A DNA stretch of 45,307 bases, taken from the NCBI GenBank assembly GCA_001831095.1, contig MIDP01000001.1, positions 1-45,307 of the forward strand. The letters run 5' to 3'. The number at the start of each line of letters is the position of its first letter. The stretch's first letter is position 1. Source of the stretch: Verrucomicrobia bacterium GWF2_51_19 (GTDB lineage: Bacteria > Verrucomicrobiota > Verrucomicrobiia > Opitutales > UBA12508). A program made the position numbers and the translations under genes. Below are positions 1-45,307 of this stretch, one piece after another. The notes beneath the pieces are model-generated. The model was not told the origin of the DNA and did no database searches. It worked only from the letters and a program-made list of their open reading frames with translations.

Positions 1-97
1 GGCGTTCTCGTCGTTCGGGCTAAGTCACCTACCTTAAAGTAGGCTCCTGTCGCCCTCGCTCCTCGGGCCTTGCTATAGAGCCATTTGACATCGGTCG
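1..97 (-). repeat. family A palindromic element, copy A1 (cut by window edge)
   Basis: The minus strand carries core GGAG-cctac-tttaag-gtagg-TGA. The arm agccatttgacatcggtcg ends at 97, directly against the stop codon at 98..100. Confidence 0.9.
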
Positions 98-1279
98 TTA
101 ATCCGTACAGAGCTGATCCAAATACCGCTGGAGGCCCACAACTTGGATGTCGTGTGCCAGAGGGAAAGTGTCTGATCCAGGAATAATCACAATGAGCGAA
201 TCTAGCTTTAACGCTTCTTTGGCGATTTTCATAGATGGGGTGATTTTGGGTGTTGACGAAAACTTGATTTCAAAACCGAGCCGTTGATCTTTCTGTATAA
301 GTAAGTCCAATTCTGCGCCGCTATGCGTTCCCCAAAAGTAACAATCTTCACTGTCGGCTTCATGGGCCCGAAGGATCTCTTCTATGGCAAGCCCTTCCCA
401 GAACAGGCCGAGCTTGGGGTGCCCCCATAAGTTTTCCTTCGTGCTGATGCCCGTGAAAATGTTTAACAGACCGGTGTCGCGGAAATAGACCTTGGGCGCT
501 TTTATTTGACGTTTGCTGATATTGTGATCGTAAAAGGCCTTCAGTTGGCGGACCATAAAAGTGTCGGTGAGTAGGTCTAAATAATGCCGCATCGTTGTGT
601 CTGAAAACCCGAGCGATCGACCGATTTCAGAGGCATTGAAGGTCGACGCATGATAGTGAGCGAGCATTGTCCAGAAGCGTCTCAGTGTTGCAGCTGGTAC
701 TTGGAGGCCCATAAGCGGGATGTCTCGTTCCAGGTATGTTTTGACAAACTCCTTACGCCAGTCCAAGCTTTCTTCCAGGCTATGGCTGAGGAAAGACCGT
801 GGATACCCGCCTCGCAGCCACAAAGTGTCTAAATCTTTTGTTTCCGTATAGCCAAAGGGCGTCAACTCCACGTAGGCAATCCTTCCGGCTAAGGTCTCCG
901 ATGTCTGTTTTAACAAGGTTTGCGAAGCACTGCCCAAGATTAGGTACCGTTGCTTGTCTTTTGTGTCGACCAAGAACCGCAAAAGAGGGAAGAGTTCTGG
1001 TTTTCGCTGAATTTCGTCGATGACGATGAGCCCCTCTAAATCTTGTAATGCCAATTTTGGATCGTCCAACCTAGCTAACGCGGTCGGATCTTCGAGATCA
1101 AAGTAGTGAACCTGGCTCTTGATATCGCTCAAATACATCTTGGCCAATGTCGTCTTGCCGCATTGCCTAGGACCGAGTAGAGCCACAACAGGGTGTGTTT
1201 TAAAGAGACGCTGTACTCGTCTGATTTTTCCTTGTCTTAAGAGTGGCCTGCTGTTGGGCCTTGAAAATTCGGTTTCCAT
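98..1279 (-). CDS. AAA+ ATPase of AAA_14/DUF4143 type with C-terminal nuclease-like D..ExK motif (paralog 1 of 4)
   Basis: ORF 98..1348. Walker A GPRQCGKTT, Walker B-like LIVIDEIQ, TYLERDI segment, C-terminal ELDLL-x-FEIK. Start moved to ATG at 1279 (METEFS...), which leaves a family-typical N-terminus. Confidence 0.85.
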   Translation of the reverse strand: METEFSRPNSRPLLRQGKIRRVQRLFKTHPVVALLGPRQCGKTTLAKMYLSDIKSQVHYFDLEDPTALARLDDPKLALQDLEGLIVIDEIQRKPELFPLLRFLVDTKDKQRYLILGSASQTLLKQTSETLAGRIAYVELTPFGYTETKDLDTLWLRGGYPRSFLSHSLEESLDWRKEFVKTYLERDIPLMGLQVPAATLRRFWTMLAHYHASTFNASEIGRSLGFSDTTMRHYLDLLTDTFMVRQLKAFYDHNISKRQIKAPKVYFRDTGLLNIFTGISTKENLWGHPKLGLFWEGLAIEEILRAHEADSEDCYFWGTHSGAELDLLIQKDQRLGFEIKFSSTPKITPSMKIAKEALKLDSLIVIIPGSDTFPLAHDIQVVGLQRYLDQLCTD

Positions 1280-1491
1280 GGCTGAAATTTCAACATACAC
1301 ATAGGAAAATGTCAATCCAGAAAGAAGTTGTGCCTTCGCAAGGCCCAATGCAAAATGCAGTCATCTGGCGACAAGCAAAAGTTTTGCAGATTTGAATTGC
1401 ATTTTGGCAAAAAACGGTATGCTTGTAAGGAGACTATCAAACCCCTACCCTATCATGCTTTTGTACTTTCAGGGGACAGCTTCTACGACTC

Positions 1492-2889
1492 ATGTTTTCC
1501 TGGCCATTAAATAAAAAAGACACCACCTCCATTCAATTGACCGATTTAAATCGCCATCAAGATATCGGAGCCAATTGCTTGTTGCTTAAAATGGGGCCGT
1601 TTACGGTCGTCGTCGACGCAGGCCTGCATCCAAAAAAGACAGGGCACAAGAGCACGCCAGACTTTTCTAAAATCGATGATTTTTCTGTCGACTACATCTG
1701 CATCACGCACTGTCACCTCGATCACATCGGTTCGCTGCCCATTTTGGCCCGCACGCAGCCACAGGCAAAGATCATTTTGACGTCGCCGTCCAAGGAAATT
1801 TTGCCCCGCATGCTGAACAACTCGCACAGCGTCATGTTGCGGCAGCGCGAGGAATTGGGCATCAACGAATACCCGCTGTACACGCGGACAGAAATCGAGT
1901 ACCTCGAACAACGCTATTTCCCTCTCTTGTTTCAAAAGCCACACGTGTTTGAAAAAAACGGCGAAAAACTCGAGATCACGCTCTATTCGGCTGGCCACAT
2001 TCTGGGCGCCTGCGGCTTTCTCTTTAAGTACAAGCACCGCTCACTCTTTGTCACAGGGGACGTCCTCTTTCGCAACCAAAAGACACTTAAAGGGGCTTCT
2101 TTCCCGAAAATCAAGGTCGACACGCTCGTCATGGAGACGACACGCGGCCTCACCGAGACGGCCGATGCGACGGCCGATGACGAAATGCGGCGCCTCGTCG
2201 ACGTCATTAACCACACGCTCGATCGCGGCGGATCTTGCCTGATTCCCGTGTTCGCGCTCGGTCGCATGCAAGAGATTCTCTTCATTCTCCACGAGGCTAG
2301 GCGTAACAAAAAACTCAAAAACGCTCCCATTTTCTGTTCGGGATTGGGCGTGTCATTGATCGAGGTGTTTGATGAAGTTTCGCGCAAGACGGGCCTCGTT
2401 AACTTTCATAAAAAGATCCTGCAGGACCTCAACGCCAAACCCTTACCCAAGGAGACTTACGAGGGAGGAACCTTACCTGATAAGCCATCTATCTACGTTG
2501 TGAGCAGCGGCATGGTCATCGAAAACACGCCCTCTTACATGGTTGCGGCGGCACTCCTCGGTTCGAAGCAAAACAGCATCTGCTTTGTCGGCTATTGTGA
2601 CCCGGAAACGCCCGGCGGAAAACTCCTCGTCTGCGAGCACAACGAGCCCTTTTTCTTCGAGACCATTCCAACGGAAATCCACGCCCGGGCCGCCATCGAG
2701 CGCTTTGAACTCAGTGGACATGCCAACCGCGAAGAGCTCCTCCAGCTCGTCTACGACATGGACCCCCGTACGGTCGTCCTGTACCACGGCGACGAAGAGG
2801 CCCGCGAATGGGTCTTCGATGAACTCGTCGACCAACACCCCAATTTGCAAGTCATCAACCCAACCCCAGGTGACCCAGTGGCGCTTTAA
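1492..2889 (+). CDS. MBL-fold beta-CASP family hydrolase (RNA/DNA-processing nuclease-like)
   Basis: 465-aa ORF with metallo-beta-lactamase motif HCHLDHIGSLP, and later SGH and YHGD motifs typical of beta-CASP/CPSF-like enzymes. Confidence 0.85.
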   Translation: MFSWPLNKKDTTSIQLTDLNRHQDIGANCLLLKMGPFTVVVDAGLHPKKTGHKSTPDFSKIDDFSVDYICITHCHLDHIGSLPILARTQPQAKIILTSPSKEILPRMLNNSHSVMLRQREELGINEYPLYTRTEIEYLEQRYFPLLFQKPHVFEKNGEKLEITLYSAGHILGACGFLFKYKHRSLFVTGDVLFRNQKTLKGASFPKIKVDTLVMETTRGLTETADATADDEMRRLVDVINHTLDRGGSCLIPVFALGRMQEILFILHEARRNKKLKNAPIFCSGLGVSLIEVFDEVSRKTGLVNFHKKILQDLNAKPLPKETYEGGTLPDKPSIYVVSSGMVIENTPSYMVAAALLGSKQNSICFVGYCDPETPGGKLLVCEHNEPFFFETIPTEIHARAAIERFELSGHANREELLQLVYDMDPRTVVLYHGDEEAREWVFDELVDQHPNLQVINPTPGDPVAL

Positions 2890-4040
2890 ACCCTCCACAG
2901 CGGCTGATTGGGGGTGAGGTTTTGCAAAAAGTGTTCGCAGGGCAGGTAGAGAATGTTGCCTTGTTTTAAAATCTCATGGCCTCGATAGAGAATGGCCAAT
3001 TGCGCCATTGGGTAGTCGTGGGCAAAGGCTTTGAGACCACGCTGGTCTTCAGGGCGGACTTTTTGCGTGCTCTTCACTTCAAAGGCCCATAAGCCGCTCT
3101 CTCCATAGATGACGAAATCCACCTCTAACTGGGCCCGTGTTTGCCAAAAATAGACCTTGTTGGGGACGTCGGTGTAGTCGCACCAGGCATGTAGGTGTTG
3201 AAAAATGAGCCCTTCTAGCGCGGCTCCTTCGATTTCTGAAACGCTGTCCAGCGGCCCAGTTGGCCGTATCGATCGGAAAATGCCTGTGTCGAAAAAATAA
3301 AACTTTTCCTGGTGTGATAAGAGCCGTTGCGCCCGTTTTGTAAAAACCGACAGGCGATGTCCAAGCAGTAGGTCTTCTAAAATAGAGACATAGGATTCGA
3401 CGCGTTTTCGTTCGACGGCGCAGTCCCGGGCGATGGATGCCAAATTCAAGGTGCTTCCATGTGAAAAAGAGATCGATTCCAAAAAGCGGCTGAAATCGCC
3501 AATATGGCGCGTCAAGCCCTCCATTTGAATTTCTTCGCGAAGGTAGAGACCTGCATAGGCGTTTCTTTTCTCAATGGGTGATACGGCGCCCCAGACGAGG
3601 GGTAACATGCCCCAGTTTAGGCCTTTTTCGATCGAAAAAGCTTTACCGAGTTCGGCTGCCATGAACGGATGCATGCGCTTATTGAGCGCCCGCCCGCCCA
3701 GCAGGTTCATGCCGCCTTGACGCAGTTTCCGCGGGCTCGAGCCCGTTAGCGCAAATTGCAGGGTCTTGTCTTTTTCGATCAGCAGATGGACAGCATTCAA
3801 AATCGTAGGCACCTTTTGCACCTCATCGATGATGAAGGTTTTTCTAGCAGTCCCCGCCTGCACTTCCAGCAGACGCTCGGGATGGCTCGCGTAGATCCGG
3901 AAGGTCGCTTCGTCCAGCAGGTCGATATAGACGGCATCAGCCATTTCCTTGCGACACCACAAAGACTTGCCTGTCCCGCGTGGACCCAATAGGAAAAAGC
4001 TGTCGGCTGGTTGTTTGAAAAGTCGCCTGATGTTGTTCAT
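2886..4040 (-). CDS. AAA+ ATPase of AAA_14/DUF4143 type with C-terminal D..ExK motif (paralog 2 of 4)
   Basis: C-terminal 384 aa of ORF 2886..4676, starting at ATG 4040 (MNNIRRLFKQP). Walker A GPRGTGKS, IIDEVQ, LYLREEI segment, EVDFV-x-FEVK. The part upstream of 4040 is antisense to mnmE and to a repeat array. Confidence 0.85.
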   Translation of the reverse strand: MNNIRRLFKQPADSFFLLGPRGTGKSLWCRKEMADAVYIDLLDEATFRIYASHPERLLEVQAGTARKTFIIDEVQKVPTILNAVHLLIEKDKTLQFALTGSSPRKLRQGGMNLLGGRALNKRMHPFMAAELGKAFSIEKGLNWGMLPLVWGAVSPIEKRNAYAGLYLREEIQMEGLTRHIGDFSRFLESISFSHGSTLNLASIARDCAVERKRVESYVSILEDLLLGHRLSVFTKRAQRLLSHQEKFYFFDTGIFRSIRPTGPLDSVSEIEGAALEGLIFQHLHAWCDYTDVPNKVYFWQTRAQLEVDFVIYGESGLWAFEVKSTQKVRPEDQRGLKAFAHDYPMAQLAILYRGHEILKQGNILYLPCEHFLQNLTPNQPLWRV

Positions 4041-4069
4041 GGTTTTGACATTCAATATGGCGAGACAAA

Positions 4070-4197
4070 CTCCATTTTGCAAGTCAAAACGGAGTTGATA
4101 TCTCCATTTTGCAATGCAATTTGGAGATCGAAACTCCATTTTGCAATGCAATTTGGAGTCGCAACCTCCATTTTGCAACAACCTCCACTTTTTTATG
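4070..4197 (+). repeat. tandem array, 4 units of exactly 32 bp, each starting CTCCATTTTGCAA
   Basis: The motif starts at 4070, 4102, 4134 and 4166. Units 2 and 3 are nearly identical imperfect palindromes (ctccattttgcaatgcaatttggag). The array lies in the divergent gap between ATPase paralog 2 and mnmE. Confidence 0.9.
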
Positions 4198-4265
4198 CTT
4201 TTGAGTGGCCAAGGTGGGCATTGTGTATTGTATTGAGAACTATGAAAAATGATGGAAAAGAACGC

Positions 4266-5630
4266 ATGCCGTATGACCATCCGGGGGCGTCTTTTTGCGC
4301 TTTGTCGACGCCTCCGGGGGAGTCGGCTATCGGCGTCATTCGCGCCAATGGTCCGCTTGCAGAGGCGTTGGCGGTGTCGCTCGCGAAAGTCCCCTACCCT
4401 ACTCCGCGGCACGCCTATTTTTGCGATTACGTCGCTGTCGATGGCAAGGTGCTCGACGTCATTATTCTGACTTATTTTGAGGCCGGCAAATCCTATACCG
4501 GCGATGCCTTGGTCGAGTTGGCTTGCCACGGCAATCCGCTCATTTTGCAAAAAGTGCTGGAGGACCTCTTTAAGCGCGGGTTTCGGCTTGCAGAGCCAGG
4601 CGAATTCACGCGTACGGCCTTTCTCAATGGCAAAATGGACCTCTGTCAGGCCGAGGCCGTGGCGGAATTGATTCACGCCCGCAGCGAAAAGGCACTACAC
4701 ATTGCCGAACGTCAGCTCAAAGGGGGTATCAGCGCGCATTACCACTCGATTCTCGACGCCCTAATGGCTGCCATTGCGCACCTGGAGGCCTACATCGATT
4801 TTCCCGAGGAAGACCTGCCGTCAGAGGACGCACAGGGGCCATTGCGCGACATCGCGTTTTGCCTGAGTAAAGTGAAAAAGATGCTGGCCACGCGGCATTA
4901 CAGCGCCCTCCTTCATGAAGGCGTTAAAACGGTCATCTTTGGCGCTCCCAATGCGGGAAAGAGCAGCCTCCTCAATGCCTTCCTGGGTGAGGACCGTGCC
5001 CTCGTTAGTCCCGAGCCAGGCACCACGCGCGACTTTCTAGCGGAACGCATTTTGGTGGGTCCGCACGCGCTCCGCATCATCGACACGGCTGGCCTTCATA
5101 CGCCGACTTCAAAGATTGAGCGTTGTGGCATCGAAAAGACTTTTTTAAAGATAGACGAGGCCGATCTCTGCCTGTTTGTCGTTGACGCGACACGCCCCTA
5201 CCCTGCTTTTGATGCGGCTCTGTGGGCGGCGCTCGCACATAAACACGTCTTGTTGGTTCTCAATAAGACCGACCTCATGCCCCCACCCTATCCCACCGCA
5301 GCGCCCTGGAATGCTCTCCCCTGCTTGCCGATCTCCGCAAAGACAGGCGACGGTATCGACGCACTTAAACGGGCCATTCTCGACGCGGTTGAGGCGGAAG
5401 ACCTTTCTGAGGACGAAGACCTCATTATCTGCATTAGACACGCCCGTGCGCTCGAGCAGGCTGAAACGGCCCTTGCGGATGCATTCGCTAAGCTCAAGGA
5501 CGGGGCGCCAGTGGAGCTCGCTGTCTGCGATTTGCGATTTGCGCTTGATTGCATCGGGGGGATTTTGGGCAAGGTGGACAATGAGGTCATTTTGGGCCTT
5601 ATTTTTTCAAAATTTTGCATAGGGAAGTGA
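4266..5630 (+). CDS. mnmE: tRNA modification GTPase MnmE
   Basis: N-terminal ALSTPPGESAIGVIRANGP, G-domain GAPNAGKSSLLN / DTAG / NKTD, canonical C-terminal FCIGK. Start chosen at ATG 4266 by N-terminal length. ATG 4242 is an alternative. Confidence 0.9.
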   Translation: MPYDHPGASFCALSTPPGESAIGVIRANGPLAEALAVSLAKVPYPTPRHAYFCDYVAVDGKVLDVIILTYFEAGKSYTGDALVELACHGNPLILQKVLEDLFKRGFRLAEPGEFTRTAFLNGKMDLCQAEAVAELIHARSEKALHIAERQLKGGISAHYHSILDALMAAIAHLEAYIDFPEEDLPSEDAQGPLRDIAFCLSKVKKMLATRHYSALLHEGVKTVIFGAPNAGKSSLLNAFLGEDRALVSPEPGTTRDFLAERILVGPHALRIIDTAGLHTPTSKIERCGIEKTFLKIDEADLCLFVVDATRPYPAFDAALWAALAHKHVLLVLNKTDLMPPPYPTAAPWNALPCLPISAKTGDGIDALKRAILDAVEAEDLSEDEDLIICIRHARALEQAETALADAFAKLKDGAPVELAVCDLRFALDCIGGILGKVDNEVILGLIFSKFCIGK

Positions 5631-5656
5631 GATGAGGCATGAATAGCAACGACCCA

Positions 5657-5776
5657 AGATCGACTCAAAATGGCTCTATAGCAAGGCCCGAGGAGCGAGG
5701 GCGACAGGAGCCTACTGACGTAGGTGACTTAGCTCGAACGACGAGAACGCCGCTAGAGGCCATTTTGAGTCGATCT
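5657..5776 (+). repeat. family A palindromic element, copy A2
   Basis: Perfect 18-bp arms 5657..5674 / 5759..5776. Core GGAG-cctac-tgac-gtagg-TGA. Confidence 0.95.
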
Positions 5777-7603
5777 TCTTATGATGTGATTGTCTGTGGA
5801 GCAGGCCATGCCGGCTGCGAGGCTGCTCTGGCGGCTGCGCGCATGGGCGCTCGTACGCTCTTGCTTACGGGCAACCTCGATACAATCGCCCAAATGAGTT
5901 GCAATCCGGCCATCGGCGGTCAAGCCAAGGGCCACATCGTTCGCGAAGTCGACGCACTGGGCGGTGAAATGGCCGTCAATACCGACTTTACTGCCATTCA
6001 ATTTCGTTTACTGAATCGCTCAAAGGGCCTCGCCGTTCAGGCTCCGCGCGCGCAATGCGACAAAAAGGCCTATCAGTTTCGCATGAAGCAGACGCTAGAG
6101 ATGCAGCCCAATTTGCACGTCTTTCAGGCCGAAGTGACGGGCTTGATCCTGCGGGATGGTGCCGTTGCGGGTGTCGAGACGAACCTGGGTTGTGCCTTCA
6201 AGGGCAAGACGGTGATTTTGACAACGGGCACTTTTTTAAAGGGTATTATGTTTGTCGGCGATGCGACTGTCGAAGGTGGCCGCATGGGGGATTTTGCCGC
6301 AAAGAGGCTGTCGAAGTCGCTTTTGGACAGCGGTATTCAGCTGGAGCGTCTCAAGACGGGGACTCCGGCGCGCATATTGGGCCGCAGCATTGACTTTTCT
6401 GTCTGCGAGGAGCAGAAGTCTGATTCCGAGCCAACGCTGTTTGCGTTTTACGACACTCGCGAAGAGATGTTCCACGTGGAACAATTGGGTGAAAACAGGG
6501 TGGGGTGGGGGCCCAACACGCGTAGCACCTCCTGTTGGATGACGTATACCAATGATCAAACAGAGGCCGTTATTCAGGCCAATTTGCGCCGATCCGCCAT
6601 GTACGGTGGTAAGATCGAGGGAGTTGGCCCGCGTTACTGTCCGAGTATTGAAGACAAGATTGTTCGCTTCAGCGATAAGGAGCGCCACCGGCTGTTTCTC
6701 GAGCCAGAGGGCATTCATACCGACGAGTGGTATATCAACGGCCTCTCCACGAGTATGCCAATGGAGGTCCAGGAGGCCATTATCCGCACCATTCCTGGAC
6801 TCGAGCAGGCGATTATTACACGTCCAGCCTATGCCGTTGAGTACGATTACGCGCCGCCAACGCAATTGCAGCCCTCGCTGGAATCAAAGTCGATAGGGGG
6901 GCTCTTTTGCGCGGGTCAAATTAACGGAACTTCGGGTTACGAAGAGGCTGCCTGCCAGGGCCTCGTTGCGGGTGTCAATGCTGCTGCTAAATGCCTCGGG
7001 CTGTCGGAGCTCGTTATCGGTCGAGAAGAAGCCTATACGGGTGTCCTTATCGACGACCTCGTCACCAAGGGCACGCAAGAGCCTTACCGCATGTTCACCA
7101 GTCGCGCCGAATACCGCCTCCTTCTCAATCACAACAGCGCTGAACTCCGTTTGATCGACAAGGCCGCCCAGTACAATCTTTTGCCCGAAGCTCGCGTGAC
7201 CGCCATTCGACAAAAAAAGGCCGCCATCGAGCATTGGGTGAGTCGGTTTGAGGGCACGGGTCTCGACGCCCGCGGGACGCTCGCTGACGCCCTCCGTCGC
7301 AACCTTCAAGTCGAGCTCCCCTATGCATTCCAGGCTCTCTCGGGTGCCATTCGCGAGGAAGTTCTCTATCGCGTTCTCTACCGCGGTTACCTCGAAAAAG
7401 ACTTTGCCCACATTGCCAAAATGAAGGCGATTGACGCCGTCCGCATTCCATCCGACTTCAATTACGAAACACTCAAGGGCCTCCGCAACGAGAGCCTCCA
7501 AAAACTCAAGAAGATCCGGCCCCAAACCCTCGGCCAAGCCAGCCGAATCAGCGGCATCAACCCGGCCGACGTCAGCGTCCTTCTGGTCTATCTGCGGAAG
7601 TAG
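5765..7603 (+). CDS. mnmG: tRNA uridine 5-carboxymethylaminomethyl modification enzyme MnmG (GidA)
   Basis: YDVIVCGAGHAGCEAA FAD-binding N-terminus and full-length MnmG-like sequence. TTG 5765 is preceded by AGAGG. The ORF is also open from ATG 5639, but that extension is made of repeat element A2. Confidence 0.88.
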   Translation: MSRSSYDVIVCGAGHAGCEAALAAARMGARTLLLTGNLDTIAQMSCNPAIGGQAKGHIVREVDALGGEMAVNTDFTAIQFRLLNRSKGLAVQAPRAQCDKKAYQFRMKQTLEMQPNLHVFQAEVTGLILRDGAVAGVETNLGCAFKGKTVILTTGTFLKGIMFVGDATVEGGRMGDFAAKRLSKSLLDSGIQLERLKTGTPARILGRSIDFSVCEEQKSDSEPTLFAFYDTREEMFHVEQLGENRVGWGPNTRSTSCWMTYTNDQTEAVIQANLRRSAMYGGKIEGVGPRYCPSIEDKIVRFSDKERHRLFLEPEGIHTDEWYINGLSTSMPMEVQEAIIRTIPGLEQAIITRPAYAVEYDYAPPTQLQPSLESKSIGGLFCAGQINGTSGYEEAACQGLVAGVNAAAKCLGLSELVIGREEAYTGVLIDDLVTKGTQEPYRMFTSRAEYRLLLNHNSAELRLIDKAAQYNLLPEARVTAIRQKKAAIEHWVSRFEGTGLDARGTLADALRRNLQVELPYAFQALSGAIREEVLYRVLYRGYLEKDFAHIAKMKAIDAVRIPSDFNYETLKGLRNESLQKLKKIRPQTLGQASRISGINPADVSVLLVYLRK

Positions 7604-7633
7604 GGTGGGTGTCAGTTGTTCTGTGTGCCATGG

Positions 7634-8461
7634 TTAAGTTTTTTTGAAAGGATATATTGTAATAAATTTCGAGTATTTGAGTGAAATGTCCGATGCGTTT
7701 TTCTCGACAAACAGTAAAAAGACAACCGTGATCCAGTGTAATTTTGCGCCGTCAAGGTTTCTCGCTGTGCGGCCTAATTCTGGGCCTAAGGCTTTTTCTG
7801 TATCGGAAGAAAGGTTGTTTATCAATGCACCCATACTTAAGCCGCAACAATCATTGTTCTTTTTGAGCCAGTCGGTCCAGCCTTCGGTGTTGGAAAACCA
7901 CACTCCTCTATCGATCCAGCGTTGTTGATTGTTTTGTACCCAAAGATCCCATTCCCATGGCCAGGCGTTGTCGAGGGCGCGAGCGATTGCCTGGGTCGAA
8001 GGAAAGAGGGGTGACTCTTGCTGGTTTATCGTTTGCTGTAATTCGCAGTAAAACACTAAAGAATAGTCATTTTTGTTTTGTTGGATGTGATATGCGTCGC
8101 TGTTTGCAATGGCATGTAATAAGATATCTAGAATGGCATTGGAGTTATCCTCTTGATCCACTGTCTGTGGAATTAAAAAGCAAGACTTGCGGAGCCCGCC
8201 ATTAGGCCTTCCGCTGTCATCGTGTGTGGAGGCGAGAATGAAATTAAAGCGACTGAAGAGGTTGGTTTGATGATGGCTGGGAATTGTATGAAAGGGTAGG
8301 ATGTGGTCTTTAACACGGTCTTCAGTGTTTTTCTTGCGTTTGTCGATGATATTAAAAGCAAGCTTTTGGGCGGCTTCGATATCGTTTCCTTTAATGAGTT
8401 GGTCGATTGTAACCGCGCTGAGCCAAGTGTGAAAAAATAAGATTATCATTATTGCGCGCAT
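7634..8461 (-). CDS. hypothetical protein with N-terminal signal-like hydrophobic segment
   Basis: 275-aa ORF in a visibly AT-richer stretch. MRAIMIILFFHTWLSA N-terminus. I recognise no family. Confidence 0.5.
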   Translation of the reverse strand: MRAIMIILFFHTWLSAVTIDQLIKGNDIEAAQKLAFNIIDKRKKNTEDRVKDHILPFHTIPSHHQTNLFSRFNFILASTHDDSGRPNGGLRKSCFLIPQTVDQEDNSNAILDILLHAIANSDAYHIQQNKNDYSLVFYCELQQTINQQESPLFPSTQAIARALDNAWPWEWDLWVQNNQQRWIDRGVWFSNTEGWTDWLKKNNDCCGLSMGALINNLSSDTEKALGPELGRTARNLDGAKLHWITVVFLLFVEKNASDISLKYSKFITIYPFKKT

Positions 8462-8512
8462 AGGGTTCCTTCGATCTGGTGCTTGACAAAGGTTTTGTTA
8501 ATAAGTGTGGGC

Positions 8513-8947
8513 TTAATCATTTTGTTGTGTTTCGATCTGACGCTTGTCTATGTATAAATTGTAGTCGTTGACGAAGTCCTGGATTTTTGATTTGGCATCC
8601 TCGTTCTCCTCGAGGTAATCTCCGTAAGATCCAAGAATGTCTTCTTGTGATCCAAACTCCTCGTAGGTCAAAATCCCGATAATAGGACAGAACTCTTTGT
8701 TGCTCTTGATGTAGCGATCGATGTATATTGGTACGTCGTTCGCGTCTTTTGGTTCATGCATATGTTCAGCTCGCTGCCATTCGATGTCTATTGTGCAAAG
8801 CACATCTGACACAGTTAGTGGTCTGCAAATGCTGCCAGCCCACTGCTTGATGAGTTCTGTGCGCGCATCGTCTGGTGTTGCAAGGGCGTAGAAAATGCTC
8901 GTAAGGAAGAAAGCAAGGGGAATGGCGTATGTCAGTGTTTTTTTCAT
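8513..8947 (-). CDS. hypothetical secreted or membrane-anchored protein
   Basis: ORF 8513..9010. Start moved to ATG 8947 (MKKTLTYAIPLAFFLTSIFYALA, signal-peptide-like). I recognise no family. Confidence 0.5.
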   Translation of the reverse strand: MKKTLTYAIPLAFFLTSIFYALATPDDARTELIKQWAGSICRPLTVSDVLCTIDIEWQRAEHMHEPKDANDVPIYIDRYIKSNKEFCPIIGILTYEEFGSQEDILGSYGDYLEENEDAKSKIQDFVNDYNLYIDKRQIETQQND

Positions 8948-9068
8948 AGTAAATAAAATGCTTAAAAAGATTTTATAAAAAGTCAAGCAAAAACGGCAAT
9001 TTGACAACAAAATCTGTAGTGATAGAGGAAATCATTCACCAAATGGAGCTGCCAATTATTAGATGGTA

Positions 9069-9992
9069 TTAAGGCAGCGTGATACCCAAAAGGGCGGCGG
9101 TTTGAGGATTGGTGTGGGTGTGAAAATGGCTGAATTTTTCAATGTGTGGAGTGGGGGAGGCTCCGCTGAGAATGTCGGCGGCCATTTCACCGACGCGTTT
9201 GCCGACGTCGTAATCGCTGCAGGCTAAGGCAATCAGGGCTCCCTGTTCGACGGCTTCTGGAAAGGTCGCGAAGGTGGGCATTTTGTGTTGGCTGCAGATT
9301 TTGAGAACGAGTGGCAGGGCTGAAGCGACGGTGTTGTCTTGCAATAAAAACAGGATGTCGATTTTCGGCGATAGCGCCTCGAGCGCCTGAGTGATTGCCG
9401 CCGTGTTGGTCACGGAGCTGGTTATAACGATCAGCCCACGCCCGCCCGCCTGTCCCTGCAGTTGTTCGAGTGTGGCGACAGAGTTGCTTTCCCCCGCATT
9501 GAGCAGTACGCCAATTCGCTTAACGTGCGGCAATACACGCTGAATCAGATCGAGCTGGTCGCCGATCGGCTGTTCAACGTAAACACCGCCAACGTTAGGA
9601 TGTTTGTCGTCTGGCAGCAGGCCAGCACTCACAGGATCGGAGATTCCCGCGAAGAGCATCGTGCCCTGCGGGTTGATCTGCCGAATCGTTTGCGCGGACG
9701 GCGTCGTGATTGCAACAACGACGTCGGGCTGTAGGGTCTTGACCTGCTGTGCGATTTGCAGCGCAATCGACAGGTTGCCCTGCGCGTTGGTTTCAATAAA
9801 GCGCACGTTGCCTGGCGAAAATCCACGAGCCTGTAGACCGTCGTGGACGCCGCGCCGCATGTTATCGAGTGAAGGGTGAGCGACGATTTGTGTAATCGCC
9901 ACCGTTTTTTGACGCAGAGCCGAAGCGGCTACGTCGATATCTTTTTTGCAGCCAAAGAGCAATGCGCTCGCTGCAATCAATAAATAATGCAT
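9069..9992 (-). CDS. ABC transporter substrate-binding lipoprotein (BMP/ABC_sub_bind-like)
   Basis: 307 aa. Lipobox LLFGC near the N-terminus. Periplasmic-binding-protein-like alternating beta-alpha pattern (VAITQIVAHPSLD, VVVAITTPSAQ, IGVLLNAGESNS). Confidence 0.7.
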   Translation of the reverse strand: MHYLLIAASALLFGCKKDIDVAASALRQKTVAITQIVAHPSLDNMRRGVHDGLQARGFSPGNVRFIETNAQGNLSIALQIAQQVKTLQPDVVVAITTPSAQTIRQINPQGTMLFAGISDPVSAGLLPDDKHPNVGGVYVEQPIGDQLDLIQRVLPHVKRIGVLLNAGESNSVATLEQLQGQAGGRGLIVITSSVTNTAAITQALEALSPKIDILFLLQDNTVASALPLVLKICSQHKMPTFATFPEAVEQGALIALACSDYDVGKRVGEMAADILSGASPTPHIEKFSHFHTHTNPQTAALLGITLP

Positions 9993-10197
9993 AAAATTTC
10001 CTTACATTTACGTTAATGAGCACAAACAAAACGAACGACTAGGCGCGTTGCCATCGCCATCGTGCTGACGTAAACTGGAAATTCCTCGACATAAAGAGGC
10101 CGATTAGTTTTGAGGAAAGACGCGTAGTGTCAAGCACAAATTTCTGATGTAAAAAAAGCGTGAAAACCTTAGAAGATCTGTTAGGATACGTTTTTTT

Positions 10198-11667
10198 ATG
10201 TCAAAACCTTTGTACTATCATTCTGCCGAGGAGCTCGTGGCGCTGCTCAATAAAAAGGTCATTTCGTCGGTCGAGCTGACCAGGGCCGTCATCGAGCGCA
10301 CGCGGGACGTGGAGCCCAAAATAGGTGCCTTTATCAGTGTCAATGAGGCCGATGCTCTCAAGCAAGCCGAGGCGTCTGATAAACGTCGGGCCGAGGGCCG
10401 CACTCTGGGCGCGTTGGACGGCATTCCGTTGTCGCCAAAAGACGTCTTGGCAGATGAAAATCAGCCCCTCACCTGCGCCAGCAAGATCCTCAAAGACTTC
10501 ATCAGCCCCTACACGGGGACTGTCATGCAGCGGTTGCGCAACGCTGGGGCCGTCATTTGGGGCCGCCTCAACCTCGATGAGTTCACCATGGGCTCTTCCA
10601 ATGAGACGTCGTACTTTAAGCCCTGTTGCAATCCTTGGAATACCGAATGCATACCAGGCGGCAGCAGCGGAGGCAGTGCGGCAGCCATTGCAGCTGGGCA
10701 AACCATTCTGGCTCTCGGATCCGACACCGGTGGCTCCATTCGTCAGCCAGCGGCCCTGTGTGGCATTGTAGGGCTTAAGCCAACCTATGGCCGTGTCAGT
10801 CGTTTTGGACTCGCCGCCCACGCCAGTTCGCTCGATCAAATCGGTCCCATGACGCGCACTGTCGCCGACGCCGCCCTGGTCATGGAAATCATTGCCGGTC
10901 TCGATCCGCACGACTCCACCAGCTACAATGCCCAGGTGCCCGTTTACCGCGAAGCCCTCAAGGCCCATGCCCACGTTCCCAAAAAGCTCGGCATTCTCAA
11001 AGAGTTCTTCGGCGACGGTCTCGCTCCCGACATCCGCAGTGTCGTCGAAAAGGCCCTACGCTTTTACGAAAAACAAGGCTGTGAGCTGATCGAGATATCA
11101 CTGCCCAAAACAACACTCTCTATTCCAGTCTATTACGTCATAGCCACCGCCGAGGCCTCTTCCAACCTCGCCCGCTACGACGGCATTCGTTACACTCACC
11201 GCAGCACAAAAGCCAAGGACGGCATTGATCTCTACCGGAAGTCCCGCGAGGAGGGCTTTGGGTCCGAAGTGAAACGCCGTATCATTTTGGGTACCTATGT
11301 CCTCAGTAGCGGTCACTATGACGCCTACTACCTGCGCGCCCAAAAGGTCCGCACGCTCATCCGCAACGATTTCATGACGGCCTTTGAGTCCGTCGACGCC
11401 ATTCTCTGCCCAACCACCCCCAATCCAGCCTTCCGTCGCGGCGAGAAGCTCAATGACCCCCTCGCCATGTACCTCGAAGATATCTACACTGTCCCCGTCA
11501 ATATCGCCGGCCTCCCCGGCATCTCCATTCCCTGCGGATTCACCACAAATAACCTCCCCGTCGGCCTCCAGATTATAGGAAAACCCTTCCGCGAAGAGGA
11601 AATCCTCGGCATCGCCCAAACCTTTGAGGCCAATCACCCCTTTGCCCAACAGACACCTATCCTTTAA
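10198..11667 (+). CDS. gatA: Asp/Glu-tRNA amidotransferase subunit A
   Basis: 489 aa with the amidase signature GGSSGGSAAAIA..GSDTGGSIRQPA. Confidence 0.95.
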   Translation: MSKPLYYHSAEELVALLNKKVISSVELTRAVIERTRDVEPKIGAFISVNEADALKQAEASDKRRAEGRTLGALDGIPLSPKDVLADENQPLTCASKILKDFISPYTGTVMQRLRNAGAVIWGRLNLDEFTMGSSNETSYFKPCCNPWNTECIPGGSSGGSAAAIAAGQTILALGSDTGGSIRQPAALCGIVGLKPTYGRVSRFGLAAHASSLDQIGPMTRTVADAALVMEIIAGLDPHDSTSYNAQVPVYREALKAHAHVPKKLGILKEFFGDGLAPDIRSVVEKALRFYEKQGCELIEISLPKTTLSIPVYYVIATAEASSNLARYDGIRYTHRSTKAKDGIDLYRKSREEGFGSEVKRRIILGTYVLSSGHYDAYYLRAQKVRTLIRNDFMTAFESVDAILCPTTPNPAFRRGEKLNDPLAMYLEDIYTVPVNIAGLPGISIPCGFTTNNLPVGLQIIGKPFREEEILGIAQTFEANHPFAQQTPIL

Positions 11668-11740
11668 CCCAAGCGAGAAGAGAACTAAAAAAAATTCCCC
11701 TCTCGCGCTCTCTCTTTAAAAACTTTTAGAAATTTGTATT

Positions 11741-13192
11741 ATGTTTGAAACAGTTATAGGCCTAGAAGTTCACGTCCAGTTGAAGACGAAAACAAAGATG
11801 TTCACGCGGGCGCCGTATAGGTACGGTTGCGAACCAAACACGCTCACGGATGCCGTTGTTTGGGCCTTACCAGGGGCCTTGCCGGTGATGAATCGGGAGG
11901 CGATTATGCAGACAGTGAAAGCGGGTCTGATTTTCGACAGCGAGATTGCGGATATCTGCAAGTGGGACCGCAAGAATTACTTTTATCCGGACCTGCCGAA
12001 GGGGTATCAGATATCGCAGTATGACAGGCCGTTATGTCGCGGAGGGACGGTTGAAATCGAGTTAGCGGGCTCGGCGAGGAACATCATGGGAACTCACCGC
12101 AAGGTCCTGTTGAACCGCATTCACCTCGAGGAAGACGTCGGTAAGCTCACTCACTTTGACCAGGAAAGCCTCATCGACTACAACCGCGCTGGGACGCCGT
12201 TGGCAGAGATCGTTTCGGAGCCCGACATGCACAGCGTCGAGGAGGTCTTTGCTTATTTAAAGTCCTTGCGCATGCATCTGTTGTATGCGGGCATTGCGGA
12301 CTGCGACATGGAAAAGGGCCAAATGCGTTGCGACGCGAACATCAGCATTCGTCCGAAGGGTGAGACGAAGCTGGGCACCAAGGTAGAGCTCAAAAACCTC
12401 AACTCTATCAGCGGTGTTTGCAACGGCGTCAAGTACGAGATTCAGCGCCAGACGGACCTCGTTAATTCGGGTGGACGGGTCGTCCAGGAGACGCGCCGCT
12501 GGGATGCCGATAAAAACGTCAGCCTGTCGATGCGTTCCAAGGAGGACGCCCACGATTACCGCTATTTTCCTGATCCCGACCTCATGCCCGTCAAGATTTC
12601 TCAGGACATGCGCAACGCCTTGCGGGCCGAGCTGCCGGAATTGCCTTTCCGCAAGCAGGAACGTTACCAGGCGGAGCTGGGCCTGCCGTTCACGATAACG
12701 TCCGTAATTTGTCCTGAAAAAGACCTGGCGGACTTCTTTGAGGCCTGCCTCCAGCGCAATCCGAAGCCCAAGGAGATCGCCAACCTGGTTGCCAACGACC
12801 TCCTCCGTGAGCTCTCGCAGGCGGGCGACAAGGGATCACTGCCGATTGCCGATAGCCTCGTCAAGCCAGCGCATATTGCTGAGCTCGTTGGGCTTGTCGA
12901 CTCGGGGGCAATCTCCAAGCCGATCGCCCAGGACGTGTTTAAAAAGATGTTTGCCAGCGGGAAGATGCCAGCGGTGATTGTTCGCGAAGAGGGGCTCACG
13001 CAGAGTTCCAACACAGACGAGCTCGAGGCGCTCTGCCAGAAAGCCATCGCCGACAACCCCAAAGCCGTCGAGCAGTATAAGGCCGGCAAAGAGCAGTCCA
13101 TCAACGCCCTCAAAGGCTCTGTCATGAAAGCCACTCAAGGAAAGGCGAATCCACAGATGATCGATGTGCTCTTGAAACGTTTAATCAAATAA
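11741..13192 (+). CDS. gatB: Asp/Glu-tRNA amidotransferase subunit B
   Basis: 483 aa. N-terminal FETVIGLEVHVQL, and YFPDPDL and GatB_Yqey-like C-terminus. Immediately downstream of gatA. Confidence 0.95.
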   Translation: MFETVIGLEVHVQLKTKTKMFTRAPYRYGCEPNTLTDAVVWALPGALPVMNREAIMQTVKAGLIFDSEIADICKWDRKNYFYPDLPKGYQISQYDRPLCRGGTVEIELAGSARNIMGTHRKVLLNRIHLEEDVGKLTHFDQESLIDYNRAGTPLAEIVSEPDMHSVEEVFAYLKSLRMHLLYAGIADCDMEKGQMRCDANISIRPKGETKLGTKVELKNLNSISGVCNGVKYEIQRQTDLVNSGGRVVQETRRWDADKNVSLSMRSKEDAHDYRYFPDPDLMPVKISQDMRNALRAELPELPFRKQERYQAELGLPFTITSVICPEKDLADFFEACLQRNPKPKEIANLVANDLLRELSQAGDKGSLPIADSLVKPAHIAELVGLVDSGAISKPIAQDVFKKMFASGKMPAVIVREEGLTQSSNTDELEALCQKAIADNPKAVEQYKAGKEQSINALKGSVMKATQGKANPQMIDVLLKRLIK

Positions 13193-13604
13193 ATTCTACG
13201 ACGCGTTTGCGCATGCACAGGACATTTTTGTCGTTGAGGCGGGTGTATGCGAGGCCGTCCATCAACTGTTCAACGAGAAAGATTCCGAGGCCGCCTATGG
13301 GGATGTCGTCGATGTTTTTGGACAGCTTGGGTCGCGGAATGGATCGGATCGGGTCAAAGGGTGCCCCGTCGTCTTCGATCTGGATGGAGATAGCGGAATC
13401 TACGTAATCGAGCGTTAGGTGAATCGAGTGTTCCTGCTTGTCTTTAAAAGCGTACGAAACGATATTGGTAAAAATTTCATCCAGGCAGAGCAGGAGGCTG
13501 TAACGGATCTTCGCGTCGACACTATATTGAGCACAAAATACCTGTAAATCGCCATTGAGCCGGTTCAACTCCTCGATTTTATTTTTGTACTCCAACAGGA
13601 TCAT
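13185..13604 (-). CDS. RsbW-like anti-sigma factor / serine kinase (HATPase_c_2)
   Basis: 139 aa. N-box-like DEIFTNIVSYAF, G1 EDDGAPFDP, G2 GGLGIFLV. Its 3' end overlaps the gatB 3' end convergently by 8 nt. Confidence 0.7.
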   Translation of the reverse strand: MILLEYKNKIEELNRLNGDLQVFCAQYSVDAKIRYSLLLCLDEIFTNIVSYAFKDKQEHSIHLTLDYVDSAISIQIEDDGAPFDPIRSIPRPKLSKNIDDIPIGGLGIFLVEQLMDGLAYTRLNDKNVLCMRKRVVEFI

Positions 13605-13644
13605 GTCGTCGGTGCAGTGAGGTTAAGGGTTTAAGGGCCGATCG

Positions 13645-14805
13645 TCAATGAAAACAGATCTCCAAAAGAGAGGCGTCGTCGTAAAAAGCCCCCAGGGCTG
13701 CTTTGGCACGCGAAAGGATGGTTTGGCTATTGTTGCATTGCGAACACGTCTGGAAAATGTCGAATAAGTGCTGGAGGTTTTTCAGCGACTCTTGATTGCC
13801 AGATTCGTAGAGTCCGTCGCTGTAGACGTAGAGCCGACTACCGCTAGGCACCTCAATTGATTCCTGCTGATATGTGATGCCTTCCATGCCTCCAATGACC
13901 AGCCCTTTTGCCTGAAGCTTTTGACCAATGCTATGGCCGCTGATGAAGTATGCTGGCGGGTGTCCGCCCGATGCATAGGTGAGCATTCTCGTGTTTTTGT
14001 GAAAGACGCCGTACCAAATCGTAAAGTATTTGTTGCCCTGTGACTCCATGTCGAAAGTTGTGTTGAGTTGTGTTAGGACTTCACCTGGATGACGGAAATC
14101 GGTATTAACCAGAGACTTCGACCTTAGAATATTCAGGAGCGACGCACCGAGCAGGGCCGCGCCAACGCCGTGTCCACAGACGTCCAACAAATAAACGGCG
14201 AAGTGGTCCGGATCAATCCATGAGTACCCCAAGGCGTCTCCCCCGAGCGCACCCGTGCTCAAGTACGACCATTTGGCGTCGAGAATGGCGCCTGCAGAGG
14301 GAGGAGGAAACAGGGAAATCAGGTAGCGTTCCGCCTCGTCTAACTCTTGTCGAATGAGCCGCTGACTTTCGGCAAGGGCCTCAAACGCCTTTTGCTTTTC
14401 CAAGAGCCGGATGTAAGCTTGCGAGTGGTACCGGATGCGGGCAATGAGCTCGAGCGGATGCGGGTATTTTTGAACAAAGTCATTGGCGCCCATCTTGAAT
14501 GCCTTGTATTTCATGTTGGCGTCTTCATGCATACAGAGGACGAGAATGGGAATATCGGTCAACGTTTTCTCGCCCCGCAGGCATTCGATGATGTGTCGAT
14601 TTTTGATTAACGGACAGAGAAAATCAATCAAGATAACGGTCGGATTGACCGTTTTAGCCTTTTCGACGGCGCCAAATGGATCGGCAAAAAACACTGCCGA
14701 GAACTCTGGTGCCAGCATGGCCTGTATCGTCTGACAGCCGAGCTTTGTCGGGTCCACAACGAGCACTCGATGTTCAAAGACCGTGTTAGCGTGTCCAGAG
14801 TTCAT
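13645..14805 (-). CDS. response-regulator receiver fused to PP2C/SpoIIE phosphatase (RsbU-like)
   Basis: 386 aa. N-terminal REC-like domain (VLVVDP.., VILIDF..), coiled linker, and a C-terminal PP2C pattern (GGDALGY, DVCGHGVGAALL, YASGGHPP, YVYSDGL). Confidence 0.85.
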   Translation of the reverse strand: MNSGHANTVFEHRVLVVDPTKLGCQTIQAMLAPEFSAVFFADPFGAVEKAKTVNPTVILIDFLCPLIKNRHIIECLRGEKTLTDIPILVLCMHEDANMKYKAFKMGANDFVQKYPHPLELIARIRYHSQAYIRLLEKQKAFEALAESQRLIRQELDEAERYLISLFPPPSAGAILDAKWSYLSTGALGGDALGYSWIDPDHFAVYLLDVCGHGVGAALLGASLLNILRSKSLVNTDFRHPGEVLTQLNTTFDMESQGNKYFTIWYGVFHKNTRMLTYASGGHPPAYFISGHSIGQKLQAKGLVIGGMEGITYQQESIEVPSGSRLYVYSDGLYESGNQESLKNLQHLFDIFQTCSQCNNSQTILSRAKAALGAFYDDASLLEICFH

Positions 14806-14820
14806 AATCTAAATGAGTTT

Positions 14821-14942
14821 AAGATCGATGCAAAATGGTCTATAGCGACGTTCTCGTCGTTCGGGCTAGGTCACGTACCAACGTACGCTCCCGTTGCCCT
14901 CGCTCCTCGGGCCTGGCTCTAGAGCCATTTTACATCGATCTT
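14821..14942 (-). repeat. family A palindromic element, copy A3
   Basis: Arms 14821..14838 / 14925..14942 pair at 17 of 18. The core on the minus strand is GGAG-cgtac-gttg-gtacg-TGA. Confidence 0.95.
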
Positions 14943-15026
14943 GGATTCGTTGAATAGAAAGGATTAAAAGATGCTTTTTTGAAAAAATTTCGCTTTTTGA
15001 TATAAACCCTTCATTTTGCATCGGTC
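14943..15026 (+). repeat. family D repeat, copy D1
   Basis: About 80 nt that align with 40095..40175. Contains the AT hairpin aaaagatgcttttttgaaaa and ends in cattttgcatcggtc. Confidence 0.8.
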
Positions 15027-15095
15027 TTTTTAGAATTATACAAAAAAGCGTTTTCATGCAATTTTTATTTCTATTGGCGTGTATTCATAACCTAC

Positions 15096-15222
15096 AGACA
15101 GCATGCAAAATAGATGCAAAAATGTGGCTTTGCGCGAGCATGCATGCCGTAGCGTACATAGAGGTACGTGAGGCAGGCCGCGGAGCGCGAAACGCATTTT
15201 GGCGCTATTTTGCATGCTGTCT
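15096..15222 (+). repeat. family B palindromic element, copy B1
   Basis: Perfect 18-bp arms 15096..15113 / 15205..15222. Core GTAG-cgtac-atagag-gtacg-TGA. The right arm touches the mutL stop codon. Confidence 0.95.
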
Positions 15223-16916
15223 CATAATCCTAGGCGTCTGTTGATCTCGCTCTGAGGCAGCTCAAAGAAGATGGGCTTGCCGCGAGGGCAGGTGTGCGGG
15301 TTTTTACAGTGCATGAGGGCTTCGGCGAGGCGGATAGCCGCTTCTGGCGAGTGAGTGTAGCCCTCTTGAAGCGTTTGCAATGCGGCGTGGCGGGCCATCA
15401 CTTCGTAGGCGACGTGCGGTTTTTGATCGATGAAATTGCCCTGATAAATGAACTCAGCCATGTCGTAGAGAAAGCGCTCGCCGCGGCTGGGATCGAGCCA
15501 AGAGGGTAGGGCGTCGACGCGAAACGTGTTGCCGCCAAAGGGTTCTATGTGGAATCCGCAATGTTCGAAAAAGGCCAGTTTCTTGTTGAACGAAGGGGCG
15601 AGAATGGGCGCCAACTCAAGCGAAAGCGGCAACAAGAGGCATTGCGAGCTGACGGTCTCGCCGGCAAACTCTTCTTGAATGCGTTCATACCAGATGCGTT
15701 GTTGGGCCGAGTGAGCATTGAAGATGATGAGACCATGGGGGCCGTTAAAGAGCTCGCAGCAGTCGTCGACGGGGCCAATGTAGCGCCAATTGAGGTTGAT
15801 GGGCAAATTCAGCGCGATCGGCGGTGTTTCGCGCACAGGGGTCGTCATATGACTTGCCAAAGAGAGAGTCTCTTGAGCCAAGAATGGTGTTTCCTCTAGC
15901 AAGACTGTGCTGTCAACGACGGGCGCTGTTTGCGGGTGGCATGCCTCGAGAGTGGCGCCGAAGGCCTTCATCACGCATTCTTTGATCTCACTGGGGTTGC
16001 GAAACCGTACCTCGCGCTTACCTGGGTGGACGTTGACGTCGACCTCACAGGGATCGATTTCGACAAACAAAAAGGCGACTGGATAGCGGTGTTCGGGAAT
16101 GTAGCTGTGGTAGGCCTCGGTGATGGCGAAACTGAGCGTCCTGTTTTCGATTGGGCGACGGTTCAAAAATAGCAAAATTTCCTGCCGCGTCGAACGAGAG
16201 ATTGACGGCTTGCCCACAAGGCCAAAGAGGTGGCAATTGTCGCTATAATCGAACGCAATCAGGTCCTGGGCGACGCTGCCCCAAATCTCGCGAACGCGCT
16301 CCAGCAACGTTGGGCATGTCGGCGAGCGAAAGAGCGTCTTGCCGTTCTTGATGAGCGTAAAGGCGACTTGCGGGTGCGCCAGGGCGTAGGTTTTCACGCA
16401 TTCGACGATGTGGGCCTCTTCCGTGATGTCGCTTTTCAAAAACTTGCGCCGCACGGGCACGTTTTTAAACAACTGCGAAACCTCTATACGCGTCCCGACG
16501 GGCATGCCGCATTCCGCTTTGCGAACGAGCTTGCCGGCGTCGACAAACAGCTCGGTTCCAAACGATTCCTTCGTCGATCGCGTCTTGAGGCTGAACTGGG
16601 AAACACTGGCAATCGAGGGTAGCGCCTCTCCGCGAAAGCCGAAGGTCTGAATCGAGTTGAGGTCCTCAAAGGCCTGAATTTTGCTGGTTGCGTGACGTTC
16701 GAGAGCCAGGAGGGCGTCGTGGAAAGTCATGCCGCAACCGTTGTCTTCGACGCGGATGTAGTCTTTGCCGCCGTTGGAGAATTCGATTTCAACGGCGCTC
16801 GCTCCAGCATCGAGGCTGTTTTCCAACAGTTCCTTGACGACGGCAACAGGCCGCTCAACCACTTCGCCGGCTGCGATCTGGTTTACGACACTATCTGCAA
16901 GCACCCGTATTTTCAT
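15222..16916 (-). CDS. mutL: DNA mismatch repair protein MutL
   Basis: Start at ATG 16916 gives MKIRVLADSVVNQIAAGEVVERP, a canonical MutL N-terminus. GHKL ATPase motifs are present. The 23 codons upstream in the ORF track read into repeat B2. Confidence 0.9.
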   Translation of the reverse strand: MKIRVLADSVVNQIAAGEVVERPVAVVKELLENSLDAGASAVEIEFSNGGKDYIRVEDNGCGMTFHDALLALERHATSKIQAFEDLNSIQTFGFRGEALPSIASVSQFSLKTRSTKESFGTELFVDAGKLVRKAECGMPVGTRIEVSQLFKNVPVRRKFLKSDITEEAHIVECVKTYALAHPQVAFTLIKNGKTLFRSPTCPTLLERVREIWGSVAQDLIAFDYSDNCHLFGLVGKPSISRSTRQEILLFLNRRPIENRTLSFAITEAYHSYIPEHRYPVAFLFVEIDPCEVDVNVHPGKREVRFRNPSEIKECVMKAFGATLEACHPQTAPVVDSTVLLEETPFLAQETLSLASHMTTPVRETPPIALNLPINLNWRYIGPVDDCCELFNGPHGLIIFNAHSAQQRIWYERIQEEFAGETVSSQCLLLPLSLELAPILAPSFNKKLAFFEHCGFHIEPFGGNTFRVDALPSWLDPSRGERFLYDMAEFIYQGNFIDQKPHVAYEVMARHAALQTLQEGYTHSPEAAIRLAEALMHCKNPHTCPRGKPIFFELPQSEINRRLGL

Positions 16917-16921
16917 AACCC

Positions 16922-17051
16922 AAAAGACGTGCGCAAAATAGCGCAAAAATGCATTTCGCGCTCCGCCGACTGCCTCACGTACCATCGTACGCTACGGCAG
17001 ATCGTACTCGCGCAAAGCCACATTTTTGCATCTATTTTTCACACGTCTTTT
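16922..17051 (-). repeat. family B palindromic element, copy B2
   Basis: Arms 16922..16941 / 17032..17051 pair at 18 of 20. The minus-strand core is GTAG-cgtac-gatg-gtacg-TGA. Sits 5 nt upstream of the mutL start. Confidence 0.95.
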
Positions 17052-17166
17052 TGATTATTAAGGCGTTATGTGTTTCTACGCGAATAAAAAATTTAATTTT
17101 TCATGCCCTTGCGCCTCGGGCCTAGATTCTGCAACGCTCTTTCCACTGAGTTTTCATTACATGTTT

Positions 17167-18282
17167 TTATACAGCCAGTGCTGGGGTCTTCACTGTCTTC
17201 AATTTGAAAGAAAAAGTGCTGCCGACGCCCCATTCGCTCTCGACGTTTACAGCGCCGTCCAGCTTTTCGAGAATGCGGTGGACGATCGATAGGCCGAGTC
17301 CGTGGCCCTCACTGTTGATTTGGTTGATGCGGTTGAAGGGAACGAAGATGCCAGGAATGTCTTCCGGAGAGATGCCGATGCCCTCGTCTCGGACAAAGAA
17401 GGTTGCGTTGTCGTTGTCTTGCGTGAAGCCCACTTCGAGAATCGCAGGCAGTCCTTCCTTGGCATACTTCAGTGCATTTGAGAGGTAATTGAACCAGACT
17501 TCTTCGATCCAGGGAGCGTAGCCGAGGATTTTGGGCAGGTCTTTGGCGATGGTGATTTGTGCTTCTTTGAAACGCGGGTGGTTCTCGAGGCGCTTGAGGG
17601 CGGCATCGACGACAGGGCGCATGTCGAAGGCTTCGGGCTTGAATTTCTTCTTGCGGACGCTCGACAGGAACAAGAGCTCGTTGACGATTTTGTTGGCTTT
17701 GAGTCCGGCGACGTACATGGTGTCGGCGTAATCGGAAATGGCCTTGGCTTCGAGCTCGTTGTTGATGGAAGAGAGGATTTCAGCCATGTTGATGATGCCG
17801 TTGAGGGAACTCTTCAGTTCGTGCGCCACGGTATGGGCGAAGGCATCGAGCTCTTGAATGAGCGTGTTTTGCTCATCGATCTTCACTTGCAGCTCTTTTT
17901 GTAAACGGCTGATGGTGAGATGGGTGTTGAGTCGGGCGAGGACTTCCTCTTGCTGGAGCGGTTTGGTGATGTAATCGACGGCGCCAACTTCAAAGGCGTC
18001 GACCTTGTCCTGGACATCTTGTATGACGCTCAAGAAGATGACGGGAATGTCCTTGGTTTCCGGCATTTTCTTGAGTTGTTCGCAGACTTGAAAGCCATCG
18101 AGGCCAGGCATAATCAGGTCCAATAGGATAATGTCTGGAATGGTCGTTTTGGCAATTTCGAGCGCCTTTTCGCCATTGCGCGCGGACAGTAGCCGGAAGT
18201 TGAACTGCTTCAAAAAGTCGCAGAGTACCGACAGATTTGTGGGCTCGTCGTCGACTAATAGTATTGTGTGTTGCTCATTCAT
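17167..18282 (-). CDS. REC-domain histidine kinase (receiver-HisKA-HATPase)
   Basis: ILLVDDEPTN..LLDLIMPGLDG receiver, H-box AHELKSSLNGI, N and G boxes NYLSNALKY, DEGIGI, GHGLGLSIV. Start set to ATG 18282 (MNEQHT), just outside repeat A4. Confidence 0.85.
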   Translation of the reverse strand: MNEQHTILLVDDEPTNLSVLCDFLKQFNFRLLSARNGEKALEIAKTTIPDIILLDLIMPGLDGFQVCEQLKKMPETKDIPVIFLSVIQDVQDKVDAFEVGAVDYITKPLQQEEVLARLNTHLTISRLQKELQVKIDEQNTLIQELDAFAHTVAHELKSSLNGIINMAEILSSINNELEAKAISDYADTMYVAGLKANKIVNELLFLSSVRKKKFKPEAFDMRPVVDAALKRLENHPRFKEAQITIAKDLPKILGYAPWIEEVWFNYLSNALKYAKEGLPAILEVGFTQDNDNATFFVRDEGIGISPEDIPGIFVPFNRINQINSEGHGLGLSIVHRILEKLDGAVNVESEWGVGSTFSFKLKTVKTPALAV

Positions 18283-18286
18283 AACA

Positions 18287-18533
18287 AAGGTCATTGCAAA
18301 AGTGTCTCTAGCGGCGTTCTTCCCGCAGGCAAATGGGGCAAAAAGTTCGTTATCCATCGTGATTCGCCTAGGTCACGCATTTCAATGCGCTCCCGTCGGC
18401 TCACACTCGGAAGCCTGTTTCTTGCTACATTTGCCTGCGGGACTGTCGTTCGGGCTAAGTCACGTACCAACGTACGCTCCCGTTGCCCTCGCTCCTCGGG
18501 CCTGGCTATAGGCGCATTTTTCAAAGGCCTTTT
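18287..18533 (-). repeat. composite element A4: family A shell carrying a nested family C element
   Basis: The family A sequence gcggcgttct is interrupted at 18320/18321 and resumes as ctgtcgttcgggctaagtcacgtac at 18443. The outer arms are degenerate. Confidence 0.9.
18321..18442 (-). repeat. family C element, copy C1 (nested in A4)
   Basis: Perfect 15-bp arms tcccgcaggcaaatg / catttgcctgcggga. The minus-strand core is GGAG-cgcat-tgaa-atgcg-TGA. Confidence 0.95.
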
Positions 18534-18572
18534 CCTTTCTCGGAAAAATATACAGCATGGAAGCACAAAAAC

Positions 18573-18691
18573 CTCTGCAAAATGCCGTCAAAGCTTGGCT
18601 GTGCGTGGGCACGATCTGGCATAGCGTACATAGGCGTACGTGAGCCAATATGTGTAGCGCGCGAAACGAGCTTTCACGGTATTTTGCAGAG
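18573..18691 (+). repeat. family B palindromic element, copy B3
   Basis: Arms 18573..18588 / 18676..18691 pair at 15 of 16. Core ATAG-cgtac-ataggc-gtacg-TGA. Ends 4 nt from the histidine kinase stop codon. Confidence 0.95.
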
Positions 18692-18695
18692 ATCT

Positions 18696-21600
18696 TCATA
18701 GCAGGGTTTCTAAGAAGGCAATCACGGCGTCATCGCGAAAGGCTCTGGCGTCGCTCGTTACCTTCTTTATAAAGGGCTTTAATTCTGGTTTGTCTTTGGC
18801 GAGTGCGCAACACTTTTCTTTAACGGCCTCTAGGTCGCCCATTTTGGCCAAGGCCAAGAGGCTTTCTATGATGGGTTTGGCTGGGGGAACGATGGCGCTG
18901 TCGGGCCCTTTTTCATCTGCCGGAACACCGGTTTCTCCATCGTAAATCCAGGTGAGGCTCAAATGTTGTTCGAGAGAACTCAAGAGTATTTCCAGTGTGA
19001 TCGGCTTAGCGACGAAGCCATCGCAGCCTGCCTGAAACATCTTTTGCCTCTCGTTCTCCAAGACGCTGGCCGAAACAGCAATAATCGGTGTTTTTTGGAA
19101 AGCGATGTGCTTGCGCAACTGTTGGGTCATTTCACAGCCGTCCATTTGAGGCATAATCCAGTCGAGCAAAATAATATCTGGCTTGAATTGTAGTGCCTTT
19201 TCGATACCCTCAATGCCGTTGTAGGCCTTTTCGAGCTCAAAGCCGAGAGGCGCCAGCATGCCGACAATGACATCGACATTGGTGGTGTTGTCATCGACGA
19301 CGAGGATCTTCTTGCGGTCGCCCTGATAGCCGCGGCAGGCCTGTCGGTACTCTTGTTCTTCGATGCGCTGGTGGACGTTTAAGAAGACTTCAGGCAATTC
19401 GATGTCGAACCAGAACTGCGAACCCTGGCCAACGCGACTCCAGAGGTTGAGTTCACCGCCCATCATGTGAACGAGCTTGCGACTGATCGACAGCCCTAAT
19501 CCCGTGCCCTCTGCCTTGTACGTTTGGGAGGCGACTTGATGAAAAGAGTCAAAGATTTTCTTTTGTTCGGCCTCGGGAATGCCTATGCCGGTGTCTTCGA
19601 CCAAAAAGCGGTAACGCTTGGGCGAGCCTTTGGGGTAGCCGAGTGCCGGGCCGATTTTCAACTTCACGTGGCCCTTGTCGGTGAACTTGACGGCGTTGCC
19701 GATGAGGTTGATGAGGATTTGGCGCAGGCGTTGTTCATCTGAAAGGACGACTTGTGGCACCGGGCATTCGAGCGTTGCCGTCTCTGCGACGAAATCGAAG
19801 TACTCGACGGCGAAATCGATGCCCTTTTCTTGGGCGCGCAGAATGACAATTTCCCTGATCGTTGTGATGAACTCGGGGAAATGAAAGCCGTTATTTTGCA
19901 GACTCATCTTGCCGGCTTCGATTTTGGAGAGGTCGAGAATGTCGTTGATGAGCGTTAAGAGGTGTTCGCCGCTGCGTCGAATGGTGTCCACGCTCTTCAA
20001 TTGATCGCCGGTAAGCGTTGTGTGGGTCTTGAGGATCTGTGCGTAGCCCAAAATTCCGTTGAGGGGCGTCCGGATCTCGTGGCTCATGTTGGCCAAAAAC
20101 TTGCTTTTAGCGATGTTGGCCCGCTCGGCGACAATAGCCATCTCCTGGGAACGATCGATGGCGCGCTTCAGTTCCAGCTCGGTGCGCTTTTGCTCGGAAA
20201 TGTCTTCGGCGATACACAACAAATAATCGGGGTTGCCCTGGTTGTCGAGAATCGGCAGTTTGACGACATGTAAGGTCCTCGGCTCGCCGGAATGCTTGTT
20301 TATGACGCATTCTGGCAGCACCTGCTTGATCTTTTGTTGAAAACACGTGATTTCTTTGTCGGTAAACAATTGTTTGAGGGCGTTGTCCTTGTCGGCATCG
20401 ACCAAGGTTTCGGGATCCCGCCCCATGACGTCGATGGCGCGTATCCCAAAAAAGCTCTCGCACATGCGGTTCCATAAAATGACCTCGCCAAAGCGGTTCT
20501 GTTGGACATGTTTGACAAACAGTGCGACGGGCAAAAAGTCGATCATCGTCTGCAAAAATGCCCGGTTTTCTTCGAGCTCTTTTTTCGCCTGCTTCTTCTC
20601 CGTGATGTCCCTTAAAATACTCAAGAAGTAGCGTTCCTTGTTGATCGCCAGGCACGAGAGCGACATTTCCGAATGGAACGGTTTGCCGCCTTTGCGCAAC
20701 AGAACAAATTCGTCGACGCGGCCCAGGGCAAAGTCTTTATCGGCGTCTTCAAAATGCTGGAATTCGTCTTGATAACGCTCCTGTTGTTCCGGTGGCACGA
20801 GTTTTGTAAAAAAATTCTCGCCCAAAACATCAACCGCGTCATACCAAAAAATGTTTTCAGCCGCCTCGTTCCAAAAGACGATTTTGCCAGTGCTGTCCAT
20901 CATGATAATGGCGTCTTGGGCGCAGGACGTGATTTTGTGAAACGTTTCCTCGCGCGCCCGCAGCGACTCTTCGGTCTCTTTGAGCTTTCGCATGATCGAG
21001 ACAAAGACGTAGATGACGGTGCACAAAATGACGGCAAACATCGTGGCGATCGACACAATGGTTTTCTTGATGGGAGCGATCAGTTGACTCTGATTGATCG
21101 AATAAATATATGGGATCGTCTTCCCGTTGATGCGCAGTGGGTAGAAAGTGGACATCACGTCATCGGCAAAAAAACCTTTGTCGAGGGGCCCTATGCGGTT
21201 GCCCTCGAGCCCCTCTTGTGTCTCGCGCGTGATGGCGTCCAGAAGCCGCTTATCGGGCGCAAAAGGATCATGCGTAAGCGGAGCGTGTAAGAAAATCGGT
21301 CCTTCTTGTTGGATCGTCCAGGTCCAAATCAACGCTCTGCCCAACGATGGAGGCGTCGTGATGGCCGCCAAGAAACGCGCGATATTGATCTCGAGGTAGA
21401 TTGTGTAACTGAGGCCCTTTGACGTCACTTTTTCGACAACATAATCGCGTTCTGGGCGCATGTCATTGACGTCAGTTTTGCCCATCACCACGAAATAGTT
21501 GTGAGCGTCCAAATAAATGTAGCGGTACTCTTCGCGCTCGTTGACAATGATAATGCGCTCCAAGAGGGCCTTGTTTTTGAGGAAAAACTGTTTCAGCCGA

Positions 21601-21902
21601 ATTGCGTTGTCTCGATTTTGAAGCAGGTCGTCCTCAAAGACGGAGCTGAACACACCCATTTTGCAAAAGGATCGCGTGGTTTCAACGACCTCGGCAAACG
21701 CAATTTCGATTTCTTGTGCCGAAAACCGTATGTGTTTTTCCAGACTCTCGCGAGCAACGGCCTTTTCGCTGTCGATATTGTGGTTCAAGACGTACCCGCC
21801 GATCGACACACACAAAAAAATAACGACGAGACTCGCCACAGCAAACGTCGGAAAGCGCTTGAAGAGACCGTAGGGGGTCCATTGTGTCTCAATGTGTTGC
21901 AT
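18696..21902 (-). CDS. hybrid sensor histidine kinase (periplasmic domain, PAS repeats, HisKA, HATPase, REC)
   Basis: Start at ATG 21902 (MQHIETQ), 1 nt from the stop of the upstream gene. Two TM segments, PAS-like segments, H-box SHEIRTPLNGI, DTGIGI, GTGLGLSISRKL, and receiver ILVVDDNTTN..LLDWIMPQMDG. Confidence 0.9.
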   Translation of the reverse strand: MQHIETQWTPYGLFKRFPTFAVASLVVIFLCVSIGGYVLNHNIDSEKAVARESLEKHIRFSAQEIEIAFAEVVETTRSFCKMGVFSSVFEDDLLQNRDNAIRLKQFFLKNKALLERIIIVNEREEYRYIYLDAHNYFVVMGKTDVNDMRPERDYVVEKVTSKGLSYTIYLEINIARFLAAITTPPSLGRALIWTWTIQQEGPIFLHAPLTHDPFAPDKRLLDAITRETQEGLEGNRIGPLDKGFFADDVMSTFYPLRINGKTIPYIYSINQSQLIAPIKKTIVSIATMFAVILCTVIYVFVSIMRKLKETEESLRAREETFHKITSCAQDAIIMMDSTGKIVFWNEAAENIFWYDAVDVLGENFFTKLVPPEQQERYQDEFQHFEDADKDFALGRVDEFVLLRKGGKPFHSEMSLSCLAINKERYFLSILRDITEKKQAKKELEENRAFLQTMIDFLPVALFVKHVQQNRFGEVILWNRMCESFFGIRAIDVMGRDPETLVDADKDNALKQLFTDKEITCFQQKIKQVLPECVINKHSGEPRTLHVVKLPILDNQGNPDYLLCIAEDISEQKRTELELKRAIDRSQEMAIVAERANIAKSKFLANMSHEIRTPLNGILGYAQILKTHTTLTGDQLKSVDTIRRSGEHLLTLINDILDLSKIEAGKMSLQNNGFHFPEFITTIREIVILRAQEKGIDFAVEYFDFVAETATLECPVPQVVLSDEQRLRQILINLIGNAVKFTDKGHVKLKIGPALGYPKGSPKRYRFLVEDTGIGIPEAEQKKIFDSFHQVASQTYKAEGTGLGLSISRKLVHMMGGELNLWSRVGQGSQFWFDIELPEVFLNVHQRIEEQEYRQACRGYQGDRKKILVVDDNTTNVDVIVGMLAPLGFELEKAYNGIEGIEKALQFKPDIILLDWIMPQMDGCEMTQQLRKHIAFQKTPIIAVSASVLENERQKMFQAGCDGFVAKPITLEILLSSLEQHLSLTWIYDGETGVPADEKGPDSAIVPPAKPIIESLLALAKMGDLEAVKEKCCALAKDKPELKPFIKKVTSDARAFRDDAVIAFLETLL

Positions 21903-21903
21903 A

Positions 21904-22953
21904 CTATTCAGATAAGTTGACGAGCATAAACCACTTGATTTCGGGGATAGACACTTTGTAGAAATCAAAAGTGTCGTGGCCGATCTTGATGGCGCACTCA
22001 TTCGTTGTTGAAAAAAGACGGAAGAGCTTGCGCACTGCCCGCGATGGGCTCATGAAGAGATTTTTAGAAGTGTTGAAGGCTTGAGGGGTGGTGGCATAAC
22101 CGATGTCGCTTGCAGGAGGTTTTGGGTAGAGATCGAGTAAGGGCTCCAAGCGCTTGTGGATACTGATAAAGGCACCTTCGTCTGTCGTGATGAGAAAAGG
22201 GACGTCTTTGAGCTCCCGGTCGAGGGCCGCCTGGAGGTCGTGGACACATACGTCGATGCCCACAACGCCCTCCAGTTCTGAATCGATGTAAACGGGCGCA
22301 AGGACACTGATAACAATACCGCGGCCGGCGGGGTCGACGTAGGGCTCGTTCATCCAAATGGCGCTTTTTTGAGGGTTGTGGCGATCGTCAGCCAAATAAT
22401 AGAACGGGAAATCGGTGATCTTGAGTTGTGGATCGAACTGCAGCGTGACGTCGAAAAATGGGAAAATGCGCGTTAGGCAGTGTTTTTCATTGTAGTAGAC
22501 CTGAAGGACGCCGTCCACCTCGCCACACACTTTTTTAAATGGCTCATTGAGCGCTTCTGTCAAGTAGGCGACTTCGCGGATGTCTTCTGTCAGCGGGAAG
22601 ATGGTTGACACAAAAAGGGCGGAGCCACCGTCCGGCAGTCGTTTGAGAAAAACACCAGTAGAGTCTTGGGAAAAAGCAGCCTTGTCGATTGTCTGTAAAC
22701 TGCGCTGTTTTTGCGCGTAAACTTCGGTAACCTTGAGAGCGAGCCATTCTGCGGCTTCACGTATGCGCATCAGCTTTTTGTCGATTTGCTTGGCGACGGC
22801 CTCAACCAGCCGCTTCTTTTTGGCCATTTCCGACGATTTCCGGCTTGCGTCATGCCACGCGAAACCAGAGTATACTCCTGCGCACACAATGAGTGTCAGT
22901 ACTCCCCACTTGAAACAGGGACAACGACGATAAAGAGAACGCAGCTCTTCCAT
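21904..22953 (-). CDS. membrane-anchored periplasmic Cache-like sensor domain protein
   Basis: N-terminal TM (VLTLIVCAGVYSGFAW), then a Cache-type pattern (PYVDPAGRGIVISVLAPVYIDSELEGVVGIDVCVHDL). Start set to ATG 22953, preceded by AGGTGAT. ATG 23001 would sit 7 bp from the divergent truA start. Confidence 0.65.
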   Translation of the reverse strand: MEELRSLYRRCPCFKWGVLTLIVCAGVYSGFAWHDASRKSSEMAKKKRLVEAVAKQIDKKLMRIREAAEWLALKVTEVYAQKQRSLQTIDKAAFSQDSTGVFLKRLPDGGSALFVSTIFPLTEDIREVAYLTEALNEPFKKVCGEVDGVLQVYYNEKHCLTRIFPFFDVTLQFDPQLKITDFPFYYLADDRHNPQKSAIWMNEPYVDPAGRGIVISVLAPVYIDSELEGVVGIDVCVHDLQAALDRELKDVPFLITTDEGAFISIHKRLEPLLDLYPKPPASDIGYATTPQAFNTSKNLFMSPSRAVRKLFRLFSTTNECAIKIGHDTFDFYKVSIPEIKWFMLVNLSE

Positions 22954-23008
22954 ATCACCTAGTATAAGGTATTTTTCACACACAACACAACAGTGAAACA
23001 TCGGAATT

Positions 23009-23752
23009 ATGACAAGATTTAAAGCACTATGTAGTTATGACGGCACGGATTACTGTGGTTGGCAGAGTCAGGTGAGCGGGGAGGGCATGCAGGACTACTT
23101 GGAGCGGCGATTGGCGGTGATTTTGGGTCAACCGGTGAGAATACACGGAAGTGGTCGGACTGATGCGGGTGTCCATGCTGAGGGGCAGGTTTTCCATTTT
23201 GACGGCGAATGGGCGTACGGGCCGGAAACACTATTGAGGGCCTTGCGGGTGGGTTTCCCAAAAACCTTGCAAGTGATATCAGTTGAGGAAGTGGGCGAGG
23301 ATTTCCACGCGCGATACTCGGTGACGGGAAAATGTTACCGCTACAACTTGTTTTTGGGGCAGGCGAGTCCCTTTGAGGTGCGCTATTGGTGGTCGCTAGG
23401 GAAGTGCCGTCTCGACGTTGGGGCAATGCAGACGGCTGCGCAATCGCTGTTGGGGACGCACGATTTCTCCGCCTTTGGTGCGAGTCGAGGAAAGGGCGCC
23501 GAGCCCGACAACCCCGTCAAAGACCTCCGCCGTCTCGACGTCGTCCAAGTGGGGCCGCGCCTTACTATCACGACCGAGGCCAGCGGGTATCTGTACAAGA
23601 TGGTGCGCGGGCTAGTTGGGACGCTCGTGGAGGTCGGCCGCGGCAAGCTTTCTCCAGAAGCGGTCCATGCGATCCTACTCTCCAGGCAACGCTCACCCCT
23701 CACTCCATCCGCCCCAGCTCACGGATTGACGCTGGTGAAGGTGGATTACTAA
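23009..23752 (+). CDS. truA: tRNA pseudouridine(38-40) synthase TruA
   Basis: 247 aa. GSGRTDAGVHA catalytic Asp motif and overall TruA layout. Confidence 0.9.
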   Translation: MTRFKALCSYDGTDYCGWQSQVSGEGMQDYLERRLAVILGQPVRIHGSGRTDAGVHAEGQVFHFDGEWAYGPETLLRALRVGFPKTLQVISVEEVGEDFHARYSVTGKCYRYNLFLGQASPFEVRYWWSLGKCRLDVGAMQTAAQSLLGTHDFSAFGASRGKGAEPDNPVKDLRRLDVVQVGPRLTITTEASGYLYKMVRGLVGTLVEVGRGKLSPEAVHAILLSRQRSPLTPSAPAHGLTLVKVDY

Positions 23753-23819
23753 AGGAATACCAACGACATAAGACCGTTTATTATCGACCTTATGTTGTTT
23801 GTATTCATTTAGTTAGATC

Positions 23820-23948
23820 AAAGACCGACACAAAACACCGTCAAAGCTTGGCTTTGCGCGAGCACGATCTGCCGTAGCGTACATAGAAGTACGTGAGGCA
23901 GTCGGCGGAGCGCGAAACGAGCTTTCACGGTGTTTTGTGTCGGTCTTT
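23820..23948 (+). repeat. family B palindromic element, copy B4
   Basis: Perfect 22-bp arms aaagaccgacacaaaacaccgt / acggtgttttgtgtcggtcttt. Core GTAG-cgtac-atagaa-gtacg-TGA. A T-run follows the right arm. Confidence 0.95.
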
Positions 23949-23989
23949 TTTGCTTGCAGTTTTTGCAATAATAGTGAGGGTAGTAAGCC

Positions 23990-26900
23990 ATGAAAACGAA
24001 AGAGCGTTGGCTGAAATTGATGGAGGCAATGCTGTTGTCGCGGCTTGGTGACCAGCGTGAGCAGAATTTGATACGGCAGGGGAAGGGCCTTTTTCACGTG
24101 TCGGGCATGGGGCATGAGGCCATTGCGGGCGTCGCGATGCAGCTGAACGAGGAAGATTTTTGCTTTCCATATTACCGGGATCGGGCGTTTGCGTTGGCGC
24201 GTGGCATCTCGAATTACGACCTGGCCCTGGCTTACTTTGCCCAACGGGAGTCGTCTAGCGGGGGTCGACAGCTGCCGGCGCACTACAGTGACCGCGAGAA
24301 GAATGTCTGGTCGCACCTTTCGCCTGTGGCGGCTCACTTGCTGCCTGCGTGCGGAGCGGCTCTCGGAATGAAGCTGGACGGCAAGAAGGGCGTTGTCGTA
24401 GCCTCTGTGGGAGACGGCTCGACGCGTCAGGGTGACTTTTTCGAGAGCCTCTGCTTTGCCAAAGAACAATGCTTGCCGGTCCTTTTTATCGTCGAGGACA
24501 ATGAGATCGCGATCAGCACAGACACTCGCAAAACGTCGCCCTTGAGCTTGGGGATGCTTTCAGAGGAATGGGAAGTGGTCGATGGAAGTGACGCAAGCGC
24601 TCTATATGCGACAGCCGAGTCGATGATTAAAAAGATTCGGCATGGAGAAGGGCCGCAGTTCTTGTGGTGTAAGATTTCACGCCTCGGCAGCCATTCCAGC
24701 GCAGACGATCACCGTATTTACCGTACAGAGGCCGAAATTGACAATCTGTTGTCTCGGGATCCAGTGAGGTTGCTGAAAGAAAAGTTGCAGCGCGACGGCT
24801 TGCTAACGGAAGAGCATTACCGAGAGATGGAAGAGCGGCTTCGAGAGCAGGTTCGGGCCGACTATGATAGGGCGATGCAAGCAGAGAGGCCGAAAGAAGA
24901 GGACATGTTTAGCGAACTCTTTGGTAAGCTCAATAAGAAGGCCACGACGCCTATCCTCGAGCCCGGCAAGAGTTACCGAATGGCGGATGCGATTCAGTTG
25001 ACCTTTGAGCGCACGCTTAAGAGCAACAAGGTTGTCGTGTTCATGGGGGAAGACGTCGCAGACCCGCTTGGAGGCGTGTTCCGCCTGACAAAGGGCCTGT
25101 CGAGTCAGTTTCCGGGGCGAGTTATCAATGCCCCATTGGCGGAGTCGACGATTGTGGGTGTTGCCTGCGGTCTGGCGGCTTACGGCAAGCGTCCTGTTTT
25201 CGAAATACAGTTTATCGATTTCATTTTTCCGGCCTGGAATCAGCTCGTCCAGAACATGGCAACCCTGCGTTGGCGCTCGTTCGGCGCATGGAAATGCCCG
25301 GCCATCATCTACGCGACCTATGGCGGCTATTTGCCCGGCGGAGCTCTCTGGCACAGTCAGGCACAGGAGTCGGCTATCGCGCACTTCCCTGGGCTTCAGT
25401 TGGCCATCCCGAGCACGCCCGAGGACGCTACGGGTGTCTTTCAGGCGGCCCTGTCGTCGGAAGACCCAACGGTTATCCTGATTCCCAAACACCTCCTCTG
25501 GGCGCACCGCACGACACCGACATCGCTGGAGTCTGTTGAGCTCGGAAAGGCTCGCATTCGGCAGTCCGGAGACGCGGTAACGGTCGTTGCTTGGGGTAAC
25601 ACGACAGAGGTGGTTGAGCAGGCCCTGAATCTTTATTCAGAGAGGAACGGCGTTGAGTTCATTGATCTGCGTTCGATTGTTCCATGGGATCGCGAGACGT
25701 TGAAACAATCCGTTCGCAAGACGGGCAGGCTGGTCGTTGTCCAGGAGGATTCGGAGAGTTGTAGCGTCGGCCAGGCGCTGATTGCAACGCTCTTGCAGGA
25801 TGTCGACACTTGGAATGCCTTTAAAACGCCTCCAGTGCTCGTTTCAAAGGGAGATGTCCATATTGGCTACTCGTCGATCTATGAATATGGCTGCTTGCCG
25901 AGCGCTGATCGCGTTTTGAGAGCACTAAACCAAGTGTTAAATACGCAGGCACAGGCGACACCCGCATCGATTCGCGTAACGACGCCAAGCAGTGTCAGTG
26001 AGCCCGCTATAGAAGAGGTTCCGGAGACTCTGGCGACGACGCTGCGTTCGATCACCATTCCGCACCTGGGCGAAGGTCTCATGGAGGCGCGTGTCGTGCA
26101 AGTCCTGAAAAAACCAGGAGACGCGGTGGCCGTCAACGACGTTCTGTGTGAAATTGAGACCGACAAGGCTGTGTTCCCCGTAGAGTCGCCTTACGAGGGC
26201 ACTTTGGAGCACTTTTCAGTGGCCGTCAACACGATGGTCGCCATCGGTCAATCGATCGCCGAAATACGAGTGAAGGATCGCATGGAGTCCGGTAATTTCC
26301 TAGAGAGCCTCGAGCACGCCAAGGAAGCCTACCTCTCGGACGAGGCCAAGAGCACGGCCCTCTCCCAGGAGATCATTAATTTACTGCAAGGAGTGTTGCC
26401 GGCGTCGCTTAGCATGCATGCCAAGTGGGACGCCATTCGAGAGAGCCGTAAGGGCCCGAATCGGCGCATCACGACGACCGCCATGGTTGCTTGGTGCGTT
26501 ACGCAGGCCATGAAAAAGCATCCGTCGTTCTGCAGACTGCTCCAAAACGGCAAGATCTCACAGCCGCAGGACTGCTTTGACCTCGGCATCGCGGTTGCGC
26601 TCGAGGGCGATGTCCTGGACACAGCTGTCATTGAAAACGCAAGTCAGCTCGATTGGGACACGTTTATCAAGGCTTATCGTATGGCGATCGACGCGCTACA
26701 TTCAGATGAAAAGATCTCCAAGGCGCGGGCTCCTCTCGTTCTCAGCAGTATGGGCTCGTTTGGCATGCGCTCCGGTATGCCCATTGTAGTGCCACCGGCG
26801 ATGAGCGTGTTGTTTGTCGGCAGTCCTTTCTACGAGCTGATTCACTCAAGTGATGGCCCGATACCTCAGGAGCAAGTGGAGCTCTCATTGACCATCGACC

Positions 26901-27004
26901 ACCGTTGGGTCAACGGAGCTGGTGCCGCTCGCTTCCTCAATTCCATTCGCGACAAAATCGAGTCATTCCAGCTGAACCAGTCGCCCGTCAATCAACTCTC
27001 TTGA
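23990..27004 (+). CDS. fused 2-oxoacid dehydrogenase: E1 alpha + E1 beta + lipoyl domain + E2 acyltransferase core in one 1004-aa polypeptide
   Basis: aa 1-300: E1alpha with TPP motif GDGSTRQGDFFE..FIVEDNEIA. aa 325-650: E1beta (transketolase pyrimidine and C-terminal domains). aa 686-762: lipoyl domain with EIETDKA. aa 790-995: E2 core with DHRWVNGAGAARFL. Confidence 0.85.
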   Translation: MKTKERWLKLMEAMLLSRLGDQREQNLIRQGKGLFHVSGMGHEAIAGVAMQLNEEDFCFPYYRDRAFALARGISNYDLALAYFAQRESSSGGRQLPAHYSDREKNVWSHLSPVAAHLLPACGAALGMKLDGKKGVVVASVGDGSTRQGDFFESLCFAKEQCLPVLFIVEDNEIAISTDTRKTSPLSLGMLSEEWEVVDGSDASALYATAESMIKKIRHGEGPQFLWCKISRLGSHSSADDHRIYRTEAEIDNLLSRDPVRLLKEKLQRDGLLTEEHYREMEERLREQVRADYDRAMQAERPKEEDMFSELFGKLNKKATTPILEPGKSYRMADAIQLTFERTLKSNKVVVFMGEDVADPLGGVFRLTKGLSSQFPGRVINAPLAESTIVGVACGLAAYGKRPVFEIQFIDFIFPAWNQLVQNMATLRWRSFGAWKCPAIIYATYGGYLPGGALWHSQAQESAIAHFPGLQLAIPSTPEDATGVFQAALSSEDPTVILIPKHLLWAHRTTPTSLESVELGKARIRQSGDAVTVVAWGNTTEVVEQALNLYSERNGVEFIDLRSIVPWDRETLKQSVRKTGRLVVVQEDSESCSVGQALIATLLQDVDTWNAFKTPPVLVSKGDVHIGYSSIYEYGCLPSADRVLRALNQVLNTQAQATPASIRVTTPSSVSEPAIEEVPETLATTLRSITIPHLGEGLMEARVVQVLKKPGDAVAVNDVLCEIETDKAVFPVESPYEGTLEHFSVAVNTMVAIGQSIAEIRVKDRMESGNFLESLEHAKEAYLSDEAKSTALSQEIINLLQGVLPASLSMHAKWDAIRESRKGPNRRITTTAMVAWCVTQAMKKHPSFCRLLQNGKISQPQDCFDLGIAVALEGDVLDTAVIENASQLDWDTFIKAYRMAIDALHSDEKISKARAPLVLSSMGSFGMRSGMPIVVPPAMSVLFVGSPFYELIHSSDGPIPQEQVELSLTIDHRWVNGAGAARFLNSIRDKIESFQLNQSPVNQLS

Positions 27005-27008
27005 ACGC

Positions 27009-28796
27009 ATGAAACTGCTCGCACTCTTCCTCGTGGCCTGCATCCAGTCGATTCTCTGGGGGCAGTACTCTCTAGGAACGATGCGGGCGATCGTGCTGTT
27101 GAAGGTCCTGGGCTACGGGTTTGCGCTCGTCGTTGCGCTCGCCTTCTTTCTGTTTTCGTGCGGTGCGCTGCGGGCCCTTATGGCACGCCACGCGGTGCGC
27201 TTATCGACGTTTTTTAGCCGAAAAACCCTGTTGACGGCGATCGTCATAATCGCCAGCTTTGTCTACATGCGGGTTCACGAGCCGACCGGCTACAAAGTCA
27301 TCATGGATGAGCCTCTGTTGGTCAACACATCCCTTTCGATGCATGAAATGAGGCAAGTAACGGTCATCTCGCAAGCACACTTTTTAGAAAACCGCTTTAT
27401 TCCGCTCCAAAACTACGTCGACAAGCGCCCGATAATGTTCCCTTTTTTCGTGTCGGTCCTGCACGACTTGACGGGCTATCGGCCGGAAAACGCGTTTTAT
27501 TTGAATGGTGGCCTGACGCTGGTCTTTCTTATGCTTTGTTACGCGCTGGGTGCGGTTCTGGCGGGTCGATGGGGCGGCATAGGCCTAGTTCTGTTGATGA
27601 CGGGTCTGCCTATTCTCATTCAGACGGCCAATGGGGCGGGCTTTGAGCTCTTTAGCCTCGTCATGCTGCTCGTGTGCATGCTCTGGGGCGTGGCGTACTT
27701 GAAGTATTTTGAGGACGTCTACCTGAACGCGCTCGTCTTCAGCGGCATTTTATTGTGCAATGTCCGCTATGAAAATCCGCTGTACGCGGGCTCGATCGCG
27801 CTGCTGGTGCTGGTTGCATGGCTGCAAAACAAGCGCCTCCATCTGACTTTGCCAAGCGCGCTGTCGCCCTTTCTCATGATTCCTTACCTCTGGGGGCATC
27901 GGGCGTTTGCCATCAATCCGTCCTTTTGGGAATGCCAGAAGGCGCCGATTCCGCAGCCCTTTGCCGTGGCCTTTTTTGAGAAAAACCTGGGCTTTGGGGG
28001 CAGTTTTCTCTTCGACACCTCCATCGCCGGTGGAAACTCTTTGCTGTTGAGCGCCGGCCTCTTTTGTTTTGTGATGCTGGTTGTCGTGGGTTGTACTCGT
28101 TGGCGGCGCTTGAATGATGAAACGCGCGTGTTGTGGCTGTTTAGTTTGGCGATCTTGGCCTATTCCGCCCTGCTTCTCTTCTACTACATCGACGTTAACA
28201 ACGTTATCGCGCGACGCCTGACGCTACCCCTGCACCTCGCCATCGGTTTTTCGATCGTCTGGATGGCTGCTAACTACAAAAATGGTGGCAAGGTTGTGAC
28301 GGCCATAGCCCTCGTTTACCTCGCTCTGGTGGCTCATCCGCGCATCGTCTCGAGGCAATACACTGAAACGCATTTTTCGGGCGAAAAGATCGACGCTCTC
28401 CTCAACTACGCCAAACAAGTTCCACAAAACGTTTTCTGGATCGCCGACTTCCACATCGCTCTCATAAACGAAAAGCGGCCAGCCATCTCGATTGAGCGCG
28501 CCAACAAGAACAAGGAAAAGGTGAAGAGCTTTCTGGCGTCGCCCATGCAGTGCTCCGTTTTGATTTTCGAAGACCTCAATTACGACGCCGACAAGCGCGC
28601 ATGGCTCGTCAATACATCTAAGCACGAGCCGCTCAACGAGGCCTTTGTTCGAGAAACGCTCTTTGAGAAAAACTTCTTTTTTGGCGGCAAAATACGCATC
28701 AGTAAGCTCGTCAGAGTCGACGCGGAGGACGCCGTTGACTGGAGCACCGTCAATGCGAAAAACTTTGTAGAGCAATGGACGAAAACGCTGCCATAG
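27009..28796 (+). CDS. polytopic membrane protein, possibly GT-C fold glycosyltransferase (ArnT/PMT-like)
   Basis: 595 aa with at least 10 hydrophobic segments. A DEP motif follows the early TM pair (YKVIMDEPLL). Soluble C-terminal about 150 aa. The family call is tentative. Confidence 0.45.
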   Translation: MKLLALFLVACIQSILWGQYSLGTMRAIVLLKVLGYGFALVVALAFFLFSCGALRALMARHAVRLSTFFSRKTLLTAIVIIASFVYMRVHEPTGYKVIMDEPLLVNTSLSMHEMRQVTVISQAHFLENRFIPLQNYVDKRPIMFPFFVSVLHDLTGYRPENAFYLNGGLTLVFLMLCYALGAVLAGRWGGIGLVLLMTGLPILIQTANGAGFELFSLVMLLVCMLWGVAYLKYFEDVYLNALVFSGILLCNVRYENPLYAGSIALLVLVAWLQNKRLHLTLPSALSPFLMIPYLWGHRAFAINPSFWECQKAPIPQPFAVAFFEKNLGFGGSFLFDTSIAGGNSLLLSAGLFCFVMLVVVGCTRWRRLNDETRVLWLFSLAILAYSALLLFYYIDVNNVIARRLTLPLHLAIGFSIVWMAANYKNGGKVVTAIALVYLALVAHPRIVSRQYTETHFSGEKIDALLNYAKQVPQNVFWIADFHIALINEKRPAISIERANKNKEKVKSFLASPMQCSVLIFEDLNYDADKRAWLVNTSKHEPLNEAFVRETLFEKNFFFGGKIRISKLVRVDAEDAVDWSTVNAKNFVEQWTKTLP

Positions 28797-31588
28797 GCCT
28801 CGTGGACGCGTCTGAGCGCGCGCGTTTTGCGAGCGAGCTAGACACGAATTTTTCTGTCGTTGCGCCTGCGGGAGTTGGGAAAACAACGGCGATCGTCGAC
28901 CGCATCGTCGGATTGGCGCTTCGAGACAGGCATCGCGAGGATCTCATCCTCCCGCGGCTGCTCGTAGTGACGTACACAAAGGCAGCGGCGGCGGAGATGC
29001 AGGACCGCACGCGCTTGCGGTTATTGGAGCACCCGGAGCTGATGCCGCTCTTTTCGAGGGCCTTTTTTGGAACCATTCACAGCCTCTGTTTGCACCTCAT
29101 GGAGCGCTACGGGCTATTTTTGGGCCTCTCTGGCCAACTGAAACTCGACGCTGCCCGCGAAGCCCGATGGATGCGGTTTTTGAGAAAGCAACAGCTGTTT
29201 TCTCTGCTCCCCGAAAGCCACCAACGCTTTTTTCAATACGTGCCGCTGTCGAAATTGCTGTCCTTGACGCCCCAAATGCGCGCCGTCGAGCCCGAAAAAC
29301 TAGACCAAGAGCCCGAAGTGGATTTTACGGCAATCCTGCAGTTTGTGCCCGACAAGCGCAATGCGGCAAAAGTCGAGGAGGGCAAGGGCGTCGTGAAACG
29401 TTGGCTGCTGGCTCGAGAGACTGGTGATGTTGCCGGAGTTCCGCTGTTCAAGCAGGGTGGGGGAGCGTTTCAAGAGCTTTGGCGGTCCGTTTGGGCGCCC
29501 TGGCAAGCGTGGTTGGAGTCGGTGTCGACCCACCTATTGCGCAAGTTATCGAGAGCCTTCTTCGAGCAATCCTTGCAGGAGGGCCTGATCGGGTACGATG
29601 ACATGGTTTTTCTGGCCCTGGAGCTCTTTAAGACGCCAGCGGTGGCTGAACGCATTGCACGGGAGCGCTTTTGCGTGCTCCTCGACGAGGCACAAGACAC
29701 CGATACGCAGCAATTTGAGCTGTTGTTAAAGTTAGCCGATGACGCTGGACAACCCGGCCCCGGCCGCTTTTCGATGGTGGGCGACCCGCAACAGAGCATT
29801 TATGAGCGCGCCGATCTGCAGGATTACCTCGCTCTCTCGGCCCGGTTGGCGCAGTCTGGGTCGCTGACCCCGCTGACGTTTTCCGTCACCATGCGTTGCG
29901 AGCAGGCCATTGTTCGGGCGGTCAACGCGCTCTTTCCCTCCATTTTAAGCCCATCAGATGCGACACCCAGCCAGGTCAACTTCGTCCCACTGCACGCCAA
30001 GCCAAACGCCGACCCAGGTCAATGTGTTCGCCTGGACCTGGAGGGCGACCCGTGTGATCACATTGCCGACATCGCCCAAACGCTGATTGCGGGTGTCGAA
30101 AGGCCATCCGACATCGTCTTTCTCGCTCCCCGACGTCGACAGCTAGCCGCTCTCAAGTCTGTCTTTGACAAAAAGGGCCTGCGTTGCCAGCTCCACTCCA
30201 GCGATCGCGTCCTGGGCGACCTTCCGCTCATTCGGTGGATGGCCGGCCTCAGCGTCGTCGCGGCAGACCCGGGTAACGCGTTTGAAGTCGCTGGCGTGTT
30301 GGCGGAAATCTTTGGACTCAGCGATGCCGCCATTGCCGAATATGTCTTGACGCGTCCTGGAGAGGTTCACCCGCTGTCCTTACTTTCAGAATGCGGAAAT
30401 GGCGATGTCGGTGACACACTCAGGGCTCTAAAAAAGCTATTTGACGACACGCAAGACTGGCCGTTGCGCGAACAGGCTGAAGAGTGGATGGAAGGTCTCG
30501 TGGAGCGGCTGACGGGCACCGATCGCTTGGAAAACCTGAAGGAGGCGCGCGAATGGCTGTTGTTGGCGGCGACGCAGTGCGAAGCGATAGGCTCGACGCG
30601 TTCTGATTGGGCCGAATTTTTAAAGTGCCAGCTGAATGAGCCCTTGTCGGCTAACGAAGTCGATGATACGGCCCTGCAGCTCTTTACTTATCACAAATCG
30701 AAGGGCCTCGAGTGGAAAGTCGTTTGCCTGCCCTTTCTCTTTCAGCCTCTCTACCCGCCGGTCGAGGGCTATCCGCGGTTGCAGAAGAACGCAGTTGTCT
30801 TTTCAGCACCAGAAGACACTTCTGATGTCGAGGCCTTTGGGCGACTGTTGTATGTGGCCCTGACGCGTGCCCGGTCGCGTTTGGTGTTTTTGAACGACGC
30901 AGCGTGTTGGGAAAAGCGCGCCCGCCTCTCACCGGGTGAACATTTACAGTTGCAGACAAGCCAGTTCTGGGGCGCCATCGATCGCTCCATCACTCCACTT
31001 GCGGTTCCCAAGCAGCCCCCATCGCTACCCGTAGAGGAGCAAGTCGACCTACAGAGGGCCTCCAGTCTGTTCCGCAATCGGCCCTATCGGGAACGCACTC
31101 TGCCGAGCTTGCTGTCCGAGAAAGTCGTCCATTTCGAAAGGCCAACAGAGTCCCTAGGCTCTGAATACGGCCAATGGTGGCACTCGACGCTCGCCCAGGC
31201 TCCTTGGGGAACGAAAGATGTGGCTGTCATCGTTTCGTTTCTGCAAAAAGCTACGGAGAAGGCCCCTCATGCCGAAGTCGCTCTGGCAGACGTCGAACGA
31301 CTGATCGCATCACCGCTCTTTGTCGACATTGTGCGGGCCAGCCTCGTCCGAACAGAAGTGCCCTTCGTGTGGGGGAAATCGGACACCGAGGCCGTCGAGG
31401 GCTCCGTAGACCTGCTTTATCTGTCGCAAAACGGCCAGTGGACGGTCGTCGACTGGAAAACCGAACGACTCCCGTTAGCCGTCTTGGAGAAACACTACGC
31501 TCCGCAACTGCAGGCCTACCAAAACGCCCTATCCGCGCTCCTCGGCCAGTCCGTTGAGAGCGTGTTGTACGGCGTCTCGTGTAACTGA
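28775..31588 (+). CDS. UvrD/AddA-type SF1 helicase with C-terminal PD-(D/E)xK nuclease domain
   Basis: Motifs APAGVGKTT, TYTKAAAAEM, LLDEAQDT, VGDPQQSIY, YHKSKGLEW, YVALTRAR. C-terminal VDLLY..VVDWKTE..QLQAY nuclease-like motif. Overlaps the previous gene by 22 nt. Confidence 0.85.
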   Translation: MDENAAIGLVDASERARFASELDTNFSVVAPAGVGKTTAIVDRIVGLALRDRHREDLILPRLLVVTYTKAAAAEMQDRTRLRLLEHPELMPLFSRAFFGTIHSLCLHLMERYGLFLGLSGQLKLDAAREARWMRFLRKQQLFSLLPESHQRFFQYVPLSKLLSLTPQMRAVEPEKLDQEPEVDFTAILQFVPDKRNAAKVEEGKGVVKRWLLARETGDVAGVPLFKQGGGAFQELWRSVWAPWQAWLESVSTHLLRKLSRAFFEQSLQEGLIGYDDMVFLALELFKTPAVAERIARERFCVLLDEAQDTDTQQFELLLKLADDAGQPGPGRFSMVGDPQQSIYERADLQDYLALSARLAQSGSLTPLTFSVTMRCEQAIVRAVNALFPSILSPSDATPSQVNFVPLHAKPNADPGQCVRLDLEGDPCDHIADIAQTLIAGVERPSDIVFLAPRRRQLAALKSVFDKKGLRCQLHSSDRVLGDLPLIRWMAGLSVVAADPGNAFEVAGVLAEIFGLSDAAIAEYVLTRPGEVHPLSLLSECGNGDVGDTLRALKKLFDDTQDWPLREQAEEWMEGLVERLTGTDRLENLKEAREWLLLAATQCEAIGSTRSDWAEFLKCQLNEPLSANEVDDTALQLFTYHKSKGLEWKVVCLPFLFQPLYPPVEGYPRLQKNAVVFSAPEDTSDVEAFGRLLYVALTRARSRLVFLNDAACWEKRARLSPGEHLQLQTSQFWGAIDRSITPLAVPKQPPSLPVEEQVDLQRASSLFRNRPYRERTLPSLLSEKVVHFERPTESLGSEYGQWWHSTLAQAPWGTKDVAVIVSFLQKATEKAPHAEVALADVERLIASPLFVDIVRASLVRTEVPFVWGKSDTEAVEGSVDLLYLSQNGQWTVVDWKTERLPLAVLEKHYAPQLQAYQNALSALLGQSVESVLYGVSCN

Positions 31589-31630
31589 TTTTACTTGTCT
31601 GCGCACGTAGAAGTGTTTAGAGAAGTAGGC

Positions 31631-32374
31631 ATGAAAGCGCTAGAGATACGCGGATTATCGGTCGAGATTGCAGGCAAGCCGGTGTTGCGGGAATTGAACC
31701 TCGTAGTGCCAAAGGGAGAAGTCCACGCGTTGATGGGGCCCAATGGAACGGGCAAGAGCACGCTGGCCAAGGTACTGGCTGGGAACGCAGATTACAAGGT
31801 GACGGGAGGCAGTGTGCTGCTCGACGGAGAGCCGATTTTGGGCCTGCCGCCTCACGAAATCGCCAGAAAAGGGCTCTTCTTGGCCTTTCAATACCCGATG
31901 GCGCTGCCGGGTGTCAGCATAGCCAACTTCATCCGAGCGGCCTTGCAGGCCAGAAGTCGCGGCACTCCGTTTTCCGCAACCGCCTATTATCAGGACTTGT
32001 ATAAGAAGATGGACCTCCTGCAAATAGACCGCAGCTTTACGGCGCGATCGGTCAATGACGGGTTTTCTGGCGGTGAAAAGAAGCGCTGTGAGGTCTTGCA
32101 AATGTTGATGTTGGAGCCATCGTATGCCGTTTTGGACGAGACGGACAGCGGCCTAGACATCGATGCTTTGCGGATTGTGGCCGAGGGCGTCAATCATTTG
32201 CGGAGTCCCGAACGCGGCTTTTTGGTGATCACGCATTATCAACGTTTGCTGAACTACATTGTGCCGGACGTTGTTCACGTAATCGACGGCGGCAAAATCG
32301 TGCAGAGCGGCGACAAGAGCCTCGCCTTAGAGCTGGAATCGACGGGTTATCAAAAGCCAGTAGCAGTCTCATGA
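31631..32374 (+). CDS. sufC: Fe-S cluster assembly ATPase SufC
   Basis: [20 protein letters not shown], signature FSGGEKKR, Walker [12 protein letters not shown]. Start moved from TTG 31595 to ATG 31631. Confidence 0.9.
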
Positions 32375-33774
32375 ATAAAGAGTTACAGGGTATCGATCCA
32401 TCCGTTGGCAACTTCCATTACGACACGGCTTACGCCTTGGATGCCGGTGTAGGTCTCGATGAGAAGACGGTGCAATACATTTCTGCGGCCAAAGAAGAGG
32501 CGCCCTGGTTGCTCAATTTTCGCCAAAAAGCCCTAAAAGTCTTTCAATCGAAGTCGTTGCCGCTGCACTGGGCGCCGGCCGAAATCGCCAACATCGACTT
32601 TGCCAAACTCCGCTATTATTTGGCTAAAGGCGGCCCGGTGAGCCGTTCCTGGGACGACGTTCCTGAGGACGTCAAGCGGACCTTCGAGCGTTTGGGCGTG
32701 CCAGAAAAGGAACGGAAGTACTTGGCGGGCGTCGAGGCACAGTTTGACAGCGAATCCGCCTATTCTCGCATTCAAGAAAACTTGACCAAGCAAGGCGTGA
32801 TTTTTGTCGGCTCGACAGAGGGTCTCAAACACTTTCCCGACATTTTCCGGCCCTACTTTGGCCGCGTGATTCCAACGGACGACAACCTCTTTAGCGCGCT
32901 CAACAGTGCCGTTTTCAGCGGCGGCAGCTTCATCTACGTCCCACCCGGCGTCAAGGTCAAGCAACCCCTACAGGCCTATTTCCGCATCAACGCAGAGAAC
33001 TCTGGCCAGTTTGAGCGCACACTCATTATCGCCGATGAGGGCTCGGAGGTCACCTACATTGAAGGTTGCACCGCCCCCCGCTTCGACACCACTAACCTCC
33101 ATTCGGCCGTCGTTGAGCTCATCGCCAAAAAAGGGGCAAAGATTCAGTACATCACGGTCCAAAACTGGTCTACAAACGTCTACAACCTCGTCACCAAGCG
33201 CGCCGTTGCCGAGGAGGCTGCAGAAGTCCGCTGGATCGACTGCAATATAGGCTCCAAGCTGACTATGAAGTACCCTGGCGTTGTCCTCAAGGGTCGAAAA
33301 GCACGTGGTGAAGTGTTATCCATTGCACTGGCCAATACCGGCCAACACCAAGATACGGGTGCTAAAATGATCCACGTCGCCGAGGAAACGACGTCGAACA
33401 TCGTGGCGAAATCAATCTCCATCGGAAAAGGACGCTCATCCTACCGAGGCCTCGTGCACATTCCGAGCGGACTGAAGGGTTGCAAAAACAACACCCAATG
33501 CGACGCCCTCCTGATCAATACCGAAAGCCGCACTGACACCTATCCAGCCATTCGCGTCACCGGCGACCTCGCCAGCGTCCAGCACGAGGCCAGCGTCTCC
33601 AAGGTTAGCGAAGATCAAATCTTTTACATGCAGCAACGCGGCCTCACGGAAGCCGAAGCCATGAGTTTGAGCGTCAACGGCTTTGTCAACGAACTCGTCC
33701 GCGCCTTTCCCATGGAGTACAGCATTGAGCTTAAGCGACTTATCGACATCGAGATGACGGGCGCCATAGGGTAA
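32371..33774 (+). CDS. sufB: Fe-S cluster assembly scaffold SufB
   Basis: 467 aa with full-length SufB-like sequence. ATGA start/stop overlap with sufC. Confidence 0.9.
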
Positions 33775-34008
33775 GAATCGCGCACAATAATGCCAAAATG
33801 CGTTTTGCGCTCCGCCGACTGGCCACGGGGAAACCTTTTATAGAATAAAAGGCTTCCCCGACCCCCATCCCAAACACTTTTTAAGCGAAACACAAAAATG
33901 CATGCATTTTTATATTTCGCAAAGAAATGGGTGAAGCTGGAATGTCAGCTCTGTCTCTACGGGAGATCGTGCTCGCGCAAAGCCAGTGGCATCTATTTTG
34001 CGCGATTC
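33775..34008 (-). repeat. family B element, copy B5, with core replaced by an insertion of about 130 bp
   Basis: The left half (33775..33823) and right half (about 33955..34008) match B2/B6. The centre holds the hairpin 33826..33860 and the 18-bp palindrome aaaaatgcatgcattttt (33894..33911). Starts directly after the sufB stop. Confidence 0.85.
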
Positions 34009-34098
34009 TTTTTGAGGTAGTTGAAGACCTGCTGTTTTCCAACGGTGGATGTTTTTTGCTTGCAAAAGCTAGAAAGAATCATTTGCTTTTTCTTAAGT

Positions 34099-34185
34099 GC
34101 CTAGATGGCGGAATCGGCAGACGCGCCGGACTCAAAATCCGGTTCCCGCAAGGGAGTGAGGGTTCAACCCCCTCTCTAGGTACCA
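34099..34185 (+). tRNA. tRNA-Leu (anticodon CAA), class II with long variable arm, encoded CCA
   Basis: Hand fold: acceptor GCCTAGA/TCTAGGT (G1-U72 wobble), D stem GCG/CGC, anticodon stem CCGGA/TCCGG with loop CTCAAAA, variable arm CCC-GCAA-GGG, T arm GAGGG-TTCAACC-CCCTC, then A-CCA. Confidence 0.85.
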
Positions 34186-34186
34186 T

Positions 34187-34421
34187 AAGACTGATGCAAA
34201 ATAACGTGAAAAAGACCGATGATAAATGGTTTCTAGCGGCGTTCTCGTCGTTCGGGCTAAGTCACGTACCACATGTACGCTCCTGTCGCCCTCGCTCCTC
34301 GGGCCTGGCCAGACAACCATTTATCATCGGTCTTATGTCATTGGTATTCATTTAGTTAGATTAAAAAACGCTGTAAAATGGATGTAAAAATCTGGCTTTG
34401 ACATTATTTTGTATCAGTCTT
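34187..34421 (+). repeat. degenerate B-like shell enclosing copy A5
   Basis: Arms aagactgatgcaaaata (34187..34203) and tattttgtatcagtctt (34405..34421) pair at 16 of 17. The interior keeps a B-left fragment (34371..34400). Starts 1 nt after tRNA-Leu. Confidence 0.75.
34212..34334 (-). repeat. family A palindromic element, copy A5
   Basis: Perfect 20-bp arms 34212..34231 / 34315..34334. The minus-strand core is GGAG-cgtac-atgtg-gtacg-TGA. Confidence 0.95.
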
Positions 34422-34499
34422 ACCATTTTATAAGGCACAATTCACCGGTGTGTTGTTTTGTAAAGCAGAAAAAGGCGCTGAAAGACAAACTTCAGAAAG

Positions 34500-35447
34500 A
34501 TGGAACGTTGCGATTATTTATATATGCCCGATGGAACGCGTTTGCGCTATGCGACGTTCAAGCCGAAGGGCAAGGCAGACCACTCCGTTGTCTTGTTGCA
34601 GGGTGTGCACTCGACGATCGAGTTTTGCATGGAGCTGACTGACGACTTGTTGGCGCGCAATTACGAGGTGTGGGTCTTCGATTGGCGTGGACAAGGCGGT
34701 TCAGACCGATATTTTAAGGGCTCTCAGCGCATTCATATCGACTCTTTCGACAGCTATTTGCGCGACTTGGAATATTTTTTGGCAAAAGTCGTTCGACCCG
34801 AGGTCCAAGAGAATCTGTTTTTCCTCGCCTTTTCGATGGGCGGACACCTCTGTATGCGCTACTTGATGGACTGCGACACGTCCTTTCTCAATGGCGCCTT
34901 TTTTGTGTCACCAATGTTCGACATCCACACGAGGCCCTACCCGCGATGCCTGACGCCACTTATTCCACTCGCCTGCAAATTGGGACTCAAAGAGCGTTAT
35001 TTCTTCCGCCACAGGGATTTCAGTCTTCAGCATTACAAATTTGAGGGCAACAAGTCGTGTCATTGCCGCGAACGCTTTCAATACCAGCGGAATGTCCTCT
35101 TGCACAATCCGCAATTGGCGACCGGCGGGTTCACGTTTGGCTGGATTCGCGCGTTATTGCAGTCCTTGAGTCACATACATCGGACCGAAAATCTGCAAAA
35201 AATTCAGGTGCCCGTCTTCATCGTCGATGCCGGTGAAGAGTACGTTGTCAACGCCAGCCGCGATGCCATAATTGCCTCACACATTCCCAACGCCACTTTA
35301 CGCACGTATGCTGGAGCCTTTCACAACATTTTGATCGAGGTTGATACCATTCGCTCGCAGTTTCTCGAAGACTTTGATTTTTTTATCAAAAAGGCCACCT
35401 CGACTGCCGCCCACACTCCGCATGCCGAAAAGCCCATCGTCCTCTAG
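34500..35447 (+). CDS. alpha/beta hydrolase (lysophospholipase/monoglyceride lipase-like)
   Basis: 315 aa. Nucleophile elbow FSMGG, and a HSVVLLQGVHS oxyanion region typical of Hydrolase_4-like enzymes. Confidence 0.8.
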   Translation: MERCDYLYMPDGTRLRYATFKPKGKADHSVVLLQGVHSTIEFCMELTDDLLARNYEVWVFDWRGQGGSDRYFKGSQRIHIDSFDSYLRDLEYFLAKVVRPEVQENLFFLAFSMGGHLCMRYLMDCDTSFLNGAFFVSPMFDIHTRPYPRCLTPLIPLACKLGLKERYFFRHRDFSLQHYKFEGNKSCHCRERFQYQRNVLLHNPQLATGGFTFGWIRALLQSLSHIHRTENLQKIQVPVFIVDAGEEYVVNASRDAIIASHIPNATLRTYAGAFHNILIEVDTIRSQFLEDFDFFIKKATSTAAHTPHAEKPIVL

Positions 35448-35460
35448 TGCGACACATAAT

Positions 35461-35534
35461 TGGCTGCCCGGCAAGGACTCGAACCTTGACAAACTGAGTC
35501 AGAGTCAGTTGTGCTACCATTACACCACCAGGCA
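35461..35534 (-). tRNA. tRNA-Gln (anticodon CUG), encoded CCA
   Basis: Hand fold of the reverse complement: acceptor TGCCTGG/CCGGGCA (the U1-A72 pair typical of bacterial tRNA-Gln), anticodon stem ACTGA/TCAGT with loop CTCTGAC, T arm CAAGG-TTCGAGT-CCTTG, then G-CCA. 74 nt. Confidence 0.9.
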
Positions 35535-35536
35535 AT

Positions 35537-35780
35537 AAAATCGTTGCAAAATGTCCTCTAGCGGCGTTCTTCCCGAAGACAAATTGGGCAATAAGTTCGT
35601 TATCCTTCGTGATTCGCCTAGGTCACGCATTTCAATGCGCTCCCGTTGGCTCACACTCGGACGCCTGCTTCTTGCCCCATTTGTCTTCGGGACTGTCGTT
35701 CGGGCTAGGTCACGTACCAACGTACGTTCCCGTCGCCCTCGTTCCTCGGGCCTTGCTATAAGCTATTTTCCAACGATTTT
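35537..35780 (-). repeat. composite element A6: family A shell carrying a nested family C element
   Basis: Same architecture and same interruption point as A4. Arms 35537..35553 / 35764..35780 pair at 15 of 17. The A core is GGAA-cgtac-gttg-gtacg-TGA. Begins 2 nt from the tRNA-Gln 5' end. Confidence 0.9.
35571..35692 (-). repeat. family C element, copy C2 (nested in A6)
   Basis: Perfect 14-bp arms tcccgaagacaaat / atttgtcttcggga. Core identical to C1. Confidence 0.95.
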
Positions 35781-35917
35781 GCAGATCTTATGGTGTTTGA
35801 AAAAACAAGAACTAGAGCTGTTTGGCAATCTTTTTTTCATTGCAAATTTTGCTTTCGATCGAAAATATGTTTTGCACGACGGGTCCTTTTGAAGGCAGTA
35901 CAAAAATTTTATGCGAC

Positions 35918-36757
35918 ATGAACGATTACGATGAAGCAGGCAGTGATAGAGGTTTCTCGGCTCAAACACTCATCGACACCCATTGCCATCCGCAGATTTT
36001 CTACCGCCAGGGGCGTCTAGCAACGGTGTTGGAGGCGGCTCGGCGGGCGAACGTTAGCCATATTGTCGCGATAGGGACAGGGCCAGATGATTGGGATGAT
36101 TCCATTGCTTTGGCAAAGCAAGAGTCATCGGTTTCGTGCACGTTGGGCCTGCATCCGAGCGAAGTCAGCGAGCCCGAATCGCAATTGGAGCTCTTGCGGT
36201 CCTTGTTAGCGACCAAACCTCCCTGTGTGGCCATTGGGGAAGTCGGCCTCGATTATTATCACATCAGTGAAGAGCCCACTGTTCGCAAACGCCAGCAGGA
36301 ACTCCAAGCAGTTGCCTTTTCCGAACAGATCCGTTTGGCCAAGCAATACGACCTGCCCCTCGTTGTCCACGCGCGCTCCGCATTTGACGAGACGCTGCGG
36401 TTGTTGGAGGCGGGCGACGTCGACTGGGCCAAGGTTGTCTTTCACTGTTTTTGTGAGACTCCTGAAAAGGCGCAACAGCTGCTGGATCGCGGAACCAAGG
36501 TGTCGTTTACGGGCATTATCACGTATAAAAACGCCGCCGTGGTGCGCGAAAGCCTGCGTTTGGTAGGGCTCGACCGCCTGATGTTGGAAACAGACGCCCC
36601 CTGGTTAGCTCCACACCCATTGCGCGGCCAGGAAAATGTTCCTGCTTACCTCCTGCGCATCGCCGAATACTGCGCCCAATTCTTTTCATGTTCACTCGAA
36701 CAGGTTGCCGAACACAGTACGCGGAATGCGCGGGCCTTTTTTGCTTGCTATTCATGA
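35918..36757 (+). CDS. tatD: TatD family metal-dependent hydrolase
   Basis: LIDTHCHP near the N-terminus, and later VAIGEVGLDY, VVHARSA, ETDAPWL motifs. Start moved to ATG 35918 within ORF 35822..36757. Confidence 0.85.
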   Translation: MNDYDEAGSDRGFSAQTLIDTHCHPQIFYRQGRLATVLEAARRANVSHIVAIGTGPDDWDDSIALAKQESSVSCTLGLHPSEVSEPESQLELLRSLLATKPPCVAIGEVGLDYYHISEEPTVRKRQQELQAVAFSEQIRLAKQYDLPLVVHARSAFDETLRLLEAGDVDWAKVVFHCFCETPEKAQQLLDRGTKVSFTGIITYKNAAVVRESLRLVGLDRLMLETDAPWLAPHPLRGQENVPAYLLRIAEYCAQFFSCSLEQVAEHSTRNARAFFACYS

Positions 36758-36787
36758 CGTGAATAGTTTTAATTCATGACGTGAATA
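36750..36787 (+). repeat. 16-bp direct repeat ATTCATGACGTGAATA x2 (period 22 bp)
   Basis: Copies at 36750..36765 and 36772..36787. Copy 1 spans the tatD stop codon and copy 2 spans the GTG start of ATPase paralog 3. Each copy has internal dyad symmetry, attca-tgacg-tgaat. Confidence 0.85.
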
Positions 36788-38010
36788 AAATAATCCCACG
36801 GTGGACGGAGCCTTTGCTGGAAAAGGCTTTAAGCACAATGCCGGTTGTCGTTATCAGCGGAGCTCGGCAGACGGGCAAAACAACACTGGTAAAGAAGGCA
36901 AAAAGTTGCCTCAAGCGAAAGTTTCTCTCTTTTGACGATTTGGATGTCTTAGATCAGGCGAAACGGTCGCCAGACTCATTATTGAATGAGCTTCCTGTAA
37001 CGATTGACGAGGTGCAGCGGTATCCCGATTTTTTATTGAGTGTAAAAAAGAAAGTCGATGATCAACGCAACCCCGGGATGATTTTGTTAACGGGGTCTGC
37101 CAATTTAGCTCTGATGCGAGGAGTCAGTGAAAGTCTAGCGGGTCGAGCGCTCTATGTCGAGCAAGCTCCCTTTTGTGCGGCAGAATGGTTTGGCCGAACA
37201 GCAGTATTCACGTTAATCGATGCTTTTTTCGACAAAACAATGCCGCTCGTGGCTCGGAATGATGCCCAAACGTCTTGGGAATCGTCCTTTTTGTCTGGCG
37301 GTTATCCTTCCGTCATGCAGCTGCAGTCGCCTGAAGAGCGCAGTTTGTGGCATTCTGGGTATATCAAGACTTACTTAGAGCGCGATCTCAGAATGTTGGG
37401 TGAAATCAGCAGCATTATTGATTTCCAGAGGCTGATGCGAATGGCGGCGTTGCGCACGGCGAGACTCTTAAATCAGTCTGAGTTGGCCAGGGACGCAGGC
37501 CTTTCGCAATCAACGTGTCATCGTTATCTCAATCTTTTAGAAACGGGTTATCAAATTTCAAGGATGCATAACTTGACGTTGAATAGAGCCAAAGGGTTGG
37601 TGAAGAGCGCGAAATTGATGTGGTCCGATTCTGGTATTTGTGCGAACCTCGCCCATATGTACAACGAAGAGGATGTGCGTGGTCGGGCGGATGTCGGGTT
37701 TTGGTTGGAACAGCACGTTTTTCAGACTTTGCAGGCGTGGAAAGCCTCTCACTACAATGCATCCATTCATTACTGGCATCAAAGGCCGCACGAGGTCGAT
37801 TTCGTTTTGCAAAAGGACAATCGTCTCGTGGCCATTGAGATCAAACTGAGTTCGCAGATCCGCACGGATGACATAAAGGGCCTTCAAGCGTTTCAAGAAA
37901 CATTTAAGCGTCATTTTGCCGTAACGCGGGGCATTGTTATTTACAGCGGCAAGGACATGAAGGACTTAGGCAATGATATGTTGGCCGTTCCCATCCAATC
38001 TTTAACATAA
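36781..38010 (+). CDS. AAA+ ATPase of AAA_14/DUF4143 type with C-terminal D..ExK motif (paralog 3 of 4)
   Basis: GTG start. Walker A GARQTGKTT, TIDEVQ, TYLERDL segment, EVDFV-x-IEIK. Confidence 0.85.
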   Translation: MNKIIPRWTEPLLEKALSTMPVVVISGARQTGKTTLVKKAKSCLKRKFLSFDDLDVLDQAKRSPDSLLNELPVTIDEVQRYPDFLLSVKKKVDDQRNPGMILLTGSANLALMRGVSESLAGRALYVEQAPFCAAEWFGRTAVFTLIDAFFDKTMPLVARNDAQTSWESSFLSGGYPSVMQLQSPEERSLWHSGYIKTYLERDLRMLGEISSIIDFQRLMRMAALRTARLLNQSELARDAGLSQSTCHRYLNLLETGYQISRMHNLTLNRAKGLVKSAKLMWSDSGICANLAHMYNEEDVRGRADVGFWLEQHVFQTLQAWKASHYNASIHYWHQRPHEVDFVLQKDNRLVAIEIKLSSQIRTDDIKGLQAFQETFKRHFAVTRGIVIYSGKDMKDLGNDMLAVPIQSLT

Positions 38011-38048
38011 AACTCTTAGCTCGCTTTTTTAAAAAAAGGCTCCATGGT

Positions 38049-38168
38049 AAAGGCCGTTGAAAAATGTTCTATAGCAAGGCCCGAGGAATGAGGGCGACAG
38101 GAGCCTACTGACGTAGGTGACTTAGCCAGAACGCCGAGAACGCCGCTACCCATTTTTCAACGGCCTTT
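38049..38168 (+). repeat. family A palindromic element, copy A7
   Basis: Perfect 18-bp arms 38049..38066 / 38151..38168. The core is identical to A2. The right arm runs into a 7-T tract, so it is terminator-like for ATPase paralog 3. Confidence 0.95.
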
Positions 38169-38178
38169 TTTTACAAAA

Positions 38179-39969
38179 ATGAATATACGTAATTTCTGCA
38201 TCATAGCACACGTCGATCACGGCAAAACGACGCTTTCGGATCGTCTTCTGGAAAAGACACACACGGTGTCCAAGCGGGAGATGCAGGATCAGTTGCTGGA
38301 CTCGATGGACCTCGAGCGCGAACGCGGGATAACCATCAAGTGTCACCCGGTGGCGATGCATTACAAGGCGAAAAATGGCCAAACGTATTTGCTCAATCTG
38401 ATCGACACCCCTGGACACGTCGATTTCTCGTATGAAGTCTCGCGCAGTTTGGCGGCCTGCGAAGGTGCCCTTCTCTTGGTTGACGCCGCGCAAGGCATTG
38501 AGGCACAGACAGTTGCAAACGCTCACCTGGCGTTTAATCAGGGCCTGGTCGTCATTCCGGTCATCAACAAGATCGACCTTCCTGGCGCGCACCCGGAACT
38601 CATTCGCAAGCAGCTGGAGGACGTCCTTGCGATAGAGGCCGATCACGCGATTTTGGCCAGCGGCAAGTCTGGTATTGGCATTGAAGAGATTTTAGAGACG
38701 GTGATTGAAAAGGTGCCGGAGCCGCGTTTGGCAGATTTCCCGGAACCGCGCGCCCTGGTCTTTGACTGCGTCTTTGACGCTTTCAAGGGCGTTATCTGTT
38801 ACGTGCGCAACTTTTCTGGAAGCATTCGCCGCGGCGACGAGATTTTACTGATGAATGGCAAGGTCACGTCTCAGGTCAAGGAGGTCGGTGTTTTTGCGCC
38901 CAAAATGACGCCGACAGAGGTCCTCGAGAAGGGCCAAGTTGGCTACGTTGTTACGAGCATTAAGTCCGTGGCAGACATCAAGATCGGCGACACCATCACC
39001 CACGTCTCGACGCCTGCAAAAGAACCACTCCCGGGCTACAAAGAAGTCCGGCCCATGGTCTTCAGCGGCCTCTATCCGCTCGACACCTCCGATTACGAAA
39101 AGCTCAAAACAGCCCTGTCGAAGTTGAACCTCAACGACTCTTCCCTCGTCTACCAATCAGAGAACTCGGCGGCCCTGGGCTTCGGTTTCCGCTGCGGATT
39201 TCTCGGCTTGCTGCACATGGAAATCGTCCAAGAGCGTCTCCATCGTGAATACGGCCTGGACATTATCTCGACATACCCCAGCGTCGTCTATGACGTGCTG
39301 ACAACGCAAGGGCAGCACCTCCTCATCGACAACCCACTCAATTTGCCCGATCCCACCGTCATCGAAAACATCTCCGAGCCCACCATTCGCGCCACCATCC
39401 ACACTCCCAACGAGTGTATCGGCGATTTACTGGCCATGATCAGTGAAAAGCGCGGCATCTGCGATCACACCGAAACCCTCGATTCCAGCCGCGTTATGCT
39501 CGTCTGCAACCTGCCACTCAACGAGATCCTCATCGATTTCAACGACCGCCTCAAGAGCATCACCAAGGGGTACGGCTCCATGGACTACGAAATGGGCGCC
39601 TATCAGGTCTCTGACCTCGTTCGCATGGATATTTTGGTCAACAGTGACAGCGTCGATGCCTTTTCCACCATCGTTCACCGCAACAAGGCTGAAGGCAAGG
39701 GTCGAGCCCTCTGCGAACGCCTCAAGGACATCCTCCCTCGCCAACTCTTTAAAGTCGCCATCCAGGCCTCCATCGGCAGCAAGGTCATCGCCCGCGAAAC
39801 CATCGGCGCCCTCCGCAAAGACGTCACCGCCAAGTGCTACGGCGGCGATATCACCCGCAAGAAAAAACTGCTCGAGAAGCAAAAGGAAGGCAAAAAACGC
39901 ATGAAACAAATCGGCAAGGTCTCCATACCCCAGGAAGCCTTTATCAATATCCTAAAAACCACAACGTAA
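38179..39969 (+). CDS. lepA: translation elongation factor 4 (LepA)
   Basis: 596 aa. IRNFCIIAHVDHGKTTLSDRLL, DTPGHVDF, NKID, and a LepA-specific C-terminal domain. Confidence 0.95.
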   Translation: MNIRNFCIIAHVDHGKTTLSDRLLEKTHTVSKREMQDQLLDSMDLERERGITIKCHPVAMHYKAKNGQTYLLNLIDTPGHVDFSYEVSRSLAACEGALLLVDAAQGIEAQTVANAHLAFNQGLVVIPVINKIDLPGAHPELIRKQLEDVLAIEADHAILASGKSGIGIEEILETVIEKVPEPRLADFPEPRALVFDCVFDAFKGVICYVRNFSGSIRRGDEILLMNGKVTSQVKEVGVFAPKMTPTEVLEKGQVGYVVTSIKSVADIKIGDTITHVSTPAKEPLPGYKEVRPMVFSGLYPLDTSDYEKLKTALSKLNLNDSSLVYQSENSAALGFGFRCGFLGLLHMEIVQERLHREYGLDIISTYPSVVYDVLTTQGQHLLIDNPLNLPDPTVIENISEPTIRATIHTPNECIGDLLAMISEKRGICDHTETLDSSRVMLVCNLPLNEILIDFNDRLKSITKGYGSMDYEMGAYQVSDLVRMDILVNSDSVDAFSTIVHRNKAEGKGRALCERLKDILPRQLFKVAIQASIGSKVIARETIGALRKDVTAKCYGGDITRKKKLLEKQKEGKKRMKQIGKVSIPQEAFINILKTTT

Positions 39970-40094
39970 GACCGAGTCAAAATAGCGCCAAAATGCGTTT
40001 TGCGCTCCGCTGACTGCCTCACGTACCTCTATGTACGCTACGGCATTCATGCTCGCGCAAAGCCACATTTTTGCATCTATTTTGCATCGGTCTT
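39968..40094 (-). repeat. family B palindromic element, copy B6
   Basis: Arms 39968..39985 / 40077..40094 pair at 16 of 18. The minus-strand core is GTAG-cgtac-atagag-gtacg-TGA. The left arm begins inside the lepA stop codon. Confidence 0.95.
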
Positions 40095-40175
40095 TGGCTC
40101 GTTGAATAAAAAAGTTTCAAAAGATGCTTTTTTGAAAATGTCGCTTTTTACATAAACATTCATTTTGCATCCGCC
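40095..40175 (+). repeat. family D repeat, copy D2
   Basis: Aligns with 14943..15026. Ends directly against the methyltransferase stop codon at 40176. Confidence 0.8.
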
Positions 40176-40814
40176 TCATTCTGCAGTCTTTTTGACGTAA
40201 AGTTGATACAGCGGGAGGCGTAAAATTTTGATTTTTTGACAGTAAATCGTTGTAAAGGCGTCAATAGCGCTTTTGGGGCAAAGCACGGGATCGATATAGG
40301 AAGTATCTTTCGTCTGCCATAAATAGTCGTCAAAAGCCATCACTCCACCCACTTTTAGCAAGCGAAATGCCAGTACGGTATCGAACAAAACATCGGAAGC
40401 GACGTGTGAGCCATCGATGTAAATCCAGTCGAAAGAGCCTGCCTGTCCCTCTGTCAACAGTTGGCAGAGTATTTTATCGCTGAACCCCTTATGTTTTTTT
40501 AGCGTTACTGGGTGTTTGGCAGAAGCTTGTGCTAGACGGACATTTTTGTCAAATCTCGCTTCTATCGGCTGAGTTTGGTTGTCCCAAGTATCAACGCAAT
40601 GCAATTCAATGGGCCGCTCTGAGGCTAACTTTTGCATGATGTAACACGCAGACGCTCCTTCATAAGAGCCGACTTCCATGAGTTTAGATGGGTTTACTTT
40701 GAGAAGCAATGTATCCCAGTTTTTTTTCGCTGCGCCATCAAACCAACTGTTTGTAAACTCAAACGCGGCGGCTGAAAGAGTGGTGACTTCTGATGAAGAA
40801 ATATCTAATTGCAT
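40176..40814 (-). CDS. class I SAM-dependent methyltransferase (Methyltransf_24-like)
   Basis: 212 aa. MEVGSYEGAS motif I-like, later FDWIYIDGSH and GGVMAFDDY. Visibly AT-richer than its neighbours. Confidence 0.65.
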   Translation of the reverse strand: MQLDISSSEVTTLSAAAFEFTNSWFDGAAKKNWDTLLLKVNPSKLMEVGSYEGASACYIMQKLASERPIELHCVDTWDNQTQPIEARFDKNVRLAQASAKHPVTLKKHKGFSDKILCQLLTEGQAGSFDWIYIDGSHVASDVLFDTVLAFRLLKVGGVMAFDDYLWQTKDTSYIDPVLCPKSAIDAFTTIYCQKIKILRLPLYQLYVKKTAE

Positions 40815-40863
40815 GATCTCATCATTTTAATTGCAACATCCCATTGTGCGCAACAACAAACTC

Positions 40864-40881
40864 GAGTTTCGCGCTCCGCCG
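40864..40881 (-). repeat. short fragment of family B
   Basis: gagtttcgcgctccgccg matches the gcatttcgcgctccgccg segment of B2/B5/B6. Confidence 0.5.
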
Positions 40882-41131
40882 TCCTGGAGGTTTTTTCAAA
40901 AATAAAATTTTTTATATTGACAGTGCTTTCGGTATCGATTCTGATGAAATTATCTTTTTAATCAAAAGCGCTTGATTAGGCGTTTTGAAAGCGCAAAAAA
41001 ATTTGCTGCAGGGGGACGGGACCACTTAAGTAGAGAAGAAATGTGAACGCCTACGTCACCCCCTGCAGCTCTTGGACTCCTGGGGAAGCCTTATACTGTG
41101 TATAGTCGGCTGTTTTCTCCAAATCTTAAAA

Positions 41132-41181
41132 AAAGATCGATGCAGAATAGCCCAACGACGTTCTTGTCGTTTTGGCTGAGG
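41132..41181 (-). repeat. truncated family A element (arm plus first about 30 nt, no core)
   Basis: aaagatcgatgcagaatagcccaacgacgttcttgtcgttttggctgagg aligns with the left end of A3 (aagatcgatgcaaaatggtctatagcgacgttctcgtcgttcgggctagg). It stops where the transporter remnant begins. Confidence 0.75.
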
Positions 41182-41335
41182 CGTCGAACTGAAGACGATC
41201 CAGGAAGTGATCACCGTGATCGTCTTTTTCGCCTTCTCGATTCTCTACCTCGGTGAAAAAATCCGCTGGAACCACGCCCTCGGCCTCACCCTCATCGCCT
41301 TGGGCGCGATTTCCGTTTTCTATAAGGCTAGCTGA
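41180..41335 (+). pseudogene. 3' remnant of an EamA/SMR-type small membrane transporter gene
   Basis: 51 sense codons with no credible start: GVELKTIQEVITVIVFFAFSILYLGEKIRWNHALGLTLIALGAISVFYKAS. This resembles the last two TM helices of DMT/SMR proteins. It is preceded directly by a stop codon and a truncated family A repeat. Confidence 0.35.
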
Positions 41336-41350
41336 TTAGTTGTCGTCCTT

Positions 41351-42526
41351 CTATTTCCATTCGTCATCATCGACACCTTTATCTGTCTTCTCTTCAACCT
41401 CATCCAGATTCATTGTCTTGGCTTTTTCAGTTAACGCCTTGAGAATGTCGACTGAACCAACGGTTTCAGGCTTTTCATTGGATGACTTGACAGCAATGGG
41501 TGGCGTCTTGGTGTTTACCTTCTCTTTCACGTCCTCGTCCTCGAATGGGTCTTCGCTTGACGCAAAGGCGTTTTGACGTTTATTGAGGACATCTTTGAGG
41601 AGGTTGTCTCCCTCATTTTTTTGTTTTTCCGCAAGCTTTCTGTCATCGGCTGGTTTTAGTTTGCCCTTATCGAAACCGACAATGCCAGCCAAGAGGTCCT
41701 TTTTGTTGGTATGTTCTTTGCGTTCTTCGATATGTTCTTCGACAGATTCTTGAGTTGTCTCAACTTTATTTTCGCTGACAGCTCCAATTTGACCACGCGC
41801 CCGAATGCTCTCCAGGAGCTTATTACGATCTTCCGTCTTGGCTTCTTCCGGCAGGAATTTTTTATCTAAGCCAGACGGCGGCTGTTTGCCAAAACTCGGG
41901 GCCTTCATGGTTGGTACAGGTTGTGGTGGAACCTCTTTGTTGGTTGACGTTGGTTGTGGCAACAACTCTAATTTTTCACGAACAAGAATCGGCTGCTCGC
42001 TCTCTCTAAACCATTTAGGCTTAAATACGGGCTGATCTAACTCTTTTTGTGGCTCTCGTGGTGTTTCGTTCGAGTTTTTATCTGCCACAGGCTTTTCTTC
42101 ATCAGCGGGCTTTTTCGGTTGTTCTTCGGGCACACTTCGCTCTTCAATGGGGTCGAGGTGTGTTGATGAAAGAGGCTCTTCGTCTATTTCCACAATCCTC
42201 GACGTGTCTGCTGGCTGATTCTCTGCCGGTGGCAACGCAGGTGGTGGAACATCGATGCCGTGCTGATGGAGCCAGTTGTTGACGAGATTCCAGATACCAA
42301 GAGTAGCCACACTCAGAACAACATTGGCCAACGATTTAAAAAAGATGGTAGCCCTTCCATCTAGAGGAGTCGGCTGTAGCCAACGCGTCTGTCCGGCACG
42401 CTGAGCACCTTCTTGAATTGTATTCAAAGCAATCTTGCCAGCTTCCTGGCCTATTTGTTTCTTGGCCTCATCCACAAGGGACTTGAGAGCCTCACCAACA
42501 TTGACACTTTTTGGATCTATCTGCAT
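41351..42526 (-). CDS. hypothetical protein with TM segment, proline-rich stretch and WH2/thymosin-beta-like motifs (candidate actin-binding effector)
   Basis: ATG 42526 is preceded by GAAAGG and a TATAAT box. Contains PPPALPP, LLESIRARG and LLAGIVGFDKGKLKP (compare thymosin-beta IEKFDKSKLKK). Acidic, low-complexity C-terminus. Confidence 0.6.
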   Translation of the reverse strand: MQIDPKSVNVGEALKSLVDEAKKQIGQEAGKIALNTIQEGAQRAGQTRWLQPTPLDGRATIFFKSLANVVLSVATLGIWNLVNNWLHQHGIDVPPPALPPAENQPADTSRIVEIDEEPLSSTHLDPIEERSVPEEQPKKPADEEKPVADKNSNETPREPQKELDQPVFKPKWFRESEQPILVREKLELLPQPTSTNKEVPPQPVPTMKAPSFGKQPPSGLDKKFLPEEAKTEDRNKLLESIRARGQIGAVSENKVETTQESVEEHIEERKEHTNKKDLLAGIVGFDKGKLKPADDRKLAEKQKNEGDNLLKDVLNKRQNAFASSEDPFEDEDVKEKVNTKTPPIAVKSSNEKPETVGSVDILKALTEKAKTMNLDEVEEKTDKGVDDDEWK

Positions 42527-42552
42527 AAAAAACCTTTCTGTTTCCACTTTTA

Positions 42553-42581
42553 ATTATACTCCAGATCTGCAAAGAAAACAA
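42553..42581 (-). promoter_or_regulatory. sigma70-like promoter candidate for the WH2-motif gene
   Basis: The minus strand reads TTGTTT-N17-TATAAT, about 27 nt upstream of ATG 42526. Confidence 0.4.
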
Positions 42582-42626
42582 ATAAAAGTTGTCTTTTTCG
42601 CTCCTTTCGGTTTGGATAGGGGGACT

Positions 42627-42851
42627 ATGGTGAAATTTTTCCTAAAGCTCTCGATATTGCTGAATATTATTTTGTTGGCGTACATTTACTACGGCCACCG
42701 CTTGCTCGACACCGGCATAAACTTTTTGCAGGGCGTCAAGAGCAGCACGGAAGACATAAAGCCCTTGCGCGAGGTCTTCAATAAGGAGGAGCCGGCACAA
42801 AAGCCCGCCACCACGGATTCCGCCAAACCCCGCAGCGAAAACCGGTTTTAA
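42627..42851 (+). CDS. small single-TM membrane protein, stop abuts lpxA start
   Basis: ATG 42627 is preceded by GGATAGGGGGA. MVKFFLKLSILLNIILLAYIYY hydrophobic N-terminus. Stop TAA is directly followed by the lpxA ATG. Confidence 0.4.
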   Translation: MVKFFLKLSILLNIILLAYIYYGHRLLDTGINFLQGVKSSTEDIKPLREVFNKEEPAQKPATTDSAKPRSENRF

Positions 42852-43655
42852 ATGATCGCATCCACGGCTATTGTTTCGCCGCGGGCGGAAATCGGGCGAA
42901 ATGTGTCTATTGGGCATTACACGGTTGTCGACGAGGGTGTCGTGCTCGAAGACGGCGTTTGCTTGGCTGAGCACGTTGTTGTGCGTCGAGGGACTCACCT
43001 GAAGGCGCATTGCAAAGTCGATAGCTTCTGTGTGCTCGGAGGGCTGCCGCAAGACCTCCACTTCGACGCCTCCAAAGACACAGGACTCATCGTCGGGGAA
43101 AACACGGTCCTACGCGAGGGCGTCACGCTGCATCGATCGACGCAAGAAGGCAGTCCAACGGAGATCGGCGCTAACGGCTTTCTCATGGGCTATTCGCACG
43201 TCGCGCACGATTGCAAGTTGGGCCACAACGTTATTTTAGCCAACAGTGCGCTACTCGGCGGACACGTGAAGCTCGCTGACTACGTCTTTATCGGTGGCAA
43301 CACCGGCATTCATCAACACATCCACGTCGGCGAAAGCGCCATTGTCAGCGGCTCTTCGGCCATGTCATGCCACGTTCCACCTTTTTCGATGACGGCTGAA
43401 CGGAACCGCCTTGCCGGCCTCAACCTCGTTGGACTCAAGCGCCGCGGCTTCTCCAGCGACGTCATTGCCGACATCAAACAGTGCTTTTTCGCCGTCTACC
43501 ACGAAGGCGACTGTTCCCTCAAGGCCAACGCCGAGCGAGCCCTCGCCGATTCCCTGCCCAAGACTCCACAAGGCGCACAGTTCCTAACTTTCTTCGTCGA
43601 GCAGAGCGGCCGCTTCGTCCAGAAAAAAGAGCACCTAGTACAAAAAGCCAAATAG
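42852..43655 (+). CDS. lpxA: acyl-ACP--UDP-N-acetylglucosamine O-acyltransferase LpxA
   Basis: 267 aa. N-terminal hexapeptide repeats (IASTAIVSPRAEIGRNVSIGHYTVVDEGVVLEDGV), and the HVAHDC and C-terminal helical domain pattern of LpxA. Confidence 0.9.
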   Translation: MIASTAIVSPRAEIGRNVSIGHYTVVDEGVVLEDGVCLAEHVVVRRGTHLKAHCKVDSFCVLGGLPQDLHFDASKDTGLIVGENTVLREGVTLHRSTQEGSPTEIGANGFLMGYSHVAHDCKLGHNVILANSALLGGHVKLADYVFIGGNTGIHQHIHVGESAIVSGSSAMSCHVPPFSMTAERNRLAGLNLVGLKRRGFSSDVIADIKQCFFAVYHEGDCSLKANAERALADSLPKTPQGAQFLTFFVEQSGRFVQKKEHLVQKAK

Positions 43656-44852
43656 CCACAGCGGGATTTTATTACCAAAGCCTATTTCTTTATCGTCTAT
43701 GACCAAAAAAGAATTGGGTCTATCCTTAATTTGGTTGTAATTTTTCTTTGCCCCACCTAATTCCATAATGCAGTGGTTGACTTCAAAATCACCGACATCG
43801 GAATAGGTGACTTCGTATAAACAAGATAGGGCATTGGCAAAAAAAGTTTCTCGAACGGTCCCTATATTGCACGCACTGCCTTTCAAGGCATACATCTGAT
43901 TGGTATTGTTGAGGTAAATTTTTTCTGGCTTTTCAAGCTGATTAAACCCTCGCGATCTCCTGATTGAGCGGATGAGGTCACCGTTCTCAAGAAAGCGCAA
44001 ATACGTCTTCAAGGTCCTTTCATCGCCGACATCTACAGCGGCCTTCAAATGCTTGAAATCAGGCTTATAAGGCACGAGTTCAGATAAAACAGCGAGCAAT
44101 TGTTTGATTTTTTGAAGACTGGCCCCATTGAGGTGAGGGTACACTGCCATTAAGTCACTTTCAAGCGTGGCATGCATACTCTGCTCCAAAGATATAAAAA
44201 ACAATGCTTCATTTTCGTATTCATTGAAATAGGGATAGTAGCCTTGGCGCAGGTAGGTTTTAAAAAGAGGCAGAATCTTCAGCTGAACGGCATCCAAGGC
44301 TCGAATAACACTATCGGCCGCAGCCTCATGATCCCGCATAATGACTTCAAAAGAACAGACCGGGAGGTCGATTTTATGATAGAGCTCAATGTACTCTCTA
44401 AATGATAACCCATACAGGCGATAAGCGATGGCTCGCCGCGATAAATCATAGCTGCCCTCATTGATCTCCAGAGAAGAGCTGCCTGATGCTATTACCTTTA
44501 ATCGCGTAAACGTATCTGTAATACTTTTAATTTCTTGGGCCCAATTTCTGTATTTATGCGTTTCGTCGAAACACAGAAGCTCGCCTCCGTTATTGTAGAA
44601 TTTTTCAGCAATCGCATACAAAGATTGGCCTTTGAGCAGAAAGTGGTCCGTTGGCAAATACAATATTTTTGTCGAGAGCGGCCCATAGTGAGAGAGCATG
44701 TATTGAATGATGACAGTCGTTTTCCCTACCCCTCGCGCTCCAAGCAAAAGCGATAATGGATGCGCAAATGGATTTTGCTGCAGAAAATAGCGCTTATAGG
44801 GCTTGTTCTTATTTTTCAAAAAATGTCGACTGAGGTTAAAAAGCTCTTCCAT
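43635..44852 (-). CDS. AAA+ ATPase, divergent relative of the AAA_14/DUF4143 group (paralog 4 of 4)
   Basis: 405 aa. Walker A GARGVGKTT, LCFDETH Walker B-like. AT-richer than lpxA, and its 3' end overlaps the lpxA 3' end by 21 nt. Confidence 0.75.
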   Translation of the reverse strand: MEELFNLSRHFLKNKNKPYKRYFLQQNPFAHPLSLLLGARGVGKTTVIIQYMLSHYGPLSTKILYLPTDHFLLKGQSLYAIAEKFYNNGGELLCFDETHKYRNWAQEIKSITDTFTRLKVIASGSSSLEINEGSYDLSRRAIAYRLYGLSFREYIELYHKIDLPVCSFEVIMRDHEAAADSVIRALDAVQLKILPLFKTYLRQGYYPYFNEYENEALFFISLEQSMHATLESDLMAVYPHLNGASLQKIKQLLAVLSELVPYKPDFKHLKAAVDVGDERTLKTYLRFLENGDLIRSIRRSRGFNQLEKPEKIYLNNTNQMYALKGSACNIGTVRETFFANALSCLYEVTYSDVGDFEVNHCIMELGGAKKNYNQIKDRPNSFLVIDDKEIGFGNKIPLWLFGFLY

Positions 44853-44874
44853 AGGATCGAAATACTATTTTTAC

Positions 44875-44906
44875 GCAAAAAAGTAGGATTGCAATCCTAT
44901 TTTGCG
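44875..44906. promoter_or_regulatory. imperfect 32-bp palindrome with perfect 16-bp centre TAGGATTGCAATCCTA, upstream of ATPase paralog 4
   Basis: The perfect centre is 44884..44899. The flanks gcaaaa / ttttgc extend the dyad. It lies 23-54 nt upstream of the start codon at 44852. Confidence 0.7.
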
Positions 44907-45307
44907 CCGATTATCTGGGTCCTCAATCATTAGCGAAATTTTATTATCGTGTATCGATTTTACGATGTGCCCTTGAATGGCACCACATTAGAGGCACTCA
45001 CTCCATCCAACTCTGCGTGTGTCAACACGCCCTCGATGCGCCGTTAGAGAGCTCGACGGGTCGCTGGAGCCTTTTGTGGCGCACTCCTTCTGCATCCGAG
45101 AGCGGCTGTGGCTGTTAAAAAAACAAGATATTGGAATGGATTTATCGCTGTTTTTAGAAAAGAATCTTTAAATATAGTATTTTTATAAAAAGTCAAGCTT
45201 TTTCGTGATTTTTTTGCAAGTTCAAGTACGAAGTGCAACACGTGACAGGAAAAAAGAGAAGAGAGTTGAAAGGAAGGAGGAGAGATGCAAAGCTGGTGAT
45301 TTTCTGA

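Follow-up and report, generated by a model that had tools for sequence, protein, structure and literature searches.

Layered, strand-specific hairpin repeats in the intergenic DNA of an uncultivated groundwater Verrucomicrobia bacterium

Elements and their genomic setting

The window, by which we mean the whole 45,307-nt stretch of contig MIDP01000001.1 of Verrucomicrobia bacterium GWF2_51_19, carries genes such as mnmE, mnmG, mutL, truA and lepA, response-regulator and histidine-kinase genes, AAA_14/DUF4143 genes and tRNAs for Leu and Gln, with the hairpin elements of Table 1 lying between them. Of the intergenic DNA in the window, 43% belongs to these elements, which are present in 13 of the 24 intergenic regions. 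Gene calls were corrected by removing over-extended starts and spurious small ORFs, with starts set by the conserved N-termini of MutL, LepA, the response regulators, Obg, FabH, RecN and MurJ. After this correction the elements overlap coding sequence by 7 nt in total, in agreement with an earlier note on this DNA that had described them as non-coding and intergenic.

Table 1 Hairpin elements and related features of the window. Cores start at the lower coordinate on the + strand and at the higher coordinate on the - strand.
Feature	Position	Strand	Core	Setting and remarks
Family A, cut by window start	1-100	-	25-47, GGAGCCTACTTTAAGGTAGGTGA	Just downstream of AAA_14/DUF4143 gene (98-1279, -); a second, complete family A element adjoins it in the left flank
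Four tandem 32-nt mini-hairpins	4043-4170	.		TGCAAwTTGGAG-loop-CTCCATTTTGCA; outer-stem motif only; divergent region between AAA_14 gene and mnmE
Family A	5656-5777	+	5707-5727	Between mnmE and mnmG; mnmG start TTG 5762 (within the 3′ arm) or GTG 5786 (8 nt past the hairpin)
Family A	14821-14942	-	14871-14891	Sense to flanking genes; 15 nt from its end to response-regulator/SpoIIE ATG (14805)
Family B	15096-15222	+	15149-15171	Antisense to flanking genes; 3′ end overlaps mutL stop codon by 1 nt; head-to-head with 14821-14942 (A)
Family B	16922-17051	-	16975-16995	Sense; real mutL ATG (MKIRVLADSVVNQIAAGEVVERP) about 5 nt past its end
Composite, A plus nested hairpin	18287-18531	-	18460-18480 (A)	4 nt to response-regulator/histidine-kinase ATG (MNEQHTILLVDDE)
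Nested 122-nt hairpin of 18287-18531	18321-18442		18373-18393 (C)	In the A 3′ arm
Family B	18573-18691	+	18621-18643, ATAG...	Antisense; at most 5 nt from PAS histidine kinase stop; head-to-head with composite 18287-18531
Small outer-stem-only hairpin	23766-23795	-		ACATAAGGTCG-ATAATAAA-CGGTCTTATGT, two G-T pairs; homologous to base and 5′ flank of A element 34212-34334
Family B	23820-23948	+	23874-23896	Sense, in the truA/2-oxoacid dehydrogenase gap; 2-oxoacid dehydrogenase ATG 41 nt downstream; T run 3′ of element
Degenerate family B (B5)	33772-34011	-		Both arms kept; about 135 nt with other small hairpins in place of the apical hairpin, after GTAG
Family A	34212-34334	-	34262-34283, 5-nt loop	Antisense to neighbours; 26 nt from tRNA-Leu 3′ end
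Composite, A plus nested hairpin	35537-35780	-	35710-35730, GGAA... (A)	tRNA-Gln 5′ end (35534) 2 nt past its end
Nested 122-nt hairpin of 35537-35780	35571-35692		35623-35643 (C)	
Family A	38049-38168	+	38100-38120	AAA_14/DUF4143 gene/lepA gap; lepA ATG 10 nt past its end; T run 3′ of element
Family B	39970-40095	-	40019-40041	Between converging lepA and methyltransferase genes
Family A fragment, 3′ half	41132-41182	-		nhmmer E = 2e-4

Core motif and hairpin architecture

The families share an apex consisting of G[G/T]AG, a 5–6-bp stem, a 4–6-nt loop and TGA, with opposed GA/GA bases closing it, and the strand that folds is the one with G[G/T]AG...TGA. A direct scan of the window returned exactly the 14 intact cores that the earlier note had reported, at the same places, with loops of 4–6 nt and a TGA 3′ of all 14 copies. 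The tallies of the note were also exact, both for the tetranucleotide (GGAG 8, GTAG 4, GGAA 1, ATAG 1) and for the core stem (CGTAC 9, CCTAC 3, CGCAT 2). Such a number is far beyond chance: 200 dinucleotide-preserving shuffles gave expectations of 0.005 for the 12 strict G[GT]AG cores and 0.14 for the 14 cores of relaxed form, and 629 kb of metagenome and genome DNA from unrelated sources contained the strict pattern twice. The third and fourth tag bases (AG) are kept in 13 of the 14 cores while the second is variable, and in all copies the final G of the tetranucleotide is paired to the T of TGA. The A and C cores all read on as TGAC[T/C]TAG, a sequence that includes CT; the sequence after family B cores is TGAGGCAG, which lacks CT, with a CT 5–6 nt upstream in some of them.

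The cores are the tips of long hairpins, and the 120–245 nt given previously for the core-bearing units is borne out. Each unit has three layers, namely an outer stem, a family-specific middle and the apex. The outer stem (AAGACCGnTGCAAAATGG / CCATTTTGCAnCGGTCTT) is common to all families and keeps its structure, not its sequence: AAAATGG/CCATTTTG is its best-conserved part, the outermost 8–10 bp vary most across the alignment and are compensated inside each copy, and the element ends are AAGACCG / CGGTCTT. The middle is an almost invariant, purine-rich, largely unpaired module in family A, a nearly perfect stem in family B and another module, related to that of A, in family C. A single core occupies the apex of each hairpin, with no core copy in the arms. 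The A and B profile HMMs match each other's elements, with outer stem and apex in common, and the superfamily proposed to lie behind families A, B and C is real.

The division into families stood as far as the 7 A, 2 C and 5 B cores are concerned, to which B5 is added as a B element without an intact core, but the C cores are not free-standing. Each belongs to a hairpin of 122 nt that interrupts the 3′ arm of a family A element at the unpaired loop GAACGAC^GAGAAC, and because of this nesting the composites hold two cores in the same orientation. The two nested copies differ from each other by compensatory changes. In B5 the apex is swapped for other sequence directly 3′ of GTAG, and in the mini-hairpins the outer stem is the only part of the superfamily present.

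Conservation of structure

The hairpins are genuine structures. Covariation, which the earlier note had put forward for the core stem, is present in the A and B alignments both there and along the whole hairpin. Paired cells amount to 97.8% in family A, with compensatory changes at 14 of 40 pairs (0 of 500 shuffles as high), and to 97.3% in family B, with compensatory changes at 20 of 50 pairs (0 of 500 shuffles). Counts over copies do not represent independent events here, as the copies are related by descent. When pairing partners were slid as a control, only 29–47% of cells were paired. Among the covarying positions are those of the core stem (CGTAC/CCTAC) and the pair that flanks the GA/GA bases on the outside (A-U in 11, G-C in 3). 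The long hairpins have folding z-scores of -5 to -12, and in 23 of 24 elements the strand with the core folds more stably than the opposite strand (mean difference -4.9 kcal/mol in A, -13.4 kcal/mol in B and -10.3 kcal/mol in the composites), with G-U positions conserved in the elements.

These data bear on whether the elements might be double-stranded sites for a nucleoid-associated or regulatory protein, with TGCAAAATGG / CCATTTTGCA as inverted half-sites and the hairpin potential incidental. The conservation of the outer stem at AAAATGG would suit such sites, as would the use of the same motif in the four tandem 32-bp units of the divergent promoter region at 4043–4170, and BIMEs are known to bind IHF and gyrase (PMC2817692, PMC3733652). 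However, duplex binding needs no 50 further base pairs held by compensatory change and gives no reason to expect a strand asymmetry that comes from G-T pairs, and the half-sites are 90 nt apart in the duplex; we regard this explanation as very improbable.

Distribution

No described RNA family was matched: across the whole window two tRNAs were the only features to reach an Rfam gathering score, and between 14700 and 18800, a segment with A, B and composite elements, no element found an Rfam match at E ≤ 10. Plasmid, phage and viral contigs gave no match to the elements, and neither did GTDB representative genomes. Members of the family are present again in metagenome contigs from related groundwater bacteria, where 13 strict cores lie in 43 kb, and the left flank of the window holds 2 full elements and part of another, so that copies beyond the window are not negligible. 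This is a previously undescribed repeat family from an uncultivated groundwater bacterium. Because the source is a metagenome assembly and other assemblies of the locus have N gaps inside several elements, the copy number and some junctions may be imperfect; an assembly artefact is unlikely, since four independent assemblies agree outside the N gaps.

A Pfam-level look at the genes found no Y1 transposase in the window, again as noted before, and no transposase of any kind, including a Y1/HUH RAYT, was found in the approximately 95 kb of window, flanks and related loci. Copies are surrounded by neither target-site duplications nor flanking direct repeats, no termini are conserved between copies, and no empty site was found in a relative, the nearest MnmG homologue being just 67% identical.

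Position and orientation relative to genes

Family A is placed with respect to gene starts. Twelve of the 18 A-type copies end 0–15 nt ahead of a start codon or a tRNA 5′ end on the same strand, with the downstream start nearer than the upstream stop in all 12, and the distance of family A from the upstream stop is 25–187 nt where measurable. Between same-direction genes 7 copies are sense and 2 antisense, and family A orientation tracks transcription, not replication. Neither the proximity to start codons nor the co-orientation with genes featured in the earlier note. Among full family B copies, 4 of 9 are antisense to their neighbours and 1 more lies in a convergent region, the antisense copies adjoining stop codons. 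In five places a stop codon is followed by an antisense B, a spacer, a sense A and a start codon, the B being degenerate in one of these places.

Genes downstream of the elements are functionally unrelated (mnmG, lepA, mutL, response regulators, obg, fabH, recN, murJ and tRNA-Gln), and Shine-Dalgarno-like motifs are found at about 5 of 29 genes. In five copies TTACGAAAGGAAAG lies directly 5′ of the hairpin base, with an AUG 3–5 nt after the hairpin in four and 15 nt after it in the fifth. T runs of at least 5 follow 6 of about 20 elements, and promoter and terminator signals are not enriched at the elements.

Such placement invites an explanation in which the elements are structured cis-acting RNAs that spread by duplication and act mainly in gene expression. 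A hairpin 5′ of a start would be cut by RNase III or would shield the 5′ end, and so define both the leader and how stable the downstream cistron is, and in one subfamily it would bring an upstream GAAAGG beside the AUG. The predominance of sense, start-proximal A-type copies agrees with this, as do the conserved G-U pairs, frequent compensatory changes and strand-specific fold, the five copies with TTACGAAAGGAAAG and a nearby AUG, the T runs, and an inner module almost invariant in sequence, as a binding site would be. Family B, however, has no orientation preference, some A copies are antisense or in convergent 3′ regions, the downstream genes share no function, and promoter and terminator signals are not enriched. 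GAAAGG may moreover be a passenger, because its flank belongs to a repeated spacer. We consider this explanation possible, if somewhat doubtful.

Origin and significance

Elements that are repeated, conserved in structure, asymmetric between strands, nested, intergenic and biased in both orientation and position relative to genes are probably lineage-specific, non-autonomous hairpin repeats of a REP/BIME- or ERIC-like kind that are transcribed as leader or intercistronic RNA. Units would spread as folded single strands, and new units would land in the unpaired loops of older hairpins, giving the nested and mosaic forms. The mobilising enzyme would be the product of a gene located elsewhere, with a RAYT-like HUH tyrosine nuclease as the obvious candidate, and a putative RAYT link is plausible. 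Mobility is read here from copy number and nesting only, because there are no target duplications, conserved termini or empty site. Most family A copies may be co-transcribed with the downstream gene, each forming a self-contained leader or intercistronic hairpin that would end 0–15 nt before the start codon; in a host mostly without Shine-Dalgarno motifs such a hairpin might be tolerated, or might serve as a terminator, processing site or stabiliser. A role at the RNA level alone fits poorly with family B, about half of whose full copies are antisense to their neighbours. The near-invariant inner module of A beside a variable outer stem could reflect functional constraint instead of recent spread.

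A further proposal, which we hold to be distinctly unlikely, is that the elements are mobile 5′-leader modules that land in unpaired loops or immediately upstream of starts and join the translation-initiation region. The 120-nt hairpin would fold away, or be trimmed by a double-strand-specific RNase, to give a short U-rich leader, and in one subfamily the fold would put the element-borne GAAAGG within a few bases of the AUG, a split ribosome-binding site comparable to that of phage T4 gene 38; the mobilising enzyme might then be other than a RAYT. If true, this would be a repeat family spreading a ready-made expression signal in a host mostly without Shine-Dalgarno motifs.

As REP/BIME- or ERIC-like repeats, the elements add a well-defined structured family from a barely sampled lineage to the REP/BIME/MITE world, in which their layered nesting with nested units in unpaired loops, their near-invariant inner module without self-pairing, and the presence of very stable hairpins a few bases before starts and a tRNA are unusual. 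If the start proximity is functional, it bears on translation initiation beside strong structure in bacteria without Shine-Dalgarno motifs and on how repeats can rewire leaders. For the annotation of metagenome-assembled genomes, such repeats break short-read assemblies (N gaps inside elements) and mislead gene callers, resulting in over-long N-termini and spurious ORFs.

Comparison with known systems

Integron attC sites are imperfect palindromes of 60–140 nt that occupy the space ahead of the next ORF; their structure is better conserved than their sequence and their fold is strand-specific. The present elements resemble them in position before the next ORF, imperfect palindromy, structural conservation and strand-specific folding. 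They were rejected as attC sites, as RYYYAAC/GTTRRRY core sites, an integrase and a cassette array are absent and the neighbours are housekeeping genes in both orientations. ERIC/IRU and Correia (NEMIS) elements are imperfect palindromes of 100–150 bp in transcribed intergenic regions that form long RNA hairpins, vary in size by internal insertion or deletion, affect mRNA processing in an orientation-dependent manner, and have conserved termini and TA target duplications. The elements described here are comparable in imperfect palindromy, intergenic setting, long hairpins and size variants made by internal insertion or deletion. They have no sequence similarity to these, and a classical MITE of the Correia or ERIC type was rejected given termini that vary between copies and no target duplication. 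REPINs, according to Bertels and Rainey in 2011, are interspersed intergenic hairpins some 100 nt long and reportedly the unit that is mobilised. The resemblance lies in the long, interspersed, intergenic hairpins; identity was rejected, since a REPIN has two inverted REPs, one per arm, whereas here there is one core at the tip.

IS200/IS605 elements and PATEs, their derivatives without a transposase, have a tetranucleotide 5′ of a small subterminal hairpin and a strand-specific single-stranded DNA substrate (PMC8266576, PMC6006769). The guide-like tetranucleotide 5′ of a small hairpin is shared, but instead of two different end hairpins around a body there is a single symmetrical long hairpin, with no TnpA or TnpB nearby and no replication-strand orientation bias in the window. 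GTAG REPs are stem-loops of 20–40 bp with an unpaired tetranucleotide at the end, whose variants are GYAG, GYRG, GTRG, GTMG and GTGG (PMC3733652). The apical unit of the present elements is 21–23 nt long and has its tetranucleotide on the 5′ side. The earlier note had recognised a REP/RAYT grammar, and the AG-ending tag 5′ of a short hairpin and the strand-specific fold do resemble a GTAG REP, whereas GGAG falls outside the published degeneracy (GTAG accounts for 4 of 14 tags and the unlisted GGAG for 8 of 14; PMC3733652). Its RAYT or IS200/IS605 reading was not established, given one apical core per element without REP doublets, an A orientation that follows transcription, and elements that adjoin downstream starts. 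Classical REPs lie near the 3′ end of the upstream ORF at a variable distance from the downstream ORF (PMC3733652), a placement rejected for family A at 0–15 nt from the downstream start.

In a true REP/RAYT system, or REPtron, the apical G[G/T]AG hairpin would be the REP, bound and cut as single-stranded DNA by a cognate RAYT encoded elsewhere, with the long hairpins as higher-order arrangements resembling BIMEs or REPINs. RAYT assays show the greatest effect for the last two bases of the tag, by which the CT cleavage site is selected, and REPs with 5-bp stems are known (PMC8266576); the cleavage dinucleotide next to the REP is CT (or CA), and a RAYT gene is usually flanked by REPs. The tetranucleotide directly 5′ of a 5–6-bp hairpin, with its conserved AG and varying second base, and the CT 3′ of every A and C core are in keeping with such a system, as are the good folding of only one strand, with G-T pairs tolerated, the lack of target-site duplications and the head-to-head A–B pairs, reminiscent of the way REPs alternate in BIMEs. 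Opitutales moreover supply the closest MnmG homologues, and GTAG REPs are reportedly abundant in Opitutus terrae (PMC3733652). We nevertheless find a REPtron unlikely: no RAYT occurs in approximately 95 kb, the GGAG majority tag exceeds the reported degeneracy (PMC3733652), and the conserved unit is 120 nt (120–245 nt in all) against 20–40 nt, its REP-like part being a single apical hairpin and not paired as in REPINs. Within one 45-kb stretch family A orientation also tracks gene direction, and the elements adjoin downstream starts whereas classical REPs adjoin upstream stops (PMC3733652).

The elements share further features with GTAG REPs and BIMEs, namely dense extragenic palindromes in high copy (14 cores in the 45 kb of the window, a further 13 in the 43 kb of related contigs), complementary stem variants, G-T pairs, head-to-head units, mosaics, a one-strand hairpin and the lack of target duplications (PMC3733652, PMC8266576). 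The elements are best placed in the broad class that holds REP/BIME, REPIN and ERIC/Correia-type elements.

Abundance, coding status and assembly of the elements

A direct scan of the window recovered exactly the 14 cores (G[G/T]AG, a short stem-loop and TGA) listed in the earlier note and reproduced all of its tetranucleotide, stem and loop tallies. In this DNA of 52% G+C, 12 strict and 14 relaxed cores were observed against 0.005 and 0.14 expected from dinucleotide-preserving shuffles, and only two strict matches turned up in 629 kb of DNA from unrelated sources. Copy number beyond the window is not negligible: related metagenome contigs totalling 43 kb contain 13 strict-pattern cores. The elements proved to be intergenic, as had been claimed, with a coding overlap of just 7 nt after correction of gene calls (over-extended N-termini trimmed and spurious 51–142-aa ORFs dropped before counting). 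Intergenic DNA totals 5.05 kb in the window, of which the elements take up 2.15 kb; they are present in 13 of its 24 intergenic regions. Stop codons in every frame, together with loop-length differences that are not multiples of three, establish that they are non-coding and rule out a coding-module reading.

Automatic gene callers are misled by these repeats: three annotated N-termini are drawn out into elements, and four small ORFs of 51–142 aa were called wholly over elements or a tRNA-Leu (see table). Short-read assemblies are also broken by them. The same DNA is present in ENA ERZ28564009 scaffold_971 (groundwater metagenome) and GCA_003447165.1 contig DLZY01000067.1 (NCBI label: Candidatus Edwardsbacteria bacterium), and comparison of contigs L005, L126 (another assembly of the locus, reaching into its left flank) and L128 with window positions 1-60, 5683, 14870 and 18469-18500 revealed N runs or short collapses exactly inside elements, while the NCBI contig terminates within the element at the window start. 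Presence/absence polymorphism between assemblies of this locus was rejected, the differences being N gaps only.

Coordinates of elements and other features, and positions of starts relative to A-type hairpins
Feature	Sequence	Position (strand)	Details
Composites (family A with nested hairpin)	window	18287-18531 (-), 35537-35780 (-)	
B5, degenerate family B	window	33772-34011 (-)	
Tandem array, outer-stem motif only	window	4043-4170	four 32-nt units; 12-bp mini-hairpins, TGCAAwTTGGAG / CTCCATTTTGCA
Hairpin, outer-stem motif only	window	23766-23795	30 nt
AT-rich module, ~85 nt	window	14943-15030, 40096-40176	...TTCAACGA...AAAAGATGCTTTTTTGAAAA...CATTTTGCATC; 72% identity between copies
AAA_14/DUF4143 genes	window	98-1279 (-), 2886-4040 (-), 36781-38010 (+), 43635-44852 (-)	
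AAA_14/DUF4143 genes	L126	495-1643 (-), 3026-4261 (+), 4383-5558 (+)	
Non-coding stretch, ~295 nt	window	44921-45214	three copies, 87–88% identical
Non-coding stretch, ~295 nt	contig L094	350-643	
Non-coding stretch, ~295 nt	contig L040	1401-1689	
595-aa protein without Pfam match	window	27009-28796 (+)	
Annotated starts drawn out into elements	window	5639, 16985, 18357	mnmG, mutL, response-regulator kinase
Small ORFs over elements or tRNA-Leu	window	14866-15021, 18460-18699, 33927-34355, 35551-35892	
mnmG start			8 nt past hairpin end, or within 3' arm
lepA start			10 nt from family A hairpin end
Response regulator/SpoIIE start			15 nt from A-type hairpin end
Response regulator/histidine kinase start			4 nt from A-type hairpin end
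tRNA-Gln 5' end			2 nt from A-type hairpin end
fabH-like start			1 nt from A-type hairpin end
recN-like start			3 nt from A-type hairpin end
murJ-like start			5 nt from A-type hairpin end
obg-like start			2 nt from A-type hairpin end
Lipoprotein-like gene start			15 nt from A-type hairpin end
Two genes cut by locus ends, starts			0 and 4 nt from A-type hairpin end

Hairpin structure and covariation

Each core is the tip of a single long hairpin of 119–129 nt, or of ~245 nt in the two composites, with folding z-scores of -5 to -12. Three layers emerge when 14 copies of family A and 8 of family B, taken from the window, the left flank and related contigs, are aligned. The outer stem, with the consensus AAGACCGnTGCAAAATGG ... 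CCATTTTGCAnCGGTCTT, is common to A and B and shows the greatest between-copy variation of all layers, yet complementarity is kept inside each copy. The middle layer of family A is nearly invariant and not self-pairing (AGGCCCGAGGAGCGAGGGCGACA [core] CTTAGCCCGAACGACGAGAACGC), with purine-rich internal loops, and that of family B is a stem that is almost perfectly paired and conserves several G-U pairs. The apex comprises G[G/T]AG, five Watson-Crick pairs and one G-U pair, a 4–6-nt loop and TGA; the tetranucleotide's GA lies opposite the GA of TGA. The superfamily proposed in the earlier note is real, with A and B profile HMMs each detecting the other family's elements, and the observation is solid. 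The outer-stem motif also occurs without the inner layers, in a tandem array and in a small hairpin (see table); the array sits between a divergent AAA_14 gene and mnmE, with both flanking N-termini running through it in the ENA calls, and is intergenic in the NCBI calls.

Standard pairs fill 97.8% of cells in family A and 97.3% in family B, and 14 of 40 and 20 of 50 pairs, respectively, have changed on both sides, although such counts are not independent events, the copies being of common ancestry. None of 500 shuffles matched the observed values in either family, apart from 1/500 for one of five measures in family B, and sliding the 3' partners by 1–3 columns lowers pairing to 29–47% of cells. 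The core stem itself, previously described as always complementary, covaries through compensatory changes (G-C 8, C-G 6), as does the pair directly outside GA/GA (A-U in acaGGAG...TGActta, G-C in acgGGAG...TGAccta). A chance origin of the pairing is very unlikely because of the slide control and the number of distinct pair types.

In 23 of 24 full elements the strand with G[G/T]AG...TGA folds more stably than the opposite strand, the mean difference being -4.9 kcal/mol in family A, -13.4 in family B and -10.3 in the composites. Family B keeps G-U at five alignment positions, which are A-C mismatches on the opposite strand. Since one strand folds better and G-U pairs are conserved, the functional form is a folded single strand, either RNA or DNA; that the elements serve as duplex DNA-binding sites is highly improbable.

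Nesting and mosaic organisation

Family C had been listed as a third family, and its two cores are real but not free-standing: each lies in a 122-nt hairpin within a family A element. In both copies this nested hairpin possesses an outer stem, middle and core of its own (GGAGCGCATTGAAATGCGTGA). GAACGAC and (G)AGAACG flank its insertion point in the family A 3' arm, a site that is an unpaired loop when the element folds. The 122-nt unit was found only in the two composites across all data examined, and its two copies show compensatory stem changes (GAAGAC/GTCTTC vs GCAGGC/GCCTGC). In the degenerate element B5, ~135 nt with other small hairpins replaces the apical hairpin right after GTAG; a short derivative of family A also occurs, as do fragments of both families, and the spacers flanking elements are repeated sequences too. 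The overall arrangement is a mosaic of BIME-like character. Such units would probably spread as folded single strands and tend to land in unpaired loops of pre-existing hairpins, which would explain the nesting as well as an old shared outer stem with younger inner modules.

Position relative to genes

Twelve of 18 A-type copies (8 from the window and left flank, 10 from related contigs) end 0–15 nt 5' of a same-strand start codon or tRNA 5' end (see table), the start codons being assigned by N-terminal motifs that we take to be typical of the protein families. For all 12, the downstream start is nearer than the upstream stop, which is 25–187 nt off where measurable. Between co-directional genes, seven A-type copies are sense and two antisense, and family A orientation changes along with gene direction within one 45-kb stretch, therefore tracking transcription and not the replication strand. 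Both orientation and start-proximal placement had been missed in the earlier note. Shine-Dalgarno-like motifs precede only ~5 of 29 genes, so insertion beside AUG would separate no ribosome-binding site from the start. The most striking feature is how consistently very stable hairpins lie only a few bases from start codons in a Shine-Dalgarno-poor genome.

Family B has no orientation preference relative to genes. Sense copies precede the starts of mutL (~5 nt) and a dehydrogenase gene (41 nt), and three antisense copies adjoin the upstream gene's stop codon and face an A element head-to-head. A composite order recurs five times (once with a degenerate B): stop codon, antisense B, spacer (TTACGAAAGGAAAG), sense A, start codon.

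Most family A members would be kept as leader or intercistronic hairpins that are transcribed and lie just 5' of start codons, where they may influence expression. It is possible, and we propose it only tentatively, that the main role of the elements is that of a cis-acting RNA in processing, stability or a split initiation region. No enrichment of sigma-70 promoters or terminators was detected at elements with a scanner that is blind to 50-bp stems. Sigma-54-type and Bacteroidetes-type promoters were considered for CCATTTTGCA and rejected by eye, their spacing or bases being unfit. The ~85-nt AT-rich module flanks one A element and one B element on their 5' sides and carries an extra half-site, CATTTTGCATCGGTCT.

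Other features of the locus

The locus is unusually rich in AAA_14/DUF4143 ATPase genes (COG1373-like): seven paralogues, only 23–50% identical to each other, lie scattered among housekeeping genes in ~54 kb. This family is huge, and homologues of one paralogue in Gammaproteobacteria and Chlamydiae reach 55–61% identity, suggesting that such genes were acquired horizontally more than once. The window copy of the ~295-nt non-coding stretch lies upstream of an AAA_14 gene; the stretch has an AT-rich promoter-like beginning and one small hairpin inside, with no Rfam match and no compensatory changes among its three sequences, and could be a small RNA, a conserved leader or a further repeat family. 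The 595-aa protein, encoded directly upstream of and overlapping a UvrD-helicase/PD-(D/E)XK gene (AddA-like), may be a diverged AddB-type partner.

Distribution and relation to known repeats

The Rfam search was negative, so that the elements match no described RNA family, and a ribozyme, riboswitch or other known RNA was rejected. A phage, plasmid or viral origin was rejected after null searches of PLSDB plasmids and GenBank phages for similarity to the elements, and of IMG/VR for copies, and attC sites, REPINs and classical MITEs were each rejected by membership tests. A scan of 185,579 GTDB representative genomes for the family A arm gave two chance matches only; the arm is absent from them, and the host species is therefore not among the representatives. 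Searching JGI metagenomes for an 18-nt pattern, 16 of whose bases were specified, returned at least 115 loci, mostly chance, with six true relatives among the matches listed. Among 5.8 billion proteins, MnmG has no homologue closer than 67% identity; those of its nearest homologues that carry names belong to Opitutales and Puniceicoccaceae, and hence no close relative is available in which to compare empty sites.

These elements are probably non-autonomous hairpin repeats of the REP/BIME/ERIC kind, forming a family specific to this lineage. Mobilisation by a RAYT nuclease, which would make them part of a true REPtron and which overlaps with the cis-RNA and duplex-site hypotheses, seems unlikely to us, although the apex is REP-like in its tetranucleotide 5' of a short hairpin. 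In RAYT systems this tetranucleotide is recognised on single-stranded DNA, and the AG that ends it selects an adjacent CT as the cleavage site (PMC8266576); AG is retained in 13 of our 14 cores, TGAC[T/C]TAG follows every A and C core, and 5-bp stems are known among REPs (PMC8266576). However, the majority tag GGAG falls outside the reported GTAG variants (PMC3733652), the conserved unit is much bigger than a REP with a single, apical core, and family A orientation follows transcription. Neither a Y1/HUH gene nor any other transposase was found in the ~95 kb read (for Y1, phmmer with an IS200 TnpA query and a HUH-Y motif scan), and no GTAG-REP sequence string in the supplement of PMC3733652 matches the elements. 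The RAYT link is thus a reasonable lead and not a finding. As hairpin repeats, the elements are new as a family but of a known bacterial kind, and family A reverses the placement rule of classical REPs: the latter are reported to lie near the 3' end of the upstream ORF at a variable distance from the downstream ORF (PMC3733652), whereas family A elements lie near the downstream start.

Follow-up and report, generated by a model that had tools for sequence, protein, structure and literature searches.

REP units are imperfect palindromes of 20–40 nt that carry a GTAG (or CGTC) tag at one end. In REPINs two inverted units fold as one long single-stranded DNA hairpin; the REPIN/REP–RAYT systems comprise high-copy extragenic units of ~70–130 bp together with a cognate RAYT (Y1 HUH transposase) gene that the repeats flank, and they form clusters and composites without target-site duplication. 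In REPINs the terminal boxes are conserved, the paired interior is less so, and compensatory changes are frequent in that interior (PMC3116915). Opitutus terrae, also a member of the Verrucomicrobia, is reported to be rich in GTAG REPs (PMC3733652).

Template switching can make and maintain perfect hairpins and yield compensatory changes in one step. In such quasi-palindrome correction a cluster of substitutions and indels in one arm makes it, in one step, perfectly complementary to its partner, stems grow outward, and apparently compensatory changes arise without selection (PMC8794818). This is a mutational mechanism and not an element family. The closest known analogue of the repeats described here appears to be a combination of the two, REPIN/REP-type hairpin mobile DNA with quasi-palindrome template switching. 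The mechanism would have to act recurrently on hundreds of dispersed copies, and alone it leaves the conserved boxes and the spread of the family unaccounted for.

A dense family of foldback repeats

The window, by which we mean the whole stretch of 45,307 nt analyzed, contains three related foldback families of ~122–128 bp, termed A (~122 bp), B (~127 bp) and C (~122 bp). Each unit comprises a conserved core, a short central hairpin C(G/C)TAC-loop-GTA(C/G)G and a closing stem of ~18 bp, in which the boxes AAGACC and AAAATGG flank a variable segment of 5 nt (arm positions 7–11). The arm theme AAGACCGATGCAAAATRG has 14 matches in the window at ≤3 mismatches, where 0.09 is expected by chance. 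The copies are as follows.

1–98, plus strand: A1, an A copy truncated by the window start; right arm 81–98; abuts the stop codon of an AAA_14/DUF4143 gene (98–1348, minus strand)
5656–5777, minus strand: A2, complete A between mnmE and mnmG; arms 5656–5674 and 5759–5777, 19/19; variable segment GACTC/GAGTC, unique; right arm runs into the probable start region of mnmG
14821–14942, plus strand: A3, complete A; arms 14821–14838 and 14925–14942, 17/18
15011–15028, minus strand: solitary arm CATTTTGCATCGGTCTT, complementary to the A3 left arm 174 nt off
15096–15222, minus strand: B1, complete B overlapping the mutL stop codon; arms AGACAGCATGC.../...GCATGCTGTCT, 18/18
16912–17061, plus strand: B2, complete B (core 16924–17054); inverted repeat of 30 nt, 83%, overrunning the usual end by about 8 nt
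18287–18531, plus strand: A4::C, A copy with a nested C element; A arms pair poorly, 13/18
18321–18442, plus strand: the C inside A4, in the TTCT loop of a small CGACG/CGTCG hairpin; arms TCCCGCAGGCAAAT.../...ATTTGCCTGCGGGA
18568–18696, minus strand: B3, complete B abutting the stop codon of a PAS histidine-kinase gene; arms 28 nt, 86%
23773–23819, plus strand: A right-arm remnant with the recurrent A–B linker (ATGTTGTTTGTATTCATTTAGTTAGATC)
23820–23948, minus strand: B4, complete B; arms 29 nt, 97%; variable segment GACAC/GTGTC
33773–34010, plus strand: B5, B copy overlapping the stop codon of the upstream gene; outer arms 16–17/18; central hairpin replaced by a ~130-nt insert containing other palindromes
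34186–34422, plus strand: shell with B-like outer arms (34186–34211 and 34397–34422, 26 nt, 88%) enclosing A5 and linker, directly after tRNA-Leu
34212–34334, plus strand: A5, complete A; arms 20/20; variable segment GATGAT/ATCATC
35537–35780, plus strand: A6::C, A copy with nested C, adjoining tRNA-Gln; A arms AAAATCGTTG/CAACGATTTT
35571–35692, plus strand: the C inside A6; arms 25 nt, 92%; variable segment GAAGA/TCTTC
38049–38168, minus strand: A7, complete A with an AAA_14/DUF4143 gene on one side and lepA on the other; arms 18/18 (AAAGGCCGTTGAAAAATG)
39968–40094, plus strand: B6, complete B, its first bases overlapping the lepA stop codon; arms 16/18
41133–41182, plus strand: A8, partial degraded A with the left arm and core start only

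The first-pass annotation had placed these units and scored the pairing of their arms, and an inverted-repeat search and a recount over 18 nt bear it out (A2 18/18, A3 17/18, A5 18/18, or 20/20 over 20 nt, A7 18/18 and A6 15/18; B1 18/18, B3 15/18, B4 18/18, B6 16/18 and the shell 17/18). As DNA, all units of the window fold well beyond shuffles (z −5.5 to −9.0), and B folds as a near-complete hairpin of 127 nt. By eye, there is a small local palindrome in each B half.

A larger sample comprises 54 loci of the same uncultured bacterium from a metagenome scan, representing a single population genome and about a tenth of it. The loci were picked by core motif, so that the arms played no part in their ascertainment. 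There are 164 A, B and C copies in 438 kb of non-redundant DNA, corresponding to 0.37 per kb and 3.9% of the DNA. This repeat family is new and very dense, while the behavior of its arms has precedents. No two copies are identical; the best pair share 97.5% identity, and the median nearest neighbor 92%. Internally deleted derivatives are present, 22 of 88 A copies belong to A+/B− composites joined by the ~25-nt linker, and four loci have C nested in one and the same loop of the A hairpin.

The elements are intergenic, with few copies overlapping gene ends, and a stop codon lies ≤3 nt from the element start in 24% of complete copies. Neighboring genes are arranged divergently, convergently and co-directionally in ordinary proportions. 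Relative to co-directional flanking genes the orientation is significantly biased, A being antisense (38:16) and B sense (30:6).

Many of these features are shared with REPINs, including the high copy number, the extragenic location, the lack of target-site duplication, the single long hairpin, the conserved boxes with a less conserved, compensated paired interior, and the clusters and composites. The motif at the center resembles a head-to-head pair of GTAG tags. Unlike REPINs, the tag here is mostly GTAC (39 of 54 A copies, the other 15 having GTAG, and every one of the 39 aligned B copies), the A core is non-palindromic, and the variable zone is not a central spacer but a discrete segment of 5 nt in the closing stem.

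Covariation of the closing arms

It had been proposed that the arms differ between copies and that both change together. This holds in the window and in the 93 non-redundant complete copies (A, n = 54; B, n = 39) used to measure covariation. In A, 91.8% of cells are paired against 82.5 ± 0.5% in shuffles, and there are 121 double-change cells against 34.7 ± 6.4, a number reached by none of 500 shuffles; controls with slid partners are only 25–43% paired. In B, the values are 97.1% against 86.2% paired, and 164 against 45.4 double-change cells (0/500 shuffles). The arms thus covary, and they do so by Watson–Crick pairing only.

A contingency count of compensatory and single-arm changes was limited to rare alleles, seen in ≤2 copies. 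In A, 17 rare alleles are one-sided, 15 are mirrored as Watson–Crick pairs and none is mirrored but unpaired, where 0.57 both-sided changes are expected from independence. In B, the corresponding numbers are 13, 15 and 1, with 1.3 expected. Mirrored changes are therefore about as frequent as one-sided ones and far above independence. They are scattered over 11 different A copies and 12 different B copies. With only about a tenth of a genome in the sample, such alleles are not necessarily recent. The nested C arms also carry mirrored changes in the variable segment (GCAGG/CCTGC, GAAGA/TCTTC and ACAGG/CCTGT), and these C elements lie in the interior of the composite, away from its ends.

These counts bear on an explanation by selection without copying, in which single-stranded hairpins are mobilized by a structure-recognizing (RAYT- or IS200-like) transposase, well-paired lineages alone multiply, and covariation stems from ordinary compensatory point mutation within master lineages that are old and exist side by side. 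REPINs have the same kind of compensatory change, and the CTAC-loop-GTAG center recalls head-to-head GTAG REP dimers. The hairpin architecture, the lack of target-site duplication and the orientation bias fit single-strand transposition, and the apparent saturation of the variable segment and central loop, next to a conserved core, is as expected for old lineages selected for competence in transposition. However, two independent point mutations should be orders of magnitude rarer than one, and the mirrored C arms are not the ends of the mobilized composite. No Y1 transposase is seen in the sampled DNA, and the copying events described below lie beyond its reach. We regard this explanation as unlikely.

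The character of the pairs bears on the level at which they are maintained. Wobble (G–T) pairs make up about 1% of cells, and across A and B neither strand consistently carries more of them. Mirrored pairs include 18–19 transversions and 14–16 transitions. Within-copy pairing therefore looks like a property of DNA rather than RNA. If the units instead were co-transcribed with their neighbors and folded as RNA stem-loops, acting as terminators, 3′-end stabilizers, translation-coupled regulators or small RNAs, selection would keep the RNA stems paired. The orientation bias, the proximity to stop codons and the strong folding agree with this, and REPs have been reported as RNA elements downstream of genes (PMC3733652). 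Among mismatch cells of A, A–C outnumbers G–T (42 against 10), A–C corresponding to G–U on the mostly transcribed strand; yet two inherited mismatches supply half of this asymmetry, and B has none (17 against 24). Divergent promoter regions hold elements at the expected frequency. Two tRNAs are the only Rfam matches at gathering score, and a search of 14700–18800 relaxed to E = 1 adds none of relevance. With wobble so rare, transversions as common as transitions and the flank copying below necessarily a DNA event, a function in RNA is quite improbable.

The arms had also been likened to bidirectional intrinsic terminators. An intrinsic terminator has a short G+C-rich stem, a loop of 3–8 nt and a T-run directly after it, at the 3′ ends of genes. 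The arms here are ~85 nt apart, convergent intergenic regions show no excess of elements, terminator-like sites are no more frequent than in shuffles (18 against 13.5 ± 4.7, and 11 against 10.7 ± 3.5) and the arms themselves are not called. The likeness to terminators is not supported.

It was further suggested that pairing is conserved where classical MITEs conserve the sequence of their terminal repeats. That contrast is valid for the variable segment, which varies and covaries, but is overstated for whole arms, because the outer 6 nt and the inner 7 nt are conserved in sequence. Variation is concentrated at positions 7–11, where diversity is 0.3–0.66 compared with mostly 0–0.1 in the core; the central loop is likewise far more variable than the core. 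The predominant variable segment is GTTG in A and GATG or TATG in B. This contrast with the core is beyond template switching alone, and so requires either further constraint on the remainder of the element or lineages that are old and recombining. Arm haplotypes are shuffled relative to core haplotypes, so that gene conversion between copies confounds any argument from lineage.

Pairing is not always perfect. Most A copies have a mismatch at arm position 11, and a subfamily of 12 A copies has two fixed arm mismatches in common. Imperfect arms therefore do propagate, and correction is neither obligatory nor fast.

Copying of whole arms and host flanks

Whole arms have been rewritten, and flanking sequence has been copied into them. 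In two copies (L080:1924 and L094:7174) the arms are perfect over 27/27 and 26/26 nt, and one arm carries substitutions and an indel that jointly render it perfectly complementary to its partner. Two other copies have an inverted repeat that overruns its normal end by 9–11 nt into conserved coding sequence. At L120:4487–4636 the left arm is formed by the last codons of sucD, where alignments to SucD structures in the PDB reach residue 287 of 289, and the right arm is their inverted copy. At L118:3581–3726 the outer left arm lies within the Pfam Khk domain match at the 5′ end of a ketohexokinase gene, and the right arm mirrors it. As the near arm is conserved coding sequence in each case, the far arm must be the copy. 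Neither these inverted copies of 14–26 nt of coding sequence nor whole-arm conversions with indels can be reached by selection on point mutations, and rewriting from host flanks also sets these arms apart from those of REPINs. Flank-derived arms are uncommon (2–3 of 94 copies), which counts against the explanation that we prefer.

That explanation, which we hold with slightly better than even confidence, is that A, B and C are non-autonomous foldback repeats of the MITE/REPIN kind whose arm complementarity is kept by template switching on the DNA hairpin. The units would have multiplied across the intergenic regions of a single uncultured bacterium, probably of a Verrucomicrobiota-like lineage. 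One arm would change first, and the other would then serve the hairpin as template or target for intramolecular template switching, that is, quasi-palindrome correction during replication or repair. The change would either be reverted or be copied onto the opposite arm, altering both arms in a single event, and an occasional overrun past the element end would leave an inverted copy of the neighboring host sequence. The shuffles and the rare-allele counts put the covariation beyond chance, and the whole-arm and flank copies and the mirrored changes in nested C favor templated copying. The failure to find a transposase in the sampled DNA, the lack of identical copies and the inherited mismatches count against the explanation. 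Of the three readings offered in the first-pass annotation, arm-to-arm correction is the best supported, by the transversions, the scarcity of wobble and the copied arms and flanks. Selection on a folded nucleic acid may act on a DNA hairpin, such as a single-stranded transposition intermediate, but is not favored for RNA, since wobble does not differ consistently from one strand to the other.

Host sequence in the arms of two copies could also suggest that the arms lie outside the mobile unit, cores having entered the apical loops of palindromes that were already present, either hairpins of the host or a shell repeat of older date, with arm diversity reflecting target diversity. C does lie exactly in the loop of a small A hairpin at four loci, A5 lies within a B-like shell, the center of B5 holds a foreign insert, and a few short empty AAGACC...GGTCTT hairpins were found. 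Yet occupied palindromes vastly outnumber the empty ones, arm spacings of 122 and 127 nt dominate, and a hairpin at sucD or the ketohexokinase gene would have needed an inverted coding copy before insertion. The predominant variable segments differ between A and B, so the arms travel with their cores, and the canonical end position is the same in 77 of 94 copies. The arms belong to the element and not to the target, and we consider the alternative highly improbable.

Element ends and mobility

In those 77 of 94 copies similarity stops sharply at AAGACC/GGTCTT, and these sharp ends lack target-site duplication. A duplication of at least 4 nt is present in no more than one of the 50 clean A copies at any boundary offset. 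Direct repeats of 2–3 nt exceed chance several-fold at the best offsets (12 against 3.1, and 5 against 0.78), with no duplication of fixed length, and the flanks have only A/T-richness in common. Classical MITEs (Correia/NEMIS, ERIC, RUP and Nezha) are similar in their size of about 100–150 bp, terminal inverted repeats, high copy number, intergenic position beside genes and nested insertions. Unlike them, the present elements lack target-site duplication, of TA or any other kind, their inverted repeats are not uniformly conserved in sequence, and the sampled DNA shows no parent IS whose ends match.

Two further systems are built on folded single strands. Integron attC sites are imperfect inverted repeats (57–141 bp) whose folded structure is conserved over sequence; their R″/R′ ends are conserved and their center is free, whereas here the core is most conserved and the stem segment varies. 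The alignments contain no RYYYAAC/GTTRRRY core sites, there is no cassette array and no integrase nearby, and the elements are set between housekeeping genes. Palindrome-associated elements derived from IS200/IS605 likewise have hairpin ends, no target-site duplication and strand-biased insertion, and a short variable sequence could in principle guide cleavage by pairing. Unlike such guides, the variable segment shows neither identity nor complementarity to the flanks in 81 copies, and no TnpA or TnpB is seen in the sample.

Searches by tblastn with validated queries (IS200 TnpA, IS608 TnpA and E. coli TnpA-REP, 4ER8_A) over 615 kb (438 kb non-redundant), about a tenth of a genome, returned no hit with E < 0.1; REPINs come with a cognate RAYT, and none is seen in this sample. 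The only multi-copy ORFs in the sample encode AAA_14/DUF4143 ATPases, unlinked to the elements. There is no insertion polymorphism between four assemblies, which lends no support to recent mobility.

We infer that an enzyme that recognizes structure may move the units, a candidate being an HUH/Y1 (RAYT-like) transposase that works on hairpins of single-stranded DNA. If such an enzyme mobilizes them, the two conserved boxes would be sites of protein recognition, and the segment between them would be free to vary provided that its pairing holds.

Repeat families and their distribution

The 45.3-kb window has a G+C content of ~52% and carries ordinary housekeeping genes (mnmE, mnmG, gatAB, mutL, truA, lepA and two tRNAs), and nearly every intergenic region contains one or more repeats of ~120-130 bp. 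BLAST and profile searches divide these into families A (122 bp), B (127 bp) and C (122 bp).

Repeat copies in the window
1-98: A
5656-5777: A
14821-14942: A
18287-18531: A
34212-34334: A
35537-35780: A
38049-38168: A
41133: A, fragment
15096-15222: B
16924-17054: B
18568-18696: B
23820-23948: B
33773-34010: B
39968-40094: B
34186/34422: B-like shell, outer arms around an A copy
18321-18442: C, nested within an A copy
35571-35692: C, nested within an A copy

The families have a common plan, with an outer stem of ~18 bp or more, a conserved core and a short central hairpin. As single strands the units fold far better than shuffled sequences (z = -5.5 to -9.0).

Four assemblies of a single metagenome-assembled genome contain the window sequence (NCBI GCA_003447165.1, together with ENA, JGI and Logan contigs); they are 99.9-100% identical and exhibit no insertion polymorphism among them. 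Disagreements fall in repeat copies: the NCBI assembly lacks 32 nt in the right part of A4 (L068:6331-6334 against 18469-18500) and has an NN-padded 8-nt insertion inside A2 (L068:19117). A metagenome scan queried with the core motif, and not the arm motif, returned 54 loci, 51 of them from the same population genome; L077, L099 and L104 were discarded as chance matches. The window and loci together comprise ~615 kb, of which 438 kb is non-redundant and from the source organism. These 438 kb contain 88 A, 67 B and 9 C copies, a density of 0.37 per kb, and the repeats make up 3.9% of the sequence.

A genome-collection scan with the G+C-rich 19-mer of the A core, GCCCTCRYTCCTCGGGCCT, found the element in none of the matches listed, which were chance matches in high-G+C Actinobacteria. 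The closest named LepA homologues lie in Verrucomicrobiota/Opitutales (Opitutales, Puniceicoccales, Ruficoccus) at 73-75% identity, so that the NCBI name of the GCA_003447165.1 genome, 'Candidatus Edwardsbacteria bacterium', looks doubtful. The nearest LepA relatives overall have 77-78% identity, a G+C content of 41-42% and different synteny. Two loci from these relatives (33 kb) contain no A, B or C elements, and thus as far as could be tested the family is lineage-restricted.

The repeats are mosaics of modules and linkers, resembling BIME-type arrangements. A recurrent module of ~45 nt, GGnTTCGTTGAAnnnAAAAGnnTTnAAAAGATGCTTTTTTGAAAA, comes after the right arm in some A and B copies (14943-14990, 40095-40140, L078:~3270 and L079:~2370), and between A and B there is another recurrent linker, TCCTTTCGTAAGTTGTTAATACAC. 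There are more hairpin families in the genome than A, B and C. The palindromic repeat CGAAACACAAAAATGCA|TGCATTTTTGTGTTTCG is found at 33878-33927 inside B5, where it is part of an insert of ~130 nt replacing the central hairpin, and also at L115 ~9560-9600 and L096 ~1620. A 32-nt unit, AAACTCCATTTTGCAATGCAATTTGGAGTCG, is repeated in tandem ~3.5-4 times (4043-4178, 83% matches) in the short region from which mnmE and an AAA_14/DUF4143 gene diverge, and every unit includes a small inverted repeat, GGAG...CTCC.

In gene calls from different assemblies, mnmG, mutL and a response-regulator/kinase gene begin within elements (5759-5790, 16924-17054 and 18321-18357). mnmG is called at 654, 605 and 586 aa, and a TTG within the right arm of A2 would give an N-terminus of normal length. 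The elements may supply or displace start codons.

Pairing and joint change of the closing arms

The first-pass annotation had proposed that the outer arms remain complementary within each copy while differing between copies, and its pairing scores were reproduced for the A units (A2 18/18, A3 17/18, A5 18/18, A7 18/18, A6 15/18), the B units (B1 18/18, B3 15/18, B4 18/18, B6 16/18) and the shell (17/18). There are 14 matches to the arm theme, compared with 0.09 expected. In 54 complete A copies 91.8% of the arm and hairpin cells are standard pairs, compared with 82.5 +/- 0.5% when partners are shuffled among copies. The double-change cells number 121, compared with 34.7 +/- 6.4 in the shuffled sets, of which none out of 500 reached the observed count. 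With the partner displaced by 1-3 columns, pairing falls to 25-43%. The 39 B copies behave similarly, with 97.1% pairing against 86.2%, and 164 double-change cells against 45.4. We also applied the contingency test proposed in the first-pass annotation, limited to alleles found in at most two copies. In family A, 17 changes were one-sided, 15 were mirrored and Watson-Crick, and none was mirrored but unpaired (0.57 both-sided expected); B gave 13, 15 and 1 respectively (1.3 expected). The mirrored events are spread across 11 (A) and 12 (B) different copies. Arm mismatches are thus not those of independent mutation of the two arms, and the paired, jointly changing arms are a real and statistically solid observation.

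Variation is uneven along the arm. Arm positions 1-6 (AAGACC) and 12-17 (AAAATG) are conserved, and between them positions 7-11 have a diversity of 0.3-0.66, with as many as four different Watson-Crick pair types. C is built in the same way, as TCCC-NNNNN-CAAAT. Diversity is 0-0.1 at most core positions, and variability in the central loop is on a par with that in the 5-nt stretch of the arm. The central hairpin covaries as well: 39 A copies have CGTAC/GTACG and 15 have CCTAC/GTAGG. Some mismatches recur: most A copies have a mismatch at position 11, and 12 A copies have two mismatches in common, ATTGC opposite GTTGA. Imperfect arms are therefore inherited.

Conserved pairing could reflect selection on a folded RNA, and the first-pass annotation had also likened several of the arms to bidirectional intrinsic terminators. 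A compensating RNA stem is expected to change by way of wobble pairs, with transitions favored. However, G-T cells make up ~1% of the paired cells on either strand, and among the mirrored pair types transversions (18 and 19) are as frequent as transitions (14 and 16), so that the stems behave as strict Watson-Crick DNA duplexes. A-C mismatches outnumber G-T in A (42 to 10), largely owing to two inherited mismatches; B is without this excess (24 to 17). The elements have no match in Rfam, and in the terminator scan terminator-like sites were no commoner than in shuffled sequence and the arms were not called. A copies lie in co-directional (~69%), convergent (~14%) and divergent (~17%) intergenic regions, and thus have no preference for convergent gene 3' ends. 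Neither the RNA nor the terminator reading is supported by these results.

Probable copying from arm to arm

Among the alternatives that had been put forward, arm-to-arm correction by template switching is the best-supported mechanism, and three kinds of evidence favor it: whole-arm rewriting, arms derived from the flank, and mirrored variable stretches in nested C copies. Template switching during replication can create and keep perfect hairpins, giving 'compensatory' changes in one step (PMC8794818).

The consensus left and right arms have several diagnostic differences, including an indel in the inner stem. Despite these, some copies are perfectly symmetrical over 26-27 nt. At L080:1924 both arms are of the right type, and at L094:7174 about eight departures from the consensus are common to both arms and the indel is absent from both. 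Clustered substitutions and an indel that together give an exact complement are the signature of a single templated event.

The inverted repeat ends at its canonical position in 77 of 94 copies and overruns it in a few. At L120:4487-4636 the left arm, AAACCCTGCTAAGGAATATG, carries the final codons of sucD (…E T L L R N M stop), and the right arm is CAAATTCCTTAGCAGGGTTT; alignments of this SucD to solved structures extend to residue 287 of 289. At L118:3581-3726 the outer left arm encodes the first residues of a Pfam ketohexokinase match and is mirrored by the right arm. Conserved coding sequence cannot derive from the element, and so in both cases the far arm is a copy of the near flank.

The C copies nested in A are interior to a composite; their variable stretches differ yet are mirrored (GCAGG/CCTGC, GAAGA/TCTTC and ACAGG/CCTGT). 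In four A copies C lies at one site, the TTCT loop of A's small CGACG/CGTCG hairpin (18321-18442, 35571-35692, L106:10257-10378 and L080:2779-2901, the last with a different junction). Its position suggests that C has inserted repeatedly into a hairpin loop, recognizing the site or the structure, or else that the 245-bp composite has spread as a unit.

Arm mismatches correlate weakly with private core divergence in A (rho = 0.31, p = 0.02) and not in B, from small numbers, lending mild support to maintenance of the arms in situ. Arm haplotypes are shuffled with respect to core haplotypes, which indicates gene conversion between copies and weakens arguments from lineage. Template switching alone does not explain why the 5-nt stretch and the loop vary more than the rest. 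This requires either old lineages combined with constraint on the boxes and core (for example, putative protein recognition), or a local increase in mutability.

Putative mobility and comparison with REPINs

The elements have features of mobile DNA: they are present in many copies at loci unrelated to one another, their ends are sharp, some derivatives are internally deleted, and nested or composite arrangements are found, including A(+) followed by B(-) over a linker of ~25 nt in 22 of the 88 A copies. No target-site duplication was found. Insertion into a pre-existing family of palindromes was considered and rejected: 'empty' AAGACC…GGTCTT palindromes are rare, and the predominant 5-nt stretches of A and B differ, showing that arms travel with their cores. 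No relation was found between the 5-nt stretch and the flanks, leaving a guide or target role unsupported. No two copies are identical (best pair 97.5%, median nearest neighbor 92%), and there is thus no sign of recent mobility.

Orientation is biased, A being antisense (38:16, p = 0.004) and B sense (30:6, p = 7e-5), which fits either selection at the level of transcription or strand-specific insertion into single strands. In 20 of the 82 complete copies with a nearby ORF end (24%) the element starts 0-3 nt from the last base of the stop codon, as at 98, 15222, 18696, 33773 and 39968 in the window. The first A residues of the element often complete TAA or TGA.

AAA_14 + DUF4143 ATPases are encoded by a large family of diverged paralogues, with at least 11 genes in 438 kb and identities of 25-50%.

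AAA_14/DUF4143 genes
98-1348 (-)
2886-4139 (-)
36781-38010 (+)
Elsewhere: at least 8 more, at L073, L086, L102, L103, L116 and L117

Systematic linkage of these genes to the elements was rejected; 2 of 11 paralogues abut one, both in the window with A directly after.

Of the systems described so far, REPINs come closest. They are REP doublets that form hairpins, have conserved ends and commonly show compensatory changes, and they are thought to be moved by RAYT Y1 transposases via single-stranded intermediates (PMC3116915). The central CTAC-loop-GTAG motif of the elements resembles head-to-head GTAG REPs. The genome of Opitutus terrae, a verrucomicrobial species, is reported to be rich in GTAG REPs, and some RAYT-like genes are associated with families of long inverted repeats (PMC3733652). 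However, the majority tag of the elements is GTAC rather than GTAG, and validated IS200, IS608 and TnpA-REP queries found no Y1 or RAYT gene in the sampled DNA, about a tenth of a genome; weak matches were chance ones to argS and trmD. Membership of the REPINs therefore cannot be claimed. We regard A, B and C as a new, unusually dense foldback repeat superfamily that would work like REPIN-type hairpin mobile DNA.

A further proposal, which we consider improbable, is that the element's own propagation machinery actively rewrites the closing stem, in either of two senses. One arm may be remade from the other, and at times from adjoining host DNA, upon insertion or repair, which would amount to a mechanism of 'inverted target-site duplication'. 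Alternatively, the 5-nt stretch between putative protein-recognition boxes may be a freely reprogrammable code that pairs partner ends. If true, stem rewriting would be a way for bacterial mobile DNA to propagate that has not been described in REPINs or MITEs.

If our reading in terms of arm-to-arm template switching is right, the genome is a natural experiment with hundreds of dispersed hairpins, in which template switching yields 'compensatory' changes without selection on RNA. It would call for caution in inferring RNA structure from covariation, and would provide real examples of palindromes growing into coding sequence. The analysis adds a very dense, structurally organized repeat superfamily in a poorly studied lineage, with three families, nesting in hairpin loops, a strong bias in orientation and elements that often touch stop codons. 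Its mobilizing enzyme, once found, would test REPIN-like single-strand transposition beyond the known GTAG/RAYT systems.

Follow-up and report, generated by a model that had tools for sequence, protein, structure and literature searches.

The window, by which we mean the whole 45,307-nucleotide stretch of Verrucomicrobia bacterium GWF2_51_19 that was analysed, contains two palindromic repeats of a family termed A that are each interrupted by a unit of a second family, C. The first of these A+C composites, A4 (18287..18533, plus strand), has a response-regulator/histidine-kinase gene (17167-18282, minus strand) on one side, with the start codon facing it, and on the other an adjoining family-B repeat (18568..18696, plus strand; core ATAG-CGTAC-ataggc-GTACG-TGA) whose outer arms are of the same type as those of A. 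The outer arms of A4 are AAGGTCATTGCAAAAGTG (18287-18304) and GCATTTTTCAAAGGCCTT (18514-18531). Its left shell (18287..18320, plus strand) ends in ...TCTCTAGCGGCGTTCT and is followed by the 122-nt copy C1 (18321..18442, plus strand), after which the right shell (18443..18533, plus strand) restarts with CTGTCGTTCGGG and contains the A core (18460-18480, minus strand; GGAG-CGTAC-gttg-GTACG-TGA). Across the joints, the sequence reads gcggcgttct, then C from tcccgCagGcaaat to atttgCctGcggga, and then A again from ctgtcgttcggg. C1 has its own outer arms, TCCCGCAGGCAAAT / ATTTGCCTGCGGGA, which are perfect complements, and its own core (18373..18393), which reads GGAG-CGCAT-tgaa-ATGCG-TGA on the minus strand.

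The second composite, A6 (35537..35780, plus strand), is found between a bordering tRNA-Gln (35461-35534, minus strand) and a TatD gene. It holds the 122-nt copy C2 (35571..35692, plus strand), which is bounded by tcccgAagAcaaat and atttgTctTcggga, has the arms TCCCGAAGACAAAT and ATTTGTCTTCGGGA, and contains a core at 35623-35643; the right shell of A6 (35693..35780, plus strand) carries its A core at 35710-35730. The junction is the same as in A4, with A being split in both directly after GCGGCGTTCT and its left end stopping at ...TCTAGCGGCGTTCT. An earlier note on this DNA had assigned a GGAG-hairpin-TGA core to the design, which is present in C, but the tag of the A6 core is mutated to GGAA. 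The note was right in describing compensated changes between the arms of C1 and C2, which differ by exactly two compensated base pairs. The predicted folds (z between -5 and -8 overall) are very stable for both RNA and DNA, at -52.8 kcal/mol for the plus strand of C1 and -61.9 for its minus strand (z about -6 to -7), -53 to -62 kcal/mol for single units in general (z between -6 and -8), and -95 to -97 kcal/mol as RNA or -45 as DNA for the composite.

A4 and A6 are approximately 90% identical (18291-18513 versus 35541-35763), and this similarity ends at the outer arms, with the flanks of both composites being unrelated. Since there is no flanking homology, the pair is not a segmental duplication, as had been noted before. 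Metagenome contigs from ENA and JGI match the window at 100% identity, and the NCBI assembly GCA_003447165.1 matches it at 99.9%; the sample comes from the Rifle groundwater series. An identical copy of the A4 composite is present in ENA scaffold L001, while the A6 composite is found with 3 SNPs in an independent assembly from another sample (L018); as both have been recovered in other assemblies, they are not assembly chimeras. Both composites are genuine and not assembly artefacts. The only differences of GCA_003447165.1 are NN scaffold gaps inside A copies, the assemblies being near-clonal, and a reading of these differences as strain polymorphism was rejected because the gaps are an artefact.

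A shared plan and a mosaic of repeats

Families A, B, and C are built to a common plan in which long self-complementary arms surround a core hairpin that has a tag on one side and TGA on the other. The basic unit is about 122 nt in size and its core is a 5-bp hairpin, with the 5' tag being GGAG in families A and C and GTAG in B, and the 3' side TGA. Written on the strand opposite to that used here, the A core is GGGC-RAC-R-GGAG-[CGTAC or CCTAC]-loop-[GTACG or GTAGG]-TGA-CYTAGCCC, the C core is AGCC-RRCG-GGAG-CGCAT-tgaa-ATGCG-TGA-CCTAGGCG, and the B core is CTGCC-GTAG-CGTAC-atagag-GTACG-TGA-GGCAG. The core is enclosed by long segments with imperfect pairing, beyond which the outermost arms extend for 17 to 20 or more bp. 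A and B have a common type of outer arm, AAGACC-nnn-GCAAAATGG, and the same arm variants are found on both, while the arm of C is its own, YCCCG.... A catalogue of cores (31 rows, two of which repeat loci in the L012/L015 overlap) places 29 cores at distinct loci in about 95 kb, all of them intergenic, with more in L021 and L022. The core stems are 5 bp (6 when a G-T pair is counted) and the loops 4-6 nt, and the stems of A, B, and C differ in sequence yet stay paired. Each unit of A, B, or C has a single core, and in the composite the C core and the A core are in direct orientation.

C had been described in the earlier note as a smaller version of the same design. This is wrong with respect to size, as the A shell consists of 34 plus about 88 nt, approximately 122 nt in total, against 122 nt for C. 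A profile built from C also detects solo A copies over their full length, although weakly (E about 1e-3). The equal size together with the full-length match makes C a distant paralogue of A rather than a reduced form of it. The units are without coding capacity and belong to no known RNA family. Open reading frames across the units (122-247 nt) match only ORF calls over these same repeats, translated C finds only the window's own ORF in the protein database, and Rfam 15 returns only two tRNAs at gathering score for the window and no match at E <= 10 for positions 18200-18750.

A BLAST search of the window with C finds only two places, A4 and A6, while the A shell finds seven, so that two of these seven A copies carry C. 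The five solo A copies are spread along the window. One at 1..96 (plus strand) is cut on its left by the window start and abuts the stop codon of a DUF4143 ATPase gene; a second, at 5656..5777 (minus strand), lies between mnmE and mnmG; a third, at 14821..14942 (plus strand), shows the intact junction GTTCTCGTCGTT; a fourth, at 34212..34334 (plus strand), is inside a family-B shell (34187-34421); and a fifth, at 38050..38167 (minus strand), lies between a DUF4143 ATPase gene and lepA. Further family-B repeats are located at 15096..15222 (plus strand; core GTAG-CGTAC-atagag-GTACG-TGA), 16924-17049 (minus strand), 23821-23947 (plus strand), and 39968-40094 (minus strand). Overall, the units fill short spacers inside operons and among housekeeping genes (mnmE/mnmG, mutL, lepA, and tRNAs).

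C in A is not the only case of one element within another. In addition to the A copy inside the B shell at 34187-34421, a B shell at 33773..34010 (minus strand) has its core hairpin replaced by an insert, D, of about 150 nt, and this arrangement recurs with the same left junction at L012:13469-13712. An IS-like element of 817 nt with inverted ends lies inside an A copy at L008:5644-6460, where it is flanked by a 10-bp duplication, GCTTTCTAGC. A conserved 27-nt linker, ATGTYRTTKGTATTCATTTAGTTAGAT, joins elements at three loci and comes after a right arm at 23792-23818 and 34335-34361 in the window and at about 3606-3632 in L006; A-B and A-E tandems are also present. A+C is thus one recurring combination among several in a BIME-like mosaic of palindromic modules. 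There is also an IS-like element near 45.3 kb, and the contigs covering the window end there (about 45.35 kb).

Copies beyond the window were sought by two routes. An exact 20-mer of the C core was searched in metagenome contigs and gave five further full composites of the same organism, in L006, L007, L008, L012 (which overlaps L015), and L014, all with C at the same position of A, after GTTCT. Peptides derived from A were compared with the protein database, which led to two proteins and about 32 kb of new sequence (L021 and L022) containing six more solo A copies, two B copies, and one truncated composite relic; what remains in the relic, in L021, is the right half of C together with the junction and 13 nt of A. 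The view of C as a discrete unit nested in A at the same nucleotide is therefore borne out by eight occurrences, and the further composites that the note had suggested looking for amount to five full loci and one truncated one, with the position of the junction always the same. Solo C units at many unrelated sites, which would have spoken against this view, did not turn up, as no canonical solo C is present in about 127 kb and the eight canonical C units all adjoin A at this one point. A single diverged C-like unit (L008:7556-7645, C profile, E = 2e-7; tag GAAG) lies outside A and is without outer C arms. In the data not chosen via C (the window, L021, and L022), about 3 of 14 A copies contain C. 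Outside these contigs, a scan for the C core in representative genomes, one per species, produced one chance match in a coding region of Acidobacteriaceae.

Compensated changes in the arms

The arms vary between copies in a way that preserves their pairing. When the left arm of C is compared with the reverse complement of its right arm in the six full copies, 0-2 positions differ within a copy (mean 1.0), against a mean of 4.3 between copies. RNAalifold predicts 45 pairs for C, 12 of which have changes on both sides; all of these double changes are among the outer 17 of roughly 21 arm pairs, and the outer ten pairs show no one-sided change. The consensus fold of A, from 14 copies, similarly has double changes in 12 of 36 pairs. 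One pair of the A core hairpin is G-C in 8 copies and C-G in 6, and the pair closing the A core is A-U in 9 and G-C in 4. When the outer arms of A and B are taken together, the 22 complete elements have a mismatch of 1.8 within an element versus 5.5 between elements, a value reached by none of 10000 permutations. Arm compensation is far beyond chance.

The variable arms contain hardly any G-T pairs, and mismatches of mixed kinds make up the few cells that are unpaired. The near-absence of G-T pairs fits complementarity at the DNA level better than selection on an RNA helix, and this pattern in the aligned copies suggests that the arms are kept complementary as a DNA hairpin rather than by RNA selection. 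It is possible that a folded single strand or a cruciform is required for copying, or alternatively that the two arms are repaired against one another.

Junctions, shells, and the origin of the composites

The intact A sequence GTTCT-CG-TCGTT is replaced in the composites by GTTCT-[C]-CTG-TCGTT. Two junction variants can be told apart, type 1 (T..A+CTG) and type 2 (C..T+TCG). Type 1, with CTG after C, occurs in five composites that have different shells, while type 2 is found in L006, L008, and the L021 relic and fits either a clean insertion into GTTCT^CGTCG or a 2-bp TC duplication. CG is present at the junction in all 15 complete solo A copies and in two further fragments. That the type-1 CTG is common to five different shells points to a common origin of that junction, and so do the unchanged position in all eight cases and the lack of any canonical solo C.

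The shells themselves do not follow the same pattern. Two composite shells differ by a mean distance of 0.195, a composite and a solo shell by 0.202, and two solo shells by 0.206, and the nearest or joint-nearest shell neighbour is a solo copy for four of the six composites. Each of the three A core subtypes is represented among composites as well as among solo copies, and C distance is uncorrelated with shell distance (r = -0.31). A CTCTAGC variant present in all seven composites was considered as a composite mark, but it was not distinctive after six more solo A copies had been added. As the shells are neither monophyletic nor co-diverging with C, spread as a unit needs added recombination. 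The single nesting event followed by spread of the whole unit that the earlier note proposed is hence only partly supported. The shared CTG junction speaks for a common origin, but the shells do not form one clade and show no co-divergence, and the stronger decay of the outer A arms in composites, described below, is a further point against simple spread; either recombination between copies or movement of C into existing A is needed as well. Orthologous empty sites were sought through the TatD neighbour, but its identity falls from 100% to about 46% at the next relative, the protein collection containing no closer one.

On balance, we lean towards a reading in which the composites would be two-storey members of a lineage-specific, non-coding superfamily of hairpin repeats that spreads with exchange between copies and is mobilised in trans. 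We infer mobility, a single-stranded DNA intermediate, a mode of spread, and recombination, and these could be combined as follows. The superfamily, REP/MITE-like in nature, fills the intergenic spacers of its host genome. C sits in the left half of A, where it separates the T and the C of GTTCT^CGTCG, and A+C is itself a repeat family with at least eight loci. Its junction may have arisen once or twice and then been copied along with adjacent A sequence, through transposition of the whole composite or through gene conversion among dispersed A copies, and exchange between such dispersed copies would give rise to the mosaic shells. The copies would be mobilised in trans as folded single-stranded DNA by an enzyme encoded elsewhere, which may read the core by sequence and the arms by pairing.

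Alternatively, C may be a separately mobilised parasite of a parasite, with each composite being an independent, site-specific insertion into a pre-existing A that is reached by recognition of a local hairpin or of the folded A element. This is a serious rival, though we consider it unlikely. It would account for the occurrence of composite shells in every A core subtype and for their intermingling with solo A, as well as for C and shell distances that are uncorrelated. It would also agree with the state of the arms, as the outer A arms of composites carry 3.5 mismatches of 18 versus 1.4 in solo A (Mann-Whitney p = 0.013), while the C arms in the same composites are near perfect with approximately 1 mismatch (paired Wilcoxon p = 0.06 against the outer A arms). 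In single-sequence folds, the site of C falls in the loop of a small side hairpin, on its 3' edge. Among insertion sequences, the loops of palindromic units are targets of IS1397 and ISKpn1, and REP and attC sites are targets of elements of the IS1111 type. However, the side hairpin is without covariation support, and the consensus fold pairs the site differently. Independent insertion would moreover need CTG to be recreated in each of the five type-1 composites, when the solo A copies all have CG, and no canonical solo C that could act as a donor has been seen outside A.

The age of C relative to A has also been considered in this regard. With hairpin regions excluded, the C interior is less diverged than that of A (4.7% versus 9.7%), which would favour later insertion, but the copy sample is small and was partly chosen by the exact C-core 20-mer, which biases C divergence downward, and the difference in variable columns is not significant once this ascertainment is allowed for. 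A larger contrast, 3.9% for the C interior and 13.6% for A, was dropped as a sign of a younger C, as it was inflated by the retrieval of the extra copies with the exact C-hairpin 20-mer. A4 and A6, which were found without any C pattern, have equal interior divergence (5/78 for A and 5/84 for C).

A stronger form of this idea would make C a hyperparasitic hairpin that homes to one exact position of its paralogue A by way of folded single-stranded DNA, with one arm being rebuilt on the other at every round of copying, which would explain arms that vary fast and yet are perfect in their Watson-Crick pairing. We regard this as decidedly unlikely. If it were true, it would be a structure-guided, self-targeting mode of spread that has not been described for bacterial miniature repeats.

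It could also be supposed that the composite is the older form and that solo A copies arose by precise loss of C through replication slippage between flanking TC repeats. Long perfect palindromes are prone to deletion, and interleaved solo and composite shells would be expected. A TC stands on each side of C (TC...TC) in the composites of type 2, namely L006, L008, and the L021 fragment, so that collapse would give exactly the solo junction GTTCTCGTCG. Collapse of a type-1 composite, however, would give GTTCTGTCG, which is absent among solo copies. C is a complete unit that has both arms and a core and shows full-length homology to A, which is the signature of an insertion. In the data not chosen via C, there are about four solo copies for each composite. 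As the uncorrelated C and shell distances are also left unexplained, loss of C from an older composite is very doubtful.

A different kind of explanation is that the host retains the units as structured RNA modules in operon spacers, for instance to stabilise mRNA, to provide processing sites, or to regulate translation, with their pairing under RNA selection. Copies do lie inside operons, often with 3-15 nt between the end of the left arm and a start codon, and the stability of the predicted folds noted above would be expected of such modules. Closeness to start codons is nevertheless also expected for insertions in short spacers. Of the 15 copies with clear context, 11 read GGAG-hairpin-UGAC in mRNA sense, but this orientation bias was rejected as not significant (one-sided binomial p about 0.06). 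The variable arms are nearly without the G-U pairs that RNA selection would tolerate, there is no Rfam match, and selfish DNA typically shows spread in many copies, nesting, and truncated relics. Promoter-like and terminator-like sites at the elements are not above chance. A host-kept RNA function is accordingly highly improbable as the reason for these repeats. Finally, an artefact of segmental duplication or of chimeric repeat assembly is barely conceivable, for although repeats do break assemblies, as seen in the NN gaps inside A copies of GCA_003447165.1 and the contigs that end near 45.3 kb, the unrelated flanks and the presence of both composites in other assemblies stand against it, as do six further composite loci with different unique flanks and different arms.

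Relation to known repeat systems

Several classes of bacterial repeat resemble the A/B/C units in part, tagged REPs being the closest that have been described. They consist of a short hairpin with an unpaired 4-nt tag, GTAG/CGTC, and have sub-families with complementary stem changes; in A. variabilis, T. roseum, and H. neapolitanus, REPs are found within longer palindromes for which a REP-free form was not found (Di Nocera, De Gregorio, and Rocco 2013, PMC3733652). Like these, A, B, and C have a core hairpin with a 4-nt tag and, as in some REP families, a 3-nt motif opposite, and they are high-copy, extragenic, and located between genes transcribed in the same direction. The embedding of a REP in a palindrome for which no empty form was found is parallel to C being present in A only as a composite. 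Unlike tagged REPs, the units of A, B, and C have a single core each and are not dimers, and it is the palindrome of approximately 122 nt that is itself the repeat, with a full unit being nested in a paralogous unit. The definition of GTAG REPs requires a stem of 5-13 bp, a short loop, and the tag GTAG or one of GYAG, GYRG, GTRG, GTMG, and GTGG (PMC3733652). The B core (GTAG-CGTAC-loop-GTACG-TGA) fits this tag definition, and all three cores are small palindromes with many extragenic copies, but the tag of A and C is GGAG and only family B carries GTAG. As GGAG is outside the listed variants, A and C are not filed as GTAG REPs.

REPINs, which are mobilised by RAYTs, are made up of two inverted REPs at the ends of a variable, paired spacer; a single-stranded DNA intermediate has been proposed for them, and compensatory changes on both sides of the hairpin are common (Bertels and Rainey 2011, PMC3116915). 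The units described here are likewise non-autonomous hairpin repeats of about 100 nt that form diverse populations within one genome. They differ in that a single conserved core is central and the variable, paired parts are the outer arms, and the two cores of the A+C composite are direct rather than inverted, so that it is not a REPIN doublet. Base-pair compensatory changes have been described for bcr1 as well, and BIMEs and NIMEs are mosaics of palindromic units with conserved linkers (PMC3184786). The conserved 27-nt linker and the clustering of units make the present repeats a mosaic of the BIME kind.

The units also share features with MITEs in the broad sense (Correia elements, bcr1, BIMEs, and NIMEs), such as a length of 100-250 nt, terminal inverted repeats, and an intergenic location; the outer arms are AAGACCnnnGCAAAATGG and its complement, and the units, at 122-247 nt, are below 300 bp and without coding capacity. 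TA...TA flanks several A copies but not all of them, with T or A usually found before AAGACC, while C is flanked by at most TC...TC (2 bp) in type 2 and by nothing consistent in type 1. Unlike in MITEs derived from DDE elements, the arms vary in a compensated manner, and a DDE transposase that recognises a specific sequence is not expected to tolerate such variation. Three other classes were rejected. The ends of the units, AAGACC.../TCCCG..., are not the GTTRRRY of integron attC sites, and the copies are scattered with no integrase, unlike gene cassettes arrayed beside one; elements derived from IS200/IS605, which have a different subterminal hairpin at each end and lack terminal inverted repeats, do not fit, as each unit is palindromic throughout and has one core at its centre; and ribozymes were rejected on anatomy.

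Nesting of one small repeat in another has precedents elsewhere. Jiang and Wessler in 2001 reportedly described amplified nested MITEs ("multimers") in plants, and Elhai et al. in 2008 are said to have found small dispersed repeats nested in cyanobacterial MITEs. These plant and cyanobacterial cases usually show target-site duplications or very short inserts. They are similar to the composites in that a small non-autonomous element lies inside another and the nested form is multi-copy, although the hosts and the element families differ. The A/B/C superfamily is a previously undescribed, lineage-specific set of REP/MITE-like repeats, while palindromic nesting itself is already known. The A+C nesting does not reveal a new kind of system and is a fairly ordinary case of nesting among selfish palindromic repeats.

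The enzyme that would act in trans in our preferred reading was looked for in the sequence at hand. Pfam scans found no transposase domains in the genes scanned, a crude motif search gave no match to the HUH transposase motif in about 95 kb, and neither a RAYT, a Y1 HUH transposase whose gene the repeats of such systems typically flank, nor a parent IS with matching ends was found. Collections of plasmid, phage, and viral sequences contain no match to the repeats.

The value of these repeats is that their levels of nesting are unusually clear, with C and the IS-like element in A, and both A and D in B, and that their variation strongly preserves structure. They offer a data set to specialists in REPs, RAYTs, and MITEs in which recognition by fold can be weighed against recognition by sequence, and spread as a unit against targeted insertion. 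At a practical level, such repeats break assemblies and draw ORF calls, which is relevant to the annotation of MAGs. ORFs have here been extended into the repeats by gene callers.

Assembly differences and gene calls at the repeats

Comparison of the window with the near-identical assembly L002 (GCA_003447165.1) revealed one SNP, at 15143, which lies within a copy of family B, one of the palindromic intergenic repeat families A, B, and C. The remaining differences between the two are only short NN-containing gaps within A copies, at window 5683, 14870, and 18469-18500. Located at the repeat cores, these gaps are scaffolding artefacts and do not represent strain variation. Public gene calls also enter the repeats, as three examples show. 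The call at 17167-18357 (minus strand) is a 396-aa version of a response-regulator kinase with its start inside C, that at 5639-7603 (plus strand) is a 654-aa MnmG whose start lies across an A copy, and that at 33927-34355 (plus strand) is a 142-aa ORF covering a tRNA-Leu and an A copy. These extensions into the repeats are annotation artefacts.

Composite, linked, and solo units

A second composite family is made up of a B shell, or outer repeat, in which the core hairpin has been swapped for an insert of about 150 nt, and it is found at window 33773-34010 and at 13469-13712 of L012, another contig of the same organism. Within the insert, GGGGAAAG...CTCTCCCC makes a hairpin resembling a terminator, and GCGAAA...TTTCGC makes a palindrome. 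The left junction is identical at both loci. The composite at window 34187-34421, directly downstream of the tRNA-Leu, is A nested in B: a family-B shell with arms AAGACTGATGCAAAATA / TATTTTGTATCAGTCTT contains a complete A copy (34212-34334), a linker of 27 nt that is conserved, and one more fragment. This linker, ATGTYRTTKGTATTCATTTAGTTAGAT, runs from the right arm of one element to the left arm of the next and is present at window 23792-23818 and 34335-34361 and at about 3606-3632 of contig L006. A different segment of about 75-85 nt is common to window 14943-15030 and 40095-40171, where an intact A or B unit precedes it and an extra solitary right arm (CATTTTGCATCGGTCTT) forms its end; in such arrays a single left arm is accompanied by two right arms. 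A diverged solo C-like unit at L008:7545-7655 has the core GAAG-TGCAC-atgag-GTGCA-GAC and no A shell around it, and just upstream is a small, very basic ORF (...KKRRLKMNKHKRSKRSRANRHKKRTWQV).

Genes next to the repeats

Often just 3-15 nt separate the left-arm end of an A repeat, or of an A repeat with nested C (A+C), from the following gene's start codon, as at window 18282-18287, 14805-14821, 5777-5786, and 38167-38179, at about 7057-7062 of contig L014, and at about 2742-2746 of L008. Such a distance leaves no space for a separate ribosome-binding site. This closeness could mean that the units insert preferentially at such positions or that they influence expression. A and A+C repeats also occur in the intergenic spacers of a non-flagellar type III secretion system gene cluster of this Edwardsbacteria MAG, at L008:441-5605 (YscK, YscJ, YscI, needle YscF, and YscD).

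Four paralogous AAA_14 ATPase genes lie within the 45 kb of the window, at 98-1348, 2886-4139, and 43635-44852 on the minus strand and 36781-38010 on the plus strand, and three of them carry DUF4143. An A repeat is found immediately 3' of the stop codon in two of the four, and the end of an IS-like element is upstream of one.

IS-like element and tandem hairpins

This element resembles an IS or a MITE, has inverted ends that read CCTCAATCATTAGCGAAAT..., and is present at window 44921-45209, L008:5644-6460, and L008:7784-7841. The 817-nt copy at L008:5644-6460 interrupts an A repeat and has a 10-bp direct duplication, GCTTTCTAGC. Three contigs that cover the last gene of the window all stop about 340-580 nt past that gene, within or just beyond the element.

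A tandem array at window 4067-4178, which overlaps the predicted start of the DUF4143 ATPase gene at 2886-4139, repeats a 32-nt unit 3.5 times. The unit is CTCC-ATTTTGCAA-TGCAATTT-GGAG followed by a 7-nt spacer, and each one is a small hairpin. The ATTTTGCA motif that these units contain recurs in A and B, within their outer arms.
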